Shown: positions 1 to 64,000 of the stretch, piece by piece | Layout of the letters: each line of letters begins with the position of its first letter | Position numbering within the stretch: position 1 is the first letter of the stretch | NCBI GenBank assembly: GCA_046351675.1 | Contig: JAXLYB010000002.1 | Location: 1 to 64,000 of the forward strand | Direction of reading: 5' to 3' | DNA: 64,000 nucleotides | Source: Myxococcaceae bacterium | GTDB lineage: Bacteria > Myxococcota > Myxococcia > Myxococcales > Myxococcaceae | The notes under the pieces: generated by a model | Database searches by the model: none | The model's input: only the letters and a program-made list of their open reading frames with translations | Told to the model about the DNA's origin: nothing | Made by a program: the position numbers and the translations under genes

Positions 1-25
1 CTCTCCCCCCTGGGGAGAGGGGGTG
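1..25. repeat. REP-like palindromic element (partial, at the window edge)
   Basis: ctctcccccctggggagagggggtg. It supplies the GGAGAG Shine-Dalgarno sequence upstream of the GTG at 25. Confidence 0.5.
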
Positions 26-96
26 TGGACGCACCAGGTTGGGGCACCGGTGCGCCAGCGCGACGCAGCGGCGACGAGGGTCCGCGCGTTTGGGCC

Positions 97-2292
97 ATGG
101 CACGACGCTGGCTCTGCCTCGAGCGCATGGCCGACCGAGACAGCAGAGAGCGCGACATCCTGGTGGCGTCGAACGAGTACGCCTACGTGCAGGACCTCAC
201 GAAGGGCGACATCGTCCTCTACGTCGGCCCGACGAAGATCTCCCTCAGCAACACCGAGCGCCTCGTCGAGCTGAAGAACGACCGCTTCTCCCCGGTGCGC
301 AACGAAGAGGGCAGCGGCGTGCAGCCCTTCGTGACCGCGTCGAGCACGCAGTACGTGGTGCTCGAGAACCCGGCGAAGGACGTGGGCGTGAAGCCGGTGA
401 AGGGCAACAACAGCGCGGTGGAATTGCTGACCGGCCGCCGCGTGGTGGTGCCTGGACCCGCGACGTTCCCGCTCTGGCCTGGCCAGAAGGCGCGCGTCGT
501 CGCCGGGCACGAGCTCTTCGAAGACCAGTACCTGCGCGTGCGCGTCTACGACTCCGTCGAGGGTGAGAAGGCGAGCATCGGCGCCGAGCGCATCGTGCGC
601 GGGTCTGATCAGAGCTTCTTCATTCCGCGCACCGGCCTCGAGGTCGTGCCCGACGAGAAGGGCGGCTACGTGCGCAACGCCGTCACGCTGCTCGACGGCC
701 AGTACTGCGTGCTGCGCGGGCCGCGCGGGCGCCGTCGCTTCGAACGGGGCCCCGCGGTGGTGTTCCCCGAGGCGTGGGAAGACTTCGTGGTGAAGAACGG
801 CGCGCGCGTCTTCCCCGCGTGGCCGCTCAAGCGCGACCGCGGGCTGCACGTGCGCGTGCTGCAGGGCTTCGAGGCGAAGGAAGGCGACGCGGTGCCGGCG
901 GGCCGGTACGAGGCGGGCCAGGAGCTCTTCGTGCACGCGCGCGAGGGCTTCTTCTTTCCCACCGAGGCGCTCGAGGTTTTGGGGGAAGTGCACGCCGTGC
1001 AGCTCGCGGCGAAGGAAGGCGTCTACCTGCGCGACCTGCAGACGGGCGCGGTGCGCACGGTCGAGGGGCCGGCGGCGCTGTTGCCCGACCCGACGCAGGT
1101 GGAGCGCGTGTCCCGTCCGCTCGACGCCGAGACGGTGAAGCGGTGGCGGCTCGCGAAGAGCGACGGCACGCGCGCGCCGACGGTGACGGTGCCTCCGGGC
1201 GAGGCGGTGCTGGTGACGGGCGTGCTCTCGCGCGAGGTGGTGCGCGGGCCGGCGGTGCGGGTGCTCGCGTTCGACGAGACGCTCGAGACGCTGGAGCTGT
1301 CGACGGGCACTCCGAAGAGCACCGACGCGCTGCTGGCGACGTGCTTCCTGCGCGTCGAGGGCAACAAGGTGAGCGACCTGGTGCAGGTGCGCACGTCGGA
1401 CCACGTCGAGCTCGAGGTGCGGCTGTCGTACCGGGTGAACTTCGTGCACCGCGAGGGGGTGGACGACGCGCGGTGGTTCTCGGTGTCGAACTACGTGGGG
1501 CTCTTGTGCGACCACCTCGGGAGCCTGGTGCGCGCGGCGGTGCGGTCGGTGCCCATCGAGCGGTTCCACGCGGCGAGCGCGGAGATCCTGCGGACCGCGG
1601 TGCTCGGTCAGAAGCCGGGTGATGGGGCGCGGGCGCGGGTGTTCGAAGAGAACGGCATGAGCGTGTACGACGTCGAAGTGCTCGACGTGAGCATCCTCGA
1701 CGAGGCGGTCGAGACGTTGCTCACCGACGCGCAGCGCACGGCCATCACCGCGGAGGTGGCGCGGAAGCGCGAGCAGCTGCGGCTGCAGACCGAGGAGACG
1801 CGCGAGGCGGTGGCGCGGGCCATCTCGGCGGCGCAGCGCGAGACGCTGGTGGTCGAGACGGAGCTCGAGGCGAGCCGGCGGGCGCTGTCGGTGGCGAAGG
1901 TGGAAGCGAAGGCCGAGGCAGCGCGGCTCGAGGCGCTGGGGAAGGCGCGCGCGACGGCCGATGCGCTCGAGCTGCAGTCGCAAGCGGAAGCGGCGGCGGG
2001 CGCGCGGCGCGTGCAGGTCGAGAAGCAGCAGCTCGACGCGCGGGCGGAGGCGTTCAAGGCGCAGATGGCGGCGCTGCACCCTGAGCTGGTGGCGACCTTG
2101 AAGACCCTGGGGGATCAGCAGTTCGCGGCGTCGTTGACGTCGAACTTGTCGCCGCTGGCGATCCTCGGCGGCAAGTCGGTGGCCGAGGTCGCAGAGCGGT
2201 TGTTGGCGGGGCTGCCGGCGAAGTTCCCGTCCCCCCTCTCCCCCGATGGGGAGAGGGTCGGGGTGAGGGGAGACGCTGCAGAGCCCAGGTGA
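97..2292 (+). CDS. Major vault protein (MVP) homolog. The alternative starts are the GTG at 25, which has a Shine-Dalgarno sequence from the upstream REP element, and the ATG at 127.
   Basis: Full-length collinear similarity to eukaryotic MVP. N-terminal MVP-repeat region: YAYVQDLTKGDIVLYVGPTKISL vs human [22 protein letters not shown]. Shoulder domain: FSVSNYVGLLCDHLGSLVRAAVRSVPIERFHAASAEILRTAVLG vs [44 protein letters not shown]. Ala/Glu-rich cap-helix coiled coil. Cap-ring tail: LTSNLSPLAILGGKSVAEV vs LKSTLITDGSTPINLF. The last ~15 codons run into a REP element. Confidence 0.8.
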   Translation: MARRWLCLERMADRDSRERDILVASNEYAYVQDLTKGDIVLYVGPTKISLSNTERLVELKNDRFSPVRNEEGSGVQPFVTASSTQYVVLENPAKDVGVKPVKGNNSAVELLTGRRVVVPGPATFPLWPGQKARVVAGHELFEDQYLRVRVYDSVEGEKASIGAERIVRGSDQSFFIPRTGLEVVPDEKGGYVRNAVTLLDGQYCVLRGPRGRRRFERGPAVVFPEAWEDFVVKNGARVFPAWPLKRDRGLHVRVLQGFEAKEGDAVPAGRYEAGQELFVHAREGFFFPTEALEVLGEVHAVQLAAKEGVYLRDLQTGAVRTVEGPAALLPDPTQVERVSRPLDAETVKRWRLAKSDGTRAPTVTVPPGEAVLVTGVLSREVVRGPAVRVLAFDETLETLELSTGTPKSTDALLATCFLRVEGNKVSDLVQVRTSDHVELEVRLSYRVNFVHREGVDDARWFSVSNYVGLLCDHLGSLVRAAVRSVPIERFHAASAEILRTAVLGQKPGDGARARVFEENGMSVYDVEVLDVSILDEAVETLLTDAQRTAITAEVARKREQLRLQTEETREAVARAISAAQRETLVVETELEASRRALSVAKVEAKAEAARLEALGKARATADALELQSQAEAAAGARRVQVEKQQLDARAEAFKAQMAALHPELVATLKTLGDQQFAASLTSNLSPLAILGGKSVAEVAERLLAGLPAKFPSPLSPDGERVGVRGDAAEPR
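2233..2271. repeat. REP-like palindromic element
   Basis: cccctctcccccgatggggagagggtcggggtgagggga. It overlaps the 3' end of the MVP gene. Confidence 0.7.
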
Positions 2293-2354
2293 GCGCAGAC
2301 GCACCGAGGCTGCTGGAGTCCTGACTTCAGGCGATTGGCGACGTCGCAGGTGAC

Positions 2355-2390
2355 TCCCCTCACCCCACCCTCTCCCCAAGGGGGAGAGGG
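2355..2390. repeat. REP-like palindromic element (inverted relative to 2233)
   Basis: tcccctcaccccaccctctccccaagggggagaggg. Confidence 0.7.
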
Positions 2391-2393
2391 AGA

Positions 2394-2828
2394 TCAGGCC
2401 AACACGGCGCGCGAGGCAGTCGACGCTTCGCGCACCGGCTTCGCGCGCGCCTCGAACAGCGGCGCATACGCCGCCCGGTAGCTCCACGCGAGCCACAGGT
2501 GCGCACCGAGCACGAACACCGGCGCCCCGAGCTGCCCGAACTCGACCAGCGTGTGGAAGCCGATGATGTTCACCGTCACCGGCGCCAGCACCACGAGCGC
2601 GAGCGGCACGAAGCGGTTGGTCAACAGCGCGACGCCCACCGTCAGCTCGACGATCTTCACCAGCGTCATCACGTACGTCGCCGCCAACGCCGCCGACCAC
2701 TGCGCCGCGAGCCCCTCGTGGGGCGGCATCGGCGCGAGGTGCAACAGGCCCATGAGCCCGGCCGAACTCAGCAACAGGCCCAACAACACGCGGGGAACGG
2801 CGACCGGCAGATTGAGCTTCGAAAGCAT
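2394..2828 (-). CDS. DoxX family membrane protein
   Basis: Four hydrophobic helices and a DoxX-like N-terminus (MLSKLNLPVAVPRVLLGLLLSSAGL). Start chosen at the internal Met of ORF 2394..2891. Divergent from a LysR regulator gene. Confidence 0.7.
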   Translation of the reverse strand: MLSKLNLPVAVPRVLLGLLLSSAGLMGLLHLAPMPPHEGLAAQWSAALAATYVMTLVKIVELTVGVALLTNRFVPLALVVLAPVTVNIIGFHTLVEFGQLGAPVFVLGAHLWLAWSYRAAYAPLFEARAKPVREASTASRAVLA

Positions 2829-2925
2829 GTGTCTCTCCAGGTGAAAGGTTCGACCGGGAGATAAGGTCGTTGCTCCAGCAGCACCAGCCATGGCACCGGC
2901 AACTCTTTGTTGCTACTTCAGCAAC

Positions 2926-3873
2926 ATGGACTGGAGCCGCGTCCCCGTCTTCCTGAAGGTCGTCGAGACCGAGAGCATCACCCGCGCCGCCGAAGCGCTG
3001 CGCCTGCCGAAGTCGTCGGTGAGCCGCACCGTCACCGCGCTCGAGCGCGACCTCGAGACCCAGCTGCTCACCCGCACCACCCGCCAGCTCAAGCTCACCG
3101 ACGCCGGCCGCCAGTTCTACGAGCGCGCCAAGGCCGCCCGCGCCGCCCTCGAGGAAGCGACCGCCGAGCTCGCGCACCAGAGCGACGACGCGCAGGGCGT
3201 GGTGCGGGTCACCGTCGCACCGAACGCCTGGCCCCTGAGCATCCTCTTCACGCGCTTCACGAAGGAACACCCGAAGGTGCACGTCGAGGTGCTCGCCACC
3301 AACCGCCACGTCAACCTCGTCGAAGAGGGCATCGACCTCGCCATTCGCGCCGGCTCGATGCCCGACAGCTCGCTCATCGCCCGCAAGATCGCGACCTCGG
3401 AGCTCGGGCTGTTCGCGTCACCCACCTACCTCGCGCGCAAGGGCACGCCGCGCCGCGTGGAGGACTTGAACGAGCACGAGGTGGTGATGTTCCGCGCGCG
3501 GCACGGCGCTGCGCAGCTGCGCCTGAGCGGCCCCGAGGGCGACGTGGTGGTCGCGGTGCAGGGACGCGTCAGCGCGGACGACCTGAGCTTCGTGCGCGCG
3601 TTCATCACCCTCGACGCGGGCATCGGGCTGTTGCCGCTCATCATGTCGGCCGGGCCGCGGACCGACGGGCGGCTGGTGCGCGTGTTGCCCGAGTGGAAGG
3701 TGAAGGGCTCGGGTCTGCACCTCGTGATGCCGGCTGCGCGGTATGTGCCGACGCGGGTCAGGTTGCTCGCTGATTTCATCGCCACGCACTTCGATGGGGC
3801 GCAGCTGTGCCAGGTGGCGAAGGAGCTGTCGGGGCCGTCTCAGGCGAAGAAGAAGGTGAAGCGGACAGCGTGA
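2926..3873 (+). CDS. LysR family transcriptional regulator
   Basis: N-terminal HTH (VFLKVVETESITRAAEALRLPKSSVSRTVTALERDLETQLLTRTTRQLKLTDAGRQFY) followed by a LysR substrate-binding domain. Divergent from its neighbour, the classic LysR arrangement. Confidence 0.85.
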   Translation: MDWSRVPVFLKVVETESITRAAEALRLPKSSVSRTVTALERDLETQLLTRTTRQLKLTDAGRQFYERAKAARAALEEATAELAHQSDDAQGVVRVTVAPNAWPLSILFTRFTKEHPKVHVEVLATNRHVNLVEEGIDLAIRAGSMPDSSLIARKIATSELGLFASPTYLARKGTPRRVEDLNEHEVVMFRARHGAAQLRLSGPEGDVVVAVQGRVSADDLSFVRAFITLDAGIGLLPLIMSAGPRTDGRLVRVLPEWKVKGSGLHLVMPAARYVPTRVRLLADFIATHFDGAQLCQVAKELSGPSQAKKKVKRTA

Positions 3874-3874
3874 C

Positions 3875-3911
3875 TCCCCTCACCCCAACCCTCTCCCCAC
3901 GGGGAGAGGGG
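3875..3911. repeat. REP-like palindromic element
   Basis: tcccctcaccccaaccctctccccacggggagaggg. Confidence 0.7.
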
Positions 3912-3919
3912 GCTATGAA

Positions 3920-4162
3920 GTGCACGTGACCCTCGCCCTGCTCATCGCGCTCGTGACCACCACCGACGCCGGCGTCCCCTCGTGTCGCACGGTCAAAGAC
4001 TGCTGGCTCGACCCGAGCGGCACCGCCATCGCGCGCCCGAAGAAGTTCACCGGCTGGTCGCTGCCCAGGCCCGACTGCGGCAAGAACCTGCTCTGGCTGC
4101 GCTACCAGCTGCAGTGCGTCGACCACGTGTGCACTTCGACGTTCCGCGGCGACGCCTGCTGA
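3920..4162 (+). CDS. Small Cys-rich hypothetical secreted protein (GTG start)
   Basis: 80 aa with a hydrophobic N-terminus (LALLIALVTT) and 6 Cys; GC3-biased. No recognisable family. Confidence 0.3.
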   Translation: MHVTLALLIALVTTTDAGVPSCRTVKDCWLDPSGTAIARPKKFTGWSLPRPDCGKNLLWLRYQLQCVDHVCTSTFRGDAC

Positions 4163-4183
4163 TCAGCGTGGTACAGGCCCCTG

Positions 4184-4693
4184 GTGGCCACGCGAAAACC
4201 AGCGAAGAAGAAGGCCGTAGCGAAGAAGGCCAAACCGGCGCCGAAGAAGGCCGCGCCGAAGAAGAAGGCCGCCCCTTCGAAGAAGCCCGCCGCCAGGAAG
4301 AAGTCGCCCGGCGCGCCGCGCAGCTCGCCCCCGCGCGCGCCCGTGCTCCAGCCCGACATCACCGCCCCGCCCGCCCCGCGCCCGGTGCGCGCACGCCGCG
4401 TGAGCATCGGTGAAGCGCTCGCACAGCTGAACGCCGCCACGCTCGAGGGCGTCACGAAGGAGCTCGTGCCCTTCGGCCTCAACCCCGACGCGCCGCTCAC
4501 GCCCTCGGTCTCGCTCGCCTCGCTGCTCGGCCCCGATGCGCGCCCGGTGAGCGCACTGATCTCCGCGCTCGAGCAGTGGGACGGCGAAGGTGCCGACCTC
4601 ATGCTGGTGAACGAGGCGTCCACGCTCCTGCGCGCCGAGCCGCGCGACCCCGCCGCGCTCGAGGCCTTCGTGCGCCGCAACTGCCTGGCATGA
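4184..4693 (+). CDS. Histone H1-like Lys/Ala-rich protein
   Basis: N-terminal 45 aa are an AKKAAPKK-type repeat region typical of bacterial H1/Hc1-like nucleoid proteins, followed by a globular C-terminal domain. Stop overlaps the next gene start. Confidence 0.55.
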   Translation: MATRKPAKKKAVAKKAKPAPKKAAPKKKAAPSKKPAARKKSPGAPRSSPPRAPVLQPDITAPPAPRPVRARRVSIGEALAQLNAATLEGVTKELVPFGLNPDAPLTPSVSLASLLGPDARPVSALISALEQWDGEGADLMLVNEASTLLRAEPRDPAALEAFVRRNCLA

Positions 4694-5508
4694 GCCGCGC
4701 GCGCCGCCCCGCGACGACGCCGGTGCTCGACCTCCGCTCGGTCGACGAGGGCCTGTCGACCGTGCAGCGCCGCTTCTTCGACGAGGCCCTGCCGCGCGAG
4801 GTGCACCTCGCGGCGTTCGAGCGCTTCGACCCCTCCCGCTACGACGACGCCGAGCTCCGCTGGGGCCGCGAGTCGTGGGAATTGCGCACGCTCGACGAGT
4901 ACCGCTCGCAGGTCGGCTTCACCGACTTCCTCCTGCAGCTCACCGAGCTCGGCGGCGCGTTCGACACGCTGACCGCCGCGGTGCGCGTGGTGCGCGACGA
5001 GGCCCGCCACGTCGAGCTGTGCCGCCGCCTGGTGCGCGCGCTCGGCGGCAGCGACGTGATTCCCGGCGAGCCGAACTGGGTGCGCGCCGACGTCACCGAG
5101 AGCCAGCGCGTGCGCGTGGTGATGATGATCACCGGCAGCCTCTGCATCGGCGAGACGCTCTCGACCGCGCTGCTCGCCGCCACGCGCGACGTCACCACCG
5201 ACGCCCTCGCGAAGGGCGTCGTCACCGCGCTCACCCGTGACGAGTCGTTCCACTCGCAGCTCGGGTGGACCCTGCTCGCCCAGCTCTGGCCGGTGCTCAC
5301 CGCGAAGGAGCGCAAGCGCGTCGAGCAGCGCATCACGTCCGACCTCCACAGCGCCCACGAGGCGGTGTTCGAGAACTGCGACGACGACTCCGCCGAGCCA
5401 CGCAACCCGTTCGGCCACCTGAAGACCGCCGAGCGCCAGGTCGTCTACGAGCGCTCGCTCGAGCGCGACGTGCTGCGACGCTTCGCGAAGCTCGGCATCA
5501 AGGCCTGA
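4690..5508 (+). CDS. Ferritin-like (diiron-carboxylate type) domain protein
   Basis: Two ExxH motifs (DEARH, DESFH) in predicted helical stretches. Start ATG overlaps the stop of the upstream histone-like gene. The antisense 480-aa ORF is an artefact. Confidence 0.5.
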   Translation: MSRARRPATTPVLDLRSVDEGLSTVQRRFFDEALPREVHLAAFERFDPSRYDDAELRWGRESWELRTLDEYRSQVGFTDFLLQLTELGGAFDTLTAAVRVVRDEARHVELCRRLVRALGGSDVIPGEPNWVRADVTESQRVRVVMMITGSLCIGETLSTALLAATRDVTTDALAKGVVTALTRDESFHSQLGWTLLAQLWPVLTAKERKRVEQRITSDLHSAHEAVFENCDDDSAEPRNPFGHLKTAERQVVYERSLERDVLRRFAKLGIKA

Positions 5509-5510
5509 CC

Positions 5511-5538
5511 CGACCCACCTCCCCTCGGGGGCAGAGGG
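5511..5538. repeat. REP-like element, degenerate
   Basis: cctcccctcgggggcagaggg. Confidence 0.4.
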
Positions 5539-5566
5539 CGACATGGTGCGTGCGTCGAGAAGGTCT

Positions 5567-5605
5567 TCCCCTCACCCCGACCCTCTCCCCCTCGGGGGAG
5601 AGGGA
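5567..5605. repeat. REP-like palindromic element
   Basis: cttcccctcaccccgaccctctccccctcgggggagaggg. Confidence 0.7.
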
Positions 5606-5701
5606 GACAGGCGCCACCGCGTTCTGAGGTTGAACTCACGAGGGCGGCGGGGCTCAGATGGCGCGGTGCGCGTCCCCGTCCCCCTCCGTCATGCTGCGCG
5701 G

Positions 5702-6232
5702 GTGCTGAACCACGGCCCGACGACGCTGATCAGCTCCGCCGCCGGCGGCCGCCGCAACGTGATGGCCGCCGCGTGGACCATGCCGCTCGACTTCGACCCA
5801 CCGAAGGTCGCCGTCGTCATCGCCGCCGACACCTTCACGCGCGAGCTGGTCGACGCGTCGAAGGAGCTGGTGGTGCAGCTCCCCACGCGCGCGCTGCTCG
5901 ACGAGACGTGGGCGGTCGGCACGTGGTCAGGCCACGACGGCGACAAGTTCGAGCGCCTCGGCCTGAAGACCGCGGCCGCGTCGAAGGTGCAGGCGCCGCT
6001 GCTCGAGGGCTGCGTCGCGTGGCTCGAGGGCAAGGTGCTGCCGCAGCCGCAGCTCGAGAAAGACTTCGACCTCTTCCTCGTCGAGGTCATCGCCGCGTGG
6101 GCCGACGACGCGGTGTGGAGAGACGGCGCGTTCCACTTCGACGGCGCGCCCGACGCGCTGCGCACCCTGCACCACACGACGCGTGGCCGCTTCTTCGTCA
6201 CCGGCGCGGCGGTCGAGGCGAAGAAGCGCTGA
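5702..6232 (+). CDS. Flavin reductase-like (FMN-binding split-barrel) domain protein
   Basis: The sequence NHGPTTLISSAAGGRRNVMAAAWTMPLDFDPPKVAVVI matches the flavin reductase domain signature. GTG start at 5702; the alternative is GTG 5666. Confidence 0.7.
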   Translation: MLNHGPTTLISSAAGGRRNVMAAAWTMPLDFDPPKVAVVIAADTFTRELVDASKELVVQLPTRALLDETWAVGTWSGHDGDKFERLGLKTAAASKVQAPLLEGCVAWLEGKVLPQPQLEKDFDLFLVEVIAAWADDAVWRDGAFHFDGAPDALRTLHHTTRGRFFVTGAAVEAKKR

Positions 6233-6235
6233 GCG

Positions 6236-7396
6236 ATGGGGCGACGACTCGCGCTCCTGGCCGTCGTCGCGCTGGTGGGCATCGCGTGGGCGCTGGCCTC
6301 CACCGCGCCCGAGGAGCCAGCCGTCGCCCCTCCAGCCTCTGCGCCGCCGAGTCCGCCGCCACCGCCCGAAGCCGCACCCGACGCCGCGGTCGACTTCGGC
6401 CGCGCGTTCTGCCCACCTGAGCGGCTCCCCGAGTTCAGGTCTCGCTTCACCGGCGAGCGGGTAGTGGGCGACGTGCTGCGCGACGGCGGCGTGTGGCTTC
6501 ACGCCGAGCTGCCCGCGGGCCCCGAGACCGACGCCCGCCTCGCGCGCAACGAGGAGCCCGTCTTCGCGCTCGCGAAGGGCCTCACCCACGCGCTCGACCC
6601 GAACGTCGACGAGAGCCTCGCGGCGCTGCGCGCGTTCTTGTCGGCGCACGACGACCCCGCGGTGCGCGCGCTGGTGGCCCGGCTCGAGGTGGCCCGCGAC
6701 ATCCGCAAGGACTACGTGGTCGAGGTGGCCGACGGCGGGTTGACGCTGGTCGTGCCCCCGAGCGTGACGCCCGCCGAGCGCGCGCGCCGGTTGGAGCGCA
6801 CCGCCGCGACGCTCGACGAGGCCGCGACGTGGCTCGGCGCTCCGCGGCGCAGAGGCCTCACGCTCGTGCTCTACCCGTCGCGGTCCGAGCTCCTCGCGGT
6901 GAGCTGCCACCCGTTGTGGACCGGCGGCTTCTACGACGGCTCGGTGGCGTTGCTCGTCACCAGCCCCGAGCGCGCACACCGGCACGAACTCCTCCACGCG
7001 ACGCTGGCGACGCTCGGCTTCTCCGCGCCCATCTGGTTCGAGGAAGGCGCCGCGCAGACCTTCGAGCGCAAGCCGCCCGACGCCGTGACGTGGCGCCAGC
7101 TCGTCACGTCACGCACGTGGATTCCCTTCGACTCGCTCGAGCGCTCGCTGGGTGAGTTCGACACCGCCGACGCGCGCCTCGCGTACGCGCAGTCACACGC
7201 GATGGTGCTCTTCCTCGAGCGCTGCGCGGGCTCGGGCGGCCTCGTCACCGCGGCGCACCTCGCGACGTCGCGTCAGCGGCTCGACGCCATCTTCACCAGG
7301 GTGTGCGGCCAGCCGCTCAGCGGCCCCGAGCTGCTCGACTTCATGCAACGCACGCTCAGCGCACTGCCCCCAGCGACTCCGACGACACCCAATTGA
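6236..7396 (+). CDS. Secreted putative zinc metalloprotease (HExxH ... E)
   Basis: Signal peptide (MGRRLALLAVVALVGIAWALAS) and a Pro-rich linker. HELLH motif followed by WFEEGAAQ, a zincin-like arrangement as in DUF1570/peptidase-MA-like proteins. Confidence 0.55.
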   Translation: MGRRLALLAVVALVGIAWALASTAPEEPAVAPPASAPPSPPPPPEAAPDAAVDFGRAFCPPERLPEFRSRFTGERVVGDVLRDGGVWLHAELPAGPETDARLARNEEPVFALAKGLTHALDPNVDESLAALRAFLSAHDDPAVRALVARLEVARDIRKDYVVEVADGGLTLVVPPSVTPAERARRLERTAATLDEAATWLGAPRRRGLTLVLYPSRSELLAVSCHPLWTGGFYDGSVALLVTSPERAHRHELLHATLATLGFSAPIWFEEGAAQTFERKPPDAVTWRQLVTSRTWIPFDSLERSLGEFDTADARLAYAQSHAMVLFLERCAGSGGLVTAAHLATSRQRLDAIFTRVCGQPLSGPELLDFMQRTLSALPPATPTTPN

Positions 7397-8846
7397 GCGT
7401 CACGCGCACGGTGGCGCCGGTCACCGAGCGGTCGAACAGGTCGTCGTCGAACTTGGCGCGCCGAATCGCCATCACCAGGTCGGCGCCGAGCGCGAGGGGT
7501 CCCCAGATGCGCACCAGCGGGCCCGCGGTGACGTAGCTGATGCTCTCCCAGCCGGTGGGCCCGACGTACACGCCGCCGAGGAACCACGAGCGGCCGACGA
7601 CGCGCAGCCACGCGCGGTCGTTCCAGATGAGGCGCGCCTCGAGCGTCACCTGTCCGCCGGGCCCCACGTGGTAGTCGCGGCCGATGTCGTCGAGGCCGAG
7701 TGAGCCCGCGCTCGAGAACGGAACGCCCGAGAAGATGCCGGCGAACTGCAGCGTCAGCGTGTCCGACAGGCGGGTCTGCAGCGAGGTGCCGAACCCGAAG
7801 CTGACCGCCGAGATGCGCACCAGCGACGCCGCCGAGAAGTCGTACTGGCCGAAGACGCCGTACACGCCACGCGTCGAGGCGCCGAGCGCGAACTGCCCGC
7901 CGTAGAGCAACCCGCGCATGAAGAGCGAGACCACCGTCTGGCCCGGTGCGCTCAAGTTGAAGTCGAGATCGAAGTGCGAGAACGGCGCGCGGTACGTGAA
8001 CTTCGGGTCACCCGGCGTGCCGTAGGTGACGCGGCCCTGCACGTTCACCTGCGGCGCGAAGGACTGCACGATGGCGAAGCTGTTGGGGTCGCGAAACGCG
8101 CTGCCGAAGTTCGCGCCCGCGCCGAGCTGCGCGAAGAACGGCGGGTGCTCGTCGACGTCTTCGGCGTCGAGCGTCTCCGAGAAGAGCCAGCGGTTGAGCT
8201 GCCCGACGGGCTCGATGAGGAACGCGAAGATGCTGCGCAGCCACTGTGGCCCCGGGCCTTCGCGCAGCACGAGCAGCGAGGTGCGGTGCAGCACTTCGCC
8301 GAGGTACGTGCCGCCGAGCGGCGTGGTGATCTGGTCGTTGTAGCTGGGCGCGTCGATCTCGAAGAACTCTTCCCACGTGAGTGAGGCCATGAAGGCGTAG
8401 CCGAAGCTCCACCAGAAATTGAGGCCACTCGACCGCGCGGCAGTGAAGGCGATGGAGCCCTGGTACGGGTGGCCGAACTGGTTGATGGCGAAGGAATCGA
8501 CGTCGAACTCCCACGGGCGGCGACCGTCGAAGTGGCTGGCCACCGAGTCGACCGACACCTGCGCGAAGTCGGACCGCAGGAGCAGGTTGTTGAGCGACGC
8601 GAGAATGAAGTGGAGCGCCTCGGTCTCGATGATGGGCAGCAGCACGTGGTACCGCTTCTTCACCTTCGGCGGGATTTCCCCGGGCTCGACCTTCGGCGGG
8701 AGCGGCAGCGAGATGACCGGCTCGGCGCGCGGCGCATCGTCGGGGAGCGCGGCCACGCCGGCATCGACCTCTTCGGGCGGCGGGAGGTCCTGCGCGCGCG
8801 CGGCGCTGATCAACAAGACGCTGATCAGCAACGACGAGCGGATCAT
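7356..8846 (-). CDS. Secreted hypothetical protein
   Basis: Signal peptide (MIRSSLLISVLLISAARAQD). 496 aa, Gly/Phe-rich with beta-rich character. No family assigned with confidence. Confidence 0.55.
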   Translation of the reverse strand: MIRSSLLISVLLISAARAQDLPPPEEVDAGVAALPDDAPRAEPVISLPLPPKVEPGEIPPKVKKRYHVLLPIIETEALHFILASLNNLLLRSDFAQVSVDSVASHFDGRRPWEFDVDSFAINQFGHPYQGSIAFTAARSSGLNFWWSFGYAFMASLTWEEFFEIDAPSYNDQITTPLGGTYLGEVLHRTSLLVLREGPGPQWLRSIFAFLIEPVGQLNRWLFSETLDAEDVDEHPPFFAQLGAGANFGSAFRDPNSFAIVQSFAPQVNVQGRVTYGTPGDPKFTYRAPFSHFDLDFNLSAPGQTVVSLFMRGLLYGGQFALGASTRGVYGVFGQYDFSAASLVRISAVSFGFGTSLQTRLSDTLTLQFAGIFSGVPFSSAGSLGLDDIGRDYHVGPGGQVTLEARLIWNDRAWLRVVGRSWFLGGVYVGPTGWESISYVTAGPLVRIWGPLALGADLVMAIRRAKFDDDLFDRSVTGATVRVTLNWVSSESLGAVR

Positions 8847-9253
8847 CGCCAGCTCCAGCCGAGCGACACGAAGGCCCCGCCGCTGGTGGGCGCGAAGCCG
8901 ACCTGCACGGGTGACGCTGGCTGGTACTGCAACACGATGGCCGAGATGATGCCCATCAGCCCGGCGCCGACGCTGAGCATGATGCCGGCCACGCGATCGC
9001 CGCGCGCTTCGAAGAGCATCTTCTCCTGCGCTTCACCCGGGTCGAGCTTGAGCGCGTCTCCGGTGAGCACCGCCGAGGCGACGAGCGACACGATGCCGCC
9101 CGCGAGCAGGCCAGCGCCGACGGTGAGCGGAATCAGCGCGCGCGCGGCGAACGGGCCCGGCGCGCCGGAGTCGGTGGCCGCGGGCGGCGTGTCGGTGGGA
9201 GGTGAAGAAACCGGTGCCGCGAGCAACGCCAACGCCAGGAGTGCGGAGGTCAT
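8843..9253 (-). CDS. Small membrane protein
   Basis: Signal/TM segment and two further hydrophobic helices. Its stop overlaps the start of the downstream gene by 4 nt, indicating an operon. Confidence 0.5.
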   Translation of the reverse strand: MTSALLALALLAAPVSSPPTDTPPAATDSGAPGPFAARALIPLTVGAGLLAGGIVSLVASAVLTGDALKLDPGEAQEKMLFEARGDRVAGIMLSVGAGLMGIISAIVLQYQPASPVQVGFAPTSGGAFVSLGWSWR

Positions 9254-9337
9254 CGGGACGTCGAATGTAGCCCGGCGCGTGCTTCATCGACGCACGAAGC
9301 GCCGAGGTAGCCACGCTCCCGACGGGCGACTAACTCG

Positions 9338-9940
9338 GTGCGCATGCTCGAGGTGAAGCCGCTCACGCCGGCTCGGTGGAAAGACGTGGAGCGCCTCTTC
9401 GGTGAGAAGGGCGCGTGCGCCGGCTGTTGGTGCATGTTCTGGCGGCTCGAGAAGGGCGAGCGCTTCGACGACGTGAAGGGCGCCACGGCGAAGCGCCGCT
9501 TCAAGGCGCTCGTGCAGCGCGGGAAAGTGCAGGGACTGCTCGCGTACCTCGACGGCACGCCCGTCGGCTGGCTCACGCTCGGACCGCGACGCTCGTTCCC
9601 GAAGCTCGACCGCGCTCCCTCGCTGGCGTGCGACGACGCTGACGAGGTGCACAGCGTGCCGTGCTTCTTCATCGCGCCCGAAGCCCGCGGGAAGAAGGTG
9701 GCGACCGCGCTGCTCAACGAGGCGGTGCTGACGTTGAAGAAACAGGGCGCGCGAATTCTCGAGGGCTACCCGGTGAAGCCGCCGCGACCGAACGAGAAGA
9801 TTCCCGCGGCGTTCGCGTACACCGGCACGGTTCCGCTCTTCGAGAAGGCCGGCTTCGTGCCGACGGTGCGCCGGCCCACGGGCAAGCAGCGGGTGCGCCT
9901 CGCGCTCTCGCTCTCGCGCTCGAAGAAGCAGAAGACCTGA
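9338..9940 (+). CDS. GNAT family N-acetyltransferase
   Basis: Acetyl-CoA binding motif region (FIAPEARGKKVATALLNEAVLTLKKQGARIL) and the GNAT fold pattern. Confidence 0.75.
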   Translation: MRMLEVKPLTPARWKDVERLFGEKGACAGCWCMFWRLEKGERFDDVKGATAKRRFKALVQRGKVQGLLAYLDGTPVGWLTLGPRRSFPKLDRAPSLACDDADEVHSVPCFFIAPEARGKKVATALLNEAVLTLKKQGARILEGYPVKPPRPNEKIPAAFAYTGTVPLFEKAGFVPTVRRPTGKQRVRLALSLSRSKKQKT

Positions 9941-10090
9941 CGCTGCGACAGCCGCGCACCACGCCGGGCGCGACGTGGACGTCAGGGATCAGGTGAGGCG
10001 CCGATGTCAGCGGATCAGCTCGCCGGAGGCCCGCTGGTGGTCCGCCCCCTCGGAGCCGGCTGTGCACGGGCGTTGCAGAGCCGCGCGCGC

Positions 10091-10393
10091 ATGATTCCCT
10101 CGCGTGTCGCGCTGTGCCTCTCGTTGCTCGTGCTGAGCGCGGCGTGCGGGCCGCAGAGCGCCGTGGGCCAGCCCTGCCGCATCTCGCCGTTCGTGCTCGA
10201 GAAGCAGCCCTGCCCGTCGGGGTACACGTGCCAGTTCGACTCGAGCTGCGACACTGCGGAATGCCAGGGCACCTGCGTGGTCTCGTGCGCCGCGGCGCCG
10301 TGCGGTGGAGCCTGCCGGTGCACCAGCACGTCGAGCTCGATGAACGCGTGCTTCCCTCCGGCCGATGCGGGGCCGGAGAGCTGCGAGCGGTAG
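10091..10393 (+). CDS. Cys-rich small lipoprotein
   Basis: Lipobox LSAAC. 14 Cys in about 80 mature residues. Confidence 0.5.
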   Translation: MIPSRVALCLSLLVLSAACGPQSAVGQPCRISPFVLEKQPCPSGYTCQFDSSCDTAECQGTCVVSCAAAPCGGACRCTSTSSSMNACFPPADAGPESCER

Positions 10394-10417
10394 TCCGCTG
10401 CCCCTCGCGCTCGCGAA

Positions 10418-11146
10418 ATGACCCAGGAAATCGGGCTCGCGCGACAGGCGGGCATGCACCTCGCCTTGCTGTGCGTGTTCCTGGCCGCCGCCGACGTGTC
10501 CCTCGTCAACGAGCGGCCGTCGATTCATGTCACCGGCTCTGCGCAGGTGGCGGCGGCACCCGACAAGGTCGACGTGTTCGTCTTCGTCTCGACGGAGGAA
10601 TCGACGCCCGAAGCCGCGATGCGCGAAAACGAGAGTCGCATGGCAACGCTGATGAGCGCGACGAAGAGCGCGGCCATCGCGGGGCCTGACGTGCAGCTCA
10701 CGTCGGTCAACATCAGCCAGCGAGAGGAATACGACCAGGGCGGGCGTCGCACCGGCACGAAGTACCTGGTGCGCAAGGACCTCGTGCTGTGTCTGCGCAC
10801 GCCCGCGAAGCTCGACGCGCTGTTGATCGAGCTGGTGAAGGGGAAGGTCAGCGTGAGCCGCATCGACTTCGCGTCGGAAGCGCTCAAGTCAGCCGCCGAG
10901 CAACTGCCGGTGAAGGCGATGGAAGACGCGCGTGCGCGCGCGGTGAAGATGGCCGCGGCGGTGAATGCCGTCGTCGGGCGAGCGCTCCGCGTTCAGACCT
11001 CGCGTGGCGCGCAGGGCAATCGCGGCATGGAGACGTACTCGACGGGCGGCGGCACGTTCCTCGGCGGGGCGAGCACCGGGGCGCTCAGCGCCGCGTGGGA
11101 GGTCGAGGTCGACTTCGAGCTCGTCGACCCGCCGTCGAAGAAGTAG
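10418..11146 (+). CDS. SIMPL/DUF541-like periplasmic protein
   Basis: Signal peptide. Domain organisation and length match SIMPL-domain proteins (26 kDa periplasmic immunogenic protein family). Confidence 0.5.
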   Translation: MTQEIGLARQAGMHLALLCVFLAAADVSLVNERPSIHVTGSAQVAAAPDKVDVFVFVSTEESTPEAAMRENESRMATLMSATKSAAIAGPDVQLTSVNISQREEYDQGGRRTGTKYLVRKDLVLCLRTPAKLDALLIELVKGKVSVSRIDFASEALKSAAEQLPVKAMEDARARAVKMAAAVNAVVGRALRVQTSRGAQGNRGMETYSTGGGTFLGGASTGALSAAWEVEVDFELVDPPSKK

Positions 11147-11158
11147 CCGCGACTCGGC

Positions 11159-14158
11159 TCAGTTCACCGGCGGCAACCACGCGCACGACCAATCGAGCTG
11201 ACACGCATCGAAGTCGAGCTCCTGCCCGTTGGTGTGCAGGTAGCGGATCATCTGGTTGATCAGCAGCGAGCCGAGGTCGAACGGCTTCTCCGGCTTGGGC
11301 TGCGGAAACCCGTGCACACCGAGCGGATCCATCATCGGGAAGAACTGCGCGCTGATGCCCCCGCCCTGCGCCGCCGAGTTGTGCCGCAGGTTGCGGAACG
11401 CCGGCATCAACCGCGGCACGTCGAAGCCATCACCCGCGTGCCCCGCGCCGAGCGACACGTCCTGGAACGAGTCGATGTCCATCAGCACGTCCTTGCCCAT
11501 CGAGTCCTTCCACCGACCCGAGCTCTCCGCGCCCTCGACGGTGCCGGTGTCGAGCAGCACCTGCTGCTGCGTCTTCCCCCAGCGCGGGTCGACGTTCTTG
11601 AAGTCGATGAGCCCCGCCGCGCGCGCCATCGCCACGCCCGACGCGGTGGGCACGCCCGGGTCACCCATGGTGTTGATGTAGAAGACGCGCGTCTGCACGG
11701 TCTCGCCGGTGCCGTAGGTGAGCGTGCGGTCTCCGTGGAGGAACGGCGCCGTGTTCGCCGGATCCGCGCCCTCGAGCGCGACCTGCGCCAACCCCAACAT
11801 CCGCCGCAGCTCCGGGTTCGCGCGCCGCAGCCCGAAGCCGTCGGTCACCGCGACGAACGGCTCGCCCGCCGCGTACGTCTTCTGCTGGAACTTGGACGCC
11901 GCGTCGAACGCCGCCACCGTCTCGGTCGGAGCGCCCGTCGGCTCACAGCCCTCGCGCTCCCGCGTCGGCAGCTCGCCCGCGTAGAACGACAGCTCGAGCC
12001 CATCGCCCTGGTCGCTCGGCACCGCGACGCGCAGCTTGCCGTCGGGCTGCACGCGCCCGCACCGCCACTCCCCGCTCTTCAGGTTGCGCAGCACCGCGAG
12101 GCTGCCGGGCGCCGGAGAGGTCTTCAGCGCCGCGACGCGCACTTCCTTCCCCTCGACGAGGTCGGGCACGTACTCGAACACCGCGCCGTCGTGCACGAGC
12201 ACCAGCGGCGCCATCATGCGCAGCACCATCGCGTCGCGCACGCCACCGAGCGAGCTGCGCACGCCGATCTCCGCGAGCGTGCCGCCACCGATGATGGGAA
12301 TCGCCGTCTCGACGTTCGGCTCGAGGCCACCGACGTAGCTGCTGATGATGCCGCCCAGCGAGCCGCCGACGAGGTGCACGCTCGCGCTGCCGCCCACGTC
12401 GACCACGCCGTCACCATCGAAGTCACCCGCGAGGTCGGGCTTGCCGTCGCCGTTCGCGTCGTACTTCCACGTGCGCTGGCCATCGAAGCCCTTGAGCACG
12501 CGAATCACCTGGAAGAGGTCCACCGCGGTCTGCCGCACCACGTCGCGCGTGTGGAAGAGGTACGCGGTCCAGTAGTCGACGCCGCTGTCGAGCTTGCCGT
12601 CGCCGTTCTGGTCGAGCGCGCGCCCCTCGACGATGCCCTGCCCCATGCCCTCGAGGCCGCGCTGCTTGAACTGCCCCTTCACCAGCTCGAGCGTGATGGG
12701 GTCGACGTCGACGCCGTGGCTGACCGCGTCGATGCCCAGCGTGGCGATGCCCATGCGCGCGAGGAAACCGGCGACGTTCATCGCGTCGAACTTCGTCGAG
12801 CCGTGGCCGTGCACGAAGATGGCGACCGGCGCCGGCTTGCCGCCGCGGTTCTTCGGCACCATCAGCCAGTAGTTCACGCCCTCGTGGCGCACGAACGCCT
12901 CACCCGTCTCGGCGTTCAACTTCCACACCTGGTCGGTGAGCGGCAGCTGCGTCTTCCCGTCTTCGGCGTAGCGCGGGAAGAACTGCGGCGAGTCGATGGC
13001 GCCCAGCGCGTGGAAGTCGATGAACGCGAAGTTGTCGAAGAAGAGGTTCTCCTGCGCGGTGGAGTTGCCGCTGCCGAACTGCGTGTAGAGCGTCTTCGCC
13101 ATGTCGAGGAAGAGCGCGCCCGGGACGATCTTCGAATTGATGCCCGGCCCCTTCGTGCGCACGTCGCGCATCGTGAAGTCCGCGGGGAACTCGGTCGCCA
13201 GCCGCGCCAGCGGACCCATGCCGTAGAGACCGTCACGCGCCGCGACGAGCGGCTTGGTCCACCGCTGGGTCGTGAAGGTCCACGCGAAGGCCACGTCGTC
13301 GACCGAGCGGCCGAGCTGCGAGAGGCACTGATCAGCCAACGGCCGCAGCGCCGGAGTCTGCGCCGCGTGGTTCACGTCGCTGAAGGGCGAGCGCACCGGT
13401 TCCCCGTTCACGTCGGTCAGCGCCTTCGTCAGCACCACCGCGTAGGTGGTCGCCTCGCGCAGCGGCATCACCGGCCGCGCGATGAGGGTGTGCGTCTGCC
13501 GCTCGTAGAAGGTGATCAGCTCGCCGTTGCTGCGCGTGTTCGGGTGGTCGAGCACGCCGTCCATGTCGGTGTCTTCGCCGGGGTCGAGCGTGCCGTTGCC
13601 GTTGAGGTCTTCCTCGGTCTCTTCGAAGAGGAGGTTGGTCAGCTTCCCGCGCGGATCAGCCGCGTAGTAGTCGGGCCGATCGAGGCGCGCGGGGAAGAGA
13701 CCGTCGCCCAGGTCGAGCGGCATCGCCTGGCAGAAGTCGGGCGAGCCCTTCGTGACGTCGACGAGGAGCACCGTGTCGTCGCTCTGGTCGTAGCGGTCAC
13801 CGCGGTGGCGGCGAATCACGTTCTCGACGTCGAGCTCGGCGTCGAAGGAAACCGTGATGGGCGCGAGCGTGCCCCAGCCGTCGAGGGCATCGAGCTCCTG
13901 CCGCGTCTTCTGTTCCCACACCGTGGGCGCCACCATGCTCGCGTTGAGCCGGCGCTGCGTGCTGCTCGTCGCGTCGAAGCGCGTCGCGAAGTCGTTGGGC
14001 AGCGGAATCTCGGGCAGCGGCCGGTGGTACACGTCGAACTTCACGCGCGCGCCCGTGCCCGCGGGGGTCGGCGCCAGCCCGCTGCTCGCGCTCGGAGTGC
14101 AGTGCAGCGCAGGGACGGCGACGGCCAGGAGAACCAGATGCCTGAAAATGTTTCTCAC
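11159..14158 (-). CDS. Large secreted lipase-like alpha/beta hydrolase lipoprotein with Ca-binding Asp-rich loops
   Basis: GTG start gives the signal/lipobox MRNIFRHLVLLAVAVPALHC. GGSLGG (GxSxG) nucleophile elbow. DxDxDG-like loops (NGNGTLDPGEDTDMDGVLD, DANGDGKPDLAGDFDGDGVVD). The 995-aa ORF on the plus strand is antisense. Confidence 0.7.
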   Translation of the reverse strand: MRNIFRHLVLLAVAVPALHCTPSASSGLAPTPAGTGARVKFDVYHRPLPEIPLPNDFATRFDATSSTQRRLNASMVAPTVWEQKTRQELDALDGWGTLAPITVSFDAELDVENVIRRHRGDRYDQSDDTVLLVDVTKGSPDFCQAMPLDLGDGLFPARLDRPDYYAADPRGKLTNLLFEETEEDLNGNGTLDPGEDTDMDGVLDHPNTRSNGELITFYERQTHTLIARPVMPLREATTYAVVLTKALTDVNGEPVRSPFSDVNHAAQTPALRPLADQCLSQLGRSVDDVAFAWTFTTQRWTKPLVAARDGLYGMGPLARLATEFPADFTMRDVRTKGPGINSKIVPGALFLDMAKTLYTQFGSGNSTAQENLFFDNFAFIDFHALGAIDSPQFFPRYAEDGKTQLPLTDQVWKLNAETGEAFVRHEGVNYWLMVPKNRGGKPAPVAIFVHGHGSTKFDAMNVAGFLARMGIATLGIDAVSHGVDVDPITLELVKGQFKQRGLEGMGQGIVEGRALDQNGDGKLDSGVDYWTAYLFHTRDVVRQTAVDLFQVIRVLKGFDGQRTWKYDANGDGKPDLAGDFDGDGVVDVGGSASVHLVGGSLGGIISSYVGGLEPNVETAIPIIGGGTLAEIGVRSSLGGVRDAMVLRMMAPLVLVHDGAVFEYVPDLVEGKEVRVAALKTSPAPGSLAVLRNLKSGEWRCGRVQPDGKLRVAVPSDQGDGLELSFYAGELPTREREGCEPTGAPTETVAAFDAASKFQQKTYAAGEPFVAVTDGFGLRRANPELRRMLGLAQVALEGADPANTAPFLHGDRTLTYGTGETVQTRVFYINTMGDPGVPTASGVAMARAAGLIDFKNVDPRWGKTQQQVLLDTGTVEGAESSGRWKDSMGKDVLMDIDSFQDVSLGAGHAGDGFDVPRLMPAFRNLRHNSAAQGGGISAQFFPMMDPLGVHGFPQPKPEKPFDLGSLLINQMIRYLHTNGQELDFDACQLDWSCAWLPPVN

Positions 14159-14303
14159 GGGCGCCTCATTGGCATGGCCCCGCGGGTGAGCGCAACGAGT
14201 GCGCTTTGGATTCCCTTTTGAAAGCCGTCGCGCGCTGACTACGAAGTCACCCCGGGCCGCGACTCCCGCGCCCTCATTCCCACTCACAGCAAGGACACCC
14301 CGC

Positions 14304-14876
14304 ATGCGCTTCGCTCTTCGGCACTACCTCGTCGCTGTCGCCATCGCCGCCTTCGCCACCAGCTGTGGCCCGCCGTGGAAGGTCATCAAGGCGTCTGGCC
14401 CGCCGTCGGCGCTCGAGGGGAAGACCGACGTGGGCGTGGCGTTCGACTACTCGGAGCTGGTCGTCGACGGGAAGCCGCTCTCGCAGTGGATGGAGCTGAA
14501 GACCAAGGAAGACCCCAAGTACCCGGAGACCTGGGCGAACCTGATGGGCAAGTTCGAGACGGGCGTGATGAGCACGTTCAGCTCGGGCTTCGCGGGCGCG
14601 CACCTCGCGACCCAGTCGCCGGGCGCGGCGCAGGTCATCGTGTCGGTGAAGACCTTCCAGATGGGCAAGTACATCGTGATTGGGCAGATCCCCACGGTGA
14701 TGAACGTGCACATCCAGGGCAAGGTCGGCGAGGCCGTGACCGATGAGATCATGATCACCCGCAGCTTCCCCGCGTCGGTGGTGCAGCCGTCGGTGTTCAA
14801 CCACGTGCCGCACGTCGGTGAGCAGGTCGGCAACGTCGCCGCGCAGTTCATGAACGCGGCGCAGCCCAAGAAGTAA
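14304..14876 (+). CDS. Hypothetical lipoprotein
   Basis: Lipobox (IAAFATSC). Divergent from the lipase-like gene. Confidence 0.55.
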   Translation: MRFALRHYLVAVAIAAFATSCGPPWKVIKASGPPSALEGKTDVGVAFDYSELVVDGKPLSQWMELKTKEDPKYPETWANLMGKFETGVMSTFSSGFAGAHLATQSPGAAQVIVSVKTFQMGKYIVIGQIPTVMNVHIQGKVGEAVTDEIMITRSFPASVVQPSVFNHVPHVGEQVGNVAAQFMNAAQPKK

Positions 14877-14882
14877 CAAGAC

Positions 14883-14920
14883 TCCCTCTCCTCTTCCGAG
14901 GAGAGGGTCGGGGTGAGGAG
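14883..14920. repeat. REP-like palindromic element
   Basis: ccctctcctcttccgaggagagggtcggggtgaggaga. Confidence 0.7.
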
Positions 14921-14948
14921 AGAACCCTCGCAGCGCAGTCGGTCGTCT

Positions 14949-14986
14949 TCCCCTCACCCCAACCCTCTCCCCCTCGGGGGAGAGGG
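14949..14986. repeat. REP-like palindromic element (inverted partner). It supplies the Shine-Dalgarno sequence for the histidine kinase at 15002.
   Basis: cccctcaccccaaccctctccccctcgggggagaggg. Confidence 0.7.
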
Positions 14987-15001
14987 AGCTCGTTCTCCGA
15001 G

Positions 15002-16603
15002 ATGACCGAGGGCCCTCCTCAACTCCGCCGCAGCGCCGCGCTCACCACGGTGCGCTCGGTGCTCGGCGCGTTGATCCTCGTCGCGCTCTTCGGTTCGATC
15101 GCCGCGGTCGTCAGCTACCGCGCAGACGTCACCGAGGCCCGCCGCCAGGTGCAGGCCCGGGTCGCGCAGCAGGGCCGGCTCTACGCTGACTCCCTCGCGC
15201 TCCACTTCGACGTGCTCGAGGCCGAGCTGCAGCGCCTGGCCGATCGCGGCTTCCAGGCACTCGCCGGCCATGACGAGACCGTGCTCACCACCATTCGCGA
15301 CGACCGCGCGCTCTTCACCGAGGGCGTGGCGTTGCTCGACCTGCACGGCGCGGTGGTGTGGTCCGAGCCCGCGCTCGCGTTCCCCGCCGACGTGCAGCTG
15401 CAGCCCTGGTTCCAGCACGTGCTGGGCCTCGAGAAGTCGACCGTCGACGAGCTGAAGCTGGCCGGCCAGGGCGAAGACAGCTCGCGGCTGGCGGTCGCGT
15501 TGCCCGTGCTCGAAGACGGCAAGCTCGCCGGGCTGCTGGTGGGCGTGGTCGGCTCGAACGACCGCCTCCTCTACGGCGTCGCCGGGCCCGGCGAGCAGCT
15601 GCTGCTCTTGAGCTCGCGCGGTGAGGTCATCTTGCCGGTGCAGGCGCCCGCGTGGTCGAGCAGCACCGAGTTCCAGGTGCGCTTCTCGGCGCTCAAGCAG
15701 CAGCACGACGAGCCGACGATGTGGGACCTCCAGGGCCAGGAGCTCATCGCCGAGGCCTTCGGCGTGAAGGAGACCTCGCTGCAGGTGCTCGCCGTCGAAG
15801 ACTCCGACGTCACCACCGCGCCGATCCGGCGGCGGCTCAACTTCCAGCTCTTCTTCCTGCTCGTGGTGCAGCTCGCCGCGCTCGGCGCGTTCGTGCTCTT
15901 CCTGCGGCGCACGTGGCGCGCCTTCCTCGAAGCCGAGGAGCGCTTCGCCCAGCGCGAGAAGATGGCCGCGCTCGGTGACGCCGCGTCGCTCATCGCGCAC
16001 GAGGTGAAGAACTCGCTCAACGGCTTGAGCGCGGCGACCAGCTTGCTCGAGCGCGGAGGAGATGCCGCGCTGGTCTCGCGCACCGTCACCGGCCAGGTCG
16101 AGCGGCTGGGCCACCTCGCCCGCTCGCTCTTGAGCTTCTCGCGGCCGACCGAGACGCGGCGCGTGAGCGTGCAGCTCGACGCGCTCACCCGCGACACCGT
16201 CAACGCGCTCCACGCGCTGCCCGAGTGGCCGGAGGCGAAGGTCGAGCTCGCGCTCGAGCCCGTGCAGGTGGACAGCGACCCGTTGTTGCTCACCACCGCC
16301 ATCGACAACCTCGTGCGCAACGCCATCGAGGCCGCGGTGCTCGCGAAGGACGTGGGCCAGGTCGCCACGCCGCAGGTGCGCGTCATCGTGAAGCGCGAGG
16401 GAGAGCGCGCCGTGGTGCAGGTCGAAGACAACGCGCGCGCGCCCGCCGAGCTGGAGCAGCGCCTCGGGCAGCCGTTCTTCACCACCAAGCCGCGCGGCAT
16501 CGGGCTCGGGCTGGCGATGACGCAGAAGGCGATGGAAGAGCTGGGCGGCACGCTGCGCTTCGAGCGGCTCGAGGGCGGCAGCCGGTTTCAGCTCACCCTG
16601 TAG
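15002..16603 (+). CDS. Sensor histidine kinase (membrane, HisKA + HATPase_c)
   Basis: Two TM segments flank a periplasmic domain. H-box: FAQREKMAALGDAASLIAHEVKNSLNGL. G-boxes: TTKPRGIGLGLAMTQKAMEELGGTL. A REP element just upstream supplies the Shine-Dalgarno sequence. Confidence 0.85.
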   Translation: MTEGPPQLRRSAALTTVRSVLGALILVALFGSIAAVVSYRADVTEARRQVQARVAQQGRLYADSLALHFDVLEAELQRLADRGFQALAGHDETVLTTIRDDRALFTEGVALLDLHGAVVWSEPALAFPADVQLQPWFQHVLGLEKSTVDELKLAGQGEDSSRLAVALPVLEDGKLAGLLVGVVGSNDRLLYGVAGPGEQLLLLSSRGEVILPVQAPAWSSSTEFQVRFSALKQQHDEPTMWDLQGQELIAEAFGVKETSLQVLAVEDSDVTTAPIRRRLNFQLFFLLVVQLAALGAFVLFLRRTWRAFLEAEERFAQREKMAALGDAASLIAHEVKNSLNGLSAATSLLERGGDAALVSRTVTGQVERLGHLARSLLSFSRPTETRRVSVQLDALTRDTVNALHALPEWPEAKVELALEPVQVDSDPLLLTTAIDNLVRNAIEAAVLAKDVGQVATPQVRVIVKREGERAVVQVEDNARAPAELEQRLGQPFFTTKPRGIGLGLAMTQKAMEELGGTLRFERLEGGSRFQLTL

Positions 16604-16613
16604 ACCCTCAGCT

Positions 16614-16652
16614 CCCTCTCCCCCTGAAGGGGAGAGGGTTGGGGTGAGGGGA
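16614..16652. repeat. REP-like palindromic element
   Basis: ccctctcccctgaaggggagagggttggggtgagggga. It lies immediately after the histidine kinase stop. Confidence 0.7.
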
Positions 16653-16658
16653 GACGCT

Positions 16659-17201
16659 TCAGAACGTCCCCGTCAGCGCAATCGCCGGCGCATTCCCCCT
16701 CATCATCATCGGCATCACCGTCACGCGCGGCTTCTCGGCATCGACCGTCGTGTTGCGCTGCAGCCACTGCGCGGGCTTCGACGCGCCGACGATCGCCGTC
16801 ACCACACCACCCACCTGCACCGCGGTCTCGCTGACCATCAACATCGTGAACCAGAACGCCGCGAAGCCGCGCCAGAACTGCTGGTCGCCCAGGAAGCTCG
16901 ACCATTCCGACGGCTGGCTCGCCCAGTTCCACGCGTTCACCATCGCGATGAGCGGACCCGCCACCGGCACCAGCAGCGTCAGGTCCTGCGTCGGCAGCGC
17001 CCAGAGCGCGGTGGTGGCGTAACCCGCGGCGAAGGCACCGAGGCCGGCGCCGATGACCGCCCAGCGCGGCTGCTCGACGAGGTGGTACCCCTCGGGGACG
17101 AAGCCGTCGCGCGAGACCTTGAGGCGCTCGGGCACGGGGGCTTCGACCATCGGCGGAGGGGTCTGCGCAACGGAGAGCGTGACGAGGAGCGAGAGGAGCA
17201 T
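16659..17201 (-). CDS. Hypothetical membrane/secreted protein
   Basis: Signal-like N-terminus (MLLSLLVTLSVAQ) and several hydrophobic helices. Start taken at the internal Met of ORF 16659..17363. Confidence 0.45.
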   Translation of the reverse strand: MLLSLLVTLSVAQTPPPMVEAPVPERLKVSRDGFVPEGYHLVEQPRWAVIGAGLGAFAAGYATTALWALPTQDLTLLVPVAGPLIAMVNAWNWASQPSEWSSFLGDQQFWRGFAAFWFTMLMVSETAVQVGGVVTAIVGASKPAQWLQRNTTVDAEKPRVTVMPMMMRGNAPAIALTGTF

Positions 17202-17368
17202 GCCGCGAAGGTGTGCAAGCCGGTCGCCTTCGGGGATTAGCGGGGTTGCGCGCCGAGACTGCGCAGTCGGCTGCACACCGTGTGCGTCCCGTTTCAGGGC
17301 TTTCGAGGGCTTTCCGAGGGCCTCGTTCGAGGCGGATCCACCTCGCGCCCGGCAGCAACCCACCGGCC

Positions 17369-18190
17369 ATGAAGCTGACCCTCTTCGCAGCGTGGGCGGG
17401 GCTGACGTTCGGCGCGCCCTTCGCGGTGCTGGCGCTGCACGGTGCGGGGCTGCCGCTCTCCGCCGGCGTGCTCGCGATGACCGCCCTCGCCACGCTCGCC
17501 GTCACCGTCGCCGAACACGTCGCGCCGTTCGAGCCGAAGTGGAGCGTGGACCACGGAGACGCCCGCGTCGACCGGCTCCACGCGCTCGGTTCGATGGCCG
17601 TCGTCGCGGCGCTCGTGCCCCTCGTCGCGCGCGTGCCGAGCCTCGGGTGGTGGCCGACGCGCTGGCCCTTCGTCGCGCAGCTCGCCGCCGCGCTGCTGCT
17701 CGCCGAGCTCGGCGCGTACTGGGCGCACCGGCTGATGCACACCACGCAGCTGCTCTGGCGCGTCCACCTCGTGCACCACAGCGCGCGGCGGCTCCATGCG
17801 CTCAACGCGTCCCGCAACCACCCGCTCGACACCGCGCTCGGGTTCCTCGCCGCCGCCGTGCCGTTGGTCGCGCTGGGAGCGCCGGCGGAGGTCCTCGCCG
17901 CGACCGGCGCGCTCGCCGCGGTGCACCTCCAGTTCCAGCACCTCAACGCCACGCTCGAGCTGGGGCCGCTCAACCTGCTCTTCGCTGGCCCGGAGCCGCA
18001 CCGCTGGCACCACTCGCGCGTCGAGGCCGAGGCGAACGGCAACTACGGCCACGTGCTCAGCCTGTGGGACGGCGTGTTCGGCACGCGCGTCGCGCCTCCG
18101 GGCCGGCCGCCGGTCGACGTGGGGGTCTTCTCTCCTCGTGACGAGGTGCCCGAGCAGCTCGGCGTGCAGCTCCTGGTGCCCTTCCGATGA
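17369..18190 (+). CDS. Fatty acid hydroxylase / sterol desaturase superfamily membrane enzyme
   Basis: Three His boxes (HRLMH, HLVHH, HRWHH) and multiple TM helices. Confidence 0.75.
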   Translation: MKLTLFAAWAGLTFGAPFAVLALHGAGLPLSAGVLAMTALATLAVTVAEHVAPFEPKWSVDHGDARVDRLHALGSMAVVAALVPLVARVPSLGWWPTRWPFVAQLAAALLLAELGAYWAHRLMHTTQLLWRVHLVHHSARRLHALNASRNHPLDTALGFLAAAVPLVALGAPAEVLAATGALAAVHLQFQHLNATLELGPLNLLFAGPEPHRWHHSRVEAEANGNYGHVLSLWDGVFGTRVAPPGRPPVDVGVFSPRDEVPEQLGVQLLVPFR

Positions 18191-18990
18191 AGCACGTCAC
18201 CTTCGACGATGGCCGGCAGATGTGGGCGCTCAACGCGGTCGACGCGGCGATGCTCCACCAGCAGATCTACCGCGCGCAGACGTACGCGCGGCCGGGGTGG
18301 ACGCTGCGGGAAGGCGCGTGCGTGTTCGACGTCGGCGCGAACATCGGCCTGTGCTCGCGCTGGCTCACCGAGCAGCACCGCGGCTTGCGGCTGTTTGCGT
18401 TCGAGCCCGCGCCGGAGACCTTCGCCGCGCTCGAGCGTAACGCGGCCGAGTTCACCGGCGCCGAGGTGACGCTCTTGCGCTGCGCGCTGGGCGAGCGACG
18501 CGGTGAGGCGATGCTCACCTTCGACCGCCTCGCGAGTTCGATGGCGTCGCTGCGGGAAGAGGGGCCGGCGGTCGATGCACGCGCGTGGCAGAGCGCCGTC
18601 GCGGCGGACCTGAAGCTGCCCCGCGTCGCGGTCGCGGCCGTCGAGCTCGCGCGCCGCGTGTTGCGCCGCCGTGTGCCGTGCGAGGTGCGCACGCTGTCTG
18701 ACGTCATCGCCGAGTACGGCGTCGAGCGCATCGACCTGCTCAAGCTCGACGTCGAGGGCGTGGAGCTGCAGGTGCTGCGCGGCGTGAGCGACGCCGACTG
18801 GGCGCGCATCGAGCAGGTGGTGGTGGAGACGGACGACGTGCCAGCAGTGTGCGCGTTGCTCGAGCGGCAGGGCTTCGCGGTCGACGTCACTCAAGACGCG
18901 GGAGCCACGTACCGGCTGCTCGGGCTCTACAACGTGTTCGCACGCCGCCCTCCTCTCCCTCTCCTCCCGAGGAGGAGAGGGTCGGGGTGA
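18187..18990 (+). CDS. FkbM family SAM-dependent methyltransferase
   Basis: Motif FDVGANIGLCS ... LLKLDVEGVELQVL is typical of the FkbM family. Its start overlaps the upstream stop (ATGA). The C-terminal ~14 aa are encoded by a REP element. Confidence 0.75.
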   Translation: MKHVTFDDGRQMWALNAVDAAMLHQQIYRAQTYARPGWTLREGACVFDVGANIGLCSRWLTEQHRGLRLFAFEPAPETFAALERNAAEFTGAEVTLLRCALGERRGEAMLTFDRLASSMASLREEGPAVDARAWQSAVAADLKLPRVAVAAVELARRVLRRRVPCEVRTLSDVIAEYGVERIDLLKLDVEGVELQVLRGVSDADWARIEQVVVETDDVPAVCALLERQGFAVDVTQDAGATYRLLGLYNVFARRPPLPLLPRRRGSG

Positions 18991-18995
18991 GGAGA
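18956..18995. repeat. REP-like palindromic element. It overlaps the 3' end of the FkbM gene.
   Basis: ccctctcctcccgaggaggagagggtcggggtgaggaga. Confidence 0.7.
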
Positions 18996-19006
18996 AACCT
19001 CGAGCT

Positions 19007-19045
19007 GCGGTGCGGATAACGCTGCCACAGCCCATGATCCGCACC
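19007..19045 (+). other. Conserved stem-loop motif, copy 1 (GGTGCGGA-N21-TCCGCACC)
   Basis: gcggtgcggataacgctgccacagcccatgatccgcacc, about 17 nt after the FkbM stop and between two REP elements. Near-identical to the element at 49932-49970 on the opposite strand. Confidence 0.5.
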
Positions 19046-19110
19046 GGCGAGGGGCTGCGTGGGTCGTGCAGTCACGAGACCCGTCACACCGTCGAACGGC
19101 ACTCGGCTTC

Positions 19111-19149
19111 TCTCCTCACCCCAACCCTCTCCTCCTCGGGAGGAGAGGG
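19111..19149. repeat. REP-like palindromic element (inverted partner). It contains the Shine-Dalgarno sequence and precedes the ATG of the sigma-54 activator.
   Basis: tctcctcaccccaaccctctcctcctcgggaggagaggg. Confidence 0.7.
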
Positions 19150-19151
19150 AG

Positions 19152-20522
<1,371 letters not shown>

Positions 20523-20597
20523 AAAGCCCTTTCACCGCGCACCGAAAAACTCTTTCACCACACCCCTGTCGCACCCAGTGGATCAGCGGGTCTGCGC

Positions 20598-21893
20598 GTG
20601 GCCCTGCGCTTGAACAAGGCACCCGCCATGTGGTGCGTGATGTTGGTGGCGTTGGGCGCGAGCCCGCAGGCGCTCGATCTCTCCCAGGTGGCAGACGGGG
20701 CACGGCTCCCCGAGGTGGTGTGGCAGCAGGCGCCCGAGCTGCACGACGCGCGCGTGCGACTCGCGGCGGCCGAGGCTGACCGCAAGCGGGCGCTGCGGCT
20801 GCCCAACCCCGGCCTCGACGTCGGGCTCAACACGCTGCCCATCGGGCCGCTCAACCCGCCCGGTCTCGCCGACCCGTTCTTGAACGTGCCCAACGTGGCC
20901 ATCGGCCTCTCGGTGCTGCTCGAGCTGGGCAAGCGCGAGCCGCGGCAGGAAGCGACCGCCGAAGCCGCGCGCGCCGCCGCGCTCGACGCGCTCGACGTGG
21001 TGCGCCGCCGCACGCTCGACCTCGAGGAAGTCATCGGTGACGTGGCCGCCGCCCAGGTGCGCGTCGACGCCCTCACCAACCTCGCCGACGACGCGCGGCG
21101 CCTCTCCGAGCTGCAGACCGCGCGCGCCAGCAAGGGCGACACCTCGGAGCTCGACGCCGACCGCGCGCGCCTCGAGCTCGAGGGCACGCTCACCGCGTTG
21201 GGCGAAGCGCGCGAGCAGCTGCAGGCCGCGCTGCGCGGGTGCGTCGAAATCGTCGCCGTGCCCTGCGCGCCGTTCGCCGACGTGAAGCAGGCCAACGCGT
21301 GGCTCGACCGCGCGCTCGACGTGAAGTCGGGGCCGGTGGAGAAGCGCGCCGACCTCCGCTCGCTCGAGGCCGCGGTGCGCTCGGCCCGCGCCGCGCAGCG
21401 CCTCGCGCAGAACCGGTGGATTCCCGACCCCACCGTGCGCGTGGGCTACGTGCGCGACCAGTTCGTCATCTCGGGCAACCAGCAGAACTCGCTCTTCGTC
21501 GGCTTCTCGATTCCCCTGCCCTTCTTCGAGCACGGGCAAGACGACGCCGAGGCCGCGGGCGTCGCCGCGCAGAGCGCCGAGCGGGCCCGGGATGCGCTGG
21601 TCGCCGCCGCACGCTCGCAGCTCGAGACGCTGGGCGCCGAGCTGACCGCGGTCGAGGCGCGCCAGAAGCGCGTTCGCGAGCAGTCGCTGCCCCTCGCGCG
21701 CAGCGTCGTCGAGCGCCTCGAGGCCGCCGTCTCGCGCGGCGCCGCCCCGCTGCAGGAGCTCATCTTGAGCCGCCGCACGCTCGCCGAGCTCCTGCTCACC
21801 GCGGCCGAGCTCGACCGCACCGACTTCCACCTCCACGTCGCGCGCGCGCGGCTGGGGTCCTCGCTCGACGCCCTTCCGGAGTTGAATCCATGA
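20598..21893 (+). CDS. TolC/CzcC-like outer membrane efflux protein
   Basis: Signal peptide and two repeated coiled-coil/beta halves typical of the OMF family. First gene of a three-gene RND operon. Alternative start ATG 20628. Confidence 0.75.
   Translation: MALRLNKAPAMWCVMLVALGASPQALDLSQVADGARLPEVVWQQAPELHDARVRLAAAEADRKRALRLPNPGLDVGLNTLPIGPLNPPGLADPFLNVPNVAIGLSVLLELGKREPRQEATAEAARAAALDALDVVRRRTLDLEEVIGDVAAAQVRVDALTNLADDARRLSELQTARASKGDTSELDADRARLELEGTLTALGEAREQLQAALRGCVEIVAVPCAPFADVKQANAWLDRALDVKSGPVEKRADLRSLEAAVRSARAAQRLAQNRWIPDPTVRVGYVRDQFVISGNQQNSLFVGFSIPLPFFEHGQDDAEAAGVAAQSAERARDALVAAARSQLETLGAELTAVEARQKRVREQSLPLARSVVERLEAAVSRGAAPLQELILSRRTLAELLLTAAELDRTDFHLHVARARLGSSLDALPELNP
20599..20613 (+). 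promoter_or_regulatory. Weak sigma-54-like -24/-12 candidate (TGGCCCTGCGCTTGA) at the start of the czc-like operon
   Basis: GG and TTG spaced as in TGGCACG-N4-TTGC, but GC is replaced by GA at -12. It overlaps the candidate GTG start at 20598. A sigma-54 activator gene ends 76 bp upstream. Confidence 0.2.
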
Positions 21894-23005
21894 AAGCCCT
21901 CCCTTTCCTCGCGCTGGCGCTCGTCGCGCTCGGCTGCAGCAAGAAGCCGCTGGAAAAAGACCCCGCCGAGCTGATGAAGGCCGACGCGACCGGCATCACG
22001 CTCGCCGCCGACGCGCCGCAGTGGAAGTACGTCGAGCTCGCCGTCGCCGCCGCGGGGCCCACGCTCGCGCCGCTCCCGGTGCCGGGCCACGTCGACCTCG
22101 ACCCCAAGCGCACCGCCACCGTCGGCGTGCCGCTGCCCGGCCGCGTGGAGGCGGTGCAGGTGCGCCTGGGCAGCCGCGTGAAGCAGGGCGAGCGGTTGTT
22201 CTCGGTGCGCTCGGGCGCGTTCGCCGACCTCGACCGCGAGACCGAGGCCGCGCGCGCGCAGGTCGCGGTGCGCCAGCGCCTGCTCGAGCGCGCCAAGGAG
22301 CTGTTCGAGCTCAAGGCCGCCCCGCAGAAGGACGTGCTCGCCGCCGAGGCCGAGCTGAAGGAATCGGAGCTCGCGCTCAAGGCCGCCGAGTCGAAGCAGC
22401 GCTCGCTCTCGGTCGCCGCCGAGGGTGACAACCTCTTCTGGGTGCGCGCCGCCCGCGCGGGCACGGTGGTCGACCTCGATGTCTTCCCCGGCCTCGAGGT
22501 CGCGCCCGACCGCGAGAAGCCGCTGCTCAAGCTGGCCGACCTCGACGAGGTGCTGGTCATCGCCGACGTGCCCGAGAGCGACGTGGTCGACGTGAAGCTC
22601 GGCGAGGCGGTCACCATTCAGCCGCAGGGCACCGAGCCGCGCGAGGGCGTGGTCGAGTACATCAGCGAGGTCGTCGAGCCGCGCCGCCGCACCGTCGAGG
22701 TGTGGGTGCGCGCGCAGAACCTCGACCGCCACCTGCGCCCCAACGCCTTCGTCGAGGTGGTGGTGAAGCCCGGCGCGGAGAACGAGGTGATTCGCGTGCC
22801 CGACGTCGCGGTGGTGACGCAGGGCACGCGCTCGGTGGTCTTCGTGGCGACGTCACCCGGGCGGCTCGAGCCGCGGCCGGTGAAGCTCGGGCGGCGGCGC
22901 GACGGCCTCATCGAGGTGCGCGGCGGGCTCGAGGTCGGCACGCGCTTCGTGGCGCGCGGCGCGTTGCTGTTGCTCAACCAGGTCGACCTCTCGTCGGACA
23001 CCTGA
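21890..23005 (+). CDS. Efflux RND periplasmic adaptor (membrane fusion protein, CzcB/CusB-like) lipoprotein
   Basis: Lipobox LVALGCS. Coiled-coil hairpin and a beta-barrel C-terminus. Start overlaps the upstream stop. Confidence 0.8.
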   Translation: MKALPFLALALVALGCSKKPLEKDPAELMKADATGITLAADAPQWKYVELAVAAAGPTLAPLPVPGHVDLDPKRTATVGVPLPGRVEAVQVRLGSRVKQGERLFSVRSGAFADLDRETEAARAQVAVRQRLLERAKELFELKAAPQKDVLAAEAELKESELALKAAESKQRSLSVAAEGDNLFWVRAARAGTVVDLDVFPGLEVAPDREKPLLKLADLDEVLVIADVPESDVVDVKLGEAVTIQPQGTEPREGVVEYISEVVEPRRRTVEVWVRAQNLDRHLRPNAFVEVVVKPGAENEVIRVPDVAVVTQGTRSVVFVATSPGRLEPRPVKLGRRRDGLIEVRGGLEVGTRFVARGALLLLNQVDLSSDT

Positions 23006-23012
23006 AGCGGCC

Positions 23013-26000
23013 ATGTTCGAGCGCATCGTCAGCTTCAGCCTCACCAACCGCGTCGCGGTGGTGTTCTTCGCCGTGGTGGTGTTGCTGGTCGGCGCGGTCA
23101 GCTTCCGCCGCCTCACCATCGAGGCCTTCCCCGACCCGACCGACACGCAGGTCAACGTCATCACGCTCTTCGACGGCCAGCCCACCGAAGAAGTGGAGCG
23201 GCAGATTGGCTTGCCGCTCGAGCGCGCGCTCAACGGCACGCCGAACATGACGCGCCTGCGCAACCTCTCGATGTTCGGGTTGTCGATGGTGACGCTCACC
23301 TTCCGCGACGGCACCGACGGCCTGTGGGCGCGCCAGCAGGTGCTGGAACGGCTGCGCGAGGCCGAGCTGCCCGAGGGCGTGACGCCGGAGCTCGGGCCCT
23401 ACGCGACGCCCATCGGTGAGGTGTACCGCTACACGCTGCACGGCGCGCAGGGCGACCCGATGAAGCTGCGCACGCTGCAGGACTGGGTGGTGCGCCCGAT
23501 GATCATGCGCGTCAACGGCATCGCCGACGTCGTCAGCTACGGCGGCCTGCAGCGCGTCATCCAGGTCGAGCCGCGGCCGCAGTCGCTCGCGTCGCTGGGC
23601 CTGACGCTGCAAGACCTCGAGGAAGCGGTCGAGAAGGGCTCGCAGAACGCGTCGGGCGGCGTGCTCGAGCGCGGCAGCGAGCAGTTCGTCATCAGGTCCG
23701 AAGGCCTCTTCAAGTCGCTCGACGACATTCGCAACGTCGGCGTCACCGAGCGCGACGGCACGCCGCTCTTCGTGAAGGACGTGGCGACGGTGACCGAGGC
23801 GTGGGCTCCGCGCCAGGGCGTGGTCAGCGAGGGCGCCACCACCGACGCGGTCGAGGGCATCGTGCTCATGCGCCGCGGCGAGAACCCCTCGGTGGTGCTG
23901 GAGCGCCTCAAGGAACAGCTGGTGAGCATCAACGCGCGGCTCGCCGAAGACGGCGCGACGGTGAGCGCGTTCTACGACCGCCGCGAGCTCGTCGACGCGA
24001 CGCTCGAGACGGTGGGGCACAACCTCATCGAGGGCGCGGTGCTGGTGCTGCTGGTGCTCTTCGTCTTCCTGCTCGACCTGCGCGCGGCGCTCATCGTGTG
24101 CACGCTCATTCCGCTCTCGCTCGCGGTGGCCTTCATCTACCTCGACCAGCGCGGCATGTCGGCCAACCTGCTGTCGATGGGCGCGGTCGACTTCGGCGTC
24201 ATCGTCGACGGCGGCGTGGTCATCATCGAGGCGATTCTCGCGGCGCTGGTGCTCAAGGACCACAACCCGCTCAGCCAGCAGGAACGCATTCGCAAGTCGG
24301 CCTCGGCGGTGGTGCGGCCCACGGTGTTCGCGCTGCTCATCATCATCGCCGCCTACATCCCCATCTTCATGTTGGAGCGCGTCGAGGGCCGCATCTTCTC
24401 GCCGATGGCCAACACCGTCGCCGCGGCGCTGGTGGGCGCGCTGCTCTTCTCGGTCACGCTCGTGCCGGCGCTCGCGTCGTTCGCGTACAGCAAGCCGATG
24501 CACGACCACAAAGACTCGCCGGTGCTCGTGCTCGCGCAGCGGCTCTACCTGCCGACGCTGAAAGCCGCGCTCAAGCGGCCGTGGCTGGTGCTCGGCGCGG
24601 CCACGGTGCTGCTCATCACCACCGGCGTGGTCGGCTCGCGGCTGGGCAGCGAGTTCCTGCCCGAGCTGAACGAGGGCGCGCTGTACATGACCTTCACCCT
24701 GCCCTCGAACGTCTCGCTGTCGGAAGGCCGCCGCCTCGTGCCGCGGCTCAACCAGCTCATCGCCGCGCAGCCGCAGGTCGAGGCGGTGTTGAGCCAGCTC
24801 GGCCGCCCCGAAGACGGCACCGACGCCACGCTGACCAACAACCTCGAGTTCTTCGTGAAGCTGAAGCCCGCCGCCGACTGGCCCAAAGACACGCCCGAGC
24901 TGGGCGACGTCATCCACGCGCTCCACGACGCCATCGACGAGGTGCCGGGCCTCGAGGTGAACTTCAGCCAGCCCATTCGCGACAACGTCAACGAGAGCAT
25001 CTCGGGCCAGTTCGGGCAGATCGCCGTGAAGCTCTACGGCGACGACCTGGTGAAGCTGCAGGCGCAGGCCGAGAAGGTGAAGCTCGTCATCTCCACGGTG
25101 CCCGGCGTCGCCGACCTGGGCATCGTGAAGTCGGGCGAGGTGCCGCAGCTGCAGGTCGAGCCCGACCGCGTGGCGCTCGCGCGCTACGGCATGACGCTCG
25201 GCGAGTTCCAGCACGTGTTCCAGACCTCGGTCGGCGGCCGGCCGGTCGACGAGTTCTGGGAAGGCGAGCGCCGCTTCGACGTGGTGCTGCGCCTGCCGCG
25301 CACCGAGCGCGACGACGTGGAGAAGCTCAAGAAGCTGCGCGTCGCCGTCGAGGGCGGCGTCACCGTGCCGATGGAGGCGCTGGCGAAGATCTCCACCGGC
25401 ACCGGCCGCGCGAGCATCAACCGCGAGAACGGGCGCCGCTACATCGGCATTCGCATGAACGTGCGCGACCGCGACCTGGGCAGCTTCGTCGACGAGGCCC
25501 GCGGCCGCGTGGACAAGGAAGCGCCGCTGCAGGCCGGCCAGCGCATCGAGTGGGGCGGCGAGTTCGAGAACAAGGAACGCGCCATGAACCGGCTCGCGCA
25601 GGTGGTGCCGGTCGCGCTCTTCCTCACCCTGCTGTTGCTCTTCAACGCGTTCGGCAACTTCCCCCGCGCGGTGCTCACGTTGCTGAACGTGCCCTTCGCG
25701 CTCACGGGCGGCGTGTTCGGCCTGTGGCTGGCCGACATGCCCATCTCGGTCGCCGCGGCGGTCGGCTTCATCGCGCTCATCGGGCAGGCCGCGCTCAACG
25801 GCGTGCTGGTCAGCTCGGCCATCGCCGAGAAGTTGAGGGAAGGCATGGTGCTCGAGCACGCCATCGTCGAGGGCGCCCGCGAGCGCCTGCGGCCGGTGTT
25901 GATGACCGCCGCGCTCGCCGCGCTGGGCCTGGTGCCCGCCGCGATGAGCCGCGCCATGGGCTCGGAGACGCAGCGCCCGCTCGCGGTGGTCATCGTGTTC

Positions 26001-26087
26001 GGCACCCTGTCGGCCTGCGCGCTGACGCTGGTGCTCTTGCCGGTGATGTACCGGGAATACGCGAGGCGCTTCGAGAAGCGCGCCTGA
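23013..26087 (+). CDS. Heavy-metal efflux RND permease (CzcA/CusA family)
   Basis: 1024 aa with 12 TM segments and two large periplasmic loops. N-terminus MFERIVSFSLTNRVAVVFFAVVVLLVGAVSF is typical of the HME-RND family. Confidence 0.9.
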   Translation: MFERIVSFSLTNRVAVVFFAVVVLLVGAVSFRRLTIEAFPDPTDTQVNVITLFDGQPTEEVERQIGLPLERALNGTPNMTRLRNLSMFGLSMVTLTFRDGTDGLWARQQVLERLREAELPEGVTPELGPYATPIGEVYRYTLHGAQGDPMKLRTLQDWVVRPMIMRVNGIADVVSYGGLQRVIQVEPRPQSLASLGLTLQDLEEAVEKGSQNASGGVLERGSEQFVIRSEGLFKSLDDIRNVGVTERDGTPLFVKDVATVTEAWAPRQGVVSEGATTDAVEGIVLMRRGENPSVVLERLKEQLVSINARLAEDGATVSAFYDRRELVDATLETVGHNLIEGAVLVLLVLFVFLLDLRAALIVCTLIPLSLAVAFIYLDQRGMSANLLSMGAVDFGVIVDGGVVIIEAILAALVLKDHNPLSQQERIRKSASAVVRPTVFALLIIIAAYIPIFMLERVEGRIFSPMANTVAAALVGALLFSVTLVPALASFAYSKPMHDHKDSPVLVLAQRLYLPTLKAALKRPWLVLGAATVLLITTGVVGSRLGSEFLPELNEGALYMTFTLPSNVSLSEGRRLVPRLNQLIAAQPQVEAVLSQLGRPEDGTDATLTNNLEFFVKLKPAADWPKDTPELGDVIHALHDAIDEVPGLEVNFSQPIRDNVNESISGQFGQIAVKLYGDDLVKLQAQAEKVKLVISTVPGVADLGIVKSGEVPQLQVEPDRVALARYGMTLGEFQHVFQTSVGGRPVDEFWEGERRFDVVLRLPRTERDDVEKLKKLRVAVEGGVTVPMEALAKISTGTGRASINRENGRRYIGIRMNVRDRDLGSFVDEARGRVDKEAPLQAGQRIEWGGEFENKERAMNRLAQVVPVALFLTLLLLFNAFGNFPRAVLTLLNVPFALTGGVFGLWLADMPISVAAAVGFIALIGQAALNGVLVSSAIAEKLREGMVLEHAIVEGARERLRPVLMTAALAALGLVPAAMSRAMGSETQRPLAVVIVFGTLSACALTLVLLPVMYREYARRFEKRA

Positions 26088-26208
26088 AGCGGCCCGAGCG
26101 AAAACGCCAAAATGCAAGGACCACCTGCAGGCCCCTGCTCGCTCGTGCGGAGGCCTCGCTGATCCGCTGGGCGAACGGGTGCACGGCCCATTACGATGGT
26201 CGGCTCCC

Positions 26209-29200
26209 ATGGGCAGTGAAGGGGAACAGCTGGGCCGCTACACCCTGGTGCGCAAGCTCGCGACCGGCGGCATGGCCGAGGTGTTTCTCGCGAAGGCCCA
26301 GGGACCCGGCGGCTTCGAGAAGTCGCTGGTCATCAAGCGCATCCTCCCGCACCTCGCGAAGAACCCCGAGTTCGTCTCGATGTTCCTCAACGAGGCGCGC
26401 ATCGCCGCGCAGTTCGCGCACCCGGCCGTGGTGCAGATCTTCGACTTCGGCGAGATGGCCGGCACCTACTTCCTCGCGATGGAGTTCGTCGACGGCCCCA
26501 ACCTCCGCACCATTCTGCGGGCCATTCCCGACCGCCGGCTGCCGCTCGCCGTCGGCGCGCGCGTCATCGAGGAAGCGTGCGAGGGCCTCGCGTACGTGCA
26601 CGAGTTCGCCGACCCCGCCGGCAAGCCGATGGGGCTCATCCACTTCGACGTGAGCACCGACAACCTGCTCATCGCGAAGAACGGCGCGGTGAAGGTGGTC
26701 GACTTCGGCGTCGCGGTGGCGGGCAACCAGAGCAACGCCACGCAGGGGCAGGTGAAGGGCAAGATTGCGTACATGCCTCCCGAGCAGATCATCGGGGAGG
26801 CCGACCTGCGCGCCGACGTCTACGCGCTGGGCGTCATTCTCTACGAGCTGGCCGCCGGCACGCGCCCGTACGAGACCAAGCCCGACCAGCAGCTGCTGGC
26901 CGACATCATCCAAACCGACCCGGTGCCGCTGCAGCAGCGCCGCCCCGACGTGCCCGGCGAGTACGCGGCCATCGTGCAGAAGGCGATGGCGAAGAACCTC
27001 CAGGCGCGGTTCCAGAACTGCCGCGAGCTCGCCGCCGCCCTCGAGGAGTTCGTCACCAACAGTGGCCAGCGCGTCGGCACCCGGCAGCTCTCGGCCCTCG
27101 CCGCGCACACCGAGGAAGTGCCGGCGGCGCCGAGCAAGCCCGCCACCTCGCCCACGCCCGCCACCGCCACGCCGTACAAGGCCGTCTCGCCCGCGCCCAT
27201 CTCTCCGCCGCGCGGCACGCCGGTCGCCGGCCCGTCGAGCGACCCCTTCGCCTCGTTCGGCGCGCCGCTGCCCCGCGCGTCGTCGGCCCCCGTTCCGCCG
27301 CCGCCCTCGAGCGCGCCCACCGCCCCCTCCGTCGCGCCGGTGACGCTCGAAGTCGGGCTGCCGAAGCAGAAGCAGTTCGACGCGAAGGCCAACGACCTCT
27401 TCGACCAGTTCTTCAGCGACCTGCAGGAAACCGACGGAGGGAAGGCCGCGCCCGCTCCCGTCGCCGCCCCGCCCGCGCCTGCCCCGGTCGCGCCGCCCGA
27501 GCCGGAGCCCGCGCCGGCCGAGGAAGAGACCGGCATGAAGGTGACCGTCGGCTCGACCGGCGCGCCGATGTCGATCGAGGCCTTCAACGCCGCGCGCGCG
27601 AAGTACTTCAGCAGCTCGCCCAGCAACCCCGGCACGCCGCGCCCGGGCCAGGGCATTCCCATGAGCGGCCTGACGCCCGGGCCGGGCAAGGGCCTCACCG
27701 GGCTGACGCCGTGGCCGTCGGCCGTCGCGGCGGCGCCCGCCCCGGGCCTCACGCCGGGCCCCGCCGCGAAGGGCATGTTCGCCGCGGAGCCGGCCCACCA
27801 GGTGCCGACGCACACCCCGGGCACCGCGTCGAAGGGCATGTTCGCCGCGCCGCCGCCCAGCCAGGTGCCGACGCACACCCCGGGCACCGCCGCGCGCGGC
27901 ATGTTCGCGGCGCCGCCGCCCAGCCAGGTGCCGACGCACACGCCCGGCACCGCGGCCCGCGGCATGTTCGGCCCGCCCGGCGCGCCCCCCGCGCCGCCGC
28001 AGCCCTCGCGCAGCGGCACCGCGCCCGCCTTCGTGCCGCCGCCCGCGGCGCCGACGCCGCAGAACGCGCCGCCCGAGGTGCGCGCGCAGGTGCTGATGGC
28101 CGAGGCCACGCACATGCGGCTCTACGAGGCCGGGGCGCCATTGGCCTCCCGCGCGGAGCTCGAGGCGGTGCGCACCGAGCTCGAGCGCGACGAGGGCGTG
28201 AACCTCTTCGCGCGCTTCCCGATGCACGCCGGGCGGCTGCTCAAGGTGGTCGACGAGGGCCCGGTGCTCGAGCGCGTGGTCGGCGCCATCGACGGCCTGC
28301 TGATGGCCGAGGCGTGGGGCGCGCTGGCGACGCTGCTCGAGCGGCTGCGCGCGTCGGCGAGCATCGACCCGCTGCACCAGCGCGTGGCCGACATCGCGCT
28401 CGCCCAGTTCGCCACTGCCGACCAGGCCCGCCGCATCGCCTACCGCCTGCGCGAGGCGCCGCCCACCGACGCCGAGGGCCTCGGGCGCCTGATTCCCTTC
28501 TTCGGCCACGCCTTCGCCGTGACGTGGCTCGAGCTCTTCGAGACGCTCGACCTGCCGGCCAGCCGCGACGCGGTCCTCCCCGGGCTCGCCGGCCTCGCCG
28601 CGCTGAACGCGCCGCCCTTCATCGAGCGGCTGCAGCCCAAGCGCCCGCGCCGCCTCACCGAGCTGACCTACTGCATCGAGAAGGGCCGCGTGCCCGAGCG
28701 CCAGCGCGTGGTGCGCGAGCTGATGGCCCGGCTCGACCCGCTCCGCAAACGCGAGGTGCTCGCCGGCCTCGCGCGCGCCGCCAGCGAAGACGCCTTCCGC
28801 TTCGTCAGCCTCGCGCTCAACGACGACGACGAGGCGACGCGCGTGCACGCCATGCAGTTGCTGGGCAAGCACTTCCCCGACCGGGTGCTGGCGACGCTGC
28901 AGCCCTTCGTCGAGGCGCAGACCGCGGCCACCCGGTCCGACGCCGAGCGCCGCGCCGCGTGGGCCGCCATCGGGCATTCGAGCTCGCCCGCCGCGTTCGA
29001 CCTGGTGTCCGCCGAGCTCTCGCTGCGCGCCGGGTTGCTCAACCGCGGCAAGGCCGACCTCCGCAAGGTCGAGGTGCTCGAGGCGCTCGCGGTGATGAAG
29101 ACCCCGCAGGCCGTCGAGCTGCTCAAGCGCACCGCGCAAGACGGCTCGCAGGGCCCGCTCGTCACCTCGGCGGCCGACGGCCACGTGCGCTCGGCGGCGC

Positions 29201-30405
29201 TGCAGGAACAGACGGTCTCGCACATCGGAGAGGTGCGCCGGTGGGACCGCAACCCGCGCACCTGGCGCGACGTGCTGCTCGACCTCGCGTCGCTCGCCGC
29301 CGCCTCGCGCCTCGTCGAGCTCGACAGCGCGGCCTTCGACGTCGCCTTCACGCGCGTGGCGAAGTCGCTCGCGGCCCTCCTCCCCGCCGGCAGCCAGGGC
29401 GCGGTGACCTGCGGCGCCGAGCTGACGGTGAACGACCAGTCGGTGGCCGAGGGCGCCGACGCCGCGGTGGTGCGCGCGCTCAAGGCGTTCCAGTCGCGGC
29501 AGGTGCTGAGCTTCACCTTCACCCGGCAGCCGCCGCGCGCCGAGCTCGAGCACCTCGTGCGGTGGCTCGCCGCCGGCCCCAACGCCGAGGGCATCGAGAC
29601 CTCTTCCATCGTGCTGCAGTCGGCGACGGTGTCGCGCTCGCGGCCGGCGCCCGACCCGGTGCGCGTCGCGGCGATGGCCGACTTCTCGCGCGAGGCGATG
29701 ATTCGCTACGTCGACCTCGTGCTGGCGTGGCGCGCGTACTTGAACGAGCGCCGCGCCAACCCGAAGGCCGAGCCGCCCGACACGCGCACCTTCTTCACCG
29801 AGCTGGCGGTGGCCGCGGAGTCGCGCGCGGTGCGCTTCCTCGGGCTCTCGCCGCGCGAGCGCAACCGCGACTCCGAGCTGCTGCACGCGGCGAACACCAT
29901 GATGCTGGCGGTGCTCTTCGGCGCCGAGCTGGGCCTCGTCGAGCAGCAGCTCATCGACCTCGCGTCGGTCGCGTTCTTCACCGACGTCGGCAACTTCGAC
30001 CTGGGCGACGACCTCTTCCAGCGCGCCGGGCGCCTCACCGAGGCCGACCAGCAGGCGGTGGTGGCCGCGCGGAAGGCCTCGGCGCGCTACCCGTTCTTCA
30101 AGCTGGGCGACAAGGCGCAGGCCGCCTCGTGGGCCGCGGTCGTCGCCGAGCAGGACCTCGACTGGGGCGCGAAGGACCGCCCGGGCGGCACCGGCCCGCG
30201 CGCCGCGGTCGGCCTGGTGGGCAGCCTCGTCGCGCTCGCCCGCGCGTTCGAGATGCTCACCACCGCGACCGGCACGCGCGAGGCGATGACGCGCGACCAG
30301 GTCATCGAGGTGCTCTCGACGCGCGTGCCGCACCGCTTCCGCCCCGAGCTGCTGGGGCTGTTCGTGCGCTTCCTCCAGCGGCTGTCGCTGCGCCCCACGC
30401 GCTGA
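26209..30405 (+). CDS. Multidomain Ser/Thr protein kinase: atypical kinase domain, Pro-rich repeat linker and a large C-terminal helical-repeat domain
   Basis: Hanks kinase subdomains: GxGxxAEV, VIKRI, DFG, APE-like. The catalytic loop is HFDVSTDN rather than HRDLKPEN. A 63-bp unit repeated three times encodes GMFAAPPPSQVPTHTPGTAAR. The C-terminal roughly 800 aa form a helical region. Confidence 0.85.
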   Translation: MGSEGEQLGRYTLVRKLATGGMAEVFLAKAQGPGGFEKSLVIKRILPHLAKNPEFVSMFLNEARIAAQFAHPAVVQIFDFGEMAGTYFLAMEFVDGPNLRTILRAIPDRRLPLAVGARVIEEACEGLAYVHEFADPAGKPMGLIHFDVSTDNLLIAKNGAVKVVDFGVAVAGNQSNATQGQVKGKIAYMPPEQIIGEADLRADVYALGVILYELAAGTRPYETKPDQQLLADIIQTDPVPLQQRRPDVPGEYAAIVQKAMAKNLQARFQNCRELAAALEEFVTNSGQRVGTRQLSALAAHTEEVPAAPSKPATSPTPATATPYKAVSPAPISPPRGTPVAGPSSDPFASFGAPLPRASSAPVPPPPSSAPTAPSVAPVTLEVGLPKQKQFDAKANDLFDQFFSDLQETDGGKAAPAPVAAPPAPAPVAPPEPEPAPAEEETGMKVTVGSTGAPMSIEAFNAARAKYFSSSPSNPGTPRPGQGIPMSGLTPGPGKGLTGLTPWPSAVAAAPAPGLTPGPAAKGMFAAEPAHQVPTHTPGTASKGMFAAPPPSQVPTHTPGTAARGMFAAPPPSQVPTHTPGTAARGMFGPPGAPPAPPQPSRSGTAPAFVPPPAAPTPQNAPPEVRAQVLMAEATHMRLYEAGAPLASRAELEAVRTELERDEGVNLFARFPMHAGRLLKVVDEGPVLERVVGAIDGLLMAEAWGALATLLERLRASASIDPLHQRVADIALAQFATADQARRIAYRLREAPPTDAEGLGRLIPFFGHAFAVTWLELFETLDLPASRDAVLPGLAGLAALNAPPFIERLQPKRPRRLTELTYCIEKGRVPERQRVVRELMARLDPLRKREVLAGLARAASEDAFRFVSLALNDDDEATRVHAMQLLGKHFPDRVLATLQPFVEAQTAATRSDAERRAAWAAIGHSSSPAAFDLVSAELSLRAGLLNRGKADLRKVEVLEALAVMKTPQAVELLKRTAQDGSQGPLVTSAADGHVRSAALQEQTVSHIGEVRRWDRNPRTWRDVLLDLASLAAASRLVELDSAAFDVAFTRVAKSLAALLPAGSQGAVTCGAELTVNDQSVAEGADAAVVRALKAFQSRQVLSFTFTRQPPRAELEHLVRWLAAGPNAEGIETSSIVLQSATVSRSRPAPDPVRVAAMADFSREAMIRYVDLVLAWRAYLNERRANPKAEPPDTRTFFTELAVAAESRAVRFLGLSPRERNRDSELLHAANTMMLAVLFGAELGLVEQQLIDLASVAFFTDVGNFDLGDDLFQRAGRLTEADQQAVVAARKASARYPFFKLGDKAQAASWAAVVAEQDLDWGAKDRPGGTGPRAAVGLVGSLVALARAFEMLTTATGTREAMTRDQVIEVLSTRVPHRFRPELLGLFVRFLQRLSLRPTR
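27769..27975 (+). repeat. 63-bp coding tandem repeat, about 3.3 copies
   Basis: aagggcatgttcgccgcgccgccgcccagccaggtgccgacgcacaccccgggcaccgc... repeated. It encodes GMFAAPPPSQVPTHTPGTAAR in the kinase linker. Confidence 0.8.
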
Positions 30406-30464
30406 GCTCGGCCGGGCAGGTGGGGAAGTCGCGCCCCGGCCCCCGTTGACTAAGCTTTTTCGCC

Positions 30465-32099
30465 GTGACCGCAGTGGGCGAGACGGTCGAACGCGCGATC
30501 GTCTTCGAAGACGCGTACGGCTACCGGCGAGTGAGCGCAGCGCGCTGCGTCGACATCTGGCTGTCGGCCTTCGACGAGTCGCTGCTGCAGGTCGACCTGG
30601 GGCTGCGCGAGAGCGGCCCGGTGCTCTACGTCATCCTGCGCTTCCGCGAAGACCGCTTCACCGACGGCACGCACGCCGCGGTGGTGAACGCCGGTGAGCA
30701 CGCGGGCGGCGCGGTGGTGGCGCTCAGCGACCTCGAGTACCGCGAGCGCGGCCACTTCATGTCGCGCTTCGCGGAGTGCGGCACCCAGCGGCTGGGGCTG
30801 CAGCCCGACGCGGTGCTCAAGGCGCTCGACGAGGTCTTCACCGTGGTGCCCGAGCGGCGCGCCGAGGTGCGCACGCCCATCGACGCGCCCGCGGTGGTGA
30901 AGGTCGAGGGCAAGCGCGTCTCGGGAGCGGTGGCCAACCTGTCGGCCGGGGGCGCGCTGATTCGCACGCTGACGCCGCCGCCCGTGCTGCACGCCAAGGT
31001 CGAGGTCGAGGTGAAGCTGCCCAGCGGCAACGTCACCGCGCCGGCCACGGTGGTGAACGTCGGCGACCAGGGCGTGTCGGTGCAGTTCTCCCCGGGGCCG
31101 CTGCCCGAGGTGAAGGAAAAGCTCGCCGCGCTGCCCACCACGCCGCTCGACACGAAGCTCACGGCGGCCGCGTTGACCGCCCCTCCCACGGGCGGCGCGA
31201 GCACCGAGCGCGTCGGGCCCTACGAGGTGCTCTCGCTGCTCGGCTCGGGGGGCACCAGCGCGGTGCACTTCGCGCGCGCGGTCGAAGGGCCGCTGGCCGG
31301 GCAGCAGGTGGCGCTCAAGCGGCTGCACAAGCGCCGGTCGCAAGACGCCGCGGCGGTGCGCGACTTCGAGCTCGAGGGCCGCACGCTGGCGCTCATCAAG
31401 AACGCCAACGTGGTGAAGGTGCTCGACGCGGGCGTGTACGACGACCAGCACTGCCTGGTGATGGAGCTGGTCGAGGGCCGCGACCTGGGCCAGGTGTTGC
31501 GCCGCGCGCGCGCGAAGAAGCACCTCTTGCCCATGGGGCTGGCGTGCTGGGCGACGCGCGTGCTGCTCGAGGCGCTGAGCGCGGTGCATTCCGCGAAGGA
31601 CGCGAGCGGCGCGGCGCTGCAGCTGGTGCACGGCGACGTCTCGCCGCACAACCTCTTCATGTCGAAGACGGGCGTCATCAAGCTCGGTGACTTCGGGCTG
31701 ACGCGCGGCGCGGGACAGGTGACGCGCTCGGTGAACGAGGGCCGCCCCACGTACCTCGGCCCCGAGGGGCTCGACGGCCAGGTGACGCAGTCGCTCGACC
31801 TGTGGGCCGCGGGCGTCACGCTCTACGAGCTGTTGACCAACGAGCAGCCCTTCAAGGCCAACTCGCTCGACGAGCTGGTGGAAGCGATTCGCACGCAGGA
31901 CCCGGTCGACCTGCGCGAGCGGCGCGACGAGTGCTCGGGCCCGCTGGAGGCCATCGTGCGCCGCGCGCTCGAGAAGGACCCTGCGCAGCGCTACGCGACG
32001 GCGAAGGACTTCGCGTCGTCGCTGAGTCCGTTCGTCGACGCGGTGCGCACGCTGCGCGAGGTGCCGAAGCTGCTCGAGCAGCTCTTCGGCAACACCTGA
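30465..32099 (+). CDS. PilZ domain - Ser/Thr kinase fusion protein (atypical catalytic loop)
   Basis: PilZ c-di-GMP motifs: RAEVR and NLSAGG. Kinase motifs: LGSGGTSAVHFA, VALKRL, DFG. The catalytic loop is HGDVSPHN. GTG start. Tandem with the upstream kinase. Confidence 0.8.
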   Translation: MTAVGETVERAIVFEDAYGYRRVSAARCVDIWLSAFDESLLQVDLGLRESGPVLYVILRFREDRFTDGTHAAVVNAGEHAGGAVVALSDLEYRERGHFMSRFAECGTQRLGLQPDAVLKALDEVFTVVPERRAEVRTPIDAPAVVKVEGKRVSGAVANLSAGGALIRTLTPPPVLHAKVEVEVKLPSGNVTAPATVVNVGDQGVSVQFSPGPLPEVKEKLAALPTTPLDTKLTAAALTAPPTGGASTERVGPYEVLSLLGSGGTSAVHFARAVEGPLAGQQVALKRLHKRRSQDAAAVRDFELEGRTLALIKNANVVKVLDAGVYDDQHCLVMELVEGRDLGQVLRRARAKKHLLPMGLACWATRVLLEALSAVHSAKDASGAALQLVHGDVSPHNLFMSKTGVIKLGDFGLTRGAGQVTRSVNEGRPTYLGPEGLDGQVTQSLDLWAAGVTLYELLTNEQPFKANSLDELVEAIRTQDPVDLRERRDECSGPLEAIVRRALEKDPAQRYATAKDFASSLSPFVDAVRTLREVPKLLEQLFGNT

Positions 32100-32210
32100 G
32101 CGCGTCGGTTCGCCCCGCTGTGCAAACTGGTCAGGCTGATCTGACGTGCGTGCGATGTGCGCGCACAGGCGACAGCTGATCAGACGCGCAGAACTCCTGT
32201 GCTGGACAGG

Positions 32211-32225
32211 GGGCACGAATCTTGG
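32211..32225 (+). promoter_or_regulatory. Sigma-54-like -24/-12 candidate (GGGCACGAATCTTGG)
   Basis: Good match to TGGCACG-N4-TTGC except that GC is replaced by GG at -12. It lies 19-33 bp upstream of the lipoprotein ATG at 32244, so the leader would be very short. Confidence 0.2.
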
Positions 32226-32243
32226 ACACTGCGGCCACTCCCC

Positions 32244-35243
32244 ATGCGCCTCCTCCGCCCCTCTCATGCCCTTGGTGTGTGCTTCCTCGCTTTCACCCTC
32301 TCGAGCTGCGCCTGCGACACCGTCGGCGTCGGCAATGACGAAGACGGCGGCGCGGGTGGTGGCGCGGCGACGGGCGGTGGCGCGACGGGCGGTGGCGCGA
32401 CGGGCGGCGGCGCGACGGGTGGCGGCTCAGCGACGGGTGGCGGCTCGGCGACGGGCGGCGGCTCGGCGACCGGTGGCGGCTCAGCGACGGGCGGCGGCTC
32501 GGCGACCGGAGGCGGTGACCCGATGGGTGGTGGCTCCGCGACAGGCGGTGGCTCCGCGACGGGTGGTGGCTCCGCGACGGGCGGTGGCTCCGCGACGGGC
32601 GGCGGCTCCGCGACGGGCGGTGGCTCCGCGACGGGCGGTGGCTCCGCGACGGGCGGTGGCTCCGCGACGGGCGGCGGCTCCGCGACGGGCGGTGGCTCCG
32701 CGACGGGCGGCGGCTCGGCGACCGGCGGCGGCGGCGCGTGCACTTCGGACCCTGGCTGCACCGCGGCCAACCAGCAGGCGTGTGACCCGAACGGTACCAA
32801 CGCGCACGGCACCTGCATCGACGTGGGCGGCGGCTGCTTGAAGGTGATGTCACTGATGGCGTGCGCCATCGGCCAGACGTGCTCGGGTGGAACCTGTGCG
32901 TGTCCCGCCGTCGCGGCGATGCCGGTCAGCGGCGGCGGCTGCATGATGCCCGGGGTGACGGCGTGCGAGACCGGCAACACGCAGATGCTGCTCACCTGCG
33001 CGCCGGTGGGGAGCTGCAACGTCTGGCAGCAGACCCGCGCCTGTCCGACGATGAGCCTGGTGTGCGGCACGACCGGCGGCCCCGCGGCGTGCCAGTGCCC
33101 GGCGAACACCGGCACCGCGTTCTACGCCGACCCCGTCAACGGCTCGCCCGGCGGCGCTTCGCCGTACCCCACCGGCGTCAACACGCCCGCGCAGTGCCGC
33201 TTCAAGACGCTGACCGCGGCGTTGACGGCGGCGTCGGCCGCGGCGGCGACGTCGAGCGCGTCGGCGGTGGCGACCGGCTTCACCGGTGCCCAGCCCATCA
33301 CCTTCTCGGCCGAGACCTTCCCGCTGGTGGTCAACCCGCGCGTGACGCTCACCACCAGTGACACCACGCCGACCCCGGCGAACTACGTCATCTCGTTCAA
33401 CGACACCACGCCCAACCGCAGCGCCATCGTGCTGCACGAGAACGGCACGGTGAACGGCGTGACGGTGCAGAACGCCAACGCGCCGGCGAGCTCGACCGGC
33501 ATCTCCACGGCGTGCCCGGCGGCGGGCGGCACGAGCTCCGTCACCAACACGGTGGTCATCGGACAGACTGCCGGCCCCAACCTCGCGGCGGGCCTCGCGC
33601 TGACGTCGAACTGCGGCGTGAGCGTCGACAACTCCACCTTCCGCGCGGCGACCAACGGCGTGCGGCTCGCGGCGACGGCCAACGCCACGCCGCTCACCCT
33701 CGCCAACAGCCTCGTCGAGCAGAGCAGCGGAGTCGGCGTGCTGGTGACGCGCGGCGCCGCGACGGTGACCAACACCCGCGTGCGCAACTGCGGGGGCCAC
33801 GGCATCAGCTTCCAGTCGGGCAACGCGGTGACCGGGAGTCTCTCGGTCACGGGCGGCCTCGTGGAAAGCAACCAGCAGAACGGCATCGACGTCACGGCCA
33901 TCAACGGCAACACGGTCAGCCTCAGCGGCACCGAGGTGCGCACCAACGGCGCGACGAGCGGCGGGCTGATGAACTTCAGCGGCATCAACGTGAGCGGCAA
34001 CCTCACGGTGCCCGTCGCCAACGTGAACGTGCACGAGAATGCGCTCCACGGGATGTCGGTGTCGGCGTTCGCTACCGTGAACGTCACCGGCACCTCGCAC
34101 TTCGACGGCAACGCGACGGCCTCGACGAACGGCGTCGGCATCGTGGTGAGCGCCACCGCGCTGCTCAACGTCGCGCCCGGCACCACGGTGAACGGCAACC
34201 AGGGCGTGGGGCTGCGCGTCGGAGGTGGAGCGCAAGCGACCGTGACTGGCATCACCATCGCCCGCAACGGTACGGGCTTCATGGCGGCCGCCGGGCGCGG
34301 CGCGCTCGAGGTCGAGAACGGCACCGCGACGGTGATCAGCAACGGCACCGGGCTGAGCGCCGTGCAGAACAACGCGTGGCACGGCATCCGCGTGTTCGGC
34401 GGCACGCTCACCCTGCAGGGCGGGTCGGGGCAGCCGGTGGACGTCTCGGCCAACGGGCTCAACGGCCTGCTCAGCGACGCGGCGACCGTCACCTCGACGT
34501 TCGCTCAGTTCCGCAACAACGGGACGCACGGCGTGGAGCTGAACAACCAGGGCCCGCTGGGCGTGGGCCAGCCGATGAGCTTCACCTCGAACACCTTCGC
34601 GACGAACGTGGGCGCTGGCCTGCACGTCAACGCGTCGGGTGGTCAGGCCGTGACGGGCGCCAACTCGCTCGTGGTGAGCGGCAACACCTTCAGCGACAAC
34701 CTCCACGGGCTCAACGTCGCCGCCAGCACCGGTGACGTGCGCGCCCTGTTCCAGAACAACACCGTGACCGGGTCGCGCGACATCGGCGTGATCGTCAACG
34801 GCACGGCGACCTCGGTGCACGCGTGGTCGGGCAACACCATCACCAAGAACCTCGCGACCACCCTGTTCTCGGGCCAGGGCGTCGGCGGCATGGTGTTCCG
34901 CGGAACGCCGCCAGCCAACTTCGCCTTCACCGGCAACCGCGTGTACAACAACGCGTTCAACCAGTTGGTCGCCGTCGGCGGCGGTGCTCCCGCGACGTGG
35001 CTCTTCAACGGCACCAGCGCCGCGTCGTGCAACCCGAACACCGCCAACAGCTTCACCTGCTACGGCACCACCCCGGGGTCGGTGGGCGTGATGGCGCTCG
35101 GCGCGAGCGTCACCGTGCAGGCGCATGGCAACGCCTGGCAGAACGCCGCGCCCGCCGCGGGCGTGGACTATCTCGGCGCTGCTGGCGGCACGGTCACCAC
35201 GCCGGTGGCGGTGTGCGCGGCGAGCACGCTCGTGTGCATGTGA
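32244..35243 (+). CDS. Large lipoprotein with GGSATG hexapeptide repeat linker, Cys-rich module and parallel beta-helix (pectate-lyase-like) repeats
   Basis: Lipobox (FTLSSC). About 21 copies of an 18-bp repeat. Repetitive N/G/T/V-rich ~22-residue periodicity typical of right-handed beta-helix. Antisense ORFs 32264..33115 and 32850..35126 are rejected. Confidence 0.75.
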   Translation: MRLLRPSHALGVCFLAFTLSSCACDTVGVGNDEDGGAGGGAATGGGATGGGATGGGATGGGSATGGGSATGGGSATGGGSATGGGSATGGGDPMGGGSATGGGSATGGGSATGGGSATGGGSATGGGSATGGGSATGGGSATGGGSATGGGSATGGGSATGGGGACTSDPGCTAANQQACDPNGTNAHGTCIDVGGGCLKVMSLMACAIGQTCSGGTCACPAVAAMPVSGGGCMMPGVTACETGNTQMLLTCAPVGSCNVWQQTRACPTMSLVCGTTGGPAACQCPANTGTAFYADPVNGSPGGASPYPTGVNTPAQCRFKTLTAALTAASAAAATSSASAVATGFTGAQPITFSAETFPLVVNPRVTLTTSDTTPTPANYVISFNDTTPNRSAIVLHENGTVNGVTVQNANAPASSTGISTACPAAGGTSSVTNTVVIGQTAGPNLAAGLALTSNCGVSVDNSTFRAATNGVRLAATANATPLTLANSLVEQSSGVGVLVTRGAATVTNTRVRNCGGHGISFQSGNAVTGSLSVTGGLVESNQQNGIDVTAINGNTVSLSGTEVRTNGATSGGLMNFSGINVSGNLTVPVANVNVHENALHGMSVSAFATVNVTGTSHFDGNATASTNGVGIVVSATALLNVAPGTTVNGNQGVGLRVGGGAQATVTGITIARNGTGFMAAAGRGALEVENGTATVISNGTGLSAVQNNAWHGIRVFGGTLTLQGGSGQPVDVSANGLNGLLSDAATVTSTFAQFRNNGTHGVELNNQGPLGVGQPMSFTSNTFATNVGAGLHVNASGGQAVTGANSLVVSGNTFSDNLHGLNVAASTGDVRALFQNNTVTGSRDIGVIVNGTATSVHAWSGNTITKNLATTLFSGQGVGGMVFRGTPPANFAFTGNRVYNNAFNQLVAVGGGAPATWLFNGTSAASCNPNTANSFTCYGTTPGSVGVMALGASVTVQAHGNAWQNAAPAAGVDYLGAAGGTVTTPVAVCAASTLVCM
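32355..32735 (+). repeat. 18-bp coding tandem repeat (ggctccgcgacgggcggt, GGSATG), about 21 copies
   Basis: Direct reading of the sequence. Near-perfect units with occasional ggctcg/ggctca variants. Confidence 0.85.
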
Positions 35244-35246
35244 GCC

Positions 35247-36326
35247 TCACTCTCCGTCGAAGCAGACCTCGACGGAGTTCACGATGAGCGAGGGCGACGA
35301 AGCCGACGGGCTGATGCGGAGCAGCACGCCGGCGTTGCCCGGGCGGAAGGCGCTCGTCGCGTCGGCCGGGTACCAGGCGTAGGGCGCGCTGTTCGACACG
35401 AAGTTGGACGGTGTGGCGCCCGAGCCGTCGAAGGTCATCCACGCGAACGCGCCGCTCGAGGTGGTGTTGAAGCTGCGCCCCTTGATGGAGAGCGTGACGG
35501 AGCGGAGCGTGGTCAGCCCCGCGGTGCTCAGCTCGACGTCGATGAAGTTGGTGCTGCCGAGCTCGAGCCCGCCCACGCCGAGGAAGGTGTCGGTGAAGAC
35601 CGGCGTGTAGCCAATGCTGCCGCGGCTGAAGGCGCCTGCTCTCCAGCGGGAATGATCAGGCAGGTTGTTCACGTCGTAGGTGACGTAGGCGGTCGAGTTG
35701 GGGCCGTTGCCCGACCAGTGGAAGCGCGCGACGTAGTGGCCGCTCACGCCGGTCGCGGTGCAGCCGCCGGGGTACGGAGAGCCCGCGTCGATGGGGCCGG
35801 CGTCGGGGGACATTCCCGCGTCCAGTGAGCCAGCGTCGGTCACCGAGCCAGCGTCATTCACTGAGCCGGCGTCGGTCACCGAGCCAGCGTCATTCACGGA
35901 GCCGGCGTCACTCACCGAGCCGGCGTCGGTCACCGAGCCAGCGTCACTCACCGAGCCAGCGTCACTCACCGAGCCGGCGTCACTCACGGAGCCAGCGTCA
36001 CTCACGGAGCCAGCGTCACTCACGGAGCCGGCGTCACTCACCGAGCCGGCGTCATTCACCGAGCCAGCGTCACTCACCGAGCCGGCGTCACTCACCGAGC
36101 CAGCGTCACTCACCGAGCCAGCGTCACTCACCGAGCCACCGTCGCCCGCCGGTCCTGCATCGAGGGACGAGCCGGCATCGTTCCCCGCGTCAGCCCCTCC
36201 GCCGCCACCGAGCCCGGCGTCGAGAAACGGGAAGCCGGTCCCCGCGTCGTCGTCTTCCGCCGGCAACCCGCACGCGGCCACGAGCCCGAACGACAAGAGA
36301 AGGAGCGCGCGTCGCATCGGCTGCAT
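35247..36326 (-). CDS. Lipoprotein with (DAGSVS)n hexapeptide repeat linker
   Basis: Signal/lipobox MQPMRRALLLLSFGLVAACG. About 18 copies of an 18-bp repeat. C-terminal globular domain. Convergent with the beta-helix lipoprotein gene, 4 bp apart. Confidence 0.7.
   Translation of the reverse strand: MQPMRRALLLLSFGLVAACGLPAEDDDAGTGFPFLDAGLGGGGGADAGNDAGSSLDAGPAGDGGSVSDAGSVSDAGSVSDAGSVSDAGSVNDAGSVSDAGSVSDAGSVSDAGSVSDAGSVSDAGSVSDAGSVTDAGSVSDAGSVNDAGSVTDAGSVNDAGSVTDAGSLDAGMSPDAGPIDAGSPYPGGCTATGVSGHYVARFHWSGNGPNSTAYVTYDVNNLPDHSRWRAGAFSRGSIGYTPVFTDTFLGVGGLELGSTNFIDVELSTAGLTTLRSVTLSIKGRSFNTTSSGAFAWMTFDGSGATPSNFVSNSAPYAWYPADATSAFRPGNAGVLLRISPSASSPSLIVNSVEVCFDGE
35822..36140 (-). repeat. 18-bp coding tandem repeat encoding DAGSV(S/T/N), about 18 copies
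   Basis: Plus-strand units gagccagcgtcactcacc / gagccggcgtcggtcacc. Confidence 0.85.
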
Positions 36327-36370
36327 GACCCCGCAGCGCGGCGCCGAGTGCACGAAACCGAAGCGCCTGC

Positions 36371-37033
36371 TCACGGCGAACAGAGCGACCGGTCGACGCC
36401 GAAGCCGACGTACAGGCACCGCGGCAGCGACGGCGGGCACTCCGCGGCGACGTCACAGAGCGCCGAGCACTTCTTCGGACCGCTCGAGGGCTCGATGCAC
36501 AGCGCGCTCAGGCAGTCTGCTTCGCCGGTGCAGGGGTCTCCCGCCAGCCCGGCCCCGCGCGCGCCCGGCACGCAGAAGACGTTCGCGCCGGTGGCGTCGA
36601 GCGAGTGACAGAAGAAGCCCGGCCCGCAGTCATCAGACGAGAAGCACGGGCAGTCGGCCTGCGCCGCGCACGCCCCGCCGTCCCAGAAGCGGTTGAGCGA
36701 GCCGCCGTCGGGCCACGTGGTGCGCGTCGTGCCAGCGTCGAAGCCCGCGTCGGCACCTCCTCCTCCTCCGCCACCCGCACCGCCGCCGGCCCCGCCGCCA
36801 GCGCCACCGCCGGGCCCGCCGCCGTCGATGTGGCCGACACAGCGCCGGTTGCTGCAAAGGTCGAACGTCGCCGAACACGAGACGCACGCCTGGCCGCCGC
36901 TCCCACACGCGGTCTGCTCGGTGCCCGCGACGCAGGCGCCCGTCGCGTCGAGGCAGCCGTCACACTTCGGCGACGGACACGCCGTCAGGGCCGCCGCCAC
37001 CACCCCCATCATCAGCACTCGCGTCACGCTCAC
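36371..37033 (-). CDS. Secreted Cys-rich repeat lipoprotein (myxobacterial Cys-rich repeat type)
   Basis: Lipobox LTAC. Repeated CxxC/CxxxxC modules and a poly-Gly tract. First gene of a two-gene operon on the minus strand. Confidence 0.65.
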   Translation of the reverse strand: MSVTRVLMMGVVAAALTACPSPKCDGCLDATGACVAGTEQTACGSGGQACVSCSATFDLCSNRRCVGHIDGGGPGGGAGGGAGGGAGGGGGGGADAGFDAGTTRTTWPDGGSLNRFWDGGACAAQADCPCFSSDDCGPGFFCHSLDATGANVFCVPGARGAGLAGDPCTGEADCLSALCIEPSSGPKKCSALCDVAAECPPSLPRCLYVGFGVDRSLCSP

Positions 37034-37098
37034 TTCATGACACGACCCGCGTTCTGAAGTCGCCAGCGGACGACGCGCGTGGAAAAACCTCCTTCCTG

Positions 37099-38730
37099 AT
37101 GTCGGGCCCTCCGTCAGAGACCTTCCTCTCGCAGAGCGCGGCGCTGGCCCCTGGCGCGCTCGTGCTCGACGGCCGCTTCCGCGTGTTGCGGCTGCTCGGC
37201 TCGGGCGGCATGGGCTTCGTGTACCTCGCCGAGCAGGTCTCGCTGGGCCGCCAGGTCGCGCTCAAGGTGCTGCGGCAAGACCTCACGCTCGCCGCGGGCT
37301 TCGCCGAGCGCTTCCGCCGCGAGGCGCTGCTGCTCAGCAGCATCGAGCACGCCGCCGTGGTGCGCGTCATCGACTACGGCACCGAGGGCCAGTCGCCGGT
37401 GCTGGTGATGGAGTACGTCGAGGGCGAGACGCTCGAGGCGCTGCTCACGCGCGAGGCGCCGCTCTCGGTCGAGCGCTGCGAGCGGTTGTTGATGCAGTTG
37501 GCGCAGGGCCTCGCGGCGATCCACGCCAAGGGCATCGTGCACCGCGACCTGAAGCCCGAGAACGTCATCGTCACGCAGGCGGCCGACGGCTTCGAGCAGG
37601 CGCGGCTGCTCGACTTCGGCATCGCGCGGCTGATGGGCCCCGAGGACAGCGAGGCGCAGAGCGGCAAGGGCTCGGTCACGCAGGCGGGCATCGTGCTCGG
37701 CACGCCGGAGTACGTCTCGCCCGAGCAGGGCATGGGGCAGAACCTCGACGCGCGCAGCGACCTGTACTCGCTGGGCACGATTCTCTTCCGCGCGCTCACG
37801 GGGAAGCACCCGTTCCCCGGCCCGTCGCCGCGGGAGTTCATCTCGCAGCACATTCACCAGGCGCCGCCGTCGCTCACCGAGCTCGCGCCGCACCTGCAGA
37901 GCTTCCCGGCGCTGGTCGGCGCGGTGAACAACTGCCTCGAGAAGGACCCGGCGCGGCGGCCGCAGACGGCGGCGGCGTTGTTTCAGCTCGTGACCGCGCA
38001 GGCGCTGCGGTTGTCCGCGCCGCTGCCTCCGCCTTCGGCGCTCGCGGCGCCGGCGCCGGCGTTCGGGTTGAAGGCGAAGCTCATCGCCGGCGGTGTCGCG
38101 CTCGCGGTGGTGACGGCGCTCGCCGTGTCATGGTGGTTCGACCCCGTGCGGCGCGCGCGGCGGCTCATCGACGCGCGGCGCGGGAGCGAGGCGCTGCAGA
38201 TCATCGAGGACCTCGGGGCGAGCGCGCAGAACAACTGGCCGGTGCAGCAGCTCCGCGCGACCGCGCTGCACCAGGTCGGCCGGCACGATGAGGAGTGGAA
38301 GGTGATGGGGGCGGCGCCCGCGGGGTCGACGCTCGAGCCGCTCGCGCTGGAGGCGCTCGCTGATGACTTCGGGCATCAGGAATCGCCGAAGTTGCGCAAG
38401 TTGATGGCGGCGTTGCCCAAGGCGTCGTTGTTGCCGACGTTTCAGCAGCTCGCGCAGGGGACTGATCAGTGGACCCAGTGGGGCGCGATGCGGTTCGTCG
38501 ACCTCGAGTATGCCGGGCAGGGGTTGCCGCTGCAGGAGCTGTATCTGAAGGCGTTGGAGAACAAGGATTGTGGTGTGCGGCGGGTGGCGGCGAAGAGGCT
38601 GATTGATTTTCGAAGCCCTGAGGCGATGCCGGCGCTCGAGAAGTTGAAGGCGTTGCCCCGGAAGAAGGGTGAAGAGGATTGCGGGCAGGCGGCGGCGACG
38701 GCGGCGGTGAAGGAATTGGCGAAGGAATAG
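37099..38730 (+). CDS. Ser/Thr protein kinase with TM segment and C-terminal helical (HEAT/TPR-like) domain
   Basis: Canonical motifs: GSGGMGFVY, VALKVL, HRDLKPENVIV, DFGIARL, SPEQ. Confidence 0.85.
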   Translation: MSGPPSETFLSQSAALAPGALVLDGRFRVLRLLGSGGMGFVYLAEQVSLGRQVALKVLRQDLTLAAGFAERFRREALLLSSIEHAAVVRVIDYGTEGQSPVLVMEYVEGETLEALLTREAPLSVERCERLLMQLAQGLAAIHAKGIVHRDLKPENVIVTQAADGFEQARLLDFGIARLMGPEDSEAQSGKGSVTQAGIVLGTPEYVSPEQGMGQNLDARSDLYSLGTILFRALTGKHPFPGPSPREFISQHIHQAPPSLTELAPHLQSFPALVGAVNNCLEKDPARRPQTAAALFQLVTAQALRLSAPLPPPSALAAPAPAFGLKAKLIAGGVALAVVTALAVSWWFDPVRRARRLIDARRGSEALQIIEDLGASAQNNWPVQQLRATALHQVGRHDEEWKVMGAAPAGSTLEPLALEALADDFGHQESPKLRKLMAALPKASLLPTFQQLAQGTDQWTQWGAMRFVDLEYAGQGLPLQELYLKALENKDCGVRRVAAKRLIDFRSPEAMPALEKLKALPRKKGEEDCGQAAATAAVKELAKE

Positions 38731-38818
38731 GTCGCGACGACGCGACGACGACGCGACGACGACGACGACCGACGACGACGCGACGACCACGCGACGACCA
38801 CGCGACGACGACGACGGA
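38731..38818. repeat. (CGACGA)n-like GC-rich microsatellite
   Basis: gtcgcgacgacgcgacgacgacgcgacgacgacgacgaccgacgacgacgcgacgaccacgcgacgacc... It lies immediately after the kinase stop and before a REP pair. Confidence 0.75.
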
Positions 38819-38820
38819 CT

Positions 38821-38859
38821 CCCTCTCCTCCCGAGGAGGAGAGGGTTGGGGTGAGGAGA
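38821..38859. repeat. REP-like palindromic element
   Basis: ccctctcctcccgaggaggagagggttggggtgaggaga. Confidence 0.7.
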
Positions 38860-38928
38860 AAAACGTCGAAGCTCAGCTTCGTCGCTGCTCGAGCGGTGGT
38901 GCTGTCTCGGCTTCTTCTGAAGGGTTAC

Positions 38929-38964
38929 TCCTCACCCCGACCCTCTCCTCTGAAGAGGAGAGGG
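38929..38964. repeat. REP-like palindromic element (inverted partner)
   Basis: tcctcaccccgaccctctcctctgaagaggagaggg. Confidence 0.7.
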
Positions 38965-38974
38965 AGAGGCGTGA

Positions 38975-40726
38975 TCAGAGTCCTTCGTCGGGCCCCTCGG
39001 TCTTCTTCTTTTCTTCCTTCTTCTCAGGCGACTTCGGCGGCCCCGCATGCGGCGGCCCGAAGTCGACATTCACCACGTCATCAAGCTGCACGAACCGCCG
39101 CGCCAACTCCGGCACCAGCGCATCATCCAATTCGAGCAACACCTTCATCGTCGCCCCCGCCCGCTGCTTGAGCGACTCATCCTTCAGCTCGACCGCCACC
39201 GCATACAGCGCGACCGCCACCTCGGGATCGAAGGGGTTCACCGCGTTCGCATCGAGGTAGCTCTTCTTCGCCGCGTCCCACTTCTTCGCGCGCAGATAGA
39301 TGCGCCCCAAATGCACGCTCGACGGCGCCGACCCGGGGTGCACCTGCAAGCTCGCCTCGAGCACCTTCGCCGCCTGGTCGAACTCCTTCAGCTCGAGCAG
39401 CGCGAGCGCGTACTTGTTCGACACCGACTCGTACTTGTCGCCCACCTGCTTCCACGCGCGCGCATACGCCTCGACCGCGGCCTTCGCGTGCTTGTGCTCG
39501 CGGAACAATTCCCCCAGGTGCGCGTTGCGGCGCGCGTCGACCTCGGTCACCTCGACGAAGTCACCGAAGCTGACCTCGCGCTCCTTCTTCTTCTTCGGCC
39601 CCGCCTCGGTGAGCTCCTTCTTCTCGAACGAGCTGGGCGGAATCAGGTCCTTCGGGAACGGCTGCTTCTTCAAGAACGCCATCCAGCTCGACTCGAACTG
39701 GGGCCACTTGCGCTTCATCACCTGCTCGACCGCCGCCTTGTCGCTCACGCCCTTCGCCATCGCGTCCAACAACCGCTCGAGCGCCTGCGGGCCACCTTCC
39801 TGGTCGACGAGCTTGAGCGCGAAGTACACCTCGGCGAACGCGGTTGCGGCGTCTTCGGCCGTCGGCAACAACGCCATCGAGGGGTGCATCTTCTCGAAGG
39901 GCACGAGCGTGTTCTTCTTCACGCGCATGCCGAGCAGCGCGAGCGTCGGCGGCGTCATCGCCCCGCCCGCCGGCCCACGCCACCGCGACTCGAGGTACTT
40001 CGCGAGGCCCTCGTGCATCCAGATGGGCACGGTGTTGCGGCTCTTGCGGCTGACGACGAGGTGCACGTACTCGTGCGCCATCGTGTCGAGCCAGTCGTAG
40101 CCCATCACCAGCGCGCGCGGCGTCGTCACCATCAGCTTGTTGAACTTGCAGATGGCGATGGTGCCGGTGGTCTTGATGGCTTCCTTGGTGAGCGTCGACA
40201 CCTTCGCGAGCTCAGCGGCGGACGTGACGAGCTCGACGCGCACCTTGCCGGGCGGCGCGTAGCCGAGGTCCTGCACCAGCGCGGCCCGCTGCGCCTCGAG
40301 CGCGTCGAGCGCCCACGGCACGAGCACCGCGTCGCGCCCCTTCGGGTAGCGAATGATGAAGTGCTCGCTCTCGGCCTTCTCGTAGCCGTTGACGATGGCG
40401 CCGGTGTCCTTCGCGAGGCGCACCCAGCTGCCGGGCTTGTCGGTGAGGCCGGCCTTGGTGAGCAGCGCCAGCGCGTCGTCGTAGCGGCCCTCTTCGAAGG
40501 CGATGCGGCCCTGGTAGTAGGCGAGCGGCTCGACGTCGGCGGGGGCGATCTTCTCGAGCTCAGCCAGCTCGCTCTTCGCGGCCTCGAGGTCCCAGTCGTC
40601 GAGGTACTGGTCGAGGTTCTGGATGCGGGCGCGCGCTTCGCCTTTGACCGACGAGAGATCAGGCTCCTCCTGCGCGAACGCCGGGAGGCTGATCAACGCG
40701 CTGATCAACACCAACCGGCACGTCAC
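38975..40726 (-). CDS. Secreted TPR-repeat protein with HExxH zincin-like motif
   Basis: GTG start with GGAG Shine-Dalgarno sequence. Signal peptide VTCRLVLISALISLPAFA. HEYVH ... MHEGLAKYLE. Multiple TPR-like helices. Lys/Glu-rich C-terminal tail. Translationally coupled (GTGA) to the upstream gene. Confidence 0.65.
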   Translation of the reverse strand: MTCRLVLISALISLPAFAQEEPDLSSVKGEARARIQNLDQYLDDWDLEAAKSELAELEKIAPADVEPLAYYQGRIAFEEGRYDDALALLTKAGLTDKPGSWVRLAKDTGAIVNGYEKAESEHFIIRYPKGRDAVLVPWALDALEAQRAALVQDLGYAPPGKVRVELVTSAAELAKVSTLTKEAIKTTGTIAICKFNKLMVTTPRALVMGYDWLDTMAHEYVHLVVSRKSRNTVPIWMHEGLAKYLESRWRGPAGGAMTPPTLALLGMRVKKNTLVPFEKMHPSMALLPTAEDAATAFAEVYFALKLVDQEGGPQALERLLDAMAKGVSDKAAVEQVMKRKWPQFESSWMAFLKKQPFPKDLIPPSSFEKKELTEAGPKKKKEREVSFGDFVEVTEVDARRNAHLGELFREHKHAKAAVEAYARAWKQVGDKYESVSNKYALALLELKEFDQAAKVLEASLQVHPGSAPSSVHLGRIYLRAKKWDAAKKSYLDANAVNPFDPEVAVALYAVAVELKDESLKQRAGATMKVLLELDDALVPELARRFVQLDDVVNVDFGPPHAGPPKSPEKKEEKKKTEGPDEGL

Positions 40727-43700
40727 TTGACGAGCTCCTCGTAGTACTTCTTGTTCTGGTCGCGGTACCGGTCGGGCGCGCCCTGCTTCATCGCGTCCAT
40801 CACGTCCTTGCGGAACTCCCGCGACGCCGCGCTCGGGTCTTCGTCCTGGATCTCGACCTTCTCGTTGCTGGTGCCGCGCCCGCTCCCGCGCCGACGCATC
40901 GGCAGCGGAATGCCCTTCCCGCCCTTGCCCTGGCCCTGCTTCATCGCTTCCTGCAGACCCTGCAGCGACTGCAACGCGCCCTGCTGCTCGCCGTAGCCGC
41001 GGCTGGCGTCCTTGCCCTGCAGCCGCTCGCCGGCGCCCTGCATCTTCTGCCCGGCCTGCATCGCCTGCTGCATCGAGTCTTCGTCGAACAGCGGCGCGCG
41101 CTCGTTGATCGAATCCATCTGCTGCTGGAGCTGCTGCGCCTGCTGCTGCAGCTGCTTCTGCTGCCGCGCGAGCTCGTTCATCTGCGCGCGGTCCTGGTCG
41201 TTCATCTGCTGGCCGGGCTGCGGGAAGAGGTCGCGCAACTTCTCGGCGACCTCCGCGGCCTTCTTCGCGTCCTTCGCGAGGCGGTCGGCCATCTGGCGTG
41301 ACTCGCGGCGCGACTCGGGCGGGTTCTGGTAGCGCTCCTCGAGTTCCTGAACCTCGCGCGCCATCTCGGCCATCTTGCGCGCCTCGTCTTCCATCTCGTT
41401 CGCCGCGTCGCTCGCGAGGTCGAAGTCGCTGGCCTCGAGCGACTGCTCGACGTTGTCGCGCGACGCCATCGCCTTGCGGTGCGGCTCGTCGAAGCGGAAG
41501 CCCAGGCGCTGGTTGTCGAGCTGCGACCAGTCCTTCTCGAGGTCGTCGAGCTTCTCCTTGAGCTCCTTCTTCAGCGCCTCGCCCTGCTTGGCGATGCGTT
41601 CTTTTTGCTGCTGGCGGTACTTGTCGCGCAACGCGCGCGTCTTCTCGCTCAGCGCTTCCTGCTTCTTCACGGTGTCGTCGAGGTTGTCGCCGAACTCCTG
41701 CCACTGGCGGCTCAGCTCGGGGTCGGCGCGCTCGTCAGCCTCTTCCTCGGCCTTGTCGAGCCCGTCGAGGAGCTCGTCCATCTTCATCGAGAGCTCCTGC
41801 ATGGCCTTCATCGCCTCGTCGGCCTTGCCTTCCTTGATGAGCTTCTCCACGTCCTCGAGCGTGGTCTGCATGCCCATCTCTTCCTGCATCTGCTGAACGG
41901 CGTCGGCGTTCATGAACTCGTCGTGCAGGTTGCGGCTGAGGCGCGCGATCTGATCGTTGAGCTCGAGCATGCGCATCTTGAGCGCCTGCATCTGGTCGAG
42001 CAGCTGCTGCTGCGTGTTCGGGTCCTTCGTGCGGCGGAACTCGTCGAGCAGGTCGGTGAGCTGCCGGCGGTCTTCGCGCAGCTGCTTCACCAATTCCTTG
42101 ATGGCGTCCATGCGGGCGCGGTCGAGCAGCGCCTCGAGGTAGAGCACGTTCTTCTCGGCGTGCGCGATGTCGGTCGCGATGCTCGCCGCGACGCGCCGCT
42201 GGAGGTCCTGCGTGTAGCTCCCGTTGCGGTTGTCGGCGAACTGCGTCTTGCCGCTCGGCCCCGCGATGCGCCCCGTGAGCCGCAAGAGGAACGAGCGGTT
42301 GGTGTTCACCTGCGAGACGTCGTGCTTGAGCTCGCTGCCGACGTTGAGCAGCGCGCCGATGAGCTCACGCTGCGGCTCGGGGTCTTCTTCGAGCGTCTTC
42401 GCGAGGTCGCCGAACTCTCCGGCCAGCACCCCGCCGCGCTCGTCGATGGGCTTGCCGGCCACCGCGGCGTCGAGCGGCGTGGGGCTCGCGCGGTCGGGCG
42501 ATTCCATGCGGTCGGCGAGGTGGTCGATGAGGCGGTGCCAGAGCGCCTCGGTCTTCTCGAGCGCTTCCTGGCGGTGCTCGGCCGAGGAGTAGAGCTTCAA
42601 GCGCAGCACGCTCGAGGTGCCCTTCTTCGGGCCCTTCACGCTGTCGTTGTCGGTCGCCTCGAGGAACCACGTCACGGTCTGACCGGGCGTCAGCCCGAGC
42701 GGCGCCAGGTCCCACTGGTAGCTGCCGCGCGTGGTGCGGCCGTCGTCGGGCTTGAGCGAGACGCGCGCCTGCTGCCCGCCCTGCGGCGTGTAGACGAGCT
42801 CGAGCGAGGCGAGGCCGTAGTCGTCGCTGGCCTCGAACTTCACCGTGACCGCCTGCTTGCGCGGGTCGAGCTCGAGGTTGTCGAGCGGCGCCGAGACGCG
42901 CACCTGCGGCGCCTGGTCGGCCTCGACCGTGATGGATTGATCAGGCCCCTCGGCCTTCACCTTCGAGCCGTCGAGGAAGGCCACGTGGTACTGGCCGCTC
43001 TCGCTCAGCACGAACGAGCCGGTGAGCTCGCGCTTGTCGACCTTCAGCGGCACGCGCGTCCCCGAGGGAGAGAGGAGCAGCGCCGCCGCGTCGACGTCAC
43101 GGTCCGCGCGGGTGCGAATCGTCACCTCGGTGCCCGCCGGCGCGCTGACGTCACCCGTGCTGCCGGCGATGGTGCGCGGCTCGAGGCCGGTGTGCACCGG
43201 GTAGCGGTAGGTCAGCTCGATGTCGCCGGTGATGGGCTGGCGCCGCACCACTTCCTCGGTCTTCGTGAAGGTCAGCGCGGCGGCGAGGCCCGCGCGCAGC
43301 GACGCGCCCTTCACCAGCAGCACCGCGAGCAGCGCGAAGACGGTGGCCACCAACCCGAGCGAGACGCGGCGCACCGGGCGCTGGTCGATGAGGGTGTTGA
43401 CGCTCAGGCGGGCGGCGCGCGCGTCGACGTCGCGGAGGAACGCCTTCGCCAGCTCGGGAGAAAAGTCTTCGCCGCTGCGGCCCAGCGCGCGCGACAGCTC
43501 GACCGCGGCGAGGAGATCGAGGTTCAGCTCGGGCAGCTTCTCGGCGAGCAGGCGCGCAGTGCGCTCGTCGTTGCCGACGCGACGGCGCGGGAGCAGCACC
43601 CCGAAGCCGACCACGAGCGCGAGCGCTGCGAAGGCTCCGAGCACGAGCAGCACGCGCGCCGCCGTGACCGAGAGGTGCGCCAGCGCCGCGCCGCCGACGA

Positions 43701-43875
43701 AGCACACCAGGAACACGATGGCGCCGCCGAGCACGCCCTGCGTCCAGAGCGAGCGACCCTGCGCCGCGCGCACCTCGGCGAGCAGCTTCAGCGCCCGGCC
43801 CTGGTGGGCCTTCGGCGCAGCTGGCGGCGGAGGAGGGGCTTGATCAGGCGGGGGGTTGGAAGACGGCTCGAACAC
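40723..43875 (-). CDS. Large membrane-anchored coiled-coil protein (DUF4175-like)
   Basis: N-terminal Pro-rich segment and two TM helices. Periplasmic beta-rich region. Roughly 450-aa Gln/Glu/Lys-rich coiled coil. The N-terminal extension of ORF 41479..45126 on the plus strand is its antisense. Confidence 0.7.
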   Translation of the reverse strand: MFEPSSNPPPDQAPPPPPAAPKAHQGRALKLLAEVRAAQGRSLWTQGVLGGAIVFLVCFVGGAALAHLSVTAARVLLVLGAFAALALVVGFGVLLPRRRVGNDERTARLLAEKLPELNLDLLAAVELSRALGRSGEDFSPELAKAFLRDVDARAARLSVNTLIDQRPVRRVSLGLVATVFALLAVLLVKGASLRAGLAAALTFTKTEEVVRRQPITGDIELTYRYPVHTGLEPRTIAGSTGDVSAPAGTEVTIRTRADRDVDAAALLLSPSGTRVPLKVDKRELTGSFVLSESGQYHVAFLDGSKVKAEGPDQSITVEADQAPQVRVSAPLDNLELDPRKQAVTVKFEASDDYGLASLELVYTPQGGQQARVSLKPDDGRTTRGSYQWDLAPLGLTPGQTVTWFLEATDNDSVKGPKKGTSSVLRLKLYSSAEHRQEALEKTEALWHRLIDHLADRMESPDRASPTPLDAAVAGKPIDERGGVLAGEFGDLAKTLEEDPEPQRELIGALLNVGSELKHDVSQVNTNRSFLLRLTGRIAGPSGKTQFADNRNGSYTQDLQRRVAASIATDIAHAEKNVLYLEALLDRARMDAIKELVKQLREDRRQLTDLLDEFRRTKDPNTQQQLLDQMQALKMRMLELNDQIARLSRNLHDEFMNADAVQQMQEEMGMQTTLEDVEKLIKEGKADEAMKAMQELSMKMDELLDGLDKAEEEADERADPELSRQWQEFGDNLDDTVKKQEALSEKTRALRDKYRQQQKERIAKQGEALKKELKEKLDDLEKDWSQLDNQRLGFRFDEPHRKAMASRDNVEQSLEASDFDLASDAANEMEDEARKMAEMAREVQELEERYQNPPESRRESRQMADRLAKDAKKAAEVAEKLRDLFPQPGQQMNDQDRAQMNELARQQKQLQQQAQQLQQQMDSINERAPLFDEDSMQQAMQAGQKMQGAGERLQGKDASRGYGEQQGALQSLQGLQEAMKQGQGKGGKGIPLPMRRRGSGRGTSNEKVEIQDEDPSAASREFRKDVMDAMKQGAPDRYRDQNKKYYEELVK

Positions 43876-43956
43876 GCGTGTCCTGTTCTAACCGGAAAGC
43901 GGGCCCGACAGTTCCCTCCCGATGGACAGGGTCGTGTGCTTGAGTTTCAGCACGTC

Positions 43957-45126
43957 ATGGGAACCCCCCTTCCCCCCCGCGCGCAGGCCCTGTTCGACTG
44001 GCTGGTCGACGGAGCGCCGGGCGCGACGACCCCGATGGCAGTGGTGCAGCGCATCGCCAATGAGCTGCAGGCGCTCGAGGTGCACATCGAGCGCATCGCG
44101 GCCTTCGTGCGCACGCTGCACCCGCATGTCGTGGGGCGCCGGTTCCTCTGGGAAGCGTCGACCGACAAGGTCGAGGTGGGCGAGCTCTCGTGGGACCGCC
44201 TGAGCTCGGTCGGGTTTCAAGAGAGCCCCATCGCGCACGTGATGAACACCGGGGAGATCGTGCGCGGCCAGCTGCGGCCCGACGCGAAGCTGGCGTTCAA
44301 GGACCTCGTGGAGATGCGGGACAAGGGCTTCACCGAGCTCTCGGTCTTCCCGCTCAAGTTCATGGGCGGCACGACGCACGCCATCAGCTTCGCCACGCGC
44401 GCGCCGGGCGGGTTCGCCGACTCGCAGTTCGAGATGATTCGCGAGCTGATGCGCCCGCTGAGCCGCGTCGCCGAGACGCTCGCGCTGATGCGCACCGCGG
44501 TGAACCTGCTCAACGCGTACGTCGGCAACGATGCGGGCGAGCGCATCTTGCAGGGGCAGATTCGGCGCGGTGACACGCAGCTGATCAACTGCGTCATCTG
44601 GTTCTCTGACTTGCGCGGCTTCACGTCGCTGTCGAGCGAGCGCGCGCCTCAAGACATCATCTCGGTGCTCAACCAGTTCTTCGAGTGCCAGGTGCCGGCC
44701 ATCGAGAAGGAAGGCGGCCAGGTGCTGAAGTTCATCGGCGATGGGCTGCTCGCCATCTTCCCGGTGAAGGCCGACGCGCGGGCGAGCGGTGATGCGGCGG
44801 TGCGGGCGTCACGCGGGGCGTTCGAGGCGCTGCAGAAGCTGAACGCGACGCGCGCCGAGCGGGGAGAGAGTGCGCTCGGGTTTGGCGTCGGGTTGCACCT
44901 CGGTGAAGTCGCGTTCGGGAACATCGGCGGGTCGAACCGGCTCGACTTCACGGCGATTGGTCCGGCGGTGAATCTGGCGAGCCGCATCGAGAGCATGACC
45001 GGGAAGCTCGGCAAGCAGGTGCTGGTGAGCGGTGAGCTGGCGAAGCACTTGTCGGTCGCGACGCGGTCGGTGGGTGATTTCGAGCTGAAGGGCGTACCCG
45101 GTCGGGTCGAGCTCTTCGAGCTCTGA
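43957..45126 (+). CDS. Class III adenylate/guanylate cyclase with N-terminal GAF-like sensor
   Basis: CHD motifs: FSDLRGFTSL, KFIGDGLLAIF, GLHLGEVAFGNIGG. Divergent from the coiled-coil gene. Confidence 0.75.
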   Translation: MGTPLPPRAQALFDWLVDGAPGATTPMAVVQRIANELQALEVHIERIAAFVRTLHPHVVGRRFLWEASTDKVEVGELSWDRLSSVGFQESPIAHVMNTGEIVRGQLRPDAKLAFKDLVEMRDKGFTELSVFPLKFMGGTTHAISFATRAPGGFADSQFEMIRELMRPLSRVAETLALMRTAVNLLNAYVGNDAGERILQGQIRRGDTQLINCVIWFSDLRGFTSLSSERAPQDIISVLNQFFECQVPAIEKEGGQVLKFIGDGLLAIFPVKADARASGDAAVRASRGAFEALQKLNATRAERGESALGFGVGLHLGEVAFGNIGGSNRLDFTAIGPAVNLASRIESMTGKLGKQVLVSGELAKHLSVATRSVGDFELKGVPGRVELFEL

Positions 45127-45137
45127 ACCGGAGAGCT

Positions 45138-45174
45138 CCCTCTCCTCTTCAGAGGAGAGGGTTGGGGTGAGGAG
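45138..45174. repeat. REP-like palindromic element
   Basis: ccctctcctcttcagaggagagggttggggtgaggag. Confidence 0.7.
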
Positions 45175-45201
45175 TAACCGAACTCTGCGCTCTGAGGCGT
45201 C

Positions 45202-45240
45202 TCTCCTCACCCCGACCCTCTCCTCCTCGGGAGGAGAGGG
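45202..45240. repeat. REP-like palindromic element (inverted partner)
   Basis: tctcctcaccccgaccctctcctcctcgggaggagaggg. Confidence 0.7.
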
Positions 45241-45258
45241 AGATGATTACATCGGATC

Positions 45259-45777
45259 ATGACCCCCGAAGCCGCGCAGCAAGAGCTCCGACGCAAGCTT
45301 CGCAACTACTTCCTCGCCGTGGTCGGCCTGCTGCTCTTCTCACTCTTCGGCGCGCCGTTGATCGGCGGCTTCATCGCCGCCGCCGCGCACCTCGACCCCA
45401 ACGTCGCCGGCCGCAACATCGGCATGTTCGCCGCCGCGAGCATGTTCTCGACGGTCGTCATCGCGTGGGTGCTCGTCTACCGCTGGTGGCGCTGCCCCGC
45501 GTGCAACGCCAACGTCTACTGGCTGGTGAGCATGAACATGTCGGCCTTCGCCGGCGCCTACAACCGCAAGGCCTGCCCCTCGTGCGGCATCCAGCTCTTC
45601 CCCGACAAGTCGCCGCGCCGCTTCATGGTGGTGCTCGCCATCATCGCCGCGGTCTTCGTCGTGCTCGGCGCGTTGATGGCCGCCGGCGCCGCGTCGCAGC
45701 GCTCGCGCCAGCAGCAGAATCAGCCCACCCCGACCGCGCCCGCGCCGAACAGCCCGCCCCCCGCGAACCCGGGCTAA
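45259..45777 (+). CDS. Membrane protein with CxxC...CxxC zinc ribbon
   Basis: Three TM helices. CPACN ... CPSCG. The overlapping Arg-rich frame (45243..45920) is rejected. Confidence 0.55.
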   Translation: MTPEAAQQELRRKLRNYFLAVVGLLLFSLFGAPLIGGFIAAAAHLDPNVAGRNIGMFAAASMFSTVVIAWVLVYRWWRCPACNANVYWLVSMNMSAFAGAYNRKACPSCGIQLFPDKSPRRFMVVLAIIAAVFVVLGALMAAGAASQRSRQQQNQPTPTAPAPNSPPPANPG

Positions 45778-45789
45778 AGAGTCGAGTCG

Positions 45790-46335
45790 ATGAGCGACTC
45801 GGGGGAGATCACCGCGCTGCTGGCCCAGTGGCGCACCGGCGGACCCGAGGCGGGCGAAAAACTCTTCGAGCTGGTCTTCGAGAGCCTCCGCCGCATCGCC
45901 GCGAACCAGTTCCGCGGTGAGCGCGCGAACCACACGCTCCAGCCCACCGCGGTGGTGAACGAAGTCTGGCTCAAGCTCGTCGGCCAGCAGGCCAGCTTCA
46001 ACGACCGCGCGCACTTCTTCGCCCTCGCCGCGCAGGCGATGCGGCGCATCCTCGTCGACCACGCGCGCCAACGCCGGGCCCAGAAGCGCGACGCCCCCGA
46101 GCTGCTCGAAGAGCCGAGCAGCGGCGCGCCCAACGTCGACGTGCTCGCCCTCGACGACGCGCTGCAGAAGCTCGTCGCGCTCGACAAAGACCAGGCCCGC
46201 ATCGTCGAGCTGAAATACTTCGCCGGCCTGACCAACGAGGAAGTCGCCGAAGCGCTCGGCACCTCGGTCGCCACCGTGAAGCGCTCGTGGCAGTCAGCGC
46301 GCGCGTTCCTGTTCCGCGAGCTCGAGAAGCGATGA
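45790..46335 (+). CDS. ECF-type RNA polymerase sigma factor (kinase-associated)
   Basis: Sigma-70 region 2 (VNEVWLKLV) and region 4 (IVELKYFAGLTNEEVAEALGTSVATVKRSW). Stop overlaps the kinase start (ATGA). Confidence 0.85.
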   Translation: MSDSGEITALLAQWRTGGPEAGEKLFELVFESLRRIAANQFRGERANHTLQPTAVVNEVWLKLVGQQASFNDRAHFFALAAQAMRRILVDHARQRRAQKRDAPELLEEPSSGAPNVDVLALDDALQKLVALDKDQARIVELKYFAGLTNEEVAEALGTSVATVKRSWQSARAFLFRELEKR

Positions 46336-48782
46336 CGCCCGAGCGCTGGCAGCGCGTTCGCCAGCTGTTCGACGCGGTCGCCGAGCTCGCCCCGCCCGAG
46401 CGCGAGGCGCGGCTGGCACGCGAAGAGCCCGAGCTCGCCGCCGAGGTGCGCGCCCTCTTGAAGGCCGACGAGGCCGCCGGAGAATTCCTCGAGAAGCCCG
46501 CGGTGCTCGTGCCGGAGACCGTGGCGCAGGGCACGCGGCTGGGCCCCTATGAGGTGGTGCGCGAGCTCGGCCACGGCGGCATGGGCACCGTCTTCCTCGC
46601 GCGGCGCGCTGACGACGCCTTCCACAAGCAGGTGGCGGTGAAGGTGGTGCGGCGCGGGCTCGACTCCGAGCACGTGCTCGAGCGCTTCGAGGCGGAGCGG
46701 CGAATCCTCGCGACGCTCGAGCACCCGTCGATCGCCCGCATCATCGACGCGGGCAGCACCAGCGACGGCCGGCCGTGGTTCGCGATGGACTTCATCGAGG
46801 GCCGCTCGCTCACCGAGCACTGCCGCGCGACCTCACCGTCGGTGCGCGCGCGCGTCGAGCTGATGCGCGAGGTGTGCGGCGTGGTGCAGTACGCGCACAG
46901 CCGCCTCGTGGTGCACCGCGACCTGAAGCCCAGCAACATCCTGGTGAGCGCCGACGGCGCGCCGCACTTGCTCGACTTCGGCCTCGCGAAGGTGCTGCGC
47001 GACGACGGTGATGACGGTGCGCGCACCGCCACGCAGCAACGCTGGCTCACGCCCGACTACGCGAGCCCCGAGCAGGTGCGCGGAGAGCGCGTCACCACCG
47101 CGTCCGACGTGCACGGACTGGGGCTGCTGCTGCACGAGGTGCTCACCGGCACGCATCCCCTGCGACGCGACTCGGCCGACGACACGCTCAAGGCCATCGT
47201 CGACACGCAGCCCGCCCCTCCGAGCGCGTCGCTGCGCGCGAGTGGAGCGCCCAACCTCGCCGACCTCGACGCCATCGTGCTCAAGGCGCTGCGGAAGGAA
47301 CCCGAGGGCCGCTACGCCACTGCGGAGGCGCTCGCCGATGATCTCGGCCGCTGGCTCGAGGGGCTGCCCGTGCGCGCGGCGAAGGGCTCGACGCGCTACC
47401 AGCTCGCGCGGTTCCTGCGGCGCAACCGTGGCGCGGTGCTCGCGGTGAGCGCGGTGTTCGTCTCGTTGATCAGCGGTCTCGTCGCCACCCTCTGGGAAGC
47501 GCGCATCGCCCGGCAGCAGACCGCGCTCGCGCAGCGGCGCTACGCCGAGCTCCGCCAGCTCGCGAGCACGGCGCTGTTCGAGATCCACGACGCGGTGCGC
47601 GAGGTGCCGGGCAACACGGTGGCGAGCGCGTTGATCGTCAAGCGGTCCACCGAGTACCTCGATCGGCTCGCGGCCGACGCCGGCGACGACCCCGAGTTGC
47701 TCCGCGAGCTCGCGCGCGCCTGGTCGCGTCTCGGCCTGAGCCTCTCGGCCTCGTCGGGCGGCGGCGTGGTGGGTGACAGCGCGGGCGCGCGCCAGAGCCT
47801 CGAGCGCGCGCTCGAGCTGCAGCAGAAGTTGATCGCGAAGGCGGGTGTCGACGACGACTGGCGCGAGCTCGCGAAGATCGAGATGCGGCTGTCCGACGTG
47901 CTGCTCACGCTGGGCAAGTCAGACGAGGCGCTGGTGCAGGCGCGCAACTCCGTGGCGGCCGCGCTGAAGGACCCGTCACCCGAGCGCCCCACGCGCACGC
48001 AGCTCGCCGGCAGCTACCAGACGCTGGCCTTCGTGCTCGAGGCGCGAGAGGCGCATGGCGAGGCGCTCGAGGCGGTGCGCGCTGGCCGCGCCGTGCTGCA
48101 GGAACTGAGCGTGCGCATTCCCGGTGACGCGGACCTCGAGAGCTCGATCATCGCGTCGCTCCGGCAAGAAGGCGCGGTGCTCACCGCGAGTGATCAGCTC
48201 GACTCCGCGCGAACCGTGCTCGAGGCGGCGGTGGATGCGGGCACGAAGCTCGCGGAGGCGCACCCCACGCGCGTCTTCCGCCGCAACCTCTCGCTGGCGG
48301 AGAACTCGCTGGGCAACGTGCTCCACGAGCTGAAGGACTACGCGGCGGCGCTGGTGCATTACGAGCGCTCGCTCGCGCTGCGGTCGGCGCTGCTCGCTGA
48401 AGATCCGCGCGACGCCGACGCGGGCTGGCTGGTGCTCGCCGCGAACTACGAGCGCGCCGAGTGCCTCGAGCACCTCGAGCGCTTCGATGAGGGGCTCGCC
48501 GACGCCGACGCGGTGAACGCCGCCGCGGTGCAGCTCGCGGCGAAAGATCCCAACGACACCGTGCTCGCCACCAAGCTCGCCAGCTACGAGGCCCTCGTCG
48601 CCGACCTGTTCGCCGATCGCGCGGAGAAGGAGAAGCGGCCCGACGACCTCGTCAGCGCCCGACGGTGGATCGCGCTGGCGCACCAGCGGCTCGAGGCCCT
48701 GGCGGGTGCTGGAAAGCTCTCCGACCGCAGCACGCTCGACGAGGTCGCCGACCGCCGGAAAGAGCTCGAAGCAAAGCCGTAA
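46332..48782 (+). CDS. Ser/Thr protein kinase with TM helix and C-terminal TPR domain, coupled to the ECF sigma
   Basis: Motifs GHGGMGTVF, VAVKVV, HRDLKPSNILV, DFGLAK. TM segment AVLAVSAVFVSLISGLVATLW. TPR-like C-terminal region. Confidence 0.85.
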   Translation: MTPERWQRVRQLFDAVAELAPPEREARLAREEPELAAEVRALLKADEAAGEFLEKPAVLVPETVAQGTRLGPYEVVRELGHGGMGTVFLARRADDAFHKQVAVKVVRRGLDSEHVLERFEAERRILATLEHPSIARIIDAGSTSDGRPWFAMDFIEGRSLTEHCRATSPSVRARVELMREVCGVVQYAHSRLVVHRDLKPSNILVSADGAPHLLDFGLAKVLRDDGDDGARTATQQRWLTPDYASPEQVRGERVTTASDVHGLGLLLHEVLTGTHPLRRDSADDTLKAIVDTQPAPPSASLRASGAPNLADLDAIVLKALRKEPEGRYATAEALADDLGRWLEGLPVRAAKGSTRYQLARFLRRNRGAVLAVSAVFVSLISGLVATLWEARIARQQTALAQRRYAELRQLASTALFEIHDAVREVPGNTVASALIVKRSTEYLDRLAADAGDDPELLRELARAWSRLGLSLSASSGGGVVGDSAGARQSLERALELQQKLIAKAGVDDDWRELAKIEMRLSDVLLTLGKSDEALVQARNSVAAALKDPSPERPTRTQLAGSYQTLAFVLEAREAHGEALEAVRAGRAVLQELSVRIPGDADLESSIIASLRQEGAVLTASDQLDSARTVLEAAVDAGTKLAEAHPTRVFRRNLSLAENSLGNVLHELKDYAAALVHYERSLALRSALLAEDPRDADAGWLVLAANYERAECLEHLERFDEGLADADAVNAAAVQLAAKDPNDTVLATKLASYEALVADLFADRAEKEKRPDDLVSARRWIALAHQRLEALAGAGKLSDRSTLDEVADRRKELEAKP

Positions 48783-48833
48783 CCTGCCGGAACCACGGTT
48801 TTTGAGCCTGTTTTCCGCGCTCCTGCGCGTCTG
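48783..48833 (+). terminator. Possible intrinsic terminator / T-rich tract after the kinase gene
   Basis: ccggaaccacggtttttgagcctgttttcc. The T runs are unusual in this 70% GC context, but the stem is weak. Confidence 0.2.
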
Positions 48834-49778
48834 TTGATGAAGGCCCTCGAGGCCTCCACCAACTCGAACAGGAGCAACTCCATGTCCCTCATCGGCTCGC
48901 TGACCAACAAGGTGTCGACCGCAGTGCAGACCGCCACGCAGAACGTCGAGCAGAAGACCGAGCAGGCCGTCGAGACGCTGAAGTCGACGCCGGCCGTCGT
49001 CGCCGACAGCTTCGAGCACGCGCCCACGCTCTACGACGCCGGCGCGCATCGGCCCGGTCGCCTCACGCACGACGTCACGTTCACGCGCGGCCGCTCGTTC
49101 GACGTCGAGGGCCAGCACGGCCTGGCGGGCGTGCGGGGGCACGCGTTCACGCAGCGCGCGGCGACGGTGGTGAGCGCGGGCGCCGACGCGTTCGCGGGCA
49201 TCAAGGAATCGCAGACGAAGGTGAAGGCCAACGGTGATTCCGACTCGGTGGCCGTGAAGCTCGGCGTCGAGGGCAGCGTGTCGGCGTTCGCGGGCACGGT
49301 GAATGGTGTGAAGGCGCACGTGCAGGCCGGCGCCGAGTTCACCGAGAAGACGGTGACGCGCGAAGACCTGGGCGACGGGCGCCAGCTCAAGCACGAGCAC
49401 ACCGTGAAGGGGTTGTGGGGCGGCGTCGCCGAGGCGGGCGCGCAGGTGGGCAGCGTCACCGGCGCGAACGTCGACCTCTTCGCCGGCGCGCGCGGTGGTG
49501 GTGAGGCGCGCTGGGCGGTGGTGGATGGCAGCCAGGAAGCCGCGGGCGTCGGAGTGCGCGGCATGGGGATGATGGGCGTCGGTGTGAAGGCCGACTTCGA
49601 GGCTGGGTACGACGTCGACCGGCACCAGACGCGCGTCTCGGGCGGCGTCGGCGCGGCGCTCGTCGTCGGTGGCTACGCCGGGGGTGAGGTGACCGTGGGG
49701 GGGCCCGACGAGTCGCCGCGCCGTGAGCCGGAGCTGGGCCGCGCGGTCGACTTCGTGCGCGGGCGAATCACCGGCTGA
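48834..49778 (+). CDS. Hypothetical Gly/Ala/Val-rich protein
   Basis: GC3-biased ORF with repetitive G-x-V/A-x beta-like segments. No recognisable family. The antisense ORF 47976..50075 is rejected. Confidence 0.5.
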   Translation: MMKALEASTNSNRSNSMSLIGSLTNKVSTAVQTATQNVEQKTEQAVETLKSTPAVVADSFEHAPTLYDAGAHRPGRLTHDVTFTRGRSFDVEGQHGLAGVRGHAFTQRAATVVSAGADAFAGIKESQTKVKANGDSDSVAVKLGVEGSVSAFAGTVNGVKAHVQAGAEFTEKTVTREDLGDGRQLKHEHTVKGLWGGVAEAGAQVGSVTGANVDLFAGARGGGEARWAVVDGSQEAAGVGVRGMGMMGVGVKADFEAGYDVDRHQTRVSGGVGAALVVGGYAGGEVTVGGPDESPRREPELGRAVDFVRGRITG

Positions 49779-49931
49779 GCGCTGCGTGCGTGTGACGTTT
49801 CCAGCGCGCGCCGCCGGAAGCGTCGAGGCGCGGCAGGCCTCAGGGGACGCGGGGGTGACGGGTCTCGGCCGTGCACCGCGCGAGCAGCCCCTCGACTGCG
49901 AGCGAAGTTCACGCACGGTGGGGCCGACGCG

Positions 49932-49970
49932 GGTGCGGAAAATGGGCTGTGGCAGCGTTATCCGCACCGC
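49932..49970 (-). other. Conserved stem-loop motif, copy 2 (reverse orientation)
   Basis: The plus strand reads ggtgcggaaaatgggctgtggcagcgttatccgcaccgc. This is the reverse complement of copy 1 with 36 of 39 positions identical. It lies about 180 nt downstream of minus-strand gene 50150..50887. Confidence 0.5.
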
Positions 49971-50149
49971 GGTCGAGGTCGCTGGGCAGAGAAGTTGTTC
50001 TCCCAGAGCATTTTCTCTACCCGGTGACCCGAACGACGACTGAGTGAACGAGTCACGGCCCGCAGCGAGGGGCACCTGCGCTGTTCGGCACGGCCTCAGG
50101 CCACCAGCACGCCCGCCACCCTCGAGGCTGATCAGCGTCCCGCTCGACC

Positions 50150-50887
50150 TCAGAAGCCCACCCCGAGCTGCGCCGAGCCACCCAGACGCACCGGCCCCAG
50201 CGCCGTCGCCTCCACCGCGAACGCCAGGAACGCGTGCTTCACCTGCACCCGCACCCCGACGCGCCCACCGAGCGAGAACGCCGTGCCCTTGTACGTCGCC
50301 GGCTGCCCATCGATGACCAACTGAGTCGTGAGGTGCTCGAAGTCACCGAGCACGTCGAGGAACGGCGTCACGTGCCGAAACGGAAACTCGTACCCGATGC
50401 CGGTGCGCAGGTCCCACATCGACACCGAGCGCACCAGCACGTCGTGGCTCAGCCCGTCTGACAACACGACCGACTGCGCCGAGCTCGACGGCCTGAAGTT
50501 GATGAACGGAAACCGCACGCCAGTCGTGACGCGAATGCCGTTGGTCACCAGCCGCGACTCCAGCGTCGCGCCCGCGAGCACCGACGAGCGAAACGGAGGC
50601 CCGAGGAACGGCTCGGTCACGCTGCCGGCCACCGCGGGGTTCGAGTCACTGGGCGTCAGCTCGAGGCCGCGCACGGTCTCGTCGGTCCACTGCCCGAGGT
50701 AGCCGAACGACAGCTCGCCGTGCGTGCGCTGCCACGTCTTCAGCGCGGGGTCGTCCTCGACCGGCGGCGCGGGCCGGCGCGCGAGACAGTCGGAGACACA
50801 GTCACTCACCTCGCCCGCCTCCTCGAAGAGCGAGGGCTGGGGCGCAGCGGCGACCGACAACGAGAGCGCGAGGAGGAGTGGGGTCAT
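50150..50887 (-). CDS. Secreted beta-rich (outer-membrane beta-barrel-like) protein
   Basis: Signal peptide MTPLLLALSLSVAAAP. Alternating beta pattern. C-terminal aromatic residue (F). Confidence 0.55.
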   Translation of the reverse strand: MTPLLLALSLSVAAAPQPSLFEEAGEVSDCVSDCLARRPAPPVEDDPALKTWQRTHGELSFGYLGQWTDETVRGLELTPSDSNPAVAGSVTEPFLGPPFRSSVLAGATLESRLVTNGIRVTTGVRFPFINFRPSSSAQSVVLSDGLSHDVLVRSVSMWDLRTGIGYEFPFRHVTPFLDVLGDFEHLTTQLVIDGQPATYKGTAFSLGGRVGVRVQVKHAFLAFAVEATALGPVRLGGSAQLGVGF

Positions 50888-50996
50888 GTCCCGCTCCCAC
50901 AGCAACCCGCTCGCCCACGCAGATCCGCGCCACCACGGGGCGTGACACGGGCATGACGTGCGCAACCTGCGCAACCGGGGCAGCCCCGGCAGGCGC

Positions 50997-51008
50997 GTGC
51001 AATTGCAC
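50997..51008. promoter_or_regulatory. Perfect 12-bp palindrome GTGCAATTGCAC in a divergent promoter region
   Basis: It sits between divergent genes 50150..50887 (-) and 51035..51937 (+). A nearby direct repeat (tgcgcaacc x2) and the hairpin ccggggcagccccgg at about 50975-50989 are also present. Confidence 0.3.
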
Positions 51009-51034
51009 CGCAACGTGCGCCCGCGCGGACTACG

Positions 51035-51937
51035 GTGCAGCCCATGCCCGTTCTGGTTTCTGGAGCCCGCCCCCCGCTCGGGGTTGTGGCACTGCTGGCC
51101 TCGACGCTGCTCGCCTCGAGCACACTCGCGCAGCCCGCCCCGTCGACCCCGAAGACCGAGAAGCCGCGCCTGGTGGTGACCGACTTCGCCGCGCAGAAGG
51201 CGCTGCCCGAAGAGGCGCAGGCCATCGGCGACGCGGTGGTGACCTACCTCGCCGCGCGCGGCCTGTTCGAGGTCGTCGGCCCGCGCGACATCCAGACCAT
51301 TCTCGGCGTGGAACGTCAGCGCCAGCTGCTCGGCGCGTGCGCGAGCGACACGCTGGCGTGCAGCGCCGACGTGGTGAAGCTCATCTCGGCGCGCTTCGTG
51401 TTGTCGGGCCAGCTCGCGAAGGTCGGCAGCGCGTACCAGCTGACGCTGCAGCTCATCGACACCGAGAAGTCGCAGACCGCCAGCCGCAGCAGCAAGCTCG
51501 CCGGCACCCTCGAAGACCTCCGCGCGCTGGTGCCGTACGCCGCGTCGGAAGCGACCGGCTCTCCGTTGCCTCCGCCGCCCTCGCGCGCGCTGCCCATCAC
51601 GCTGCTCGCGGTCGGCGGCGTCACGCTGCTCTCCGGCGGCGGGGTCGAGGTGCTCGCCCTCTCGAAGGAAAGCCAGCTCAACGACGAGCTCTGCCCGGGC
51701 GGCCCGCAGCCTGACGGGCGCTGCAGCGGCATCAACCTGCGGCCCCGCACCTTCTACGTGCAGCAGCAGCAGCAGCTCACCGTGCAGAAGATCGTCGGCA
51801 TCGGCGTGATGGCCGCGGGCGCGCTGCTGGTGGGCCTGGGGGTGTGGCTCATGCCGCCCGAAGACGCGCGGGCGAGGATTTCCCTGCGCCTGGTGCCCAC
51901 GCCCACGGGCCTCGCGCTCGCCGGAGGGTTCTTCTGA
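51035..51937 (+). CDS. Secreted, C-terminally membrane-anchored protein. Paralog of 57065..57841.
   Basis: Signal peptide, conserved core and a C-terminal TM segment, ending ...GLALAGGFF. Clear paralogy to 57065..57841 (ERQRQLLGACASDTLAC vs ERQKELLGCKDEAC). Confidence 0.6.
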   Translation: MQPMPVLVSGARPPLGVVALLASTLLASSTLAQPAPSTPKTEKPRLVVTDFAAQKALPEEAQAIGDAVVTYLAARGLFEVVGPRDIQTILGVERQRQLLGACASDTLACSADVVKLISARFVLSGQLAKVGSAYQLTLQLIDTEKSQTASRSSKLAGTLEDLRALVPYAASEATGSPLPPPPSRALPITLLAVGGVTLLSGGGVEVLALSKESQLNDELCPGGPQPDGRCSGINLRPRTFYVQQQQQLTVQKIVGIGVMAAGALLVGLGVWLMPPEDARARISLRLVPTPTGLALAGGFF

Positions 51938-54309
51938 TGATCCGCCGCGGACTGTGGTTGGTGCTGGGCCTCGTCGTCGCGCTCGGCGCGTGCACCGGGG
52001 TGTTCTTCGACAAGGGCAACGCCTTCCCCTGTGACTTCTCGAAGGGGCCGGGCGCGCGCGACGCGGTGTGCGTGAGCGGTGACGTGTGCGGCACCGACAA
52101 CCTGTGCCACCCGTTCATCTACGAAGGCCCGCGCTTCGAGGGCCCGGCGACGATTCCCACCTTCGAAGACAGTGAGTTCGTGCCGCTGCACCCGGTGACG
52201 CTCGATCAGCCCATCATCGCGGTGGTGCGCAAGGCCGAGAAGGACGGCGCCTTCGTGCAGCTCGCCGACGGCTCCTGGTTCGAGGTGAGCGGGCTCGACC
52301 GGGTCACGCGCTCGCCCGCGTGGACGGTGCTCGACGACGGCTTCGCCGCCACCCTCGGGGCCGGCCCGTCAGCGAGCGACGTCATCATCGGGCTCGACGC
52401 GAACGGGCAGATCATCGTGCAGAAGCGCGTCGGACCGACGCTGATGATCAACACCATCCCCACGGGGATCACCGCGCGGCACATTCGCGGTTCGAACGAC
52501 GGCCCGCCGCGGCTCCCGGTCGAGGAACCCGTGGTGCTGCGGGTCAACACTATGAACGAGCTGTCGGAGCTCACCATCGGCGTCGACGGCGGGATGCCGA
52601 CGGTGGCCGAAGTGTCGCTTGGCAGCGGCTTCATGGGCACTGCGCTCGACGTCGCGATGCTGGCCACCGGGCGGACCTTCACGCCCATCGTCACCACCAC
52701 CAACGGGCTCTTCATCGGCGACAACGACGGTGGCTTCGACCTCGTCACCACCCGCGCCAGCGTGGGCCGCGCGAAGTTCCGCCTCAACGACGCCAACACG
52801 CTGCTGGTCGAGCAGGTCGGCGACGACGACATCGCCGCGTGGTTCGTCGACGTCGACCCCACCAAGAGCTACCACCTGCTCTCGCCCGCGTGGCCGCAGT
52901 GCCAGCCGTGTCGAGCCGACGAGAGCATCGAGCTCGCCACGCCCGTGCCGCCGCGCCTGGGCTTCGCGGTCGAGGTGCTGTGCCGCTCGAAGGAAACCGG
53001 CGACCGCACGCTCCACCGCGTCGAAGGTGCAGTGGGCGCGACCGGTCGCCAGCCGTGCCTGTCGACCGAGCTCGACTTCCCGCTCGACGAGGCGCAGCTC
53101 GCGACGGCTCCCGGGCCCGACGGAGGTCCGCGGCTGGTTGGCGCAGCGATCCTCGAAGGGGTCGCCGTGGGCGGGAAGAACGGCGAGCTGTGGCGCGGCG
53201 AGACGCTCTCCTCGGTGCTCCCGGTCGCGCTCGAGCGCGTGCCGACCCACGTCTTCGAGTTGCCCATTCTCAACGACGCGCCGCCGCTGCTGGGCGTGCT
53301 CACCGACCGCTACCCGGCGGCGGCCACCGACGACTTCAAGGCGGGGCTCCCCATGGGCTTCCGCCGCATCAACCTCTCCGAGGGCTTCGGGGCCGCGCAG
53401 GACGTGCGCATCATCGCGCCGGTGCGCGGCGCACCGGGCTGGGTGATCGAGAACAACGGCCTGCTCACCCGCGCCTCGGTCGACGACACCACCGGTGACC
53501 CGCTCATCGAGTTCGGCCCGCACCTCACGACCGCCGCGGGTGACGACATTCGCTCGAGCATCGGCGGCGAGGCGTACTCGCAAGACGGCGGCCTGCGCGC
53601 GCTCTTCGTCGCCGCCGACGACGGCCTCTACTTCGTGAAGGACCCCGAGGGCCCGTCGCTGGGCGACACCTTCGACCTCACGCCCGAGCTCATTCCCGAG
53701 CCGTCGGTGCCGATTCGCAGCCTCGCGCTCGAGCGCACGCCGCTGGGCACTGATGGCCTCACGCGCGCCCGCGGGTACCTCGTCACCTCGCGCAACGTCT
53801 ACGAGTGGAAGTTCGGCGGCACGCCCCCGCGGTGGACCTCGCGGCCCCTGAACATCGCCGGCGGCGAGCCGCTCGAGGTGTGGTTCGACCGCGAGAAGAG
53901 CGCGCTGGGACGCGTGGGCTTCAGCGATGGCCGCATCTTCACGCTGCCCGGCGGCTACCAGCTCGCGGAATCGATTCCCGGCGACGACACCGAGACCGTC
54001 TCGCTCATCGACTACGAGAACTTCGGCGGCTGGCCCGTCGCGCTCGCCACCACTGGCCTCTACGTCGCGCGGTGGGACACCGACGCCAGGGGGAAGCTGC
54101 AGAACCACTTCCCCGACGGCGGCCTCAACCGCCCGATGGAATGGCACGAGATCGTGCTGCCCGACGGCGGCCGCCCGTGGATGAAGGGCGACCAGACCGA
54201 AGGGAAGCTCTTCGTGCAGGACGTGCCGCTCGACGGCGGCACGCACCAGTTCAAGCTCTTCGTCTTCACGCCCAACCTGGTGATGCAGGTCGGCGCGTAC
54301 GAGCGCTGA
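51937..54309 (+). CDS. Large hypothetical lipoprotein
   Basis: Lipobox LVVALGAC. 790 aa. Start overlaps the upstream stop (TGATG). Confidence 0.65.
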   Translation: MIRRGLWLVLGLVVALGACTGVFFDKGNAFPCDFSKGPGARDAVCVSGDVCGTDNLCHPFIYEGPRFEGPATIPTFEDSEFVPLHPVTLDQPIIAVVRKAEKDGAFVQLADGSWFEVSGLDRVTRSPAWTVLDDGFAATLGAGPSASDVIIGLDANGQIIVQKRVGPTLMINTIPTGITARHIRGSNDGPPRLPVEEPVVLRVNTMNELSELTIGVDGGMPTVAEVSLGSGFMGTALDVAMLATGRTFTPIVTTTNGLFIGDNDGGFDLVTTRASVGRAKFRLNDANTLLVEQVGDDDIAAWFVDVDPTKSYHLLSPAWPQCQPCRADESIELATPVPPRLGFAVEVLCRSKETGDRTLHRVEGAVGATGRQPCLSTELDFPLDEAQLATAPGPDGGPRLVGAAILEGVAVGGKNGELWRGETLSSVLPVALERVPTHVFELPILNDAPPLLGVLTDRYPAAATDDFKAGLPMGFRRINLSEGFGAAQDVRIIAPVRGAPGWVIENNGLLTRASVDDTTGDPLIEFGPHLTTAAGDDIRSSIGGEAYSQDGGLRALFVAADDGLYFVKDPEGPSLGDTFDLTPELIPEPSVPIRSLALERTPLGTDGLTRARGYLVTSRNVYEWKFGGTPPRWTSRPLNIAGGEPLEVWFDREKSALGRVGFSDGRIFTLPGGYQLAESIPGDDTETVSLIDYENFGGWPVALATTGLYVARWDTDARGKLQNHFPDGGLNRPMEWHEIVLPDGGRPWMKGDQTEGKLFVQDVPLDGGTHQFKLFVFTPNLVMQVGAYER

Positions 54310-54322
54310 TCAGCCTCACTGA

Positions 54323-55969
54323 TCAGCGCCTGGGCACCACCACGCCACCCGCTGGCGTGTTCGCCTTCGCGAAGTCGACCACCACGTCGAACCACGCGCG
54401 CACCTCGGTGCCGGGCAGGTCGGCGCCCGCGAGCGGGTCGAGGTGCGAGAAGCCGGGGTTCGACACCGCGCGAAAGCCCTCGGGCTCGGACCGCGTGCGC
54501 CCCTCGTTCGGCCGCCCCGCACCGACCGGCGCCATCAGGTCGCGCAGCCCGTCGTAGGCGGTGACGTCGCCCTTCAGAATGCCCGCCGCCTCGGCCAGCA
54601 CCGGCACGGCCAGCTCGCGGCCGCGCGTCGCGCGCACGCCGTAGCCCGTCACCGGCCAGTCGCCGGGCGCGAGCGTGAGCGTCGAGGCCAGCGCGGAGTC
54701 GAGCGCCAACCGCATCGGGAAGTACCACTCACCAAAGTCTGCGCCCGGGCGTGTCCACGTGAGCGCGAACTCCGAGAGCGACGTCGGCTCGGGCGGAGAG
54801 AGCTGGTCGAACTCCTTCCACGTGAAGGTCTGGGTGCTCGGCGCCGGCTTCTGCACCGGGTCGCTGCCGAACAGCGGCGTCGCGGGCACGAGCGGCCCGT
54901 CGGTCGCGCCCGCGTTGACCGCGGCGATGGAGACGGGGCACGTCGTGGCGTCGAACGCCAACCCGAACGCGGCGCGGTTGGTCATGCGCGGCAGGTTGCT
55001 CGAGAGGAAGAGCAGCTCGAGCGCCTCGCGCCGCGGGCGGTCGACCTCCACCGCGTCGGGGTTCCACGTCGCGCGCAGCGCGGTGCCCACGCTGACGGGG
55101 AAGAGCTTCACGTCGAGCAGCGGGAACGCGAAGAACCGCGACGTCGCGCGCACCTGCGCGAGCTGGGGCTTCGCTCCGCCGAACATGCCGCCCGACAGGC
55201 CGGTGGTCTCGTACTCGTCGCGCGTCAGCGTGAAGGGTTGGCCGGGCGAGCCAGTGACGCCGTCGATCAGCACCAGCCCCGCGAGCTCGTCATCGCCGCG
55301 GGCACCGTCGAAGTCCCACGCGGCGAAGGCCGAGACGATGGCCGCTCCGAGCGAGTGGCCGGCGAGCACCACGCGCGCGCGACGCTGGTCGGCCGGCACC
55401 AGCGCGAGCACCGCGCGCAGATCATCGATGGTCGAGACGAGGCCCCATTCCGACTCGAAGGCCAGCTCGTCCTGGGTGTGAAAGCCGGGGAACGTCGTGC
55501 CGTCGGCCAGCGGCGTGCGGTCGACGTAGTAGCTGCCGATGAGGCCGGCGTTCTGCGCCGCCAGCGCCGCGTCGATGCCCGCGCGGTCTTCGAGCCCGTT
55601 GGAGCGCCGGTCGATGGCCCACGCCTCCAGCGCGGCCTCCGCGCTCGAGCGGCGCACGATGGCCCGCGCGAGGGCGTCGAACGAGCCCGCACCGCCGAGG
55701 AAGCCCGGCATCAGCACCACGATGGCGCGCGCGGGCCGCGGGGCAGCGGTGCCGGTGTCGACGCGGTAGCGAACCACGGTCACCGCGTCGAGCTCGTCGG
55801 GCGTCGCGGCGCCGGTGAGCGGGTTGGGCGGCGGCTTCGGGGTGCTCACCCGCATCAATTCCCGGCGAATGGCGACCCCACCCTGCGGCGCCTCGATGAC
55901 CGCGGGGTCAGGCGCCGGCGGAGTGCACCCGCACGCGACGACCAGCAGCGCCCCGAGGACTCTCGTCAT
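54323..55969 (-). CDS. Alpha/beta hydrolase (lipase/esterase-like) lipoprotein
   Basis: Lipobox LLVVACGC. GHSLGAAIV nucleophile elbow. Stop/start overlap (ATGA) with the upstream gene. The antisense ORF 54443..56509 is rejected. Confidence 0.7.
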   Translation of the reverse strand: MTRVLGALLVVACGCTPPAPDPAVIEAPQGGVAIRRELMRVSTPKPPPNPLTGAATPDELDAVTVVRYRVDTGTAAPRPARAIVVLMPGFLGGAGSFDALARAIVRRSSAEAALEAWAIDRRSNGLEDRAGIDAALAAQNAGLIGSYYVDRTPLADGTTFPGFHTQDELAFESEWGLVSTIDDLRAVLALVPADQRRARVVLAGHSLGAAIVSAFAAWDFDGARGDDELAGLVLIDGVTGSPGQPFTLTRDEYETTGLSGGMFGGAKPQLAQVRATSRFFAFPLLDVKLFPVSVGTALRATWNPDAVEVDRPRREALELLFLSSNLPRMTNRAAFGLAFDATTCPVSIAAVNAGATDGPLVPATPLFGSDPVQKPAPSTQTFTWKEFDQLSPPEPTSLSEFALTWTRPGADFGEWYFPMRLALDSALASTLTLAPGDWPVTGYGVRATRGRELAVPVLAEAAGILKGDVTAYDGLRDLMAPVGAGRPNEGRTRSEPEGFRAVSNPGFSHLDPLAGADLPGTEVRAWFDVVVDFAKANTPAGGVVVPRR

Positions 55970-56979
55970 AGGCAGGTGGTCTGGCACATCTCGGAGCAAC
56001 ACTCCTCGGCCGCCCCGCACGTGACGCCACCCGCCTTGCACATCGGCACGTTCACGTTCACCGAGTTCAGGAAGAGCGCCCCCGAGAGCTGCACGGTCAC
56101 CGCGGTCGCGCTCATCGGCGGGTCCACCCCGAGGAAGTACGAGCTGTCGCCCGCGCGGAAACCGCTCGCGCCGCAGTTCGACAAGCCCATGCCGCCCTGG
56201 CGCAGCGTCGTGGTCGGGTTGGTGTTCGCCGCCGCCGGAGCGGGCATGCCGAGGCCGGTCGCGCTCACCTCGAGGAAATTGCACTGGCCGGGCTTCAAGA
56301 AGGTGCCCGCGTCGAGGAAGAGCGTCGCCTGCGCGGTGAAGGTCTGGACGCGGGTGCTGATGGTGAAGCCCTGGTTCGTCACGCCCGCGTACCAGCGGAA
56401 GGTGCCGAAGCGGCTCGTCTTCACCGCGGACGCGTCGCTCGCGGTCGGAGGCTGGTTGCAGCTCAAGTTGCCGAAGTATGCGAAGCCCGGGTCGGGCACC
56501 GCGACGTAGTCCATCGGGAGGTTGCAGAACACGTCGCCGCCGCCCGGCGGGTCGGGCTTGAGTGCCTGCAACGAGAGCTGGATGCAGTCGTTCACCTCGC
56601 CGCTGGTGAAGCCGCCGATGTTGAAGCGGTTGAACAAGCAGCCGGGCATGACGCCGCCGTCGCCCTGGCCAGCTCCTGCGAGGGGATCAGGCCCCGCGTC
56701 TGGTGCGCCGCCACCCGTCGCCATGCCGCCGCCCGTCGCCGTGCCGCCGCCCGTCGCCGTGCCGCCGCCCATCGCCGTGCCGCCGCCCATCGCCGTGCCG
56801 CCGCCCATCGCGGTGCCGCCACCCATCGCGGTGCCGCCACCCGTCGCGGTGCCGCCGCCCGCACCGCCGCCGACCTCGGTGCCGCCATCGCAGCGGCCGG
56901 TCTCGGCGCAGTAGTCGCGAAACGCGCCTGAGAAGTCGCAACCCGCGAGCACCAGCGCGAAGAGGAGCGCGCGCTTCAC
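55966..56979 (-). CDS. Lipoprotein with (GGGTAM)n hexapeptide repeats and Cys-rich C-terminus
   Basis: GTG start with GGAGGTG Shine-Dalgarno sequence. Lipobox LVLAGC. About 9 copies of an 18-bp repeat. Middle gene of a three-gene minus-strand operon. Confidence 0.65.
   Translation of the reverse strand: MKRALLFALVLAGCDFSGAFRDYCAETGRCDGGTEVGGGAGGGTATGGGTAMGGGTAMGGGTAMGGGTAMGGGTATGGGTATGGGMATGGGAPDAGPDPLAGAGQGDGGVMPGCLFNRFNIGGFTSGEVNDCIQLSLQALKPDPPGGGDVFCNLPMDYVAVPDPGFAYFGNLSCNQPPTASDASAVKTSRFGTFRWYAGVTNQGFTISTRVQTFTAQATLFLDAGTFLKPGQCNFLEVSATGLGMPAPAAANTNPTTTLRQGGMGLSNCGASGFRAGDSSYFLGVDPPMSATAVTVQLSGALFLNSVNVNVPMCKAGGVTCGAAEECCSEMCQTTCL
56703..56870 (-). repeat. 18-bp coding tandem repeat encoding GGGTA(M/T), about 9 copies
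   Basis: Plus-strand units gccgtgccgccgcccatc / gcggtgccgccacccgtc. Confidence 0.8.
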
Positions 56980-57063
56980 CACGCACCTCCCAGCGCGAGG
57001 CCGCGCGGCACAGGCGGAGATGGCGCCAACACAAACCGCGCCGACGCGAAAGACGAGGCGCTG
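56976..57063 (-). pseudogene. Duplicated 3'-end fragment of the paralog-B gene (encodes ...APSPPVPRGLALGGAW*)
   Basis: About 85 bp almost identical to the 3' end of gene 57065..57841 (caccacgcacctcccagcgcgag... present twice). The remnant's TGA overlaps the GTG start of the downstream lipoprotein gene. Confidence 0.5.
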
Positions 57064-57064
57064 A

Positions 57065-57841
57065 TCACCACGCACCTCCCAGCGCGAGCCCACCCGGCAC
57101 GGGCACCAGCCACGCGCTCGGCGCCTCGAGCGGAGACGGCGCCAACGCAAACCACAGCGCCCCGACCGCGAGCGCGACGGCGCCACCCGCGAGGAAGCCG
57201 ACACCGAGCCACTGGTCCCGCGGGCCGGTCTGCGCGGCGAGCATCGCGTCGGCGTACGAGAGCGCGTCGGGGCCGCGCCGCTGCAGCGAGGCGAGCGTGA
57301 GGTTGGCGCTGATGACGAAGCCGACGCCCACGCCCGCGAGGCCCACCCCGAGGCCCATGGGAATCAACGGTGCGAGCGAGCGGCTCGGGGGCGCCTGGCC
57401 GGCGATGGCCCACGACCACTCATCGAGCACGAGGAAGACCTGGCGTTCGGTCGACACGGTGCGCGACTTCGCCAGCCGCGCCTTGCCGTTCTGCGCGACG
57501 AGCACCTTCACCACCACCTGGTAGCCGTCGTCGAGCTTGGCGACCTCTCCGGTGATGAGCTCCTTCACGCCGATGGCGCCGGCCAGCTCGAGCAAGCACG
57601 CCTCGTCCTTGCAGCCCAGCAGCTCCTTCTGGCGCTCGAAGCCCATCACGGCCTCGAGGTCCTTCGGGGTGGCGACGCGCACGCCGCGCTCGAGCAGGCG
57701 CGTGGCGAGGTGCTCGCTGAAGAGCTGCGCCTTCTCGGCGGGCTGGCCGACCACGTTGAAGCGGCTCATGCCGAGCTTGAACTCGTCGCTCCCCGGCGCG
57801 GCCGCGATCAGGAACAGGAGGCTGGCAGCGAGGGCCGACAC
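57065..57841 (-). CDS. Secreted, C-terminally membrane-anchored protein. Paralog of 51035..51937.
   Basis: Signal peptide MSALAASLLFLIAAAP. Conserved core and C-terminal TM plus ...GLALGGAW tail. Confidence 0.6.
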   Translation of the reverse strand: MSALAASLLFLIAAAPGSDEFKLGMSRFNVVGQPAEKAQLFSEHLATRLLERGVRVATPKDLEAVMGFERQKELLGCKDEACLLELAGAIGVKELITGEVAKLDDGYQVVVKVLVAQNGKARLAKSRTVSTERQVFLVLDEWSWAIAGQAPPSRSLAPLIPMGLGVGLAGVGVGFVISANLTLASLQRRGPDALSYADAMLAAQTGPRDQWLGVGFLAGGAVALAVGALWFALAPSPLEAPSAWLVPVPGGLALGGAW

Positions 57842-57896
57842 GGGCGGGCTCTATACTCCTCGGCGCGCGCGCGGCGAGCGGAGTAAACGAGGGCGC

Positions 57897-59012
57897 GTGC
57901 GGCTGCTGTCCCTCACCTGCAAGCACTTCAGGAACCTCGAGCCGCTGACGCTCGAGCCGTCGGCGCGCGCGACCATCGCGGTGGGCCAGAACGGCCAGGG
58001 CAAGACCAACCTCCTCGAGGCGCTCTACTTCCTGGCGACGCTCAAGCCGCTGCGCGCCAACCGCCTCCAGGAACTGGTGCGCTTCGGCGAGCCCTCGGCG
58101 ACGGTGACCGGCCGCTTCCTGCTCTCGGGCGCCGAGCGGGAAATCAGCGTCGAGGTGATTCCCGGCGGGCGCACCGCGTTCGTCGACGGCAAGCGCGCGG
58201 CGTCGCTCGACGCGTACTTCGGCGGCGTGTCGGTGGTGGCCTTCACGCCCGATGACCTCTCGGTGGTGAAGGGCGGCCCCGACGGGCGCCGCGCGTTCCT
58301 CGACCGCAGCGTGTTCAACCTCGTGCCGGCGTACCTCGACGAGAACCGCGAGTACGGCCGCGCGCTCAAGAGCCGCAACCGCCTGCTGAAGGACCGCGCG
58401 CCGATGAGCCACCTGCAGGCGTGGGACGCGACGCTCGCGCGGCTCGGCGCCCGGCTGTGGGTGCGGCGGCGCGCGCTGCTGACGGCGCTGGGGGCTCGGG
58501 CGCAGGCGGCGTTCCAGCGCATCGGGCGCAGCCCGCTCGAGGCGAGCTTCGGCTACGAGCCGTCGCACCTGGGCGATGGGCTGCAGTTCAACATGGCCTC
58601 GGAACCGGAGCTCGCCGAGCGCATGCTCGCGCGCCTCGACGAGCGGCTGTCGCGCGACGTGGAGCGCGGCTTCACTTCCGTCGGGCCCCACGCCGACGAC
58701 CTCGACATCACGCTGGGTGAGAAGTCAGCGCGCGCGTACGCGAGCCAGGGCCAGAGCCGCGCGCTGGTGCTGGCGTGGAAGGTGGCGGAGATCGAGAACC
58801 TCGCGGCGCACAACGGCTTCCTGCCGCTCTTGCTGCTCGATGACGTGTCGAGCGAGCTCGACCCCGAGCGCAACGCGTTCTTGATGAACTATCTCGCCGA
58901 GTCGGGCGCGCAGACGCTGCTCACGACGACTGACGCCGAGCTGGTGCGCGCGGCGGCGGGCGGTGAGACGAAGTGGCTGCAGGTGAAGGGCGGCATCGTC
59001 ACCGCAGGCTGA
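57897..59012 (+). CDS. recF: DNA replication and repair protein RecF
   Basis: GTG start. Walker A (GQNGQGKTNLLEALYFL), signature motif and Walker B (LLLLDDVSSELD). Typical RecF length. Confidence 0.9.
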   Translation: MRLLSLTCKHFRNLEPLTLEPSARATIAVGQNGQGKTNLLEALYFLATLKPLRANRLQELVRFGEPSATVTGRFLLSGAEREISVEVIPGGRTAFVDGKRAASLDAYFGGVSVVAFTPDDLSVVKGGPDGRRAFLDRSVFNLVPAYLDENREYGRALKSRNRLLKDRAPMSHLQAWDATLARLGARLWVRRRALLTALGARAQAAFQRIGRSPLEASFGYEPSHLGDGLQFNMASEPELAERMLARLDERLSRDVERGFTSVGPHADDLDITLGEKSARAYASQGQSRALVLAWKVAEIENLAAHNGFLPLLLLDDVSSELDPERNAFLMNYLAESGAQTLLTTTDAELVRAAAGGETKWLQVKGGIVTAG

Positions 59013-59014
59013 GC

Positions 59015-59054
59015 CCCCTCTCCCCCCGAGGGGGAGAGGGTTGGGGTGAGGGGA
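59015..59054. repeat. REP-like palindromic element
   Basis: ccctctccccccgagggggagagggttggggtgagggga. It follows directly after the recF stop. Confidence 0.7.
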
Positions 59055-59132
59055 AGATCCAGCACGGCCGGCGGAGCGATGAATGCAGGTGGCAGTCGCT
59101 GATCAGCGTGGTCGCCAAGCCCGCTCCCTGCC

Positions 59133-59168
59133 CCCTCTCCCCCTGGGGAGAGGGTTGGGGTGAGGGGA
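59133..59168. repeat. REP-like palindromic element (same orientation as the one at 59015)
   Basis: ccctctccccctggggagagggttggggtgagggga. Confidence 0.7.
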
Positions 59169-59271
59169 AAGCCCAGCACGGCGCGCGCGGAGACCTCGGG
59201 ACCAACGATGTGCTGCTGACCGTTCGCCGCCGGCCTCACCTGTTACGCATGTTTCCGGCTGTACACGCGTC

Positions 59272-59307
59272 TCCCCTCACCCCGACCCTCTCCCCGCGGG
59301 GAGAGGG
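59272..59307. repeat. REP-like palindromic element (inverted). It overlaps the 3' end of gene 59277..60302.
   Basis: tcccctcaccccgaccctctccccgcggggagaggg. Confidence 0.7.
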
Positions 59308-60302
59308 GGTGCGTCTCGCCATGCTGCGAGGTCCTGCTCGGCCAGTTGCTGCCCGACCTCGCGCAACCGCTCCTCCGGCAGGTGCGCGAGCACGGTGCAC
59401 AGATCCTCTGCGCTGACGGGCTCGCGCGCACCGAGCGCGAGACACACGCGATCAATCTCACCCGAGGGAATGGTCAACGCGGCCTGCTCTCCCTCGATGC
59501 TGTAGTGGCCGCCCTGCCGTCGCCACGCGCCGACCGGCGTGCGCGACAGCCCCCGCAGCGTCGGGCTCTGCAGCAGCCGCACCAGCCGCACCACGTCATC
59601 CCCCTCGACCTCCACGTCGCCGAAGCGCGCGCTCGCGAGGGTGCTGCGCCGCCCCGAGCCGAGTGTGACCTCCGACCAGGGCCACCGGCGGCCGCGCGCG
59701 AAGAAGCCATCGGCATGCAGCGACCACGGCGAGCGCCCGCGGGCGCTGACCAGCGTGGCGACGATGATCAACAGCCCCACCACCCACGAGCTCGGGTGCC
59801 TCCCGGCGTCGTCGGAGAACGCGAGCATCGCCAGCACGTACGCCCCGATGGCGAGCCCGCCAAAGAGCGCCGAGACCTCTGCCGCGACGCGGCTCTGGCG
59901 AAATCGCGTCTCCGCGGGCCCGGGCGGAGTTCGGCTCTCGACGATGTCCTCCGCAGCACGGACCAGCGAGACCTCGAATCGCAACGTGCCGGAGACGCGA
60001 CGGGCCAACGCGGCGCGCACCGCCTCTCGTTCATGGCGCACCAGCGCACTCAACTCGCCCCCGCTTCCATCAGGCAACGCGTCGACCGCCGCGAGCGCCC
60101 GCTCGAGCTCCGGCCACGTGCGCGCCAGCTCGCGCAAGGTGCCCGGGTCGTCGAGCGACTGCACCTCTCGCTCCAGCGCCGCGCGCGCCGAGGCGAGCAG
60201 CGCCACCCCGTCTTCGAGCAACTCGACCTTGCCCTCGAGGCGCGTGCGGTCATCGGGCGAGATGGCGGCTGATTCCGCGCGGCGCAGGTGCTCGTGGCTC
60301 AT
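59277..60302 (-). CDS. Hypothetical membrane protein
   Basis: Internal Met start (MSHEHL). Coiled-coil N-terminus and two TM helices. The C-terminal roughly 13 aa are encoded by a REP element. Start overlaps the upstream stop (ATGA). Confidence 0.45.
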   Translation of the reverse strand: MSHEHLRRAESAAISPDDRTRLEGKVELLEDGVALLASARAALEREVQSLDDPGTLRELARTWPELERALAAVDALPDGSGGELSALVRHEREAVRAALARRVSGTLRFEVSLVRAAEDIVESRTPPGPAETRFRQSRVAAEVSALFGGLAIGAYVLAMLAFSDDAGRHPSSWVVGLLIIVATLVSARGRSPWSLHADGFFARGRRWPWSEVTLGSGRRSTLASARFGDVEVEGDDVVRLVRLLQSPTLRGLSRTPVGAWRRQGGHYSIEGEQAALTIPSGEIDRVCLALGAREPVSAEDLCTVLAHLPEERLREVGQQLAEQDLAAWRDAPPLPAGRGSG

Positions 60303-60730
60303 CGCTCGAACACCACACCCGCCACCGCCCGCGCCGACCACCCGGGCTCGCGCGCGCCCAGCTCATCGCACAGCACCTGCAGCCGCGCCGGCCCCGCGGG
60401 GTGCGCGGCCCAGTACGCATCGTGCGCGGTCTGCTCGCGCACCAGCTCCTCCCGCACCACGTCGAGCCGCTCGCGCCCGAGCCGCGCCACCGCGTTGCTG
60501 AGCTGCTGCCACCGCATCGCCTCGGCCATCGAGAACGCGCAGCCGCCGACCCAGTGCCCCTGCCGCAGGTCGTTCGAGTCCATCACCGCGCGGTGGGCCT
60601 GCGACCCACACCGGGCCAGGCACTCACACGGCCGAATCAGCGCAGCGCCGCTGCAGATCCTGCAGCCCCAGGTCCAGGCCCCGAGGTCCCACCGGGCGTC
60701 ACAGCCCACGCAGCGCATGCCGTCATTCAA
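60299..60730 (-). CDS. Small zinc-ribbon (CxxC-x13-CxxC) hypothetical protein
   Basis: CVGCDARWDLGAWTWGCRIC. Translationally coupled to the downstream gene. Confidence 0.35.
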   Translation of the reverse strand: MNDGMRCVGCDARWDLGAWTWGCRICSGAALIRPCECLARCGSQAHRAVMDSNDLRQGHWVGGCAFSMAEAMRWQQLSNAVARLGRERLDVVREELVREQTAHDAYWAAHPAGPARLQVLCDELGAREPGWSARAVAGVVFER

Positions 60731-60864
60731 CCGGCTGCGGCGGCCGGCGAACAGGGTCCGTTACACTTGCTGCGTGGGCCCCATCGCTCAACCCGACTGC
60801 GCCGTGACGGCCCGCTTCGGCATTCCTCCTCGTTGATCGCGACCTTCGGGTTAGCATCTCGCCC

Positions 60865-62112
60865 GTGGCGAACGTGACCCGCACCATTGGCCTGTCGCTC
60901 GGCGCTGACATCTGCTGGCCCGCCTGCTTCGAACACATCATGAAGCGGCTGGCCCTTCGCATTCCGTGGAAGGGCGACACCGTCGACTTTCACGTCGAGC
61001 GGGTGAGCATCGAGCCCTTCGACCTCGCGCAGCCCGTCAAATACGACGTGGTCATCGACCGGCTCACGCACTGGTACGACGTGACGCGCGAGTGGATCAA
61101 GAAGGGCGTGTTGATGAACGGGCTGTACGTGTTCAACAACCCCTGGTCGGTGCAGTCGATGGAGAAGCACACCTCGTACGCCGCGATGATGGCGCTGGGC
61201 ATGCCCATTCCCCAGACGTGGATGGTGCCGCCCAAGTCGTACGAGGCGCTGCCCGACCTGAAGCCCACGCTGCGCCAGTACGCGCAGCTCTTCGACCTCG
61301 CCGCGCTCGGCAAGAAGATCGGCTACCCGCTGTTCATGAAGCCGTACGACGGCGGCGGGTGGAAGGGCGTCACCCGCATCGCCGACGAGGCCGCGCTCAA
61401 GAAGGCCTACGACGAGTCGGGCACGCTGGTGATGCACCTCCAGAAGGCCGTCGACCCGTACGACCGCTTCGTGCGCTGCATCGGGTTCGGCCCGCAGACG
61501 CACTGCGTGTTCTACGACCCCGCGGCGCCGCTGCACGACCGCTACACGATGAAGAAGGAAAACGAGTTCCTCGCGACGAAAGACGCGCAGGTGCTCCGCG
61601 ACACGACGCTCACCATCAACGCCTTCTTCGGGTGGGACTTCAACTCGTGCGAGGCGCTGCGCTCGGCGAAGGACGGCGTGTGGTACCCCATCGACTTCGC
61701 CAACCCCTGCCCCGACTCGCAGGTCACCTCGCTGCACTACCACTTCCCCTGGCTGGTGAAGGCGTACCTCAAGTGGGCCATCTTCACCGCGACCACCAAG
61801 CGGCCGATGCGCAAGGCCTTCGACTGGGAACCGTTCTACGCCATCGCGAAGGAAGCGCTGCCGTACGACGAGAAGCTCAAGAAGTACGGCGCGCTGTCCC
61901 GCAAGATCCTGCAGGCCGACGAGTTCGAAGACTTCTGCGGCACGCACCTGAAGCACCTCGACGAGGTGGCGTGGGAATTCTTCGCCACCAACGACGCGAA
62001 GGACGCGATTCGCAAGAAGACCGCCGCGCTGTTCCCCGCGCACGAGGTCGAGCCGTTCACCGAGCTCTTCTTCAAGCGCATTCAGCAGTGGCGCGCTGAT
62101 CAGAAGGCCTGA
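60865..62112 (+). CDS. ATP-grasp superfamily enzyme (unknown substrate)
   Basis: GTG start. ATP-grasp core (KIGYPLFMKPYDGGGWKGVTRI ... GTLVMHLQKAV). Lower GC and rich in Lys/Tyr/Phe/Trp compared with neighbouring genes. Confidence 0.7.
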   Translation: MANVTRTIGLSLGADICWPACFEHIMKRLALRIPWKGDTVDFHVERVSIEPFDLAQPVKYDVVIDRLTHWYDVTREWIKKGVLMNGLYVFNNPWSVQSMEKHTSYAAMMALGMPIPQTWMVPPKSYEALPDLKPTLRQYAQLFDLAALGKKIGYPLFMKPYDGGGWKGVTRIADEAALKKAYDESGTLVMHLQKAVDPYDRFVRCIGFGPQTHCVFYDPAAPLHDRYTMKKENEFLATKDAQVLRDTTLTINAFFGWDFNSCEALRSAKDGVWYPIDFANPCPDSQVTSLHYHFPWLVKAYLKWAIFTATTKRPMRKAFDWEPFYAIAKEALPYDEKLKKYGALSRKILQADEFEDFCGTHLKHLDEVAWEFFATNDAKDAIRKKTAALFPAHEVEPFTELFFKRIQQWRADQKA

Positions 62113-62122
62113 GGAGAGCGAC

Positions 62123-62854
62123 GTGAAGACGACGGCGAAGTGGTACTCGCAGCGCCTGCAGCGAGACGTGTCGATGGTGCGCTGGGGCACGTACGGCGTG
62201 CCGGTGCTGTGCTTCCCCACCGCGGGCGGCGACTGCGAGGAGATCGAGCGCTTCTTGATGGTGAAGGTGCTCGGCCCGCTCATCGACGCGGGGCGCATCA
62301 AGCTCTACTCGTGCGACTCGGTCGCCGGCCAGGCGATGGTGCAGCGCGAGGGCAGCGGGCTCCACCGCCAGTGGGTGCTCAACCAGTTCCACCAGTACGT
62401 GCGACACGAGCTGGTGCCGGCGATTCGCAAGGACTGCCAGAACGAGAACATCGAGGTCATCTCGACCGGCGCGAGCATCGGCGCCTTCCACGCGGCGGCG
62501 GTCATCTGCCGTTTCCCCGACGTGTTCAGCAAGTGCATCGCGATGTCGGGCACCTTCGACATTCGCCGCTTCATGTCGGCTGATCACTTCGTCGACGAGT
62601 TCTGGGTCAGCTCGCCGCTGCACTTCGTGCCCACGCTGAGCGGGCCGCACCTCGAGAAGCTGCGCACGCGGTTCATCCTCATCCCGTCGGGCGAGGGCAA
62701 GGCCGAAGACATCAGCGAGTCGTGGAACCTCGCGCGCGTGCTCGGGAGCAAGGGCATCCCCAACCGCGTCGACTCGTGGGGCAAGCAGACGCCCCACGAC
62801 TGGATGACGTGGCGGGACATGCTGCCGAAGTACCTGAACGAGATGGTGCCGTAG
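62123..62854 (+). CDS. Esterase (alpha/beta hydrolase, esterase D/enterochelin-esterase-like)
   Basis: GASIGAF nucleophile elbow and the esterase family pattern. 11 bp downstream of the ATP-grasp gene. Confidence 0.75.
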   Translation: MKTTAKWYSQRLQRDVSMVRWGTYGVPVLCFPTAGGDCEEIERFLMVKVLGPLIDAGRIKLYSCDSVAGQAMVQREGSGLHRQWVLNQFHQYVRHELVPAIRKDCQNENIEVISTGASIGAFHAAAVICRFPDVFSKCIAMSGTFDIRRFMSADHFVDEFWVSSPLHFVPTLSGPHLEKLRTRFILIPSGEGKAEDISESWNLARVLGSKGIPNRVDSWGKQTPHDWMTWRDMLPKYLNEMVP

Positions 62855-62856
62855 GC

Positions 62857-63180
62857 TCAGTGTGCGTTCGTCTCGAGCGCGCGCAGCCGACGCTCGTGAT
62901 CATCGAGGCGCCCCTCGGTGTTCGAGCGCGCCTCGATCGCGACCTTGATTCCGCGGCTCACCATGACCATCTGTTCGGCGAGGTCACGCAGCGCCGTCTC
63001 GATCGCCTCGAACCGACGCTCGGCGAGCTCGCGTCCCTGACGCATCTCTTCCCGCAGCGCGTCCTGGCCAGACTTCATCTGGCGCATGTCGTCGCGCATC
63101 TCCTGGAGGATCTTCACGGTGAGGTCCGTCGGTTCCATGAGGACCACCCTACCAGCCGGGTCCGACATCACGCCAACCAC
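62857..63180 (-). CDS. Small coiled-coil hypothetical protein
   Basis: 107 aa, Glu/Arg-rich heptads. Confidence 0.4.
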   Translation of the reverse strand: MVGVMSDPAGRVVLMEPTDLTVKILQEMRDDMRQMKSGQDALREEMRQGRELAERRFEAIETALRDLAEQMVMVSRGIKVAIEARSNTEGRLDDHERRLRALETNAH

Positions 63181-63187
63181 CCCGGAG

Positions 63188-63685
63188 CTACAGCTTCATC
63201 GCGTGCGCCCGCAGGTGCATGCGCAGGTCCTGCTGCTTGCCCTTCACCCACATCGGCACCAGCAGCTCGAACATCGCCTGGTCGTACGACGTCGCCGCCG
63301 CGCCGAGCGTGGGCAGCGAGAAGGTGATGAGCCGCGCGCGCACCTTGGTGTTCGGCTCGAGCCGCGCCACCACGTCATCGGGGTGGATGGTGTGGGCGAT
63401 CTGATCAGGCCCCACGATGGTGACCTGCGACCACTGCACCTCGATGGGCTGGGTCGTGTAGTTGGTCAGCACCAGCAACACCGACTCGAAGTTCGCGGGG
63501 TCGACCAGCAGCTCCGCGCGGTACTCGGGCGTGTCGTACACGTCACGTTCCCCGGGCTTGGTCAGGTTGCGCGCCCCCGGGTCGGTGATGTCGAAGTTGT
63601 AATAGTACGACGCGGGCGTGCAGCCGCTGGCGAGCGCCAACGCGAGCGCCGCCGCCAGGACCGAAAACGAGACCGAGGTTCGCAT
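63188..63685 (-). CDS. Hypothetical lipoprotein
   Basis: Lipobox LALASGC. Confidence 0.5.
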   Translation of the reverse strand: MRTSVSFSVLAAALALALASGCTPASYYYNFDITDPGARNLTKPGERDVYDTPEYRAELLVDPANFESVLLVLTNYTTQPIEVQWSQVTIVGPDQIAHTIHPDDVVARLEPNTKVRARLITFSLPTLGAAATSYDQAMFELLVPMWVKGKQQDLRMHLRAHAMKL

Positions 63686-63735
63686 GGCGCCGCTTCTACA
63701 CTGTGCGATGCTTGGAGCACACGGCCGGGAGGGTC

Positions 63736-64000
63736 ATGGGTACCGAGACCACGCGGGCTCACAAGGAAATCGAGGTCGAGAAGAACGCGCGTTCGAGCCG
63801 GGCGTTCATCCGCGCCGTGCTCGCCGACCTGCGGGCGCTCGAGCGCATGCTCGAAGAGGGGCGCTTCGAGAAGAGCACCCACCGCATCGGCGCCGAGCAG
63901 GAGATGTTCCTCACCGACCCGAGCTACCTCCCGGCGCCCGGCGCGCTGCGGATGCTCGAGGCCCTCAAGGACCCGCACTTCACGACCGAGCTGGGCGCCT
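63736..64000 (+). CDS. Carboxylate-amine ligase / glutamate-cysteine ligase family 2-like protein (5' partial, runs off the window)
   Basis: The ORF is open to the window end. Motif RIGAEQEMFLTD resembles the GCS2 family N-terminal signature. Confidence 0.35.
   Translation, partial: MGTETTRAHKEIEVEKNARSSRAFIRAVLADLRALERMLEEGRFEKSTHRIGAEQEMFLTDPSYLPAPGALRMLEALKDPHFTTELGA

What the first reader, a model, noticed from the sequence alone, without database searches (positions are those of the whole stretch)
1..59312. Family of 18 REP-like 40-bp palindromic elements, frequently in inverted pairs (MITE-like composites)
All copies share the consensus CCCTCWCCCC(R)ACCCTCTCCYC-N3-5-GRGGAGAGGG, a 10-bp stem with a 16-nt one-sided extension, and all are intergenic. 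Single copies: 2233-2271, 2355-2390, 3875-3911, 5511-5538 (degenerate), 5567-5605 and 16614-16652. Five loci carry two or three copies in opposite orientation within 30-130 bp, forming larger composite palindromes: 14883-14986, 18956-19149, 38821-38964, 45138-45240 and 59015-59307. This density, roughly one per 3.5 kb, and the pairing suggest an actively spreading or recombinogenic element family, not simple terminators.
Basis: seen in the sequence. Interest (0 to 1): 0.55.

Follow-up and report, generated by a model that had tools for sequence, protein, structure and literature searches.

The report
BoxC triplex-motif repeats, hugely amplified
The 18 short repeats are real, but they belong to a known, widespread bacterial repeat family (BoxC, also called PIT or TMECO) that folds into a hairpin plus a third strand; what is unusual is that this uncultured myxobacterium carries them more than ten times more densely than any published genome.

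Summary
The window holds 16 complete copies, one decayed copy and one copy cut by the window start. Their consensus is CCCTCTCCYC-loop-GRGGAGAGGG-TYG-GGGTGAGGRG; shuffles predict 0.01 matches.

This is not a new REP family. It is the BoxC / PIT / TMECO / HPG1-2 motif, described in E. coli and 262 proteobacterial genomes. The "16-nt one-sided extension" is the third strand of an intrastrand purine-motif triplex.

New here:
- **Density.** About one copy per 3.5 kb in a Myxococcaceae MAG. About 37 kb from its nearest available relatives holds none, and a short-read contig of the same organism breaks inside the elements at both ends.
- **Two subfamilies.** They differ by a three-way compensated change, C-G*G to T-A*A. 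The same covariation recurs across phyla. It fits a triplex, not a G-quadruplex or an alternative hairpin.
- **Pairs.** Copies pair with third strands facing inward, and the two members almost always differ in the second loop.
- **Operon split.** A 2.5-kb, three-gene block bounded by inverted copies splits a histidine kinase / response regulator pair that is adjacent in relatives.

No transposase is in the window and no target-site duplication is seen. The most likely reading is a non-autonomous, REPIN-like selfish repeat selected as folded single-stranded DNA. Its mobiliser is unknown.

The parts
1..23 (.). Hairpin part of a copy cut by the window start (CTCTCCCCCCTGGGGAGAGGG). No third block follows, so if there is one it lies upstream of the window.
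2234..2270 (+). Complete copy, C-type, loop 2 TCG. Left member of an inverted pair with 2356-2390. ORF 25-2292 reads through it.
2356..2390 (-). Complete copy, C-type, loop 2 one base short (TG). Right member of the pair. Ends 3 nt from the stop of the minus-strand gene 2394-2891.
3876..3910 (-). Single copy, C-type, loop 2 TTG. Starts 2 nt after the LysR gene stop at 3873.
5511..5538 (-). Decayed copy. The hairpin is recognisable; the third block has degenerated and overlaps the stop of ORF 4576-5508.
5568..5604 (-). Single copy, C-type, loop 2 TCG.
14884..14986 (.). Inverted pair: T-type/TCG (+, 14884-14920) and C-type/TTG (-, 14950-14986). It fills the 125-bp gap between ORF 14199-14876 and the histidine kinase gene, and folds as one long hairpin.
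16614..16651 (+). Single copy, C-type, loop 2 TTG. Starts 10 nt after the histidine kinase stop. It is the left boundary of the 2.5-kb block that splits the kinase/regulator pair.
16614..19149 (.). Block of three genes: ORF 16659-17363(-), a fatty-acid hydroxylase at 17213-18190, and an FkbM methyltransferase at 18187-18990. It is bounded by inverted copies and is absent between the orthologous kinase and regulator genes of three relatives.
18957..19149 (.). Inverted pair: T-type/TCG (+, 18957-18994) and T-type/TTG (-, 19112-19149), spacer about 117 bp. The TGA of the left copy's third block is the stop codon of ORF 18187-18990. The response regulator starts about 20 nt after the right copy.
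38821..38964 (.). Inverted pair: T-type/TTG (+) and T-type/TCG (-), between convergent genes. Ends 10 nt from the stop of the minus-strand gene that ends at 38975.
45138..45240 (.). Inverted pair: T-type/TTG (+) and T-type/TCG (-). Starts 11 nt after the stop of an adenylate-cyclase-domain ORF that ends at 45126. Long hairpin of -42 kcal/mol, z -7.5.
59016..59307 (.). Three C-type copies: 59016-59053 (+, TTG), 59133-59167 (+, TTG) and 59273-59307 (-, TCG). They fill the gap between convergent genes. The stop codon of ORF 59277-60341(-) is the TGA of the last copy's third block.

Best explanation
The elements are members of the BoxC / PIT / TMECO family. The unit has three blocks:
- a pyrimidine block, CCCTCTCCYC;
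- its Watson-Crick partner, GRGGAGAGGG;
- after a 3-nt loop, a mirror image of that partner, GGGTGAGGRG.

On a single DNA strand this folds into a hairpin with the third block lying antiparallel on the purine strand, a purine-motif intrastrand triplex.

I read the family as a non-autonomous, selfish, structure-defined repeat. Its usual unit of spread is an inverted doublet with the third blocks facing inward, shaped like a REPIN. It is copied into short spacers next to stop codons without duplicating the target.

It has amplified massively in this Myxococcaceae lineage, and its copies mark sites of local rearrangement.

**Shown here:** family identity, lineage-specific amplification, the pairing rules, the three-way covariation, and the element-bounded block that splits an operon.

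**Inferred:** the folded single strand, exposed for example at replication forks, is what selection or a trans-acting enzyme sees; and a mobilising enzyme is encoded elsewhere in the genome or on a phage or plasmid.
For: **Identity**
- The blocks are identical to the E. coli TMECO sequences. Loop 2 TCG also occurs there: compare Table 1, nos. 12 and 20.
- The published pattern is CCCTCNCCC-N3-6-GGGNGAGGG-N3-GGGNGAGGG.
- The same sequence was described as a G-quadruplex/hairpin switch.

**Amplification**
- The window has 18 copies in 64 kb. The published maximum is 143 per genome, and Myxococcus xanthus has 1.
- About 37.5 kb from relatives at 70-78% identity holds none; Poisson p = 2.6e-5.
- A short-read contig of the same organism matches window 2248-3902 at 100%, and both of its ends lie inside elements.

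**Selection on the blocks**
- There are 0 changes in 30 block positions across 16 copies, against 11 different loop-1 sequences.

**Triplex geometry**
- C-type and T-type differ by C-G*G versus T-A*A in 16 of 16 window copies.
- Among 77 distinct copies from other genomes that the scan patterns did not fix, the counts are 56 C-G*G, 11 T-A*A, 3 G-C*T and 7 other; Fisher p = 5.5e-12.
- The co-varying base is at the 3' end of block 3. That is the mirror position, not the one that would pair with block 1.
- With block 2 fixed as G, block 3 has G in 115 of 116 copies.

**Doublets**
- Adjacent copies less than 300 bp apart: +/- 60, -/+ 13, +/+ 4, -/- 3. There is no bias at longer spacing.
- 63 of 66 pairs differ in loop 2.
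- Pairs fold into one long hairpin, z -4.2 to -7.5.

**Rearrangement**
- The kinase and regulator genes are 4-10 nt apart in three relatives. Here they are 2.5 kb apart, and the extra block is bounded by inverted copies.

**Spread across hosts**
- Exact 22-23-nt matches occur in at least 120 loci in each of the genome, metagenome and viral collections, across many phyla.
Against: - No transposase, RAYT or other candidate mobiliser was found in the window. None was apparent from inspecting the ORFs between 14 distant copy pairs in other loci, but those ORFs were not scanned against any library.
- Relatives differ at the genus level, so presence versus absence cannot be dated. No empty site of the same species was seen.
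- Holder et al. found double-stranded DNA, not triplex, in vitro when the complement was present, and no triplex footprint in vivo. Earlier work found no effect on replication in vivo.
- The covariation may rest on only a few ancestral events, since subfamilies inherit all three changes together.
- The G-C*T class is not a canonical triad. The abstract of PMC9757063 says no natural nucleotide recognises a CG pair.
- The window may not be representative of the whole genome.
Confidence: 0.6

Rival explanations
1. Host-selected RNA-level 3'-end elements. The GC-rich hairpin would act as a transcript-end stabiliser or a factor-dependent terminator, as many REP sequences do, and the copies would be kept because they serve the flanking genes.
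For: - Every one of the 11 element loci lies within 11 nt of a stop codon, or contains one.
- Four loci lie between convergent genes.
- Stems are invariant while loops vary.
- The hairpin is stable as a single strand: -12.4 to -12.6 kcal/mol, z -2.5 to -2.9.
Against: - There is no T-run. The terminator-like scan found 7 sites against 7.7 expected, with only one element flagged.
- PIT elements showed no terminator or promoter activity in E. coli.
- Both orientations occur after genes, so transcripts carry either the G-rich or the C-rich version.
- An RNA hairpin does not explain the mirror-image covariation of block 3. According to the introduction of PMC4666352, purine-motif triplexes do not form in RNA.
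- One copy lies between genes that are translationally adjacent in relatives, which looks like an insertion, not a conserved signal.
Confidence: 0.2
2. REP/RAYT system in the strict sense. The copies would be REP sequences, their doublets REPINs, mobilised by a REP-associated tyrosine transposase encoded elsewhere in the genome.
For: - Inverted doublets are strongly over-represented and fold into one long hairpin.
- No target-site duplication is seen.
- The copies are extragenic and numerous.
Against: - No Y1/HUH transposase domain was found in any window ORF.
- None was apparent from inspecting the ORFs between 14 distant copy pairs in other genomes.
- REP families are species-specific. This sequence is nearly identical across phyla.
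- The conserved GTAG of REPs is absent.
- Holder et al. found no link to mobile elements in E. coli.
Confidence: 0.12
3. G-quadruplex / hairpin / duplex regulatory switch (Kaplan et al. 2016). The G-rich strand would fold into a three-tetrad quadruplex that competes with the hairpin and regulates neighbouring genes.
For: - C-type copies carry four G-runs of three or more, GGGG-AGA-GGG-TY-GGGG-TGA-GGGG.
- CD data in E. coli are compatible with a K+-dependent quadruplex.
Against: - T-type copies keep only two runs of three or more G, yet are equally conserved. There are 7 of 16 in the window and at least 120 metagenome loci.
- The T-type changes are compensated in the triplex register, not in a quadruplex register.
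- NMR of the E. coli sequence showed 18 imino signals, read as triplex and not quadruplex.
Confidence: 0.05

Closest known systems
BoxC / PIT element / TMECO intrastrand triplex motif (Bachellier et al. 1990s; Hoyne et al. 2000; Holder et al. 2015, PMC4666352). The same sequence is called HPG1/HPG2 in Kaplan et al. 2016, PMC5100583.
   Same: - Same three blocks, with loops of 3-6 and 3 nt.
- Extragenic, with no strand bias.
- Inverted pairs whose members differ in loop 2.
- No associated mobile-element gene.
- Associated with local genome rearrangement.
   Different: - Density is about 1 per 3.5 kb, against at most about 1 per 33 kb (143 per genome) in the published survey.
- The host is an uncultured Myxococcaceae lineage. 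M. xanthus has 1 copy.
- Loop 2 is TTG/TCG, not TTA/CCG.
- Nearly half the copies are a T-type subfamily (CCCTCTCCTC / GAGGAGAGGG / GGGTGAGGAG) that does not fit the strict published pattern.
- Copies abut stop codons, whereas no distance trend was seen in E. coli.
REP sequences and REPIN doublets mobilised by RAYT transposases (Nunvar 2010; Bertels and Rainey 2011; cited from my own knowledge).
   Same: - Short extragenic palindromes.
- Inverted doublets that form a long hairpin and behave as the unit.
- No target-site duplication.
- Conserved stems with variable loops.
   Different: - No RAYT was found.
- No GTAG motif.
- The sequence is shared across phyla and is not species-specific.
- There is an extra mirror-repeat third block that REPs lack.
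MITEs (miniature inverted-repeat transposable elements).
   Same: About 100-300 bp composites with terminal inverted repeats, non-coding and multicopy.
   Different: - No target-site duplication.
- Spacers between the two ends are unrelated between copies and range from 28 to 117 bp.
- No parent insertion sequence with matching ends is known.

Membership tests
BoxC / PIT / TMECO | Sequence pattern CCCTCNCCC-N3-6-GGGNGAGGG-N3-GGGNGAGGG, one mismatch tolerated | tested here: met
   - 9 C-type copies match exactly, apart from one with a 2-nt loop 2.
- 7 T-type copies differ only at the compensated triad.
- The pattern is quoted.
BoxC / PIT / TMECO | Extragenic location, no strand bias | tested here: met
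   - 8 plus-strand and 8 minus-strand complete copies.
- All lie between ORFs or overlap only the last codons of an ORF.
BoxC / PIT / TMECO | Frequent inverted pairs made of two different loop-2 types | tested here: met
   - 6 of 6 window pairs are heterotypic.
- 63 of 66 are heterotypic over all loci.
- E. coli has 5 of 5 A+B pairs.
BoxC / PIT / TMECO | The single strand folds into a purine-motif intrastrand triplex (CD/NMR) | not testable with these tools
   - No tool models triplexes.
- The C-type blocks equal those of the oligonucleotides shown to form a triplex.
- The covariation is indirect support.
REP / REPIN-RAYT | A RAYT (Y1/HUH transposase) gene flanked by the repeats | tested here: not met
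   - No such domain was found in any window ORF.
- None was apparent by inspection between 14 distant copy pairs in other loci.
- The rest of the source genome could not be searched.
REP / REPIN-RAYT | Conserved GTAG tetranucleotide at the 5' foot of the hairpin (recalled from the literature, not looked up here) | tested here: not met
   The flanks of the hairpin read (A/G)NCT-CCCTC or C-CCCCTC; no GTAG.
REP / REPIN-RAYT | Inverted doublets over-represented and able to form one hairpin | tested here: met
MITE | Terminal inverted repeats plus a target-site duplication | tested here: not met
   Inverted ends are present, but the outer flanks of the six pairs share no direct repeat.
Canonical G-quadruplex motif (G3+ N1-7, four runs) | Four runs of at least three G | tested here: inconclusive
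   C-type copies meet it. T-type copies have only two such runs.
Intrinsic terminator | GC-rich hairpin followed by a T-run | tested here: not met
   The scan found 7 sites against 7.7 expected, and only one overlaps an element.
Rfam RNA families | A match at gathering score to any of 4227 models | tested here: not met
   0 matches in the window.

The most novel reading that the evidence does not exclude
The three-way compensated substitutions recur across phyla in the mirror register: C-G*G, T-A*A and possibly G-C*T. They would then be comparative evidence that an intrastrand DNA triplex, not a hairpin, G-quadruplex or RNA fold, is what selection sees in living bacteria.

On this reading the hyper-amplified myxobacterial lineage still carries the active machinery that copies these elements. 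The doublets would also act as portable boundaries for inserting small gene blocks, as at 16614-19149.
Probability: 0.2. Interest if true: 0.75.

Novelty: new member of a known kind. Interest (0 to 1): 0.4.

Why it matters
BoxC/PIT/TMECO repeats have been known for about 30 years, and neither their function nor their way of spreading has been established.

A genome in which they fill a large share of the short intergenic spacers is a much better place than E. coli, with 23 mostly fixed copies, to look for three things: the enzyme that copies them, insertion polymorphism between strains, and any effect on neighbouring genes.

The triad covariation gives a purely comparative test that separates the triplex, quadruplex and hairpin models.

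On the practical side, these elements break short-read assemblies of this organism. They also supply stop codons to some ORFs, which affects annotation.

Tried and rejected
- **Rfam at gathering threshold:** nothing.
- **Exact-protein look-up of the source contig:** failed twice, so the rest of the 1.27-Mb contig could not be read and no genome-wide count was possible.
- **Mobiliser between distant copy pairs:** I inspected the ORFs between 14 distant copy pairs in other loci. They look like ordinary genes and no transposase-like ORF was obvious. They were not scanned against Pfam.
- **Target-site duplications:** none seen at the outer flanks of pairs or singles.
- **Shared spacers:** I checked whether the spacers of the two 104-bp pairs are homologous. 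Only the few bases that extend each element (A-GAC) are shared, so the pairs are not copies of one 104-bp MITE.
- **Tandem duplication at 59016/59133:** only about 15-25 nt beyond the element are shared, so this is not a clean duplication.
- **Literature on the T*C-G triad:** two attempts to confirm from the held papers that T opposite a C-G inversion is the preferred antiparallel triad did not find the statement. That point rests on memory only.
- **Alternative hairpin between blocks 1 and 3:** considered and rejected for this window. The T-type changes would create a C×A mismatch and a T·G wobble in that pairing. It may still matter for the CCCTCGCCCC variants common in other genomes, where block 3 is sometimes GGGCGAGGG.


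Full report
**1. The observation**

A search for the palindromic core with up to 3 mismatches found 9 sites, each hit on both strands. 100 dinucleotide-preserving shuffles gave a mean of 0.01 matches. Reading every reported site showed the same unit each time.

A three-block pattern recovered 16 complete copies, 8 on each strand. There is also a decayed copy at 5511-5538 and a hairpin cut by the window start at 1-23. The count of 18 and the coordinates are therefore correct.

Three corrections:
- 2233-2271 (+) and 2355-2390 (-) form a sixth inverted pair, not two singles.
- Three ORFs run into elements, and two of them use the TGA inside GGGTGAGG as their stop codon.
- The copies fall into two discrete subfamilies.

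The window is about 70% G+C and has no Rfam match at gathering score.

**2. What it is**

A full-text search for the block sequences led to Holder et al. 2015 (PMC4666352). Their motif TMECO has the pattern CCCTCNCCC-N3-6-GGGNGAGGG-N3-GGGNGAGGG. It had been described earlier as BoxC and as the PIT element.

- They found it 3610 times in 262 proteobacterial genomes, with a maximum of 143 in Enterobacter asburiae.
- It occurs 23 times in E. coli K-12, always between genes and with no strand bias. Five inverted pairs always combine a type A copy (loop 2 TTA) with a type B copy (loop 2 CCG).
- E. coli copies 12 and 20 carry GGGAGAGGGTCGGGGTGAGGG, which is identical to the window's copies.
- Kaplan et al. 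2016 (PMC5100583) described the same sequence as a G-quadruplex/hairpin switch.

CD and NMR showed that triplex on single-stranded oligonucleotides. It was not seen in double-stranded DNA or by in vivo DMS footprinting. Earlier work found no promoter, terminator or replication effect in vivo.

**3. The host**

The histidine kinase at 15002-16603 is 100% identical to a protein of a MAG labelled Myxococcaceae bacterium, on a contig of 1,265,016 bp. The next relatives are only about 70% identical and are mostly Archangium MAGs. The gene content fits Myxococcota: several Ser/Thr kinases, a PilZ-kinase, sigma-54 regulators and an RND efflux operon.

In the published survey Myxococcus xanthus has a single TMECO.

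**4. Amplification in this lineage**

- **Density.** The window has 18 copies in 64 kb, about 0.28 per kb. Loci from other genomes that were chosen because they hold a copy carry only 0.06-0.10 further copies per kb.
- **Relatives.** The available DNA comes to about 37.5 kb: L122 with 21.6 kb, L364 with 10.9 kb, plus L121 and L365. It holds no copy. At the window's density the Poisson probability of that is 2.6e-5.
- **An orthologous locus without elements.** In L365 the orthologues of LysR and its divergent neighbour are 77.6% identical in DNA, yet lack both elements that abut these genes in the window.
- **Assembly breaks.** A short-read contig of the same organism, L363 from run SRR26348422, matches window 2248-3902 at 100%. 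Both of its ends lie inside elements, as expected if these are high-copy repeats in that genome.

I could not read the rest of the source contig. The genome-wide number is therefore an extrapolation.

**5. Anatomy and constraints**

Within each subfamily all 30 block positions are invariant in all 16 copies, while loop 1 has 11 different sequences and the flanks are unrelated. So either the blocks are under strong constraint or the copies turn over quickly.

The two subfamilies are:
- C-type: CCCTCTCCCC / GGGGAGAGGG / GGGTGAGGGG, 9 copies.
- T-type: CCCTCTCCTC / GAGGAGAGGG / GGGTGAGGAG, 7 copies.

They differ at one triad, where all three blocks change together: C-G*G becomes T-A*A. The changed base of block 3 lies at its 3' end. 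That is the mirror image of the changed base in block 2, which is where an antiparallel third strand would put it. For a Watson-Crick pairing of block 1 with block 3 it is the wrong place: the T-type changes would create a C×A mismatch and a T·G wobble there.

The pattern is general.
- When block 2 was fixed as G by the scan pattern and block 3 left free, 115 of 116 copies have G.
- Among 77 distinct further copies from about 240 loci that the scan patterns did not fix, the triad is C-G*G in 56, T-A*A in 11, G-C*T in 3 and something else in 7. The Fisher test on the G/A table gives p = 5.5e-12.
- The T-A*A copies come with nine different loop-2 sequences, from 11 loci.
- The T-type itself has at least 120 loci in metagenomes.

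A mirror repeat cannot arise by templated copying. This pattern therefore points to selection on a fold, or to a binding partner with that symmetry.

It also argues against the quadruplex model, because T-type copies keep only two runs of three or more G.

Two caveats apply. Subfamilies inherit all three bases together, so the number of independent events is unknown. And G-C*T is not a canonical triad.

**6. Doublets**

Across all fetched loci, adjacent copies less than 300 bp apart are +/- in 60 cases, -/+ in 13, and direct in 7. At longer spacing the four arrangements are equal. The third blocks therefore face inward.

63 of 66 such pairs differ in loop 2, against about 19% identical pairs expected by chance (binomial p = 5e-4). 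All six window pairs differ, five of them as TTG plus TCG.

Subfamily and loop-1 types are shuffled between pairs, so the pairs are not copies of one master doublet. The heterotypic rule holds nonetheless.

As single strands the pairs fold into one long hairpin, -36 to -42 kcal/mol with z from -4.2 to -7.5. The TTG/TCG difference gives a T·G wobble on one strand and a C×A mismatch on the other.

This matches the shape of REPINs. The other defining REP features are not met: no RAYT, no GTAG, and no species specificity.

**7. Position**

All 11 element loci have a stop codon within 11 nt of an outer boundary, or inside the element. Several pairs fill the entire spacer between two genes. Four loci lie between convergent genes and at least five between co-directional genes. 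Transcripts would carry either orientation. No target-site duplication is seen.

**8. A rearrangement bounded by elements**

In three relatives the histidine kinase gene is followed after 4-10 nt by its sigma-54 response regulator.

In the window the kinase ends at 16603 and the regulator starts near 19170. DNA alignment with L122 shows the two homology blocks ending near 16571 and resuming at 19169.

The intervening 2.5 kb carries three unrelated genes. It starts with a plus-strand copy at 16614 and ends with a minus-strand copy at 19149. This fits the 'genomic instability' that Holder et al. reported around TMECO sites, but here the boundaries are exact.

**9. Spread**

Exact 22-nt matches occur in more than 120 loci of the species-genome collection; the scan stopped at its limit. 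The phyla include Pseudomonadota, Myxococcota, Planctomycetota, Verrucomicrobiota, Chloroflexota, Acidobacteriota, Cyanobacteria, Bacteroidota and Patescibacteria. At least 120 viral contigs also carry a match.

This range is wider than the published one, which was essentially proteobacterial. It makes common descent with horizontal transfer more likely than convergence.

In many alphaproteobacterial copies block 3 also pairs with a CCCCTCACCC 25-45 nt downstream.

**10. Mechanism and rivals**

No ORF in the window has a transposase domain. ORFs lying between distant copy pairs elsewhere look like ordinary genes.

My best reading is a non-autonomous, REPIN-like selfish repeat that selection, or a trans-acting enzyme, sees as folded single-stranded DNA. 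It is tolerated only in short spacers next to stop codons, and it promotes local rearrangement. I give this a confidence of 0.6. Identity is near certain, amplification is likely, and the triplex and the mobiliser are inferred.

The rivals and my confidence in each:
- A host RNA 3'-end function: 0.2.
- A strict REP/RAYT system: 0.12.
- A G-quadruplex switch: 0.05.

**11. Verdict**

This is a real feature and a known family, so the finding is not a discovery of a new kind. It is worth keeping for two reasons. It is by far the densest instance described, and it sits in a phylum where the family was thought nearly absent. The window together with the public loci also yields a comparative test that favours the triplex register.

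Noticed in passing
window 25-2292 (+): The ORF has a strong match to the eukaryotic major vault protein shoulder domain (PF11978, E = 5.6e-31) and a weak vault repeat match. Its last ~20 codons are read through a repeat element.
   Followed up: no
window 15002-16603 and 19170-20522: A histidine kinase and its sigma-54 response regulator are adjacent in three relatives. Here they are separated by three unrelated genes: an unknown ORF, a fatty-acid hydroxylase and an FkbM methyltransferase.
   Followed up: yes
L363 (Logan contig from SRR26348422), equal to window 2248-3902: The same organism is present in a public sequencing run. The short-read contig is 100% identical to the window and stops inside repeat elements at both ends.
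   Followed up: partly
window 32353-32732, 35827-36143, 56707-56861: Long tandem arrays of period 18 (21.6, 17.6 and 8.6 copies, 87-94% matches) lie inside ORFs with no Pfam match. They are presumably hexapeptide-repeat proteins.
   Followed up: no
window 27750-27977: A 63-bp tandem repeat (3.6 copies, 87% matches) lies inside the 1408-aa Ser/Thr kinase ORF 26179-30405.
   Followed up: no
window 40001-42000: Marked AT skew (-0.325) across the DUF4175 gene 40723-43875(-) and the TPR/peptidase gene. It was not examined.
   Followed up: no
window 38735-38816: A CGA/CGACGACGCGA microsatellite of about 80 bp lies directly upstream of the inverted pair at 38821, just after the stop of the kinase gene 37099-38730.
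   Followed up: no
window 4184-4693 and 4576-5508: Two overlapping high-GC3 ORFs in different frames; the second is weakly AurF-like. This may be one gene with a frameshift or a sequencing error. A 36-bp and an 18-bp repeat lie at 4196-4303.
   Followed up: no
L008, L040, L045, L075, L110, L118 and other alphaproteobacterial loci: In these copies the third block GGGGTGAGGGG is followed 25-45 nt later by CCCCTCACCC without a second full element. That gives a two-hairpin variant of the repeat.
   Followed up: partly
L157, L161, L197 (metagenome loci): These copies have block 1 CCCTCGCCCC and block 3 GGGGCGAGGG, so block 1 pairs perfectly with block 3 and mismatches block 2. This hints that some subfamilies use an alternative hairpin.
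   Followed up: no
window 59016-59075 and 59133-59195: The two direct copies share about 15-25 further bases beyond the third block (AAG..CCAGCACGGC..GCGGAG). Some copies may therefore be longer than the 37-nt core.
   Followed up: partly

What the first reader, a model, noticed from the sequence alone, without database searches (positions are those of the whole stretch)
2226..2292. REP elements captured into coding 3' ends and supplying translation start signals
Three genes end inside REP copies, so the elements encode their C-terminal tails. These are the MVP gene (tail ...SPLSPDGERVGVRGDAAEPR), the FkbM methyltransferase gene at 18956-18990 (tail ...LPLLPRRRGSG) and hypothetical gene 59277-59312. 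In the opposite direction, the GGAGAGGG arm of the element provides the Shine-Dalgarno sequence and precedes the start codon of the sigma-54 activator (ATG 19152 inside the element), the histidine kinase (15002) and a candidate GTG start at 25. Repeat insertion has therefore remodelled both ends of genes here.
Basis: seen in the sequence. Interest (0 to 1): 0.5.

Follow-up and report, generated by a model that had tools for sequence, protein, structure and literature searches.

The report
Triplex-type repeats remodel gene ends
A known, very widespread short DNA repeat (the BoxC / triplex-motif family first described in E. coli) is packed between genes in this myxobacterial genome. In three genes it has replaced the last few codons, but it is not convincingly used as a translation start signal.

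Summary
The repeat is real: 17 copies in 64 kb, with 15 tail matches against 0.01 expected. It is not a new REP family. It is the BoxC / PIT / TMECO intrastrand-triplex motif (Holder et al. 2015, PMC4666352). The copy tested is 87-95% identical to E. coli copies, and the motif occurs in many phyla.

The C-terminal half of the finding is confirmed. The MVP, FkbM and U0228_06430 genes run into a repeat copy. FkbM and U0228_06430 stop at the repeat's own TGA; MVP reads through the repeat and stops 20 nt later. Every ortholog examined lacks both the tail and the repeat, and homology to the ortholog DNA that could be aligned (MVP, FkbM) stops 3-10 nt before the repeat. Two of the three junctions are also synteny breakpoints.

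The start-signal half is mostly not supported:
- GTG 25 is refuted. All 70 orthologs whose N-termini were read carry the MA[DE]R N-terminus that corresponds to ATG 127.
- For the sigma-54 activator, NCBI annotates GTG 19170 and JGI/ENA call ATG 19152. The same repeat-borne ATG at 45243 is not a gene start.
- The purine arm is sequestered in a 10-11 bp G:C hairpin.
- The arm ends 13 nt before the histidine kinase ATG.
- 12 of the 17 starts checked in this window have no Shine-Dalgarno-like motif within 22 nt.

Repeat overlap with coding 3' ends is already documented for other small repeats, for example the Coxiella MITEs. Interest is modest.

The parts
1..22 (-). TM/BoxC copy, truncated by the window edge (only the hairpin is visible)
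   Evidence: It lies 104 nt upstream of the true MVP start, ATG 127.
2234..2269 (+). TM/BoxC copy (C:G.G type, loop 2 = TCG), lying wholly inside the 3' end of the MVP gene
   Evidence: It fits the strict TMECO pattern. The MVP ORF reads through it to stop 2290-2292.
2224..2292 (+). Lineage-specific MVP tail (AKFPSPLSPDGERVGVRGDAAEPR*). Homology to orthologs ends at about 2223.
2354..2390 (-). TM/BoxC copy with a 1-nt deletion in loop 2, partner of 2234-2269 in an inverted doublet. It lies 3 nt from the stop (2394-2396) of the convergent DoxX gene.
3877..3910 (-). TM/BoxC copy. It lies 3 nt after the LysR stop (3871-3873) and 9 or 15 nt before GTG 3920 or 3926 of small protein U0228_06230.
5569..5604 (-). 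TM/BoxC copy upstream of the flavin reductase gene. ENA's gene call (ATG 5543) reads through it. NCBI starts at GTG 5702, downstream of it.
14884..14919 (+). TM/BoxC copy (T:A.A variant), 7 nt after stop 14874-14876. It is the left half of a doublet.
14951..14986 (-). TM/BoxC copy, right half of a doublet. Its purine arm ends at 14988, 13 nt before the kinase ATG 15002.
16614..16650 (+). Single TM/BoxC copy that fills the 55-nt gap between the kinase stop (16603) and the stop (16659) of a convergent gene
18949..19157 (.). Inverted doublet (56-nt arms, 89% complementary, 97-nt spacer) between the FkbM and sigma-54 activator genes. It contains the last 14 FkbM codons and ATG 19152.
   Evidence: DNA fold -86 kcal/mol, z = -9.7.
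18957..18993 (+). TM/BoxC copy (T:A.A variant). Its third-strand TGA (18988-18990) is the FkbM stop codon.
19113..19149 (-). TM/BoxC copy (T:A.A variant). Its purine arm GGAGGAGAGGGAG is followed by ATG 19152.
38821..38857 (+). TM/BoxC copy, left half of a doublet, 90 nt after the Ser/Thr kinase stop
38929..38964 (-). TM/BoxC copy, right half of a doublet, 10 nt from the stop (38975-38977) of a minus-strand gene
45138..45173 (+). TM/BoxC copy, 11 nt after stop 45124-45126
45204..45240 (-). TM/BoxC copy followed by the same GAGATGA as at 19150. This ATG 45243 is not the gene start; U0228_06375 starts at 45259.
59016..59052 (+). TM/BoxC copy, 3 nt after the recF-like stop (59010-59012)
59133..59166 (+). 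TM/BoxC copy, left half of a doublet
59274..59307 (-). TM/BoxC copy. Its third-strand TGA (59277-59279 on the minus strand) is the stop of U0228_06430.
59013..59276 (.). 264-nt cluster of three copies that forms the whole intergenic region. In the ortholog locus L005 the two convergent genes overlap by 9 nt with no spacer.

Best explanation
The elements belong to the BoxC / PIT / TMECO family of intrastrand-triplex repeats. Each copy has a pyrimidine arm (CCCTCTCCYC), a loop, a purine arm (GRGGAGAGGG), a 3-nt loop, and a mirror purine strand (GGGTGAGGRG). The mirror strand can lie on the hairpin as G.G:C, A.A:T and T.A:T triples.

In this Myxococcaceae MAG the family is very dense, about one copy per 3.8 kb. 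Copies occur singly or as inverted doublets, and they sit almost exclusively at gene boundaries.

Where an insertion, or a rearrangement that ended at a repeat, removed a gene's last codons and stop codon, the ribosome reads into the repeat. In one of the three forward frames it meets the repeat's own TGA and gives ...P-L-P-x-x-G-R-G-S-G*. In the other two frames the repeat is open, so translation runs on to the next chance stop (the MVP case).

The tails are inferred to be tolerated by-products at C-termini that are already variable among orthologs. They are not inferred to be selected additions.

The purine arm looks like a Shine-Dalgarno sequence and pulls ab initio gene callers towards repeat-adjacent starts. 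It is buried in a 10-11 bp G:C stem, so it is more likely to hinder initiation than to promote it.

Shown here: family identity, the coding overlap, absence from orthologs, and the synteny breaks. Inferred: the direction and mechanism of insertion, neutrality of the tails, and occlusion of the SD-like arm in vivo.
For: Identity:
- The published motif is CCCTCNCCC-N3-6-GGGNGAGGG-N3-GGGNGAGGG, with triplex formation shown in vitro (PMC4666352).
- Six copies fit that pattern strictly. Fifteen fit a generalised form in which triplet 9 is either C:G.G (8 copies) or T:A.A (7 copies), with no mixed cases.
- A 45-nt copy matches 5416 of 5426 E. coli genomes at 87-95% identity, at a median of 18 places per genome.
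- All five intact doublets pair a TT copy with a TC copy in loop 2; the sixth doublet pairs TC with a copy that has a 1-nt loop-2 deletion. This mirrors the rule in E. coli doublets, which always combine a type A with a type B copy.

Location:
- None of the 17 copies lies in a gene interior. Three are overlapped by CDS 3' ends, and seven more lie 3-11 nt from a stop codon.

Lineage-specific tails:
- MVP. FkbM. U0228_06430.
- The FkbM junction is identical in two independent metagenome assemblies, L002 and L003, so it is not a MAG assembly artefact.

Rearrangement:
- Window 2224 to about 4170 (doublet, DoxX, LysR, a repeat copy, small protein) is extra DNA compared with two relatives. In those relatives MVP is followed directly by the K-rich and AurF-like genes.
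- The genes downstream of FkbM differ in L004.
- This fits the reported association of the motif with rearranged loci.

Starts.
Against: - No expression, proteomic or ribosome data exist, so translation of the tails is inferred from the absence of any earlier in-frame stop.
- Only one to three relatives per junction were available, at 65-86% protein identity. The order of events (simple insertion, or recombination between repeats) is therefore not resolved.
- No target-site duplication or transposase was identified, so 'insertion' describes the outcome and not a demonstrated mechanism.
- The T:A.A / C:G.G covariation rests on two haplotypes here plus one independent case (L052). It could reflect two master copies and not selection for a triplex.
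- A hairpin-occluded SD can still work if transcription starts inside the repeat or if the stem is melted, so use of ATG 19152 is not excluded.
Confidence: 0.8

Rival explanations
1. The repeats have been co-opted: they provide functional C-terminal peptides, and their GGAGAGGG arm serves as the working Shine-Dalgarno sequence (and in one case the ATG) for downstream genes.
For: - GGAGG lies 8 nt upstream of ATG 19152, and JGI/ENA gene callers choose that start.
- GTG 3920 of a small secreted-looking protein lies 7 nt after a purine arm and is chosen by JGI/ENA.
- Three annotated proteins carry repeat-coded tails.
Against: - GTG 25 is refuted.
- NCBI picks GTG 19170 and GTG 3926.
- The same repeat-borne ATG at 45243 is unused.
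- Spacings are 13 nt (kinase) and 17 nt (45259).
- The arm is paired in a stable hairpin.
- 12 of the 17 starts checked have no SD-like motif within 22 nt.
- The tails replace ortholog regions that are already unconserved.
Confidence: 0.1
2. The repeats are functional 3'-end modules: a transcript-stabilising or terminating hairpin, or a translation attenuator that stalls terminating ribosomes. This would resemble what has been reported for E. coli REP sequences within about 15 nt of a stop codon (Liang, Rudd and Deutscher 2015, cited from memory, not retrieved). On this view their tight contact with stop codons is selected, and the coding overlap is a side effect.
For: - Ten of 17 copies overlap or lie within 11 nt of a stop codon, most in the forward orientation relative to that gene.
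- Hairpins are very stable, -27 to -38 kcal/mol for 50-76 nt contexts.
- Whole intergenic regions consist of the repeats.
Against: - For the E. coli members, earlier work found no promoter or terminator activity and no effect on RNA polymerase, as summarised in PMC4666352.
- Only one terminator-like site was found in 14700-19400, no more than in shuffles.
- Intergenic regions here are short, so closeness to stops may simply follow from where insertions are tolerated.
Confidence: 0.2
3. Artefact. The tails come from MAG misassembly or sequencing error at repeats, and the real genes stop before the repeat.
For: The source is a metagenome-assembled genome, and short repeats are classic misassembly points.
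Against: - The FkbM-doublet-sigma54 junction is identical (99.8-100%) in two independent assemblies from other samples.
- Separate ENA/JGI contigs carry the small-protein and flavin-reductase loci with their repeats.
- The repeats are much shorter than reads.
Confidence: 0.03

Closest known systems
BoxC / PIT element / TMECO intrastrand triplex motif of E. coli and other bacteria (Holder et al. 2015, PMC4666352; earlier work by Bergler and by Hoyne/Maher as cited there)
   Same: - Same three-block architecture and nearly the same sequence, 87-95% identity to E. coli copies.
- Canonical purine-motif triples at every position.
- Multi-copy.
- Inverted doublets that combine two loop-2 types.
- Association with rearranged loci.
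   Different: - Much higher density here: 17 copies in 64 kb, against 23 per E. coli K-12 genome.
- Stems of 10-11 triplets instead of 9.
- A T:A.A-compensated subfamily.
- In E. coli K-12 the motif is reported as 'always intergenic'. Here 3 of 17 copies are partly coding.
REP / REPIN elements mobilised by RAYT transposases (Pseudomonas, E. coli)
   Same: Short GC-rich palindromes, present as singlets and inverted doublets, that fill intergenic regions next to gene 3' ends.
   Different: No RAYT gene or conserved GTAG-type head was identified. The extra mirror purine strand is not a REP feature. The sequence family is different.
Small repeats that overlap coding 3' ends: Coxiella burnetii QMITE1/QMITE2 (PMC5896051). 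Rickettsia palindromic elements and Neisseria Correia elements are cited from memory.
   Same: Repeat insertion overlaps or extends the C-termini of functional genes. For example, in the Dugway strain the last 33 aa of EnhC are supplied by QMITE2, and there are 1-50 bp C-terminal overlaps in ubiB, pntAA, mutT, recN and ruvB.
   Different: The repeat family and host are unrelated. Those elements have terminal inverted repeats and direct repeats typical of MITEs.

Membership tests
BoxC / PIT / TMECO triplex motif | Sequence pattern CCCTCNCCC-N3-6-GGGNGAGGG-N3-GGGNGAGGG (Holder et al. 2015) | tested here: met
   Six copies match strictly. Fifteen match when stems longer than 9 and a Y:R.R change at triplet 9 are allowed. 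The pattern is quoted.
BoxC / PIT / TMECO triplex motif | The third block mirrors the purine arm, so every position can form a purine-motif triple (G.G:C, A.A:T, T.A:T) | tested here: met
   Read directly from the aligned copies. Ten of 10 triplets are canonical. Triplet 9 is C:G.G in 8 copies and T:A.A in 7, with no mixed cases.
BoxC / PIT / TMECO triplex motif | Sequence similarity to the characterised E. coli copies | tested here: met
   87-95% identity over 80-100% of a 45-nt copy, in 5416 of 5426 E. coli genomes, at a median of 18 places per genome. Compare with Table 1 of the paper.
BoxC / PIT / TMECO triplex motif | Inverted doublets that combine two different loop-2 types | tested here: met
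   All five intact doublets pair a TT copy with a TC copy in loop 2. In the sixth, the partner of the TC copy has a 1-nt loop-2 deletion. In E. coli a type A copy always pairs with a type B copy.
BoxC / PIT / TMECO triplex motif | Strictly intergenic location (as reported for E. coli K-12) | tested here: not met
   Three of 17 copies are overlapped by CDS 3' ends. None lies in a gene interior. This is a property reported for one strain and not a defining structural feature.
BoxC / PIT / TMECO triplex motif | Actual triplex formation by the single strand (CD, NMR, footprinting) | not testable with these tools
   ViennaRNA models only the hairpin.
REP / REPIN-RAYT system | Cognate RAYT (Y1 transposase) and a conserved tetranucleotide head next to the hairpin | not tested
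   The window's ORFs were not scanned systematically for Y1 transposases, and the gene could lie anywhere in the genome. No GTAG-type head appears in the aligned flanks.
MITE | Terminal inverted repeats plus a target-site duplication | tested here: inconclusive
   Doublets have long inverted arms. No direct repeat was evident at the one clean insertion site when compared with the empty site in L005.
Functional Shine-Dalgarno site | Anti-SD complementarity 5-10 nt upstream of the start codon actually used | tested here: inconclusive
   Met for ATG 19152 and GTG 3920, but both starts are disputed: NCBI uses 19170 and 3926. Not met for 15002 (13 nt), 45259 (17 nt), 127 or 5702.
Functional Shine-Dalgarno site | Accessibility of the SD in the mRNA | tested here: not met
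   At 19152, P(unpaired) of positions -15..-4 is 0.18, against 0.42 +/- 0.18 for 26 other starts. The MFE is -29.9 against -20.4 +/- 4.3 kcal/mol. The arm is fully paired in the MFE folds.

The most novel reading that the evidence does not exclude
In this myxobacterial lineage the BoxC/triplex motif is an actively expanding element that targets gene boundaries. It drives local rearrangements and repeatedly rewrites protein C-termini. The T:A.A-compensated subfamily would show that the three-stranded fold itself, and not only the hairpin, is under selection, which would point to a DNA-level function or recognition mechanism conserved across bacterial phyla.
Probability: 0.2. Interest if true: 0.55.

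Novelty: new member of a known kind. Interest (0 to 1): 0.3.

Why it matters
- For annotation: these repeats add spurious-looking Pro/Gly/Arg-rich tails to real proteins. They also bias ab initio callers towards repeat-adjacent starts. Three genes in this window have conflicting public starts for exactly this reason.
- For biology: this is a clean, ortholog-controlled example of the E. coli BoxC/triplex motif remodelling coding ends and marking synteny breaks. The motif's function is still unknown, and the host here is a distant phylum with a far higher copy density.
- The density and the compensated T:A.A variant make this genome a useful place to ask whether the triplex fold is selected.
- The general phenomenon, a small repeat overlapping gene 3' ends, is not new.

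Tried and rejected
- Rfam, whole window at gathering threshold: no family. A permissive search over the doublet gave only sub-threshold plant miRNA-precursor hits, which reflect a long hairpin.
- Look-up of the window's own MVP protein for upstream context: not on record.
- Idea that the variable MVP tails in relatives (GWEGVRS..., GDGVRG...) are decayed repeats: rejected. No motif within 3 mismatches was found in L126 or L127.
- G-quadruplex reading (GGGG-AGA-GGG-TT-GGGG-TGA-GGGG): considered. The T:A.A subfamily breaks two of the four G-tracts while keeping all triples, so the triplex reading fits better. Not tested further.
- Sigma-54 promoter in the doublet spacer: inspected by eye, no good TGGCAC-N5-TTGC match.
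- Target-site duplication at the recF-like/U0228_06430 insertion: none evident.
- Retrieval of Liang, Rudd and Deutscher 2015 on REPs near stop codons: not in the library, so it is cited from memory only.
- A hand-typed sigma-54 sequence was wrong. The look-up was repeated correctly.
- Phage carriage: many IMG/VR contigs carry the motif, but only 4 of 50,697 curated phage records do. No case can be made for phage-borne spread.
Full report
**What is in the sequence.** The window has 70.7% G+C. It comes from a MAG annotated as 'Myxococcaceae bacterium', with locus tags U0228_06215 to U0228_06430. A short repeat is scattered through it. GGAGAGGGTYGGGGTGAGG with up to 2 mismatches occurs 15 times against 0.01 expected. 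A looser hairpin search adds a copy with a 1-nt deletion (2354-2390) and a copy cut by the window edge (1-22), giving 17 copies. In a common orientation each copy reads CCCTCTCCYC - loop of 3-6 nt - GRGGAGAGGG - TYG - GGGTGAGGRG. Twelve copies form six convergent doublets (a + copy followed by a - copy). The clearest doublet has 56-nt arms at 18949-19004 and 19102-19157, 89% complementary. It folds as one long hairpin (DNA, -86 kcal/mol, z = -9.7).

**What the element is.** The third block is the mirror image of the purine arm. Folded back on the hairpin it gives G.G:C, A.A:T and T.A:T at every one of 10 positions, which is a purine-motif intrastrand triplex. A literature search on the two sequence words led directly to Holder et al. 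2015 (PMC4666352). That paper describes this motif under the earlier names BoxC and PIT element and calls it TMECO. Its pattern is CCCTCNCCC-N3-6-GGGNGAGGG-N3-GGGNGAGGG. The paper shows in vitro triplex formation, 23 copies in E. coli K-12, 3610 copies in 262 proteobacterial genomes, inverted doublets that always combine two loop types, and association with rearranged loci.
- Six window copies fit the strict pattern. Fifteen fit once longer stems and a change at triplet 9 are allowed.
- A 45-nt window copy matches 5416 of 5426 complete E. coli genomes at 87-95% identity, at a median of 18 places per genome, under no annotated feature.
Hits came from Alpha-, Beta- and Gammaproteobacteria, Cyanobacteria, Planctomycetota, Verrucomicrobiota, Dehalococcoidia, Acidobacteriota, Bacteroidota, Actinomycetota MAGs, Omnitrophota and Archangium. 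Nearly all had the complementary CCCTCTCC arm upstream.
- Rfam has no family for it.

Two local peculiarities stand out.
- Triplet 9 is C:G.G in eight copies and T:A.A in seven, and is never mixed. Among 101 usable copies from other genomes, 92 are C:G.G and one (L052, Verrucomicrobia) is independently T:A.A.
- In all five intact doublets one copy has TT and the other TC in loop 2. The sixth doublet pairs a TC copy with one that has a 1-nt loop-2 deletion. This echoes the E. coli rule of type A plus type B.

**The C-terminal claim.**
- MVP (Pfam MVP_shoulder). In the 70 orthologs whose termini were read, those complete at the C-terminus are conserved up to ...RLLAGLP. They then carry unrelated tails of about 0-25 residues. 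Only the window protein has AKFPSPLSPDGERVGVRGDAAEPR. The closest relatives (86%, 85% and 84% identity; L001, L126, L127) have no motif copy at the gene end. Protein-level homology to L001 stops at window 2223, three bases before the repeat-coded stretch.
- FkbM methyltransferase. Orthologs end at ...YARR plus 0 to about 12 residues. The window protein continues PPLPLLPRRRGSG and stops at the TGA inside GGGGTGAGG. DNA homology to the 75% ortholog ends at 18947, two bases before the doublet arm, and that contig carries no repeat. Two independent assemblies from other samples (L002, L003) carry the identical junction, so it is not an assembly artefact.
- ORF 59277-60341(-). It has coding-type composition (GC1/2/3 = 0.77/0.56/0.86) and is annotated by NCBI as a 341-aa protein. 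Its 65% ortholog ends ...LARWQPRSG*. In the ortholog locus this gene and the convergent recF-like gene overlap by 9 nt. In the window they are separated by 264 nt made of three repeat copies. The recF-like gene keeps a tail of the same length, and the other gene reads ...WRDAPPLPAGRGSG* into the repeat's TGA.

The element has a TGA in one of its three forward frames and is open in the other two. This explains the two short GRGSG* tails and the longer MVP read-through.

**Context of the junctions.** None of the 17 copies is inside a gene. Three are overlapped by 3' ends. Seven more lie 3-11 nt from a stop codon: DoxX, LysR, the gene ending at 14876, the kinase, the minus-strand gene ending at 38975, the gene ending at 45126, and the recF-like gene. 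Several intergenic regions consist of little else.

Two of the three remodelled ends are also synteny breaks.
- Window 2224 to about 4170 (doublet, DoxX, LysR, another repeat copy, a small Cys-rich protein) is absent between MVP and the K-rich and AurF-like genes in both L001 and L126.
- The genes downstream of FkbM differ in L004.

This agrees with the published link between the motif and rearranged loci. It also means that 'a repeat inserted into the gene end' is too simple for MVP and FkbM. The recF-like junction, by contrast, looks like a plain insertion.

**The start-signal claim.**
- GTG 25 is refuted. All 70 orthologs whose N-termini were read carry the MA[DE]R N-terminus, three of them with a short extra leader. 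NCBI annotates 721 aa, which corresponds to ATG 127. The intermediate ATG 97 is out of frame in L001.
- Sigma-54 activator. ATG 19152 lies inside the doublet arm, with GGAGG 8 nt upstream, and JGI/ENA call it (456 aa). NCBI annotates GTG 19170 (450 aa). The two closest representatives start MSISILLVDDD and MTLRVLLVDDD. Their leader is five residues shorter than with ATG 19152 and one residue longer than with GTG 19170. The identical repeat end ...GGGAGGAGAGGGAGATGA occurs at 45243. There the ATG opens an Arg-rich off-frame ORF, and the real gene (U0228_06375) starts at 45259. So an ATG after the arm is a property of the repeat and not evidence that it is used as a start.
- Histidine kinase. 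ATG 15002 is the first start in the ORF and is the NCBI start, but the arm ends 13 nt upstream.
- Accessibility. In every fold the purine arm is fully paired with the pyrimidine arm. At 19152 the SD window has mean P(unpaired) of 0.18, against 0.42 +/- 0.18 for 26 other starts. The MFE is -29.9 against -20.4 +/- 4.3 kcal/mol.
- 12 of the 17 starts checked have no SD-like motif within 22 nt.

The practical effect seen here is disagreement between annotation pipelines at three repeat-adjacent genes: 19152 against 19170, 3920 against 3926, and 5543 against 5702. ENA's 5543 call translates a whole repeat copy.

**Mechanism and rivals.** The best-supported account is passive. A dense, boundary-hugging repeat family, and rearrangements that end at its copies, occasionally remove a stop codon. 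The ORF then runs into the repeat, and the change is tolerated because those C-termini are already unconstrained. Co-option as SD, start codon or functional tail is not supported. A role as a 3'-end module (mRNA stabiliser, or a staller of terminating ribosomes, by analogy with E. coli REPs near stop codons, cited from memory) is compatible with the tight spacing to stops. It is untested here, and earlier work on the E. coli elements found no terminator activity. How the family spreads remains unknown. No transposase or target-site duplication was seen.

**Novelty and score.** The family is known, and overlap of small repeats with coding 3' ends is documented elsewhere. An example is Coxiella QMITE1/2, including a 33-aa C-terminal extension of EnhC (PMC5896051). 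The following points were not found in the papers consulted:
- occurrence at very high density in a myxobacterial lineage;
- partly coding copies, in contrast to 'always intergenic' in E. coli K-12;
- the T:A.A-compensated subfamily;
- ortholog-controlled junctions.

I rate this as a new member of a known kind, with interest 0.3.

Noticed in passing
window, all 15 full copies (e.g. 14884-14919, 18957-18993 against 2234-2269, 59133-59166): There is a three-way covariation at triplet 9 of the motif. The pyrimidine arm, purine arm and third strand are C/G/G in 8 copies and T/A/A in 7, and are never mixed. One independent T/A/A copy occurs in a Verrucomicrobia MAG (L052). This fits preservation of the triplex, but with only two haplotypes it could also reflect two master copies.
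   Followed up: partly
Genome-contig loci L006-L125; viral-contig loci L128-L207 and beyond: The exact core GGAGAGGG-NNN-GGGTGAGG, usually with the matching CCCTCTCC arm, occurs in genomes from many phyla, well beyond the Proteobacteria and Cyanobacteria highlighted in the 2015 paper. It also occurs in at least 120 IMG/VR contigs. Only 4 of 50,697 curated phage records carry it.
   Followed up: partly
window 18997-19049 (+) and 49928-49979 (-): A second small repeat, 53 nt and 91% identical between its two copies, contains the hairpin GGTGCGGA...TCCGCACC. One copy sits in the spacer of the FkbM/sigma-54 doublet and the other in an apparently non-coding stretch near 49.9 kb. Its nature is unknown, and there is no Rfam match above threshold.
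   Followed up: partly
window 2224-4170: A block of about 2 kb (DoxX-family gene on the minus strand, a LysR regulator, and a small Cys-rich secreted-looking protein U0228_06230) is inserted between MVP and the K-rich gene relative to two Archangium-like relatives. A motif doublet lies at its left edge and a single copy lies inside it. The small protein has a homolog elsewhere in L001, at 20385-20567.
   Followed up: partly
window 5518-5537: A degenerate hairpin, CCTCCCCTCGGGGGCAGAGG, lies just upstream of copy 5569-5604. It may be a decayed motif copy.
   Followed up: no
window 3920/3926, 5543/5702, 19152/19170: Public annotation pipelines disagree on the start codon of three genes. In each case the ab initio call (JGI/ENA) is the start nearest to, or upstream of, a motif copy, and the NCBI call lies further downstream.
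   Followed up: yes
L001 13800-13835: The closest relative (Archangium sp. MAG, 9.4-Mb contig) has only one motif-like copy in 22 kb. It lies inside a called 240-aa gene with no Pfam hit, which may therefore be a spurious ORF.
   Followed up: no

Follow-up and report, generated by a model that had tools for sequence, protein, structure and literature searches.

BOX, a modular, MITE-like repeat of Streptococcus pneumoniae, is assembled from boxA, boxB and boxC units and occurs in about 100 or more copies per genome. Qrr1, encoded beside luxO, is a sigma-54-dependent sRNA located next to an NtrC-type activator. Myxobacteria have very large, plastic genomes, whose non-coding repeats are, to our knowledge, almost entirely uncharacterised. 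Published intergenic repeats often sit at the 3′ ends of genes and are transcribed with them; they influence mRNA stability and flag regions of rearrangement (PMC3184786). BOX is non-coding and intergenic, encodes no transposase and is transcribed with neighbouring genes. ERIC/IRU elements are low-copy enterobacterial repeats, imperfect intergenic palindromes of about 100-130 nt that are often at 3′ gene ends, are co-transcribed, can alter the stability of the mRNA and occur where the genome is plastic, and the pneumococcal SPRITE has an inferred role at transcript ends with a bias to convergent gaps (PMC3184786). A genome typically carries more than 100 REPs (PMC2817692). The sRNA Pxr of the Cystobacterineae sits beside the gene of an NtrC-like sigma-54 response regulator and has paralogous copies in some genera; it lies downstream of pxrR (nla19), in a 413-bp gap before an NADH dehydrogenase gene, has a sigma-54 promoter of its own and forms three stem-loops (PMC5684412, PMC5568312).

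We describe here an element found twice in a 64,000-nt stretch of DNA from a Myxococcaceae metagenome-assembled genome ("the window"; contig JAXLYB010000002.1, positions 1 to 64,000) and once in a related Archangium genome. Like BOX it is non-coding and intergenic and encodes no transposase; in both, modules are optional and the outer modules can pair, closing a stem-loop. The two share no sequence similarity and differ in phylum and GC content, and there are three instances in 235 kb here. Mobilisation in trans by an insertion sequence has been proposed for BOX; the window contains no candidate mobilising gene. ERIC-type repeats are similar in length but carry terminal inverted repeats, target duplications and a flanking TA, of which the element has none. 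The element resembles REP/BIME units, which are associated with RAYT transposases, in being a GC-rich, hairpin-forming extragenic repeat, and one copy lies between two REP-like palindromes of alternating orientation, but the element is unrelated in sequence to the REP-like family of the window. The second copy resembles SPRITE in occupying a convergent gap, although SPRITE has a motif like a Rho-independent terminator and the stem of the element lacks a T-run. Pxr belongs to the same bacterial group and is likewise beside a sigma-54 response regulator gene; the element is upstream of that gene, whereas Pxr is downstream. The element is not a positional orthologue of Pxr: it sits on the wrong side of the activator, and the gap downstream of the activator gene is 75 nt and leads into an OEP/RND operon.

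The 25-mer GGTGCGGATAACGCTGCCACAGCCC occurs exactly at 19009-19033 (plus strand) and 49944-49968 (minus strand), where no match is expected from 100 dinucleotide shuffles. The original prediction had reported a shared 39-bp hairpin at these two sites with 36 of 39 positions in common. The hairpin is indeed present at both sites; on recounting, 37 of 39 positions agree, with an exact run of 29 nt, and the differences are the last two loop bases (GA versus TT). The 8-bp stem GGTGCGGA/TCCGCACC is found in both copies (19009-19016/19038-19045 and 49961-49968/49932-49939). Between its arms is a loop of 21 nt, as described, with a small inner GCUG/CAGC mini-stem; the 19 loop nt quoted at the time are identical. 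At the window's GC content of 70.7%, 8-bp stems like this one arise often by chance (several tens per 64 kb by our own estimate), and the significant feature is the agreement between the copies rather than the stem. Both copies are present base for base in independent metagenome assemblies of the same organism (L022, L023, L065), which rules out an assembly artefact.

The hairpin is not the discrete 39-bp motif that had been proposed. Gapped local and manual alignments reveal it as one module of a 94-128-nt repeat: similarity runs about 45 nt past the hairpin after a 37-nt indel, giving 92 aligned nt in total plus the indel. The check for a longer duplicated segment, which had been set as a possible refutation, thus did find a longer repeat, though not a segmental duplication of genes. 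We distinguish three modules. M1 consists of an outer flank, ACCTCGA, and the hairpin, and is identical at 45 of 49 positions between the window copies. M2, a spacer of 37 nt, is found in copy 2 of the window but not in copy 1. M3 spans 43 nt and has the form CGAGGGGCTGC-N7-GTGCA-N5-GAGACCCGTCAC-mCC. Copy 1 (18997-19090, plus strand, 94 nt; profile-HMM E = 2e-14 for M1 and 2e-9 for M2/M3) comprises M1 (18997-19045) and M3 (19048-19090, ending in ACC), with M2 deleted. Copy 2 (49852-49979, minus strand, 128 nt) has all three, with M1 at 49932-49979, M2 at 49895-49931 and M3 at 49852-49894. The two copies are inverted, 31 kb apart, and bound 18997-49979 such that at either end M1 points out of the segment and M3 into it. 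The third copy, in the Archangium metagenome-assembled genome L060 (3628-3694), has only M2 and M3 and lacks the hairpin; it is identical to copy 2 at 50 of 60 positions (alignment score 70, against 19 ± 2.3 and a maximum of 30 for shuffles) and retains the 3′ 24 nt of M2 (49895-49918, CCGTGCGTGAACTTCGCTCGCAGT). Modules therefore come and go between copies (M1+M3, M1+M2+M3, M2+M3), as in BOX. The M1 flank can moreover pair with the start of M3 in an outer helix, CCUCG(AC)/(GU)CGAGG, which encloses the hairpin and, in copy 2, M2 as well.

M3 is identical at 33/43 positions between copies 1 and 2, at 35/43 between copy 2 and L060 (3628-3670 region) and at 30/43 between copy 1 and L060. Across the three copies 28 of the 43 positions are invariant and the invariant blocks keep a fixed spacing; mismatches fall at five of seven positions in N7 and four of five in N5, and are mildly clustered overall (p = 0.02). 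Since M3 of copy 2 is as near to the Archangium copy as to copy 1, the family either is older than the divergence of the two genera or extends across it. Orthologous proteins at these loci are only 69-77% identical, thus neutral intergenic DNA should not align across the genera. The occurrence of M2 and M3 at a non-orthologous Archangium site suggests that the core is either old or mobile. Conservation of the loop had been taken to argue for a sequence-specific function. This argument does not hold, as the hairpin module is not significantly better kept than M3 (45/49 versus 33/43; Fisher p = 0.08), and both copies share one genome, such that a recent origin or gene conversion accounts for the identical loops just as well. 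Consensus folding of M2/M3 gave about -9 kcal/mol, and the covariation term was positive whichever strand was folded; what this core conserves is its sequence rather than a structure.

Copy 1 occupies the core of a 161-nt gap. To its left is an FkbM methyltransferase gene (stop at 18990), to its right the gene of a sigma-54 response regulator (19152-20522, ATG at 19152) with Response_reg and Sigma54_activat domains. It lies 7 nt 3′ of the FkbM stop, in agreement with its earlier placement downstream of, and co-oriented with, that gene, and 61 nt upstream of the activator gene. The position directly upstream of a sigma-54 activator gene was missing from the original prediction. A REP-like palindrome flanks copy 1 on either side, one at 18950-18995 (plus strand), which includes the FkbM stop codon, and one at 19103-19151 (minus strand), which abuts the ATG of the activator gene; both are outside the element and belong to a separate repeat family. 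In the orthologous loci L056-L060 and L070 the histidine kinase and activator genes are contiguous (77-83% protein identity), and the window kinase (15002-16603) is itself an orthologue, 69% identical to that of L060. About 2.55 kb of accessory DNA (16604-19151) has thus been wedged between kinase and activator. Its order is REP, a 180-aa ORF, FA_hydroxylase, FkbM, REP, copy 1, REP. Beside the activator orthologues at 81-83% identity (L056-L059, L070) the element is absent. The FA_hydroxylase-FkbM pair recurs in a different neighbourhood in L071, at 78.5% nucleotide identity. The L071 cassette lacks the element, barring a marginal 12/13-nt hairpin trace at the equivalent position after FkbM (10-36 of 1000 shuffles reach its score), and we rejected the idea that the element travels with the cassette. 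The possible trace contains a G.U pair on the strand on which the hairpin was originally described.

Copy 2 lies within a 371-nt non-coding gap (49779-50149) with convergent genes on both sides, 170 nt after the stop of a 245-aa ORF (50150-50887) and 73 nt short of the stop of a 314-aa ORF. Its reported location downstream of the co-oriented ORF 50150-50887 is thus correct; that ORF has no Pfam, NCBIfam or PADLOC match, which speaks neither for nor against its earlier label as a beta-barrel protein, and GC3 gives no coding signal in the gap. Loci in relatives were reached via the flanking proteins. Orthologues of the 314-aa gene in three genomes (L066-L068) lack the element and have different downstream neighbours; the sequence of L069 does not reach the relevant region. 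The L060 copy is situated between divergent genes, 91 nt upstream of an AbiEi-family gene and 154 nt upstream of an rSAM..HK-activator operon, at a site non-orthologous to those in the window. The flanks of all three copies are unrelated, no larger transferred block is visible, and each copy adjoins genes in an arrangement not common to the relatives examined.

Profile HMMs of M1 and M2/M3 found only these three instances in 235 kb of related DNA, so the term "family" rests on thin numbers. A hairpin 18-mer had no true copy in public genome and metagenome collections, which did not contain the source contigs: its 21 genome and 32 metagenome matches are all due to chance (flank identity about 25%, no M3). 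Nor was there a true match in viral, phage and plasmid collections; two viral 18-mer matches are chance agreements, with 7-11 of 42 flank positions shared, and a phage or plasmid origin is not supported. A literature search returned no description of the motif, and no paper on REP-type repeats in myxobacteria surfaced. The element is apparently undescribed.

The overlapping reading frames show that the element is non-coding, since their GC3 (0.59-0.74) is below that of real genes (0.91-0.95); it is 0.74-0.76 for the long antisense ORFs and 0.59 for a 33-aa ORF that starts in the loop on the opposite strand. The proposed Rfam scan gave no match in the whole window at the gathering threshold (Rfam 15). 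In E-value mode both copies and the L060 region returned only sub-threshold, generic long-hairpin (miRNA precursor) models, matches that are due to the REP pair. On the originally described strand copy 2 is more stably folded than its shuffled counterparts (z = -2.4; 2/200), while z is -1.0 and +1.4 for the remaining two copies; on the opposite strand the three values are -1.1, -0.5 and +0.2. Neither copy 1 nor the L060 copy is significant on either strand. An apparently better folding of the opposite strand was rejected as an artefact of G-richness, which disappears against shuffle z-scores. Around both window copies a scan for T-run terminators found none on either strand, and no sigma-70-like promoter was found. 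The opposite strand does hold GG and GC 10 nt apart, in a GGGTCT-N-TGCA frame, in all three copies. These score 6-7 of 11 against the sigma-54 consensus TGGCAC-N5-TTGCW, which equals the median of the 1627 GG-N10-GC frames in the window (541 of them score 6). A sigma-54 promoter on this strand was rejected despite the right spacing, since its score does not rise above background.

The ends of the element do not resemble those of a mobile element. The left end and the reverse-complemented right end agree at only 8 of 25 positions in both copies, and the flanks hold no direct repeat (copy 1 TGAGGAGAAA|GTCGAACGGC, copy 2 CTGCCCAGCG|CGCGTCCCCT). MITEs are short (under about 400 bp), lack a transposase and fold into a long hairpin; the element measures 94-128 nt and is non-coding, and of its copies only copy 2 folds better than shuffles. 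MITE ends are not supported, as terminal inverted repeats and target-site duplications are both missing. Between the two copies, the interior is ordinary chromosome, with RND efflux, Ser/Thr kinase, DUF4175 and ECF sigma genes, and of the Pfam-scanned ORFs inside or beside the 31-kb segment none is an integrase, a transposase or an invertase. On this basis, and for lack of target duplications, we rejected a 31-kb element bounded by terminal inverted repeats and likewise an invertible segment. A dif/Xer site, which joins a XerC arm, a 6-8-bp spacer and a XerD arm and lies at the GC-skew switch, or a terminus site was rejected as well, as the window shows no GC-skew reversal and only the left arm resembles dif, with no XerD-like arm seen by eye. 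Likenesses to lacO, to a DnaA box (TTATCCGCA versus TTATCCACA) and to attC core sites were given no weight.

Tentatively, and with considerable doubt, we read the element as an undescribed, low-copy, modular, dispersed intergenic repeat of the Myxococcaceae/Archangium lineage that is co-transcribed at gene ends. An element of the REP/BOX/ERIC kind fits the presence and absence of modules, the non-orthologous placement, the missing coding and regulatory signatures, and the non-syntenic junctions (copy 1 at the edge of the FA_hydroxylase-FkbM cassette, copy 2 with differing neighbours and the L060 copy beside the AbiEi-family gene). The family would have spread, in the manner of BOX, ERIC and REP-type repeats, through duplication events or ectopic recombination and perhaps with mobilisation supplied in trans. 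Each copy would be co-transcribed with the preceding gene on the originally described strand. In that transcript the outer helix would close the M1 stem-loop, which would work in cis as a structure at the transcript end. M1 might thus serve as a 3′-end barrier or as a terminator without a U-tract, insulating the upstream gene from its neighbour, while M2/M3 would be kept as primary sequence, probably via recognition by a protein such as a mobilising or nucleoid-type factor. The original prediction of a 3′-UTR element survives in part. Both window copies are non-coding and follow a co-oriented gene, and for them a co-transcribed 3′-end reading is viable, but the L060 homologue lies between divergent genes and cannot be a 3′ UTR. 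For the same reason a transcript-end role makes no sense for that copy.

The conservation of M2/M3 could instead point to a protein-binding cis-regulatory site, in which M2/M3, and perhaps the M1 inverted repeat, would be an operator, enhancer or unusual promoter that a conserved regulator recognises as double-stranded DNA at several loci of one regulon. The primary sequence is kept with its invariant blocks at fixed spacing and without covariation, copies 1 and L060 lie at short distances upstream of the activator gene and of the AbiEi-family gene and rSAM..HK-activator operon, respectively, and in the window copies sTGC/GCAs pentamers are mildly enriched at spacings of 11-12 nt (p ~ 0.02). 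This pentamer enrichment is, however, weak, post hoc and missing in L060. Copy 2, between convergent gene ends, has no gene to regulate in either direction, relative to the activator gene, the element of the window and that of L060 point in opposite directions, and four closer orthologous activator loci do without the element; by eye M3 has no dyad symmetry, and a sigma-70-like promoter is lacking. We regard a regulatory site as unlikely, though not far-fetched. Read on the opposite strand, the copies could instead encode paralogous trans-acting sRNAs, with a promoter in M3 (GG-N10-GC, TGCA at -12) and M1 as a 5′ stem-loop, on the pattern of Qrr1 beside luxO or Pxr beside pxrR. The frame with its TGCA is kept in all three copies, copy 1 is on this strand the immediate neighbour of the sigma-54 activator gene and points away from it, and Pxr offers a precedent (PMC5684412, PMC5568312). 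Copy 2 stands alone in its 371-nt gap and is followed on that strand by a hairpin and a TTTTCTCT run, and one U.G pair lengthens the outer helix there. This reading is nevertheless quite improbable, given a sigma-54 score at the background median, a compositional folding advantage and no covariation. A copy 1 transcript would run antisense into FkbM with no terminator, the L060 copy has no hairpin, activator loci at 81-83% protein identity have no element, and the placement is unlike that of Pxr, which lies downstream of pxrR. The start of a small protein is scarcely credible on the same strand. There the loop reads ATGGGCTGTGGCAGCGTTATCCGCACC (MGCGSVIRT) in both copies, with the ATG and the first 9-10 codons identical, but the peptides diverge completely past residue 10, the conservation extends well upstream of the ATG, the GC3 of the 33-aa ORF is far from that of real genes, and there is neither a Shine-Dalgarno sequence by eye nor a family match.

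With three instances only, all beside accessory or rearranged genes, the copies might also be functionless remnants of one ectopic duplication or gene-conversion tract, the likeness to L060 stemming from horizontal transfer and not from selection. The 29-nt identity in M1 is as expected of a recent conversion tract, and the conservation of M1 and M3 differs only at p = 0.08. We consider a remnant distinctly unlikely. M3 is as diverged within the window as it is between genera and its mismatches are mildly clustered, hence the copies are not recent; 28 of 43 M3 positions are invariant all the same, and the unrelated flanks show no larger transferred block. The inverted arrangement, with copy 1 exactly at the cassette junction, recalls a recombination substrate, the copies either bounding a mobile or invertible segment of 31 kb or being used by a site-specific recombinase during cassette insertion, in an attC- or pdif-like role. 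GGTGCGGATAA is one position off the XerC arm of E. coli dif, a likeness to which no weight was given. Such a role is highly improbable in view of the ordinary interior, the absence of an integrase, transposase or invertase among the scanned ORFs and of target-site duplications, and the lack of a XerD-like arm by eye and of a GC-skew reversal; the L071 FkbM cassette has no element, and the two ends of the window cassette do not both carry it. A looser version, also very unlikely, is that the element is a junction site which may mark, and perhaps mediate, the insertion or shuffling of accessory cassettes in Myxococcaceae/Archangiaceae chromosomes. By analogy its role would be that of an integron attC or plasmid pdif recombination hot-spot, of unrelated sequence and with no recombinase nearby, M1 and M2/M3 being recognised by a putative host factor.

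The element is a real and well-delimited candidate, not a demonstrated mechanism. It is a modest novelty rather than a surprise: there are three instances, no structure covaries and no mechanism is attached to it. Should the element and the much denser REP-like family be dispersed repeats that sit where cassettes join, both could be put to use as markers of accessory-gene insertion and would also be candidates for shaping transcript boundaries in organisms whose terminators are poorly defined. If instead the core were the binding site of a regulator or the promoter of an sRNA, it would point to a small regulon common to two genera.

The REP-like family of the host has the consensus CCCTCTCC..GGAGAGGGTyGGGGTGAGGrGA, unrelated in sequence to the element. 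It is common to these genera and dense in the source genome, and thus is a precedent, within the same genomes, of a separate repeat family dispersed across genera. A BIME-style linker filling a REP pair was considered for copy 1 and rejected, as five other REP pairs hold unrelated spacers. We note that copy 2 has an unrelated purine/pyrimidine-tract hairpin, GGGTAGAGAAAATGCTCTGGGAGAACAACTTCTCTGCCC (49984-50022, minus strand), just outside it, in the same place that a REP has beside copy 1.

A REP-like palindromic family, separate from the modular intergenic repeat, is dense in the window (15–16 copies in 64 kb) and has the consensus CCCTCTCC-N3-6-GGAGAGGGTyGGGGTGAGGrGA. Copies are located at 2226–2271, 2350–2390, 3867–3915, 5559–5607, 14876–14921, 14941–14989, 16607–16652, 18950–18995, 19103–19151, 38814–38859, 38919–38967, 45130–45175, 45194–45242, 59009–59054, 59123–59168 and 59264–59312; a gene end lies within 21 nt of 13 of these 16. 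Six convergent pairs are observed, enclosing unrelated spacers of 26–115 nt. The family also occurs in the related MAGs L056, L059, L069 and L070, there at low density. No description of it surfaced in a literature search.

At three sites (18950–18995, 19103–19154 and 45194–45245) a REP copy has apparently been recruited into the end of a gene. The first of these copies encodes the C-terminal tail of FkbM and includes its stop codon; the FkbM C-terminus differs in L071, a locus with the FA_hydroxylase–FkbM pair in another neighbourhood. The two copies in opposite orientation abut the ATGs at 19152 and 45243 and provide a GGAGAGGGAG run, which is Shine-Dalgarno-like. Upstream of the second of these ATGs, the REP pair at 45165–45260 varies in length between assemblies: it measures 96 nt in the window and 109 nt in L063, an assembly that overlaps the window.

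The ATG at 19152 is that of a sigma-54 response regulator. In the window this regulator and its histidine kinase (15002–20522 together) are split by a 2.55-kb FA_hydroxylase–FkbM cassette; in all six related loci that show the two genes side by side, nothing separates them. The regulator retains an OEP-MFP-AcrB efflux operon downstream. Within the intervening gap (20523–20597), CTTTCACC occurs twice as a direct repeat, the second copy beginning 31 nt after the start of the first; the gap lacks a canonical TGGCAC-N5-TTGC site. The kinase–regulator gap of L069, the closest relative of the Archangium MAG L060, measures 245 nt (L069:1977–2221) and holds a REP copy together with a direct repeat of ~57 nt (gtcgcgcagt..ggcgtcacg.gaagccgccgctcgc...).

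L060 itself carries a hairpin at L060:3764–3799, 69 nt outside the M2/M3 core of its copy of the modular repeat. Its geometry is the same as that of the M1 hairpin module (8-bp stem GGGTCTGA/TCAGACCC; AT-rich loop of 20 nt), to which it is non-homologous. The neighbouring 275-aa gene (L060:2709–3536) is assigned to the AbiEi family (PADLOC 4e-37); in place of an AbiEii gene, a DUF4079 gene comes next on that strand. Just outside copy 2 of the modular repeat in the window lies a 39-nt purine/pyrimidine-tract hairpin, GGGTAGAGAAAATGCTCTGGGAGAACAACTTCTCTGCCC (49984–50022). Given the TTTTCTCT run that follows on the plus strand, this hairpin could serve either of the two convergent genes as a terminator, or it could be a decayed REP.

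Long 18-nt tandem arrays (9–22 copies, corresponding to hexapeptide repeats) are found in three places, 32353–32732, 35827–36143 and 56707–56861, and two of the three are reverse-complementary to each other in sequence. A 63-nt array (27750–27977) lies within the ORF of a 1408-aa Ser/Thr kinase. At strain level a hypervariable stretch, 52000–53500, falls inside an 821-aa ORF (51844–54309); it accounts for 206 of the ~245 differences between the window and L063, the remaining overlap being ~99.9% identical.
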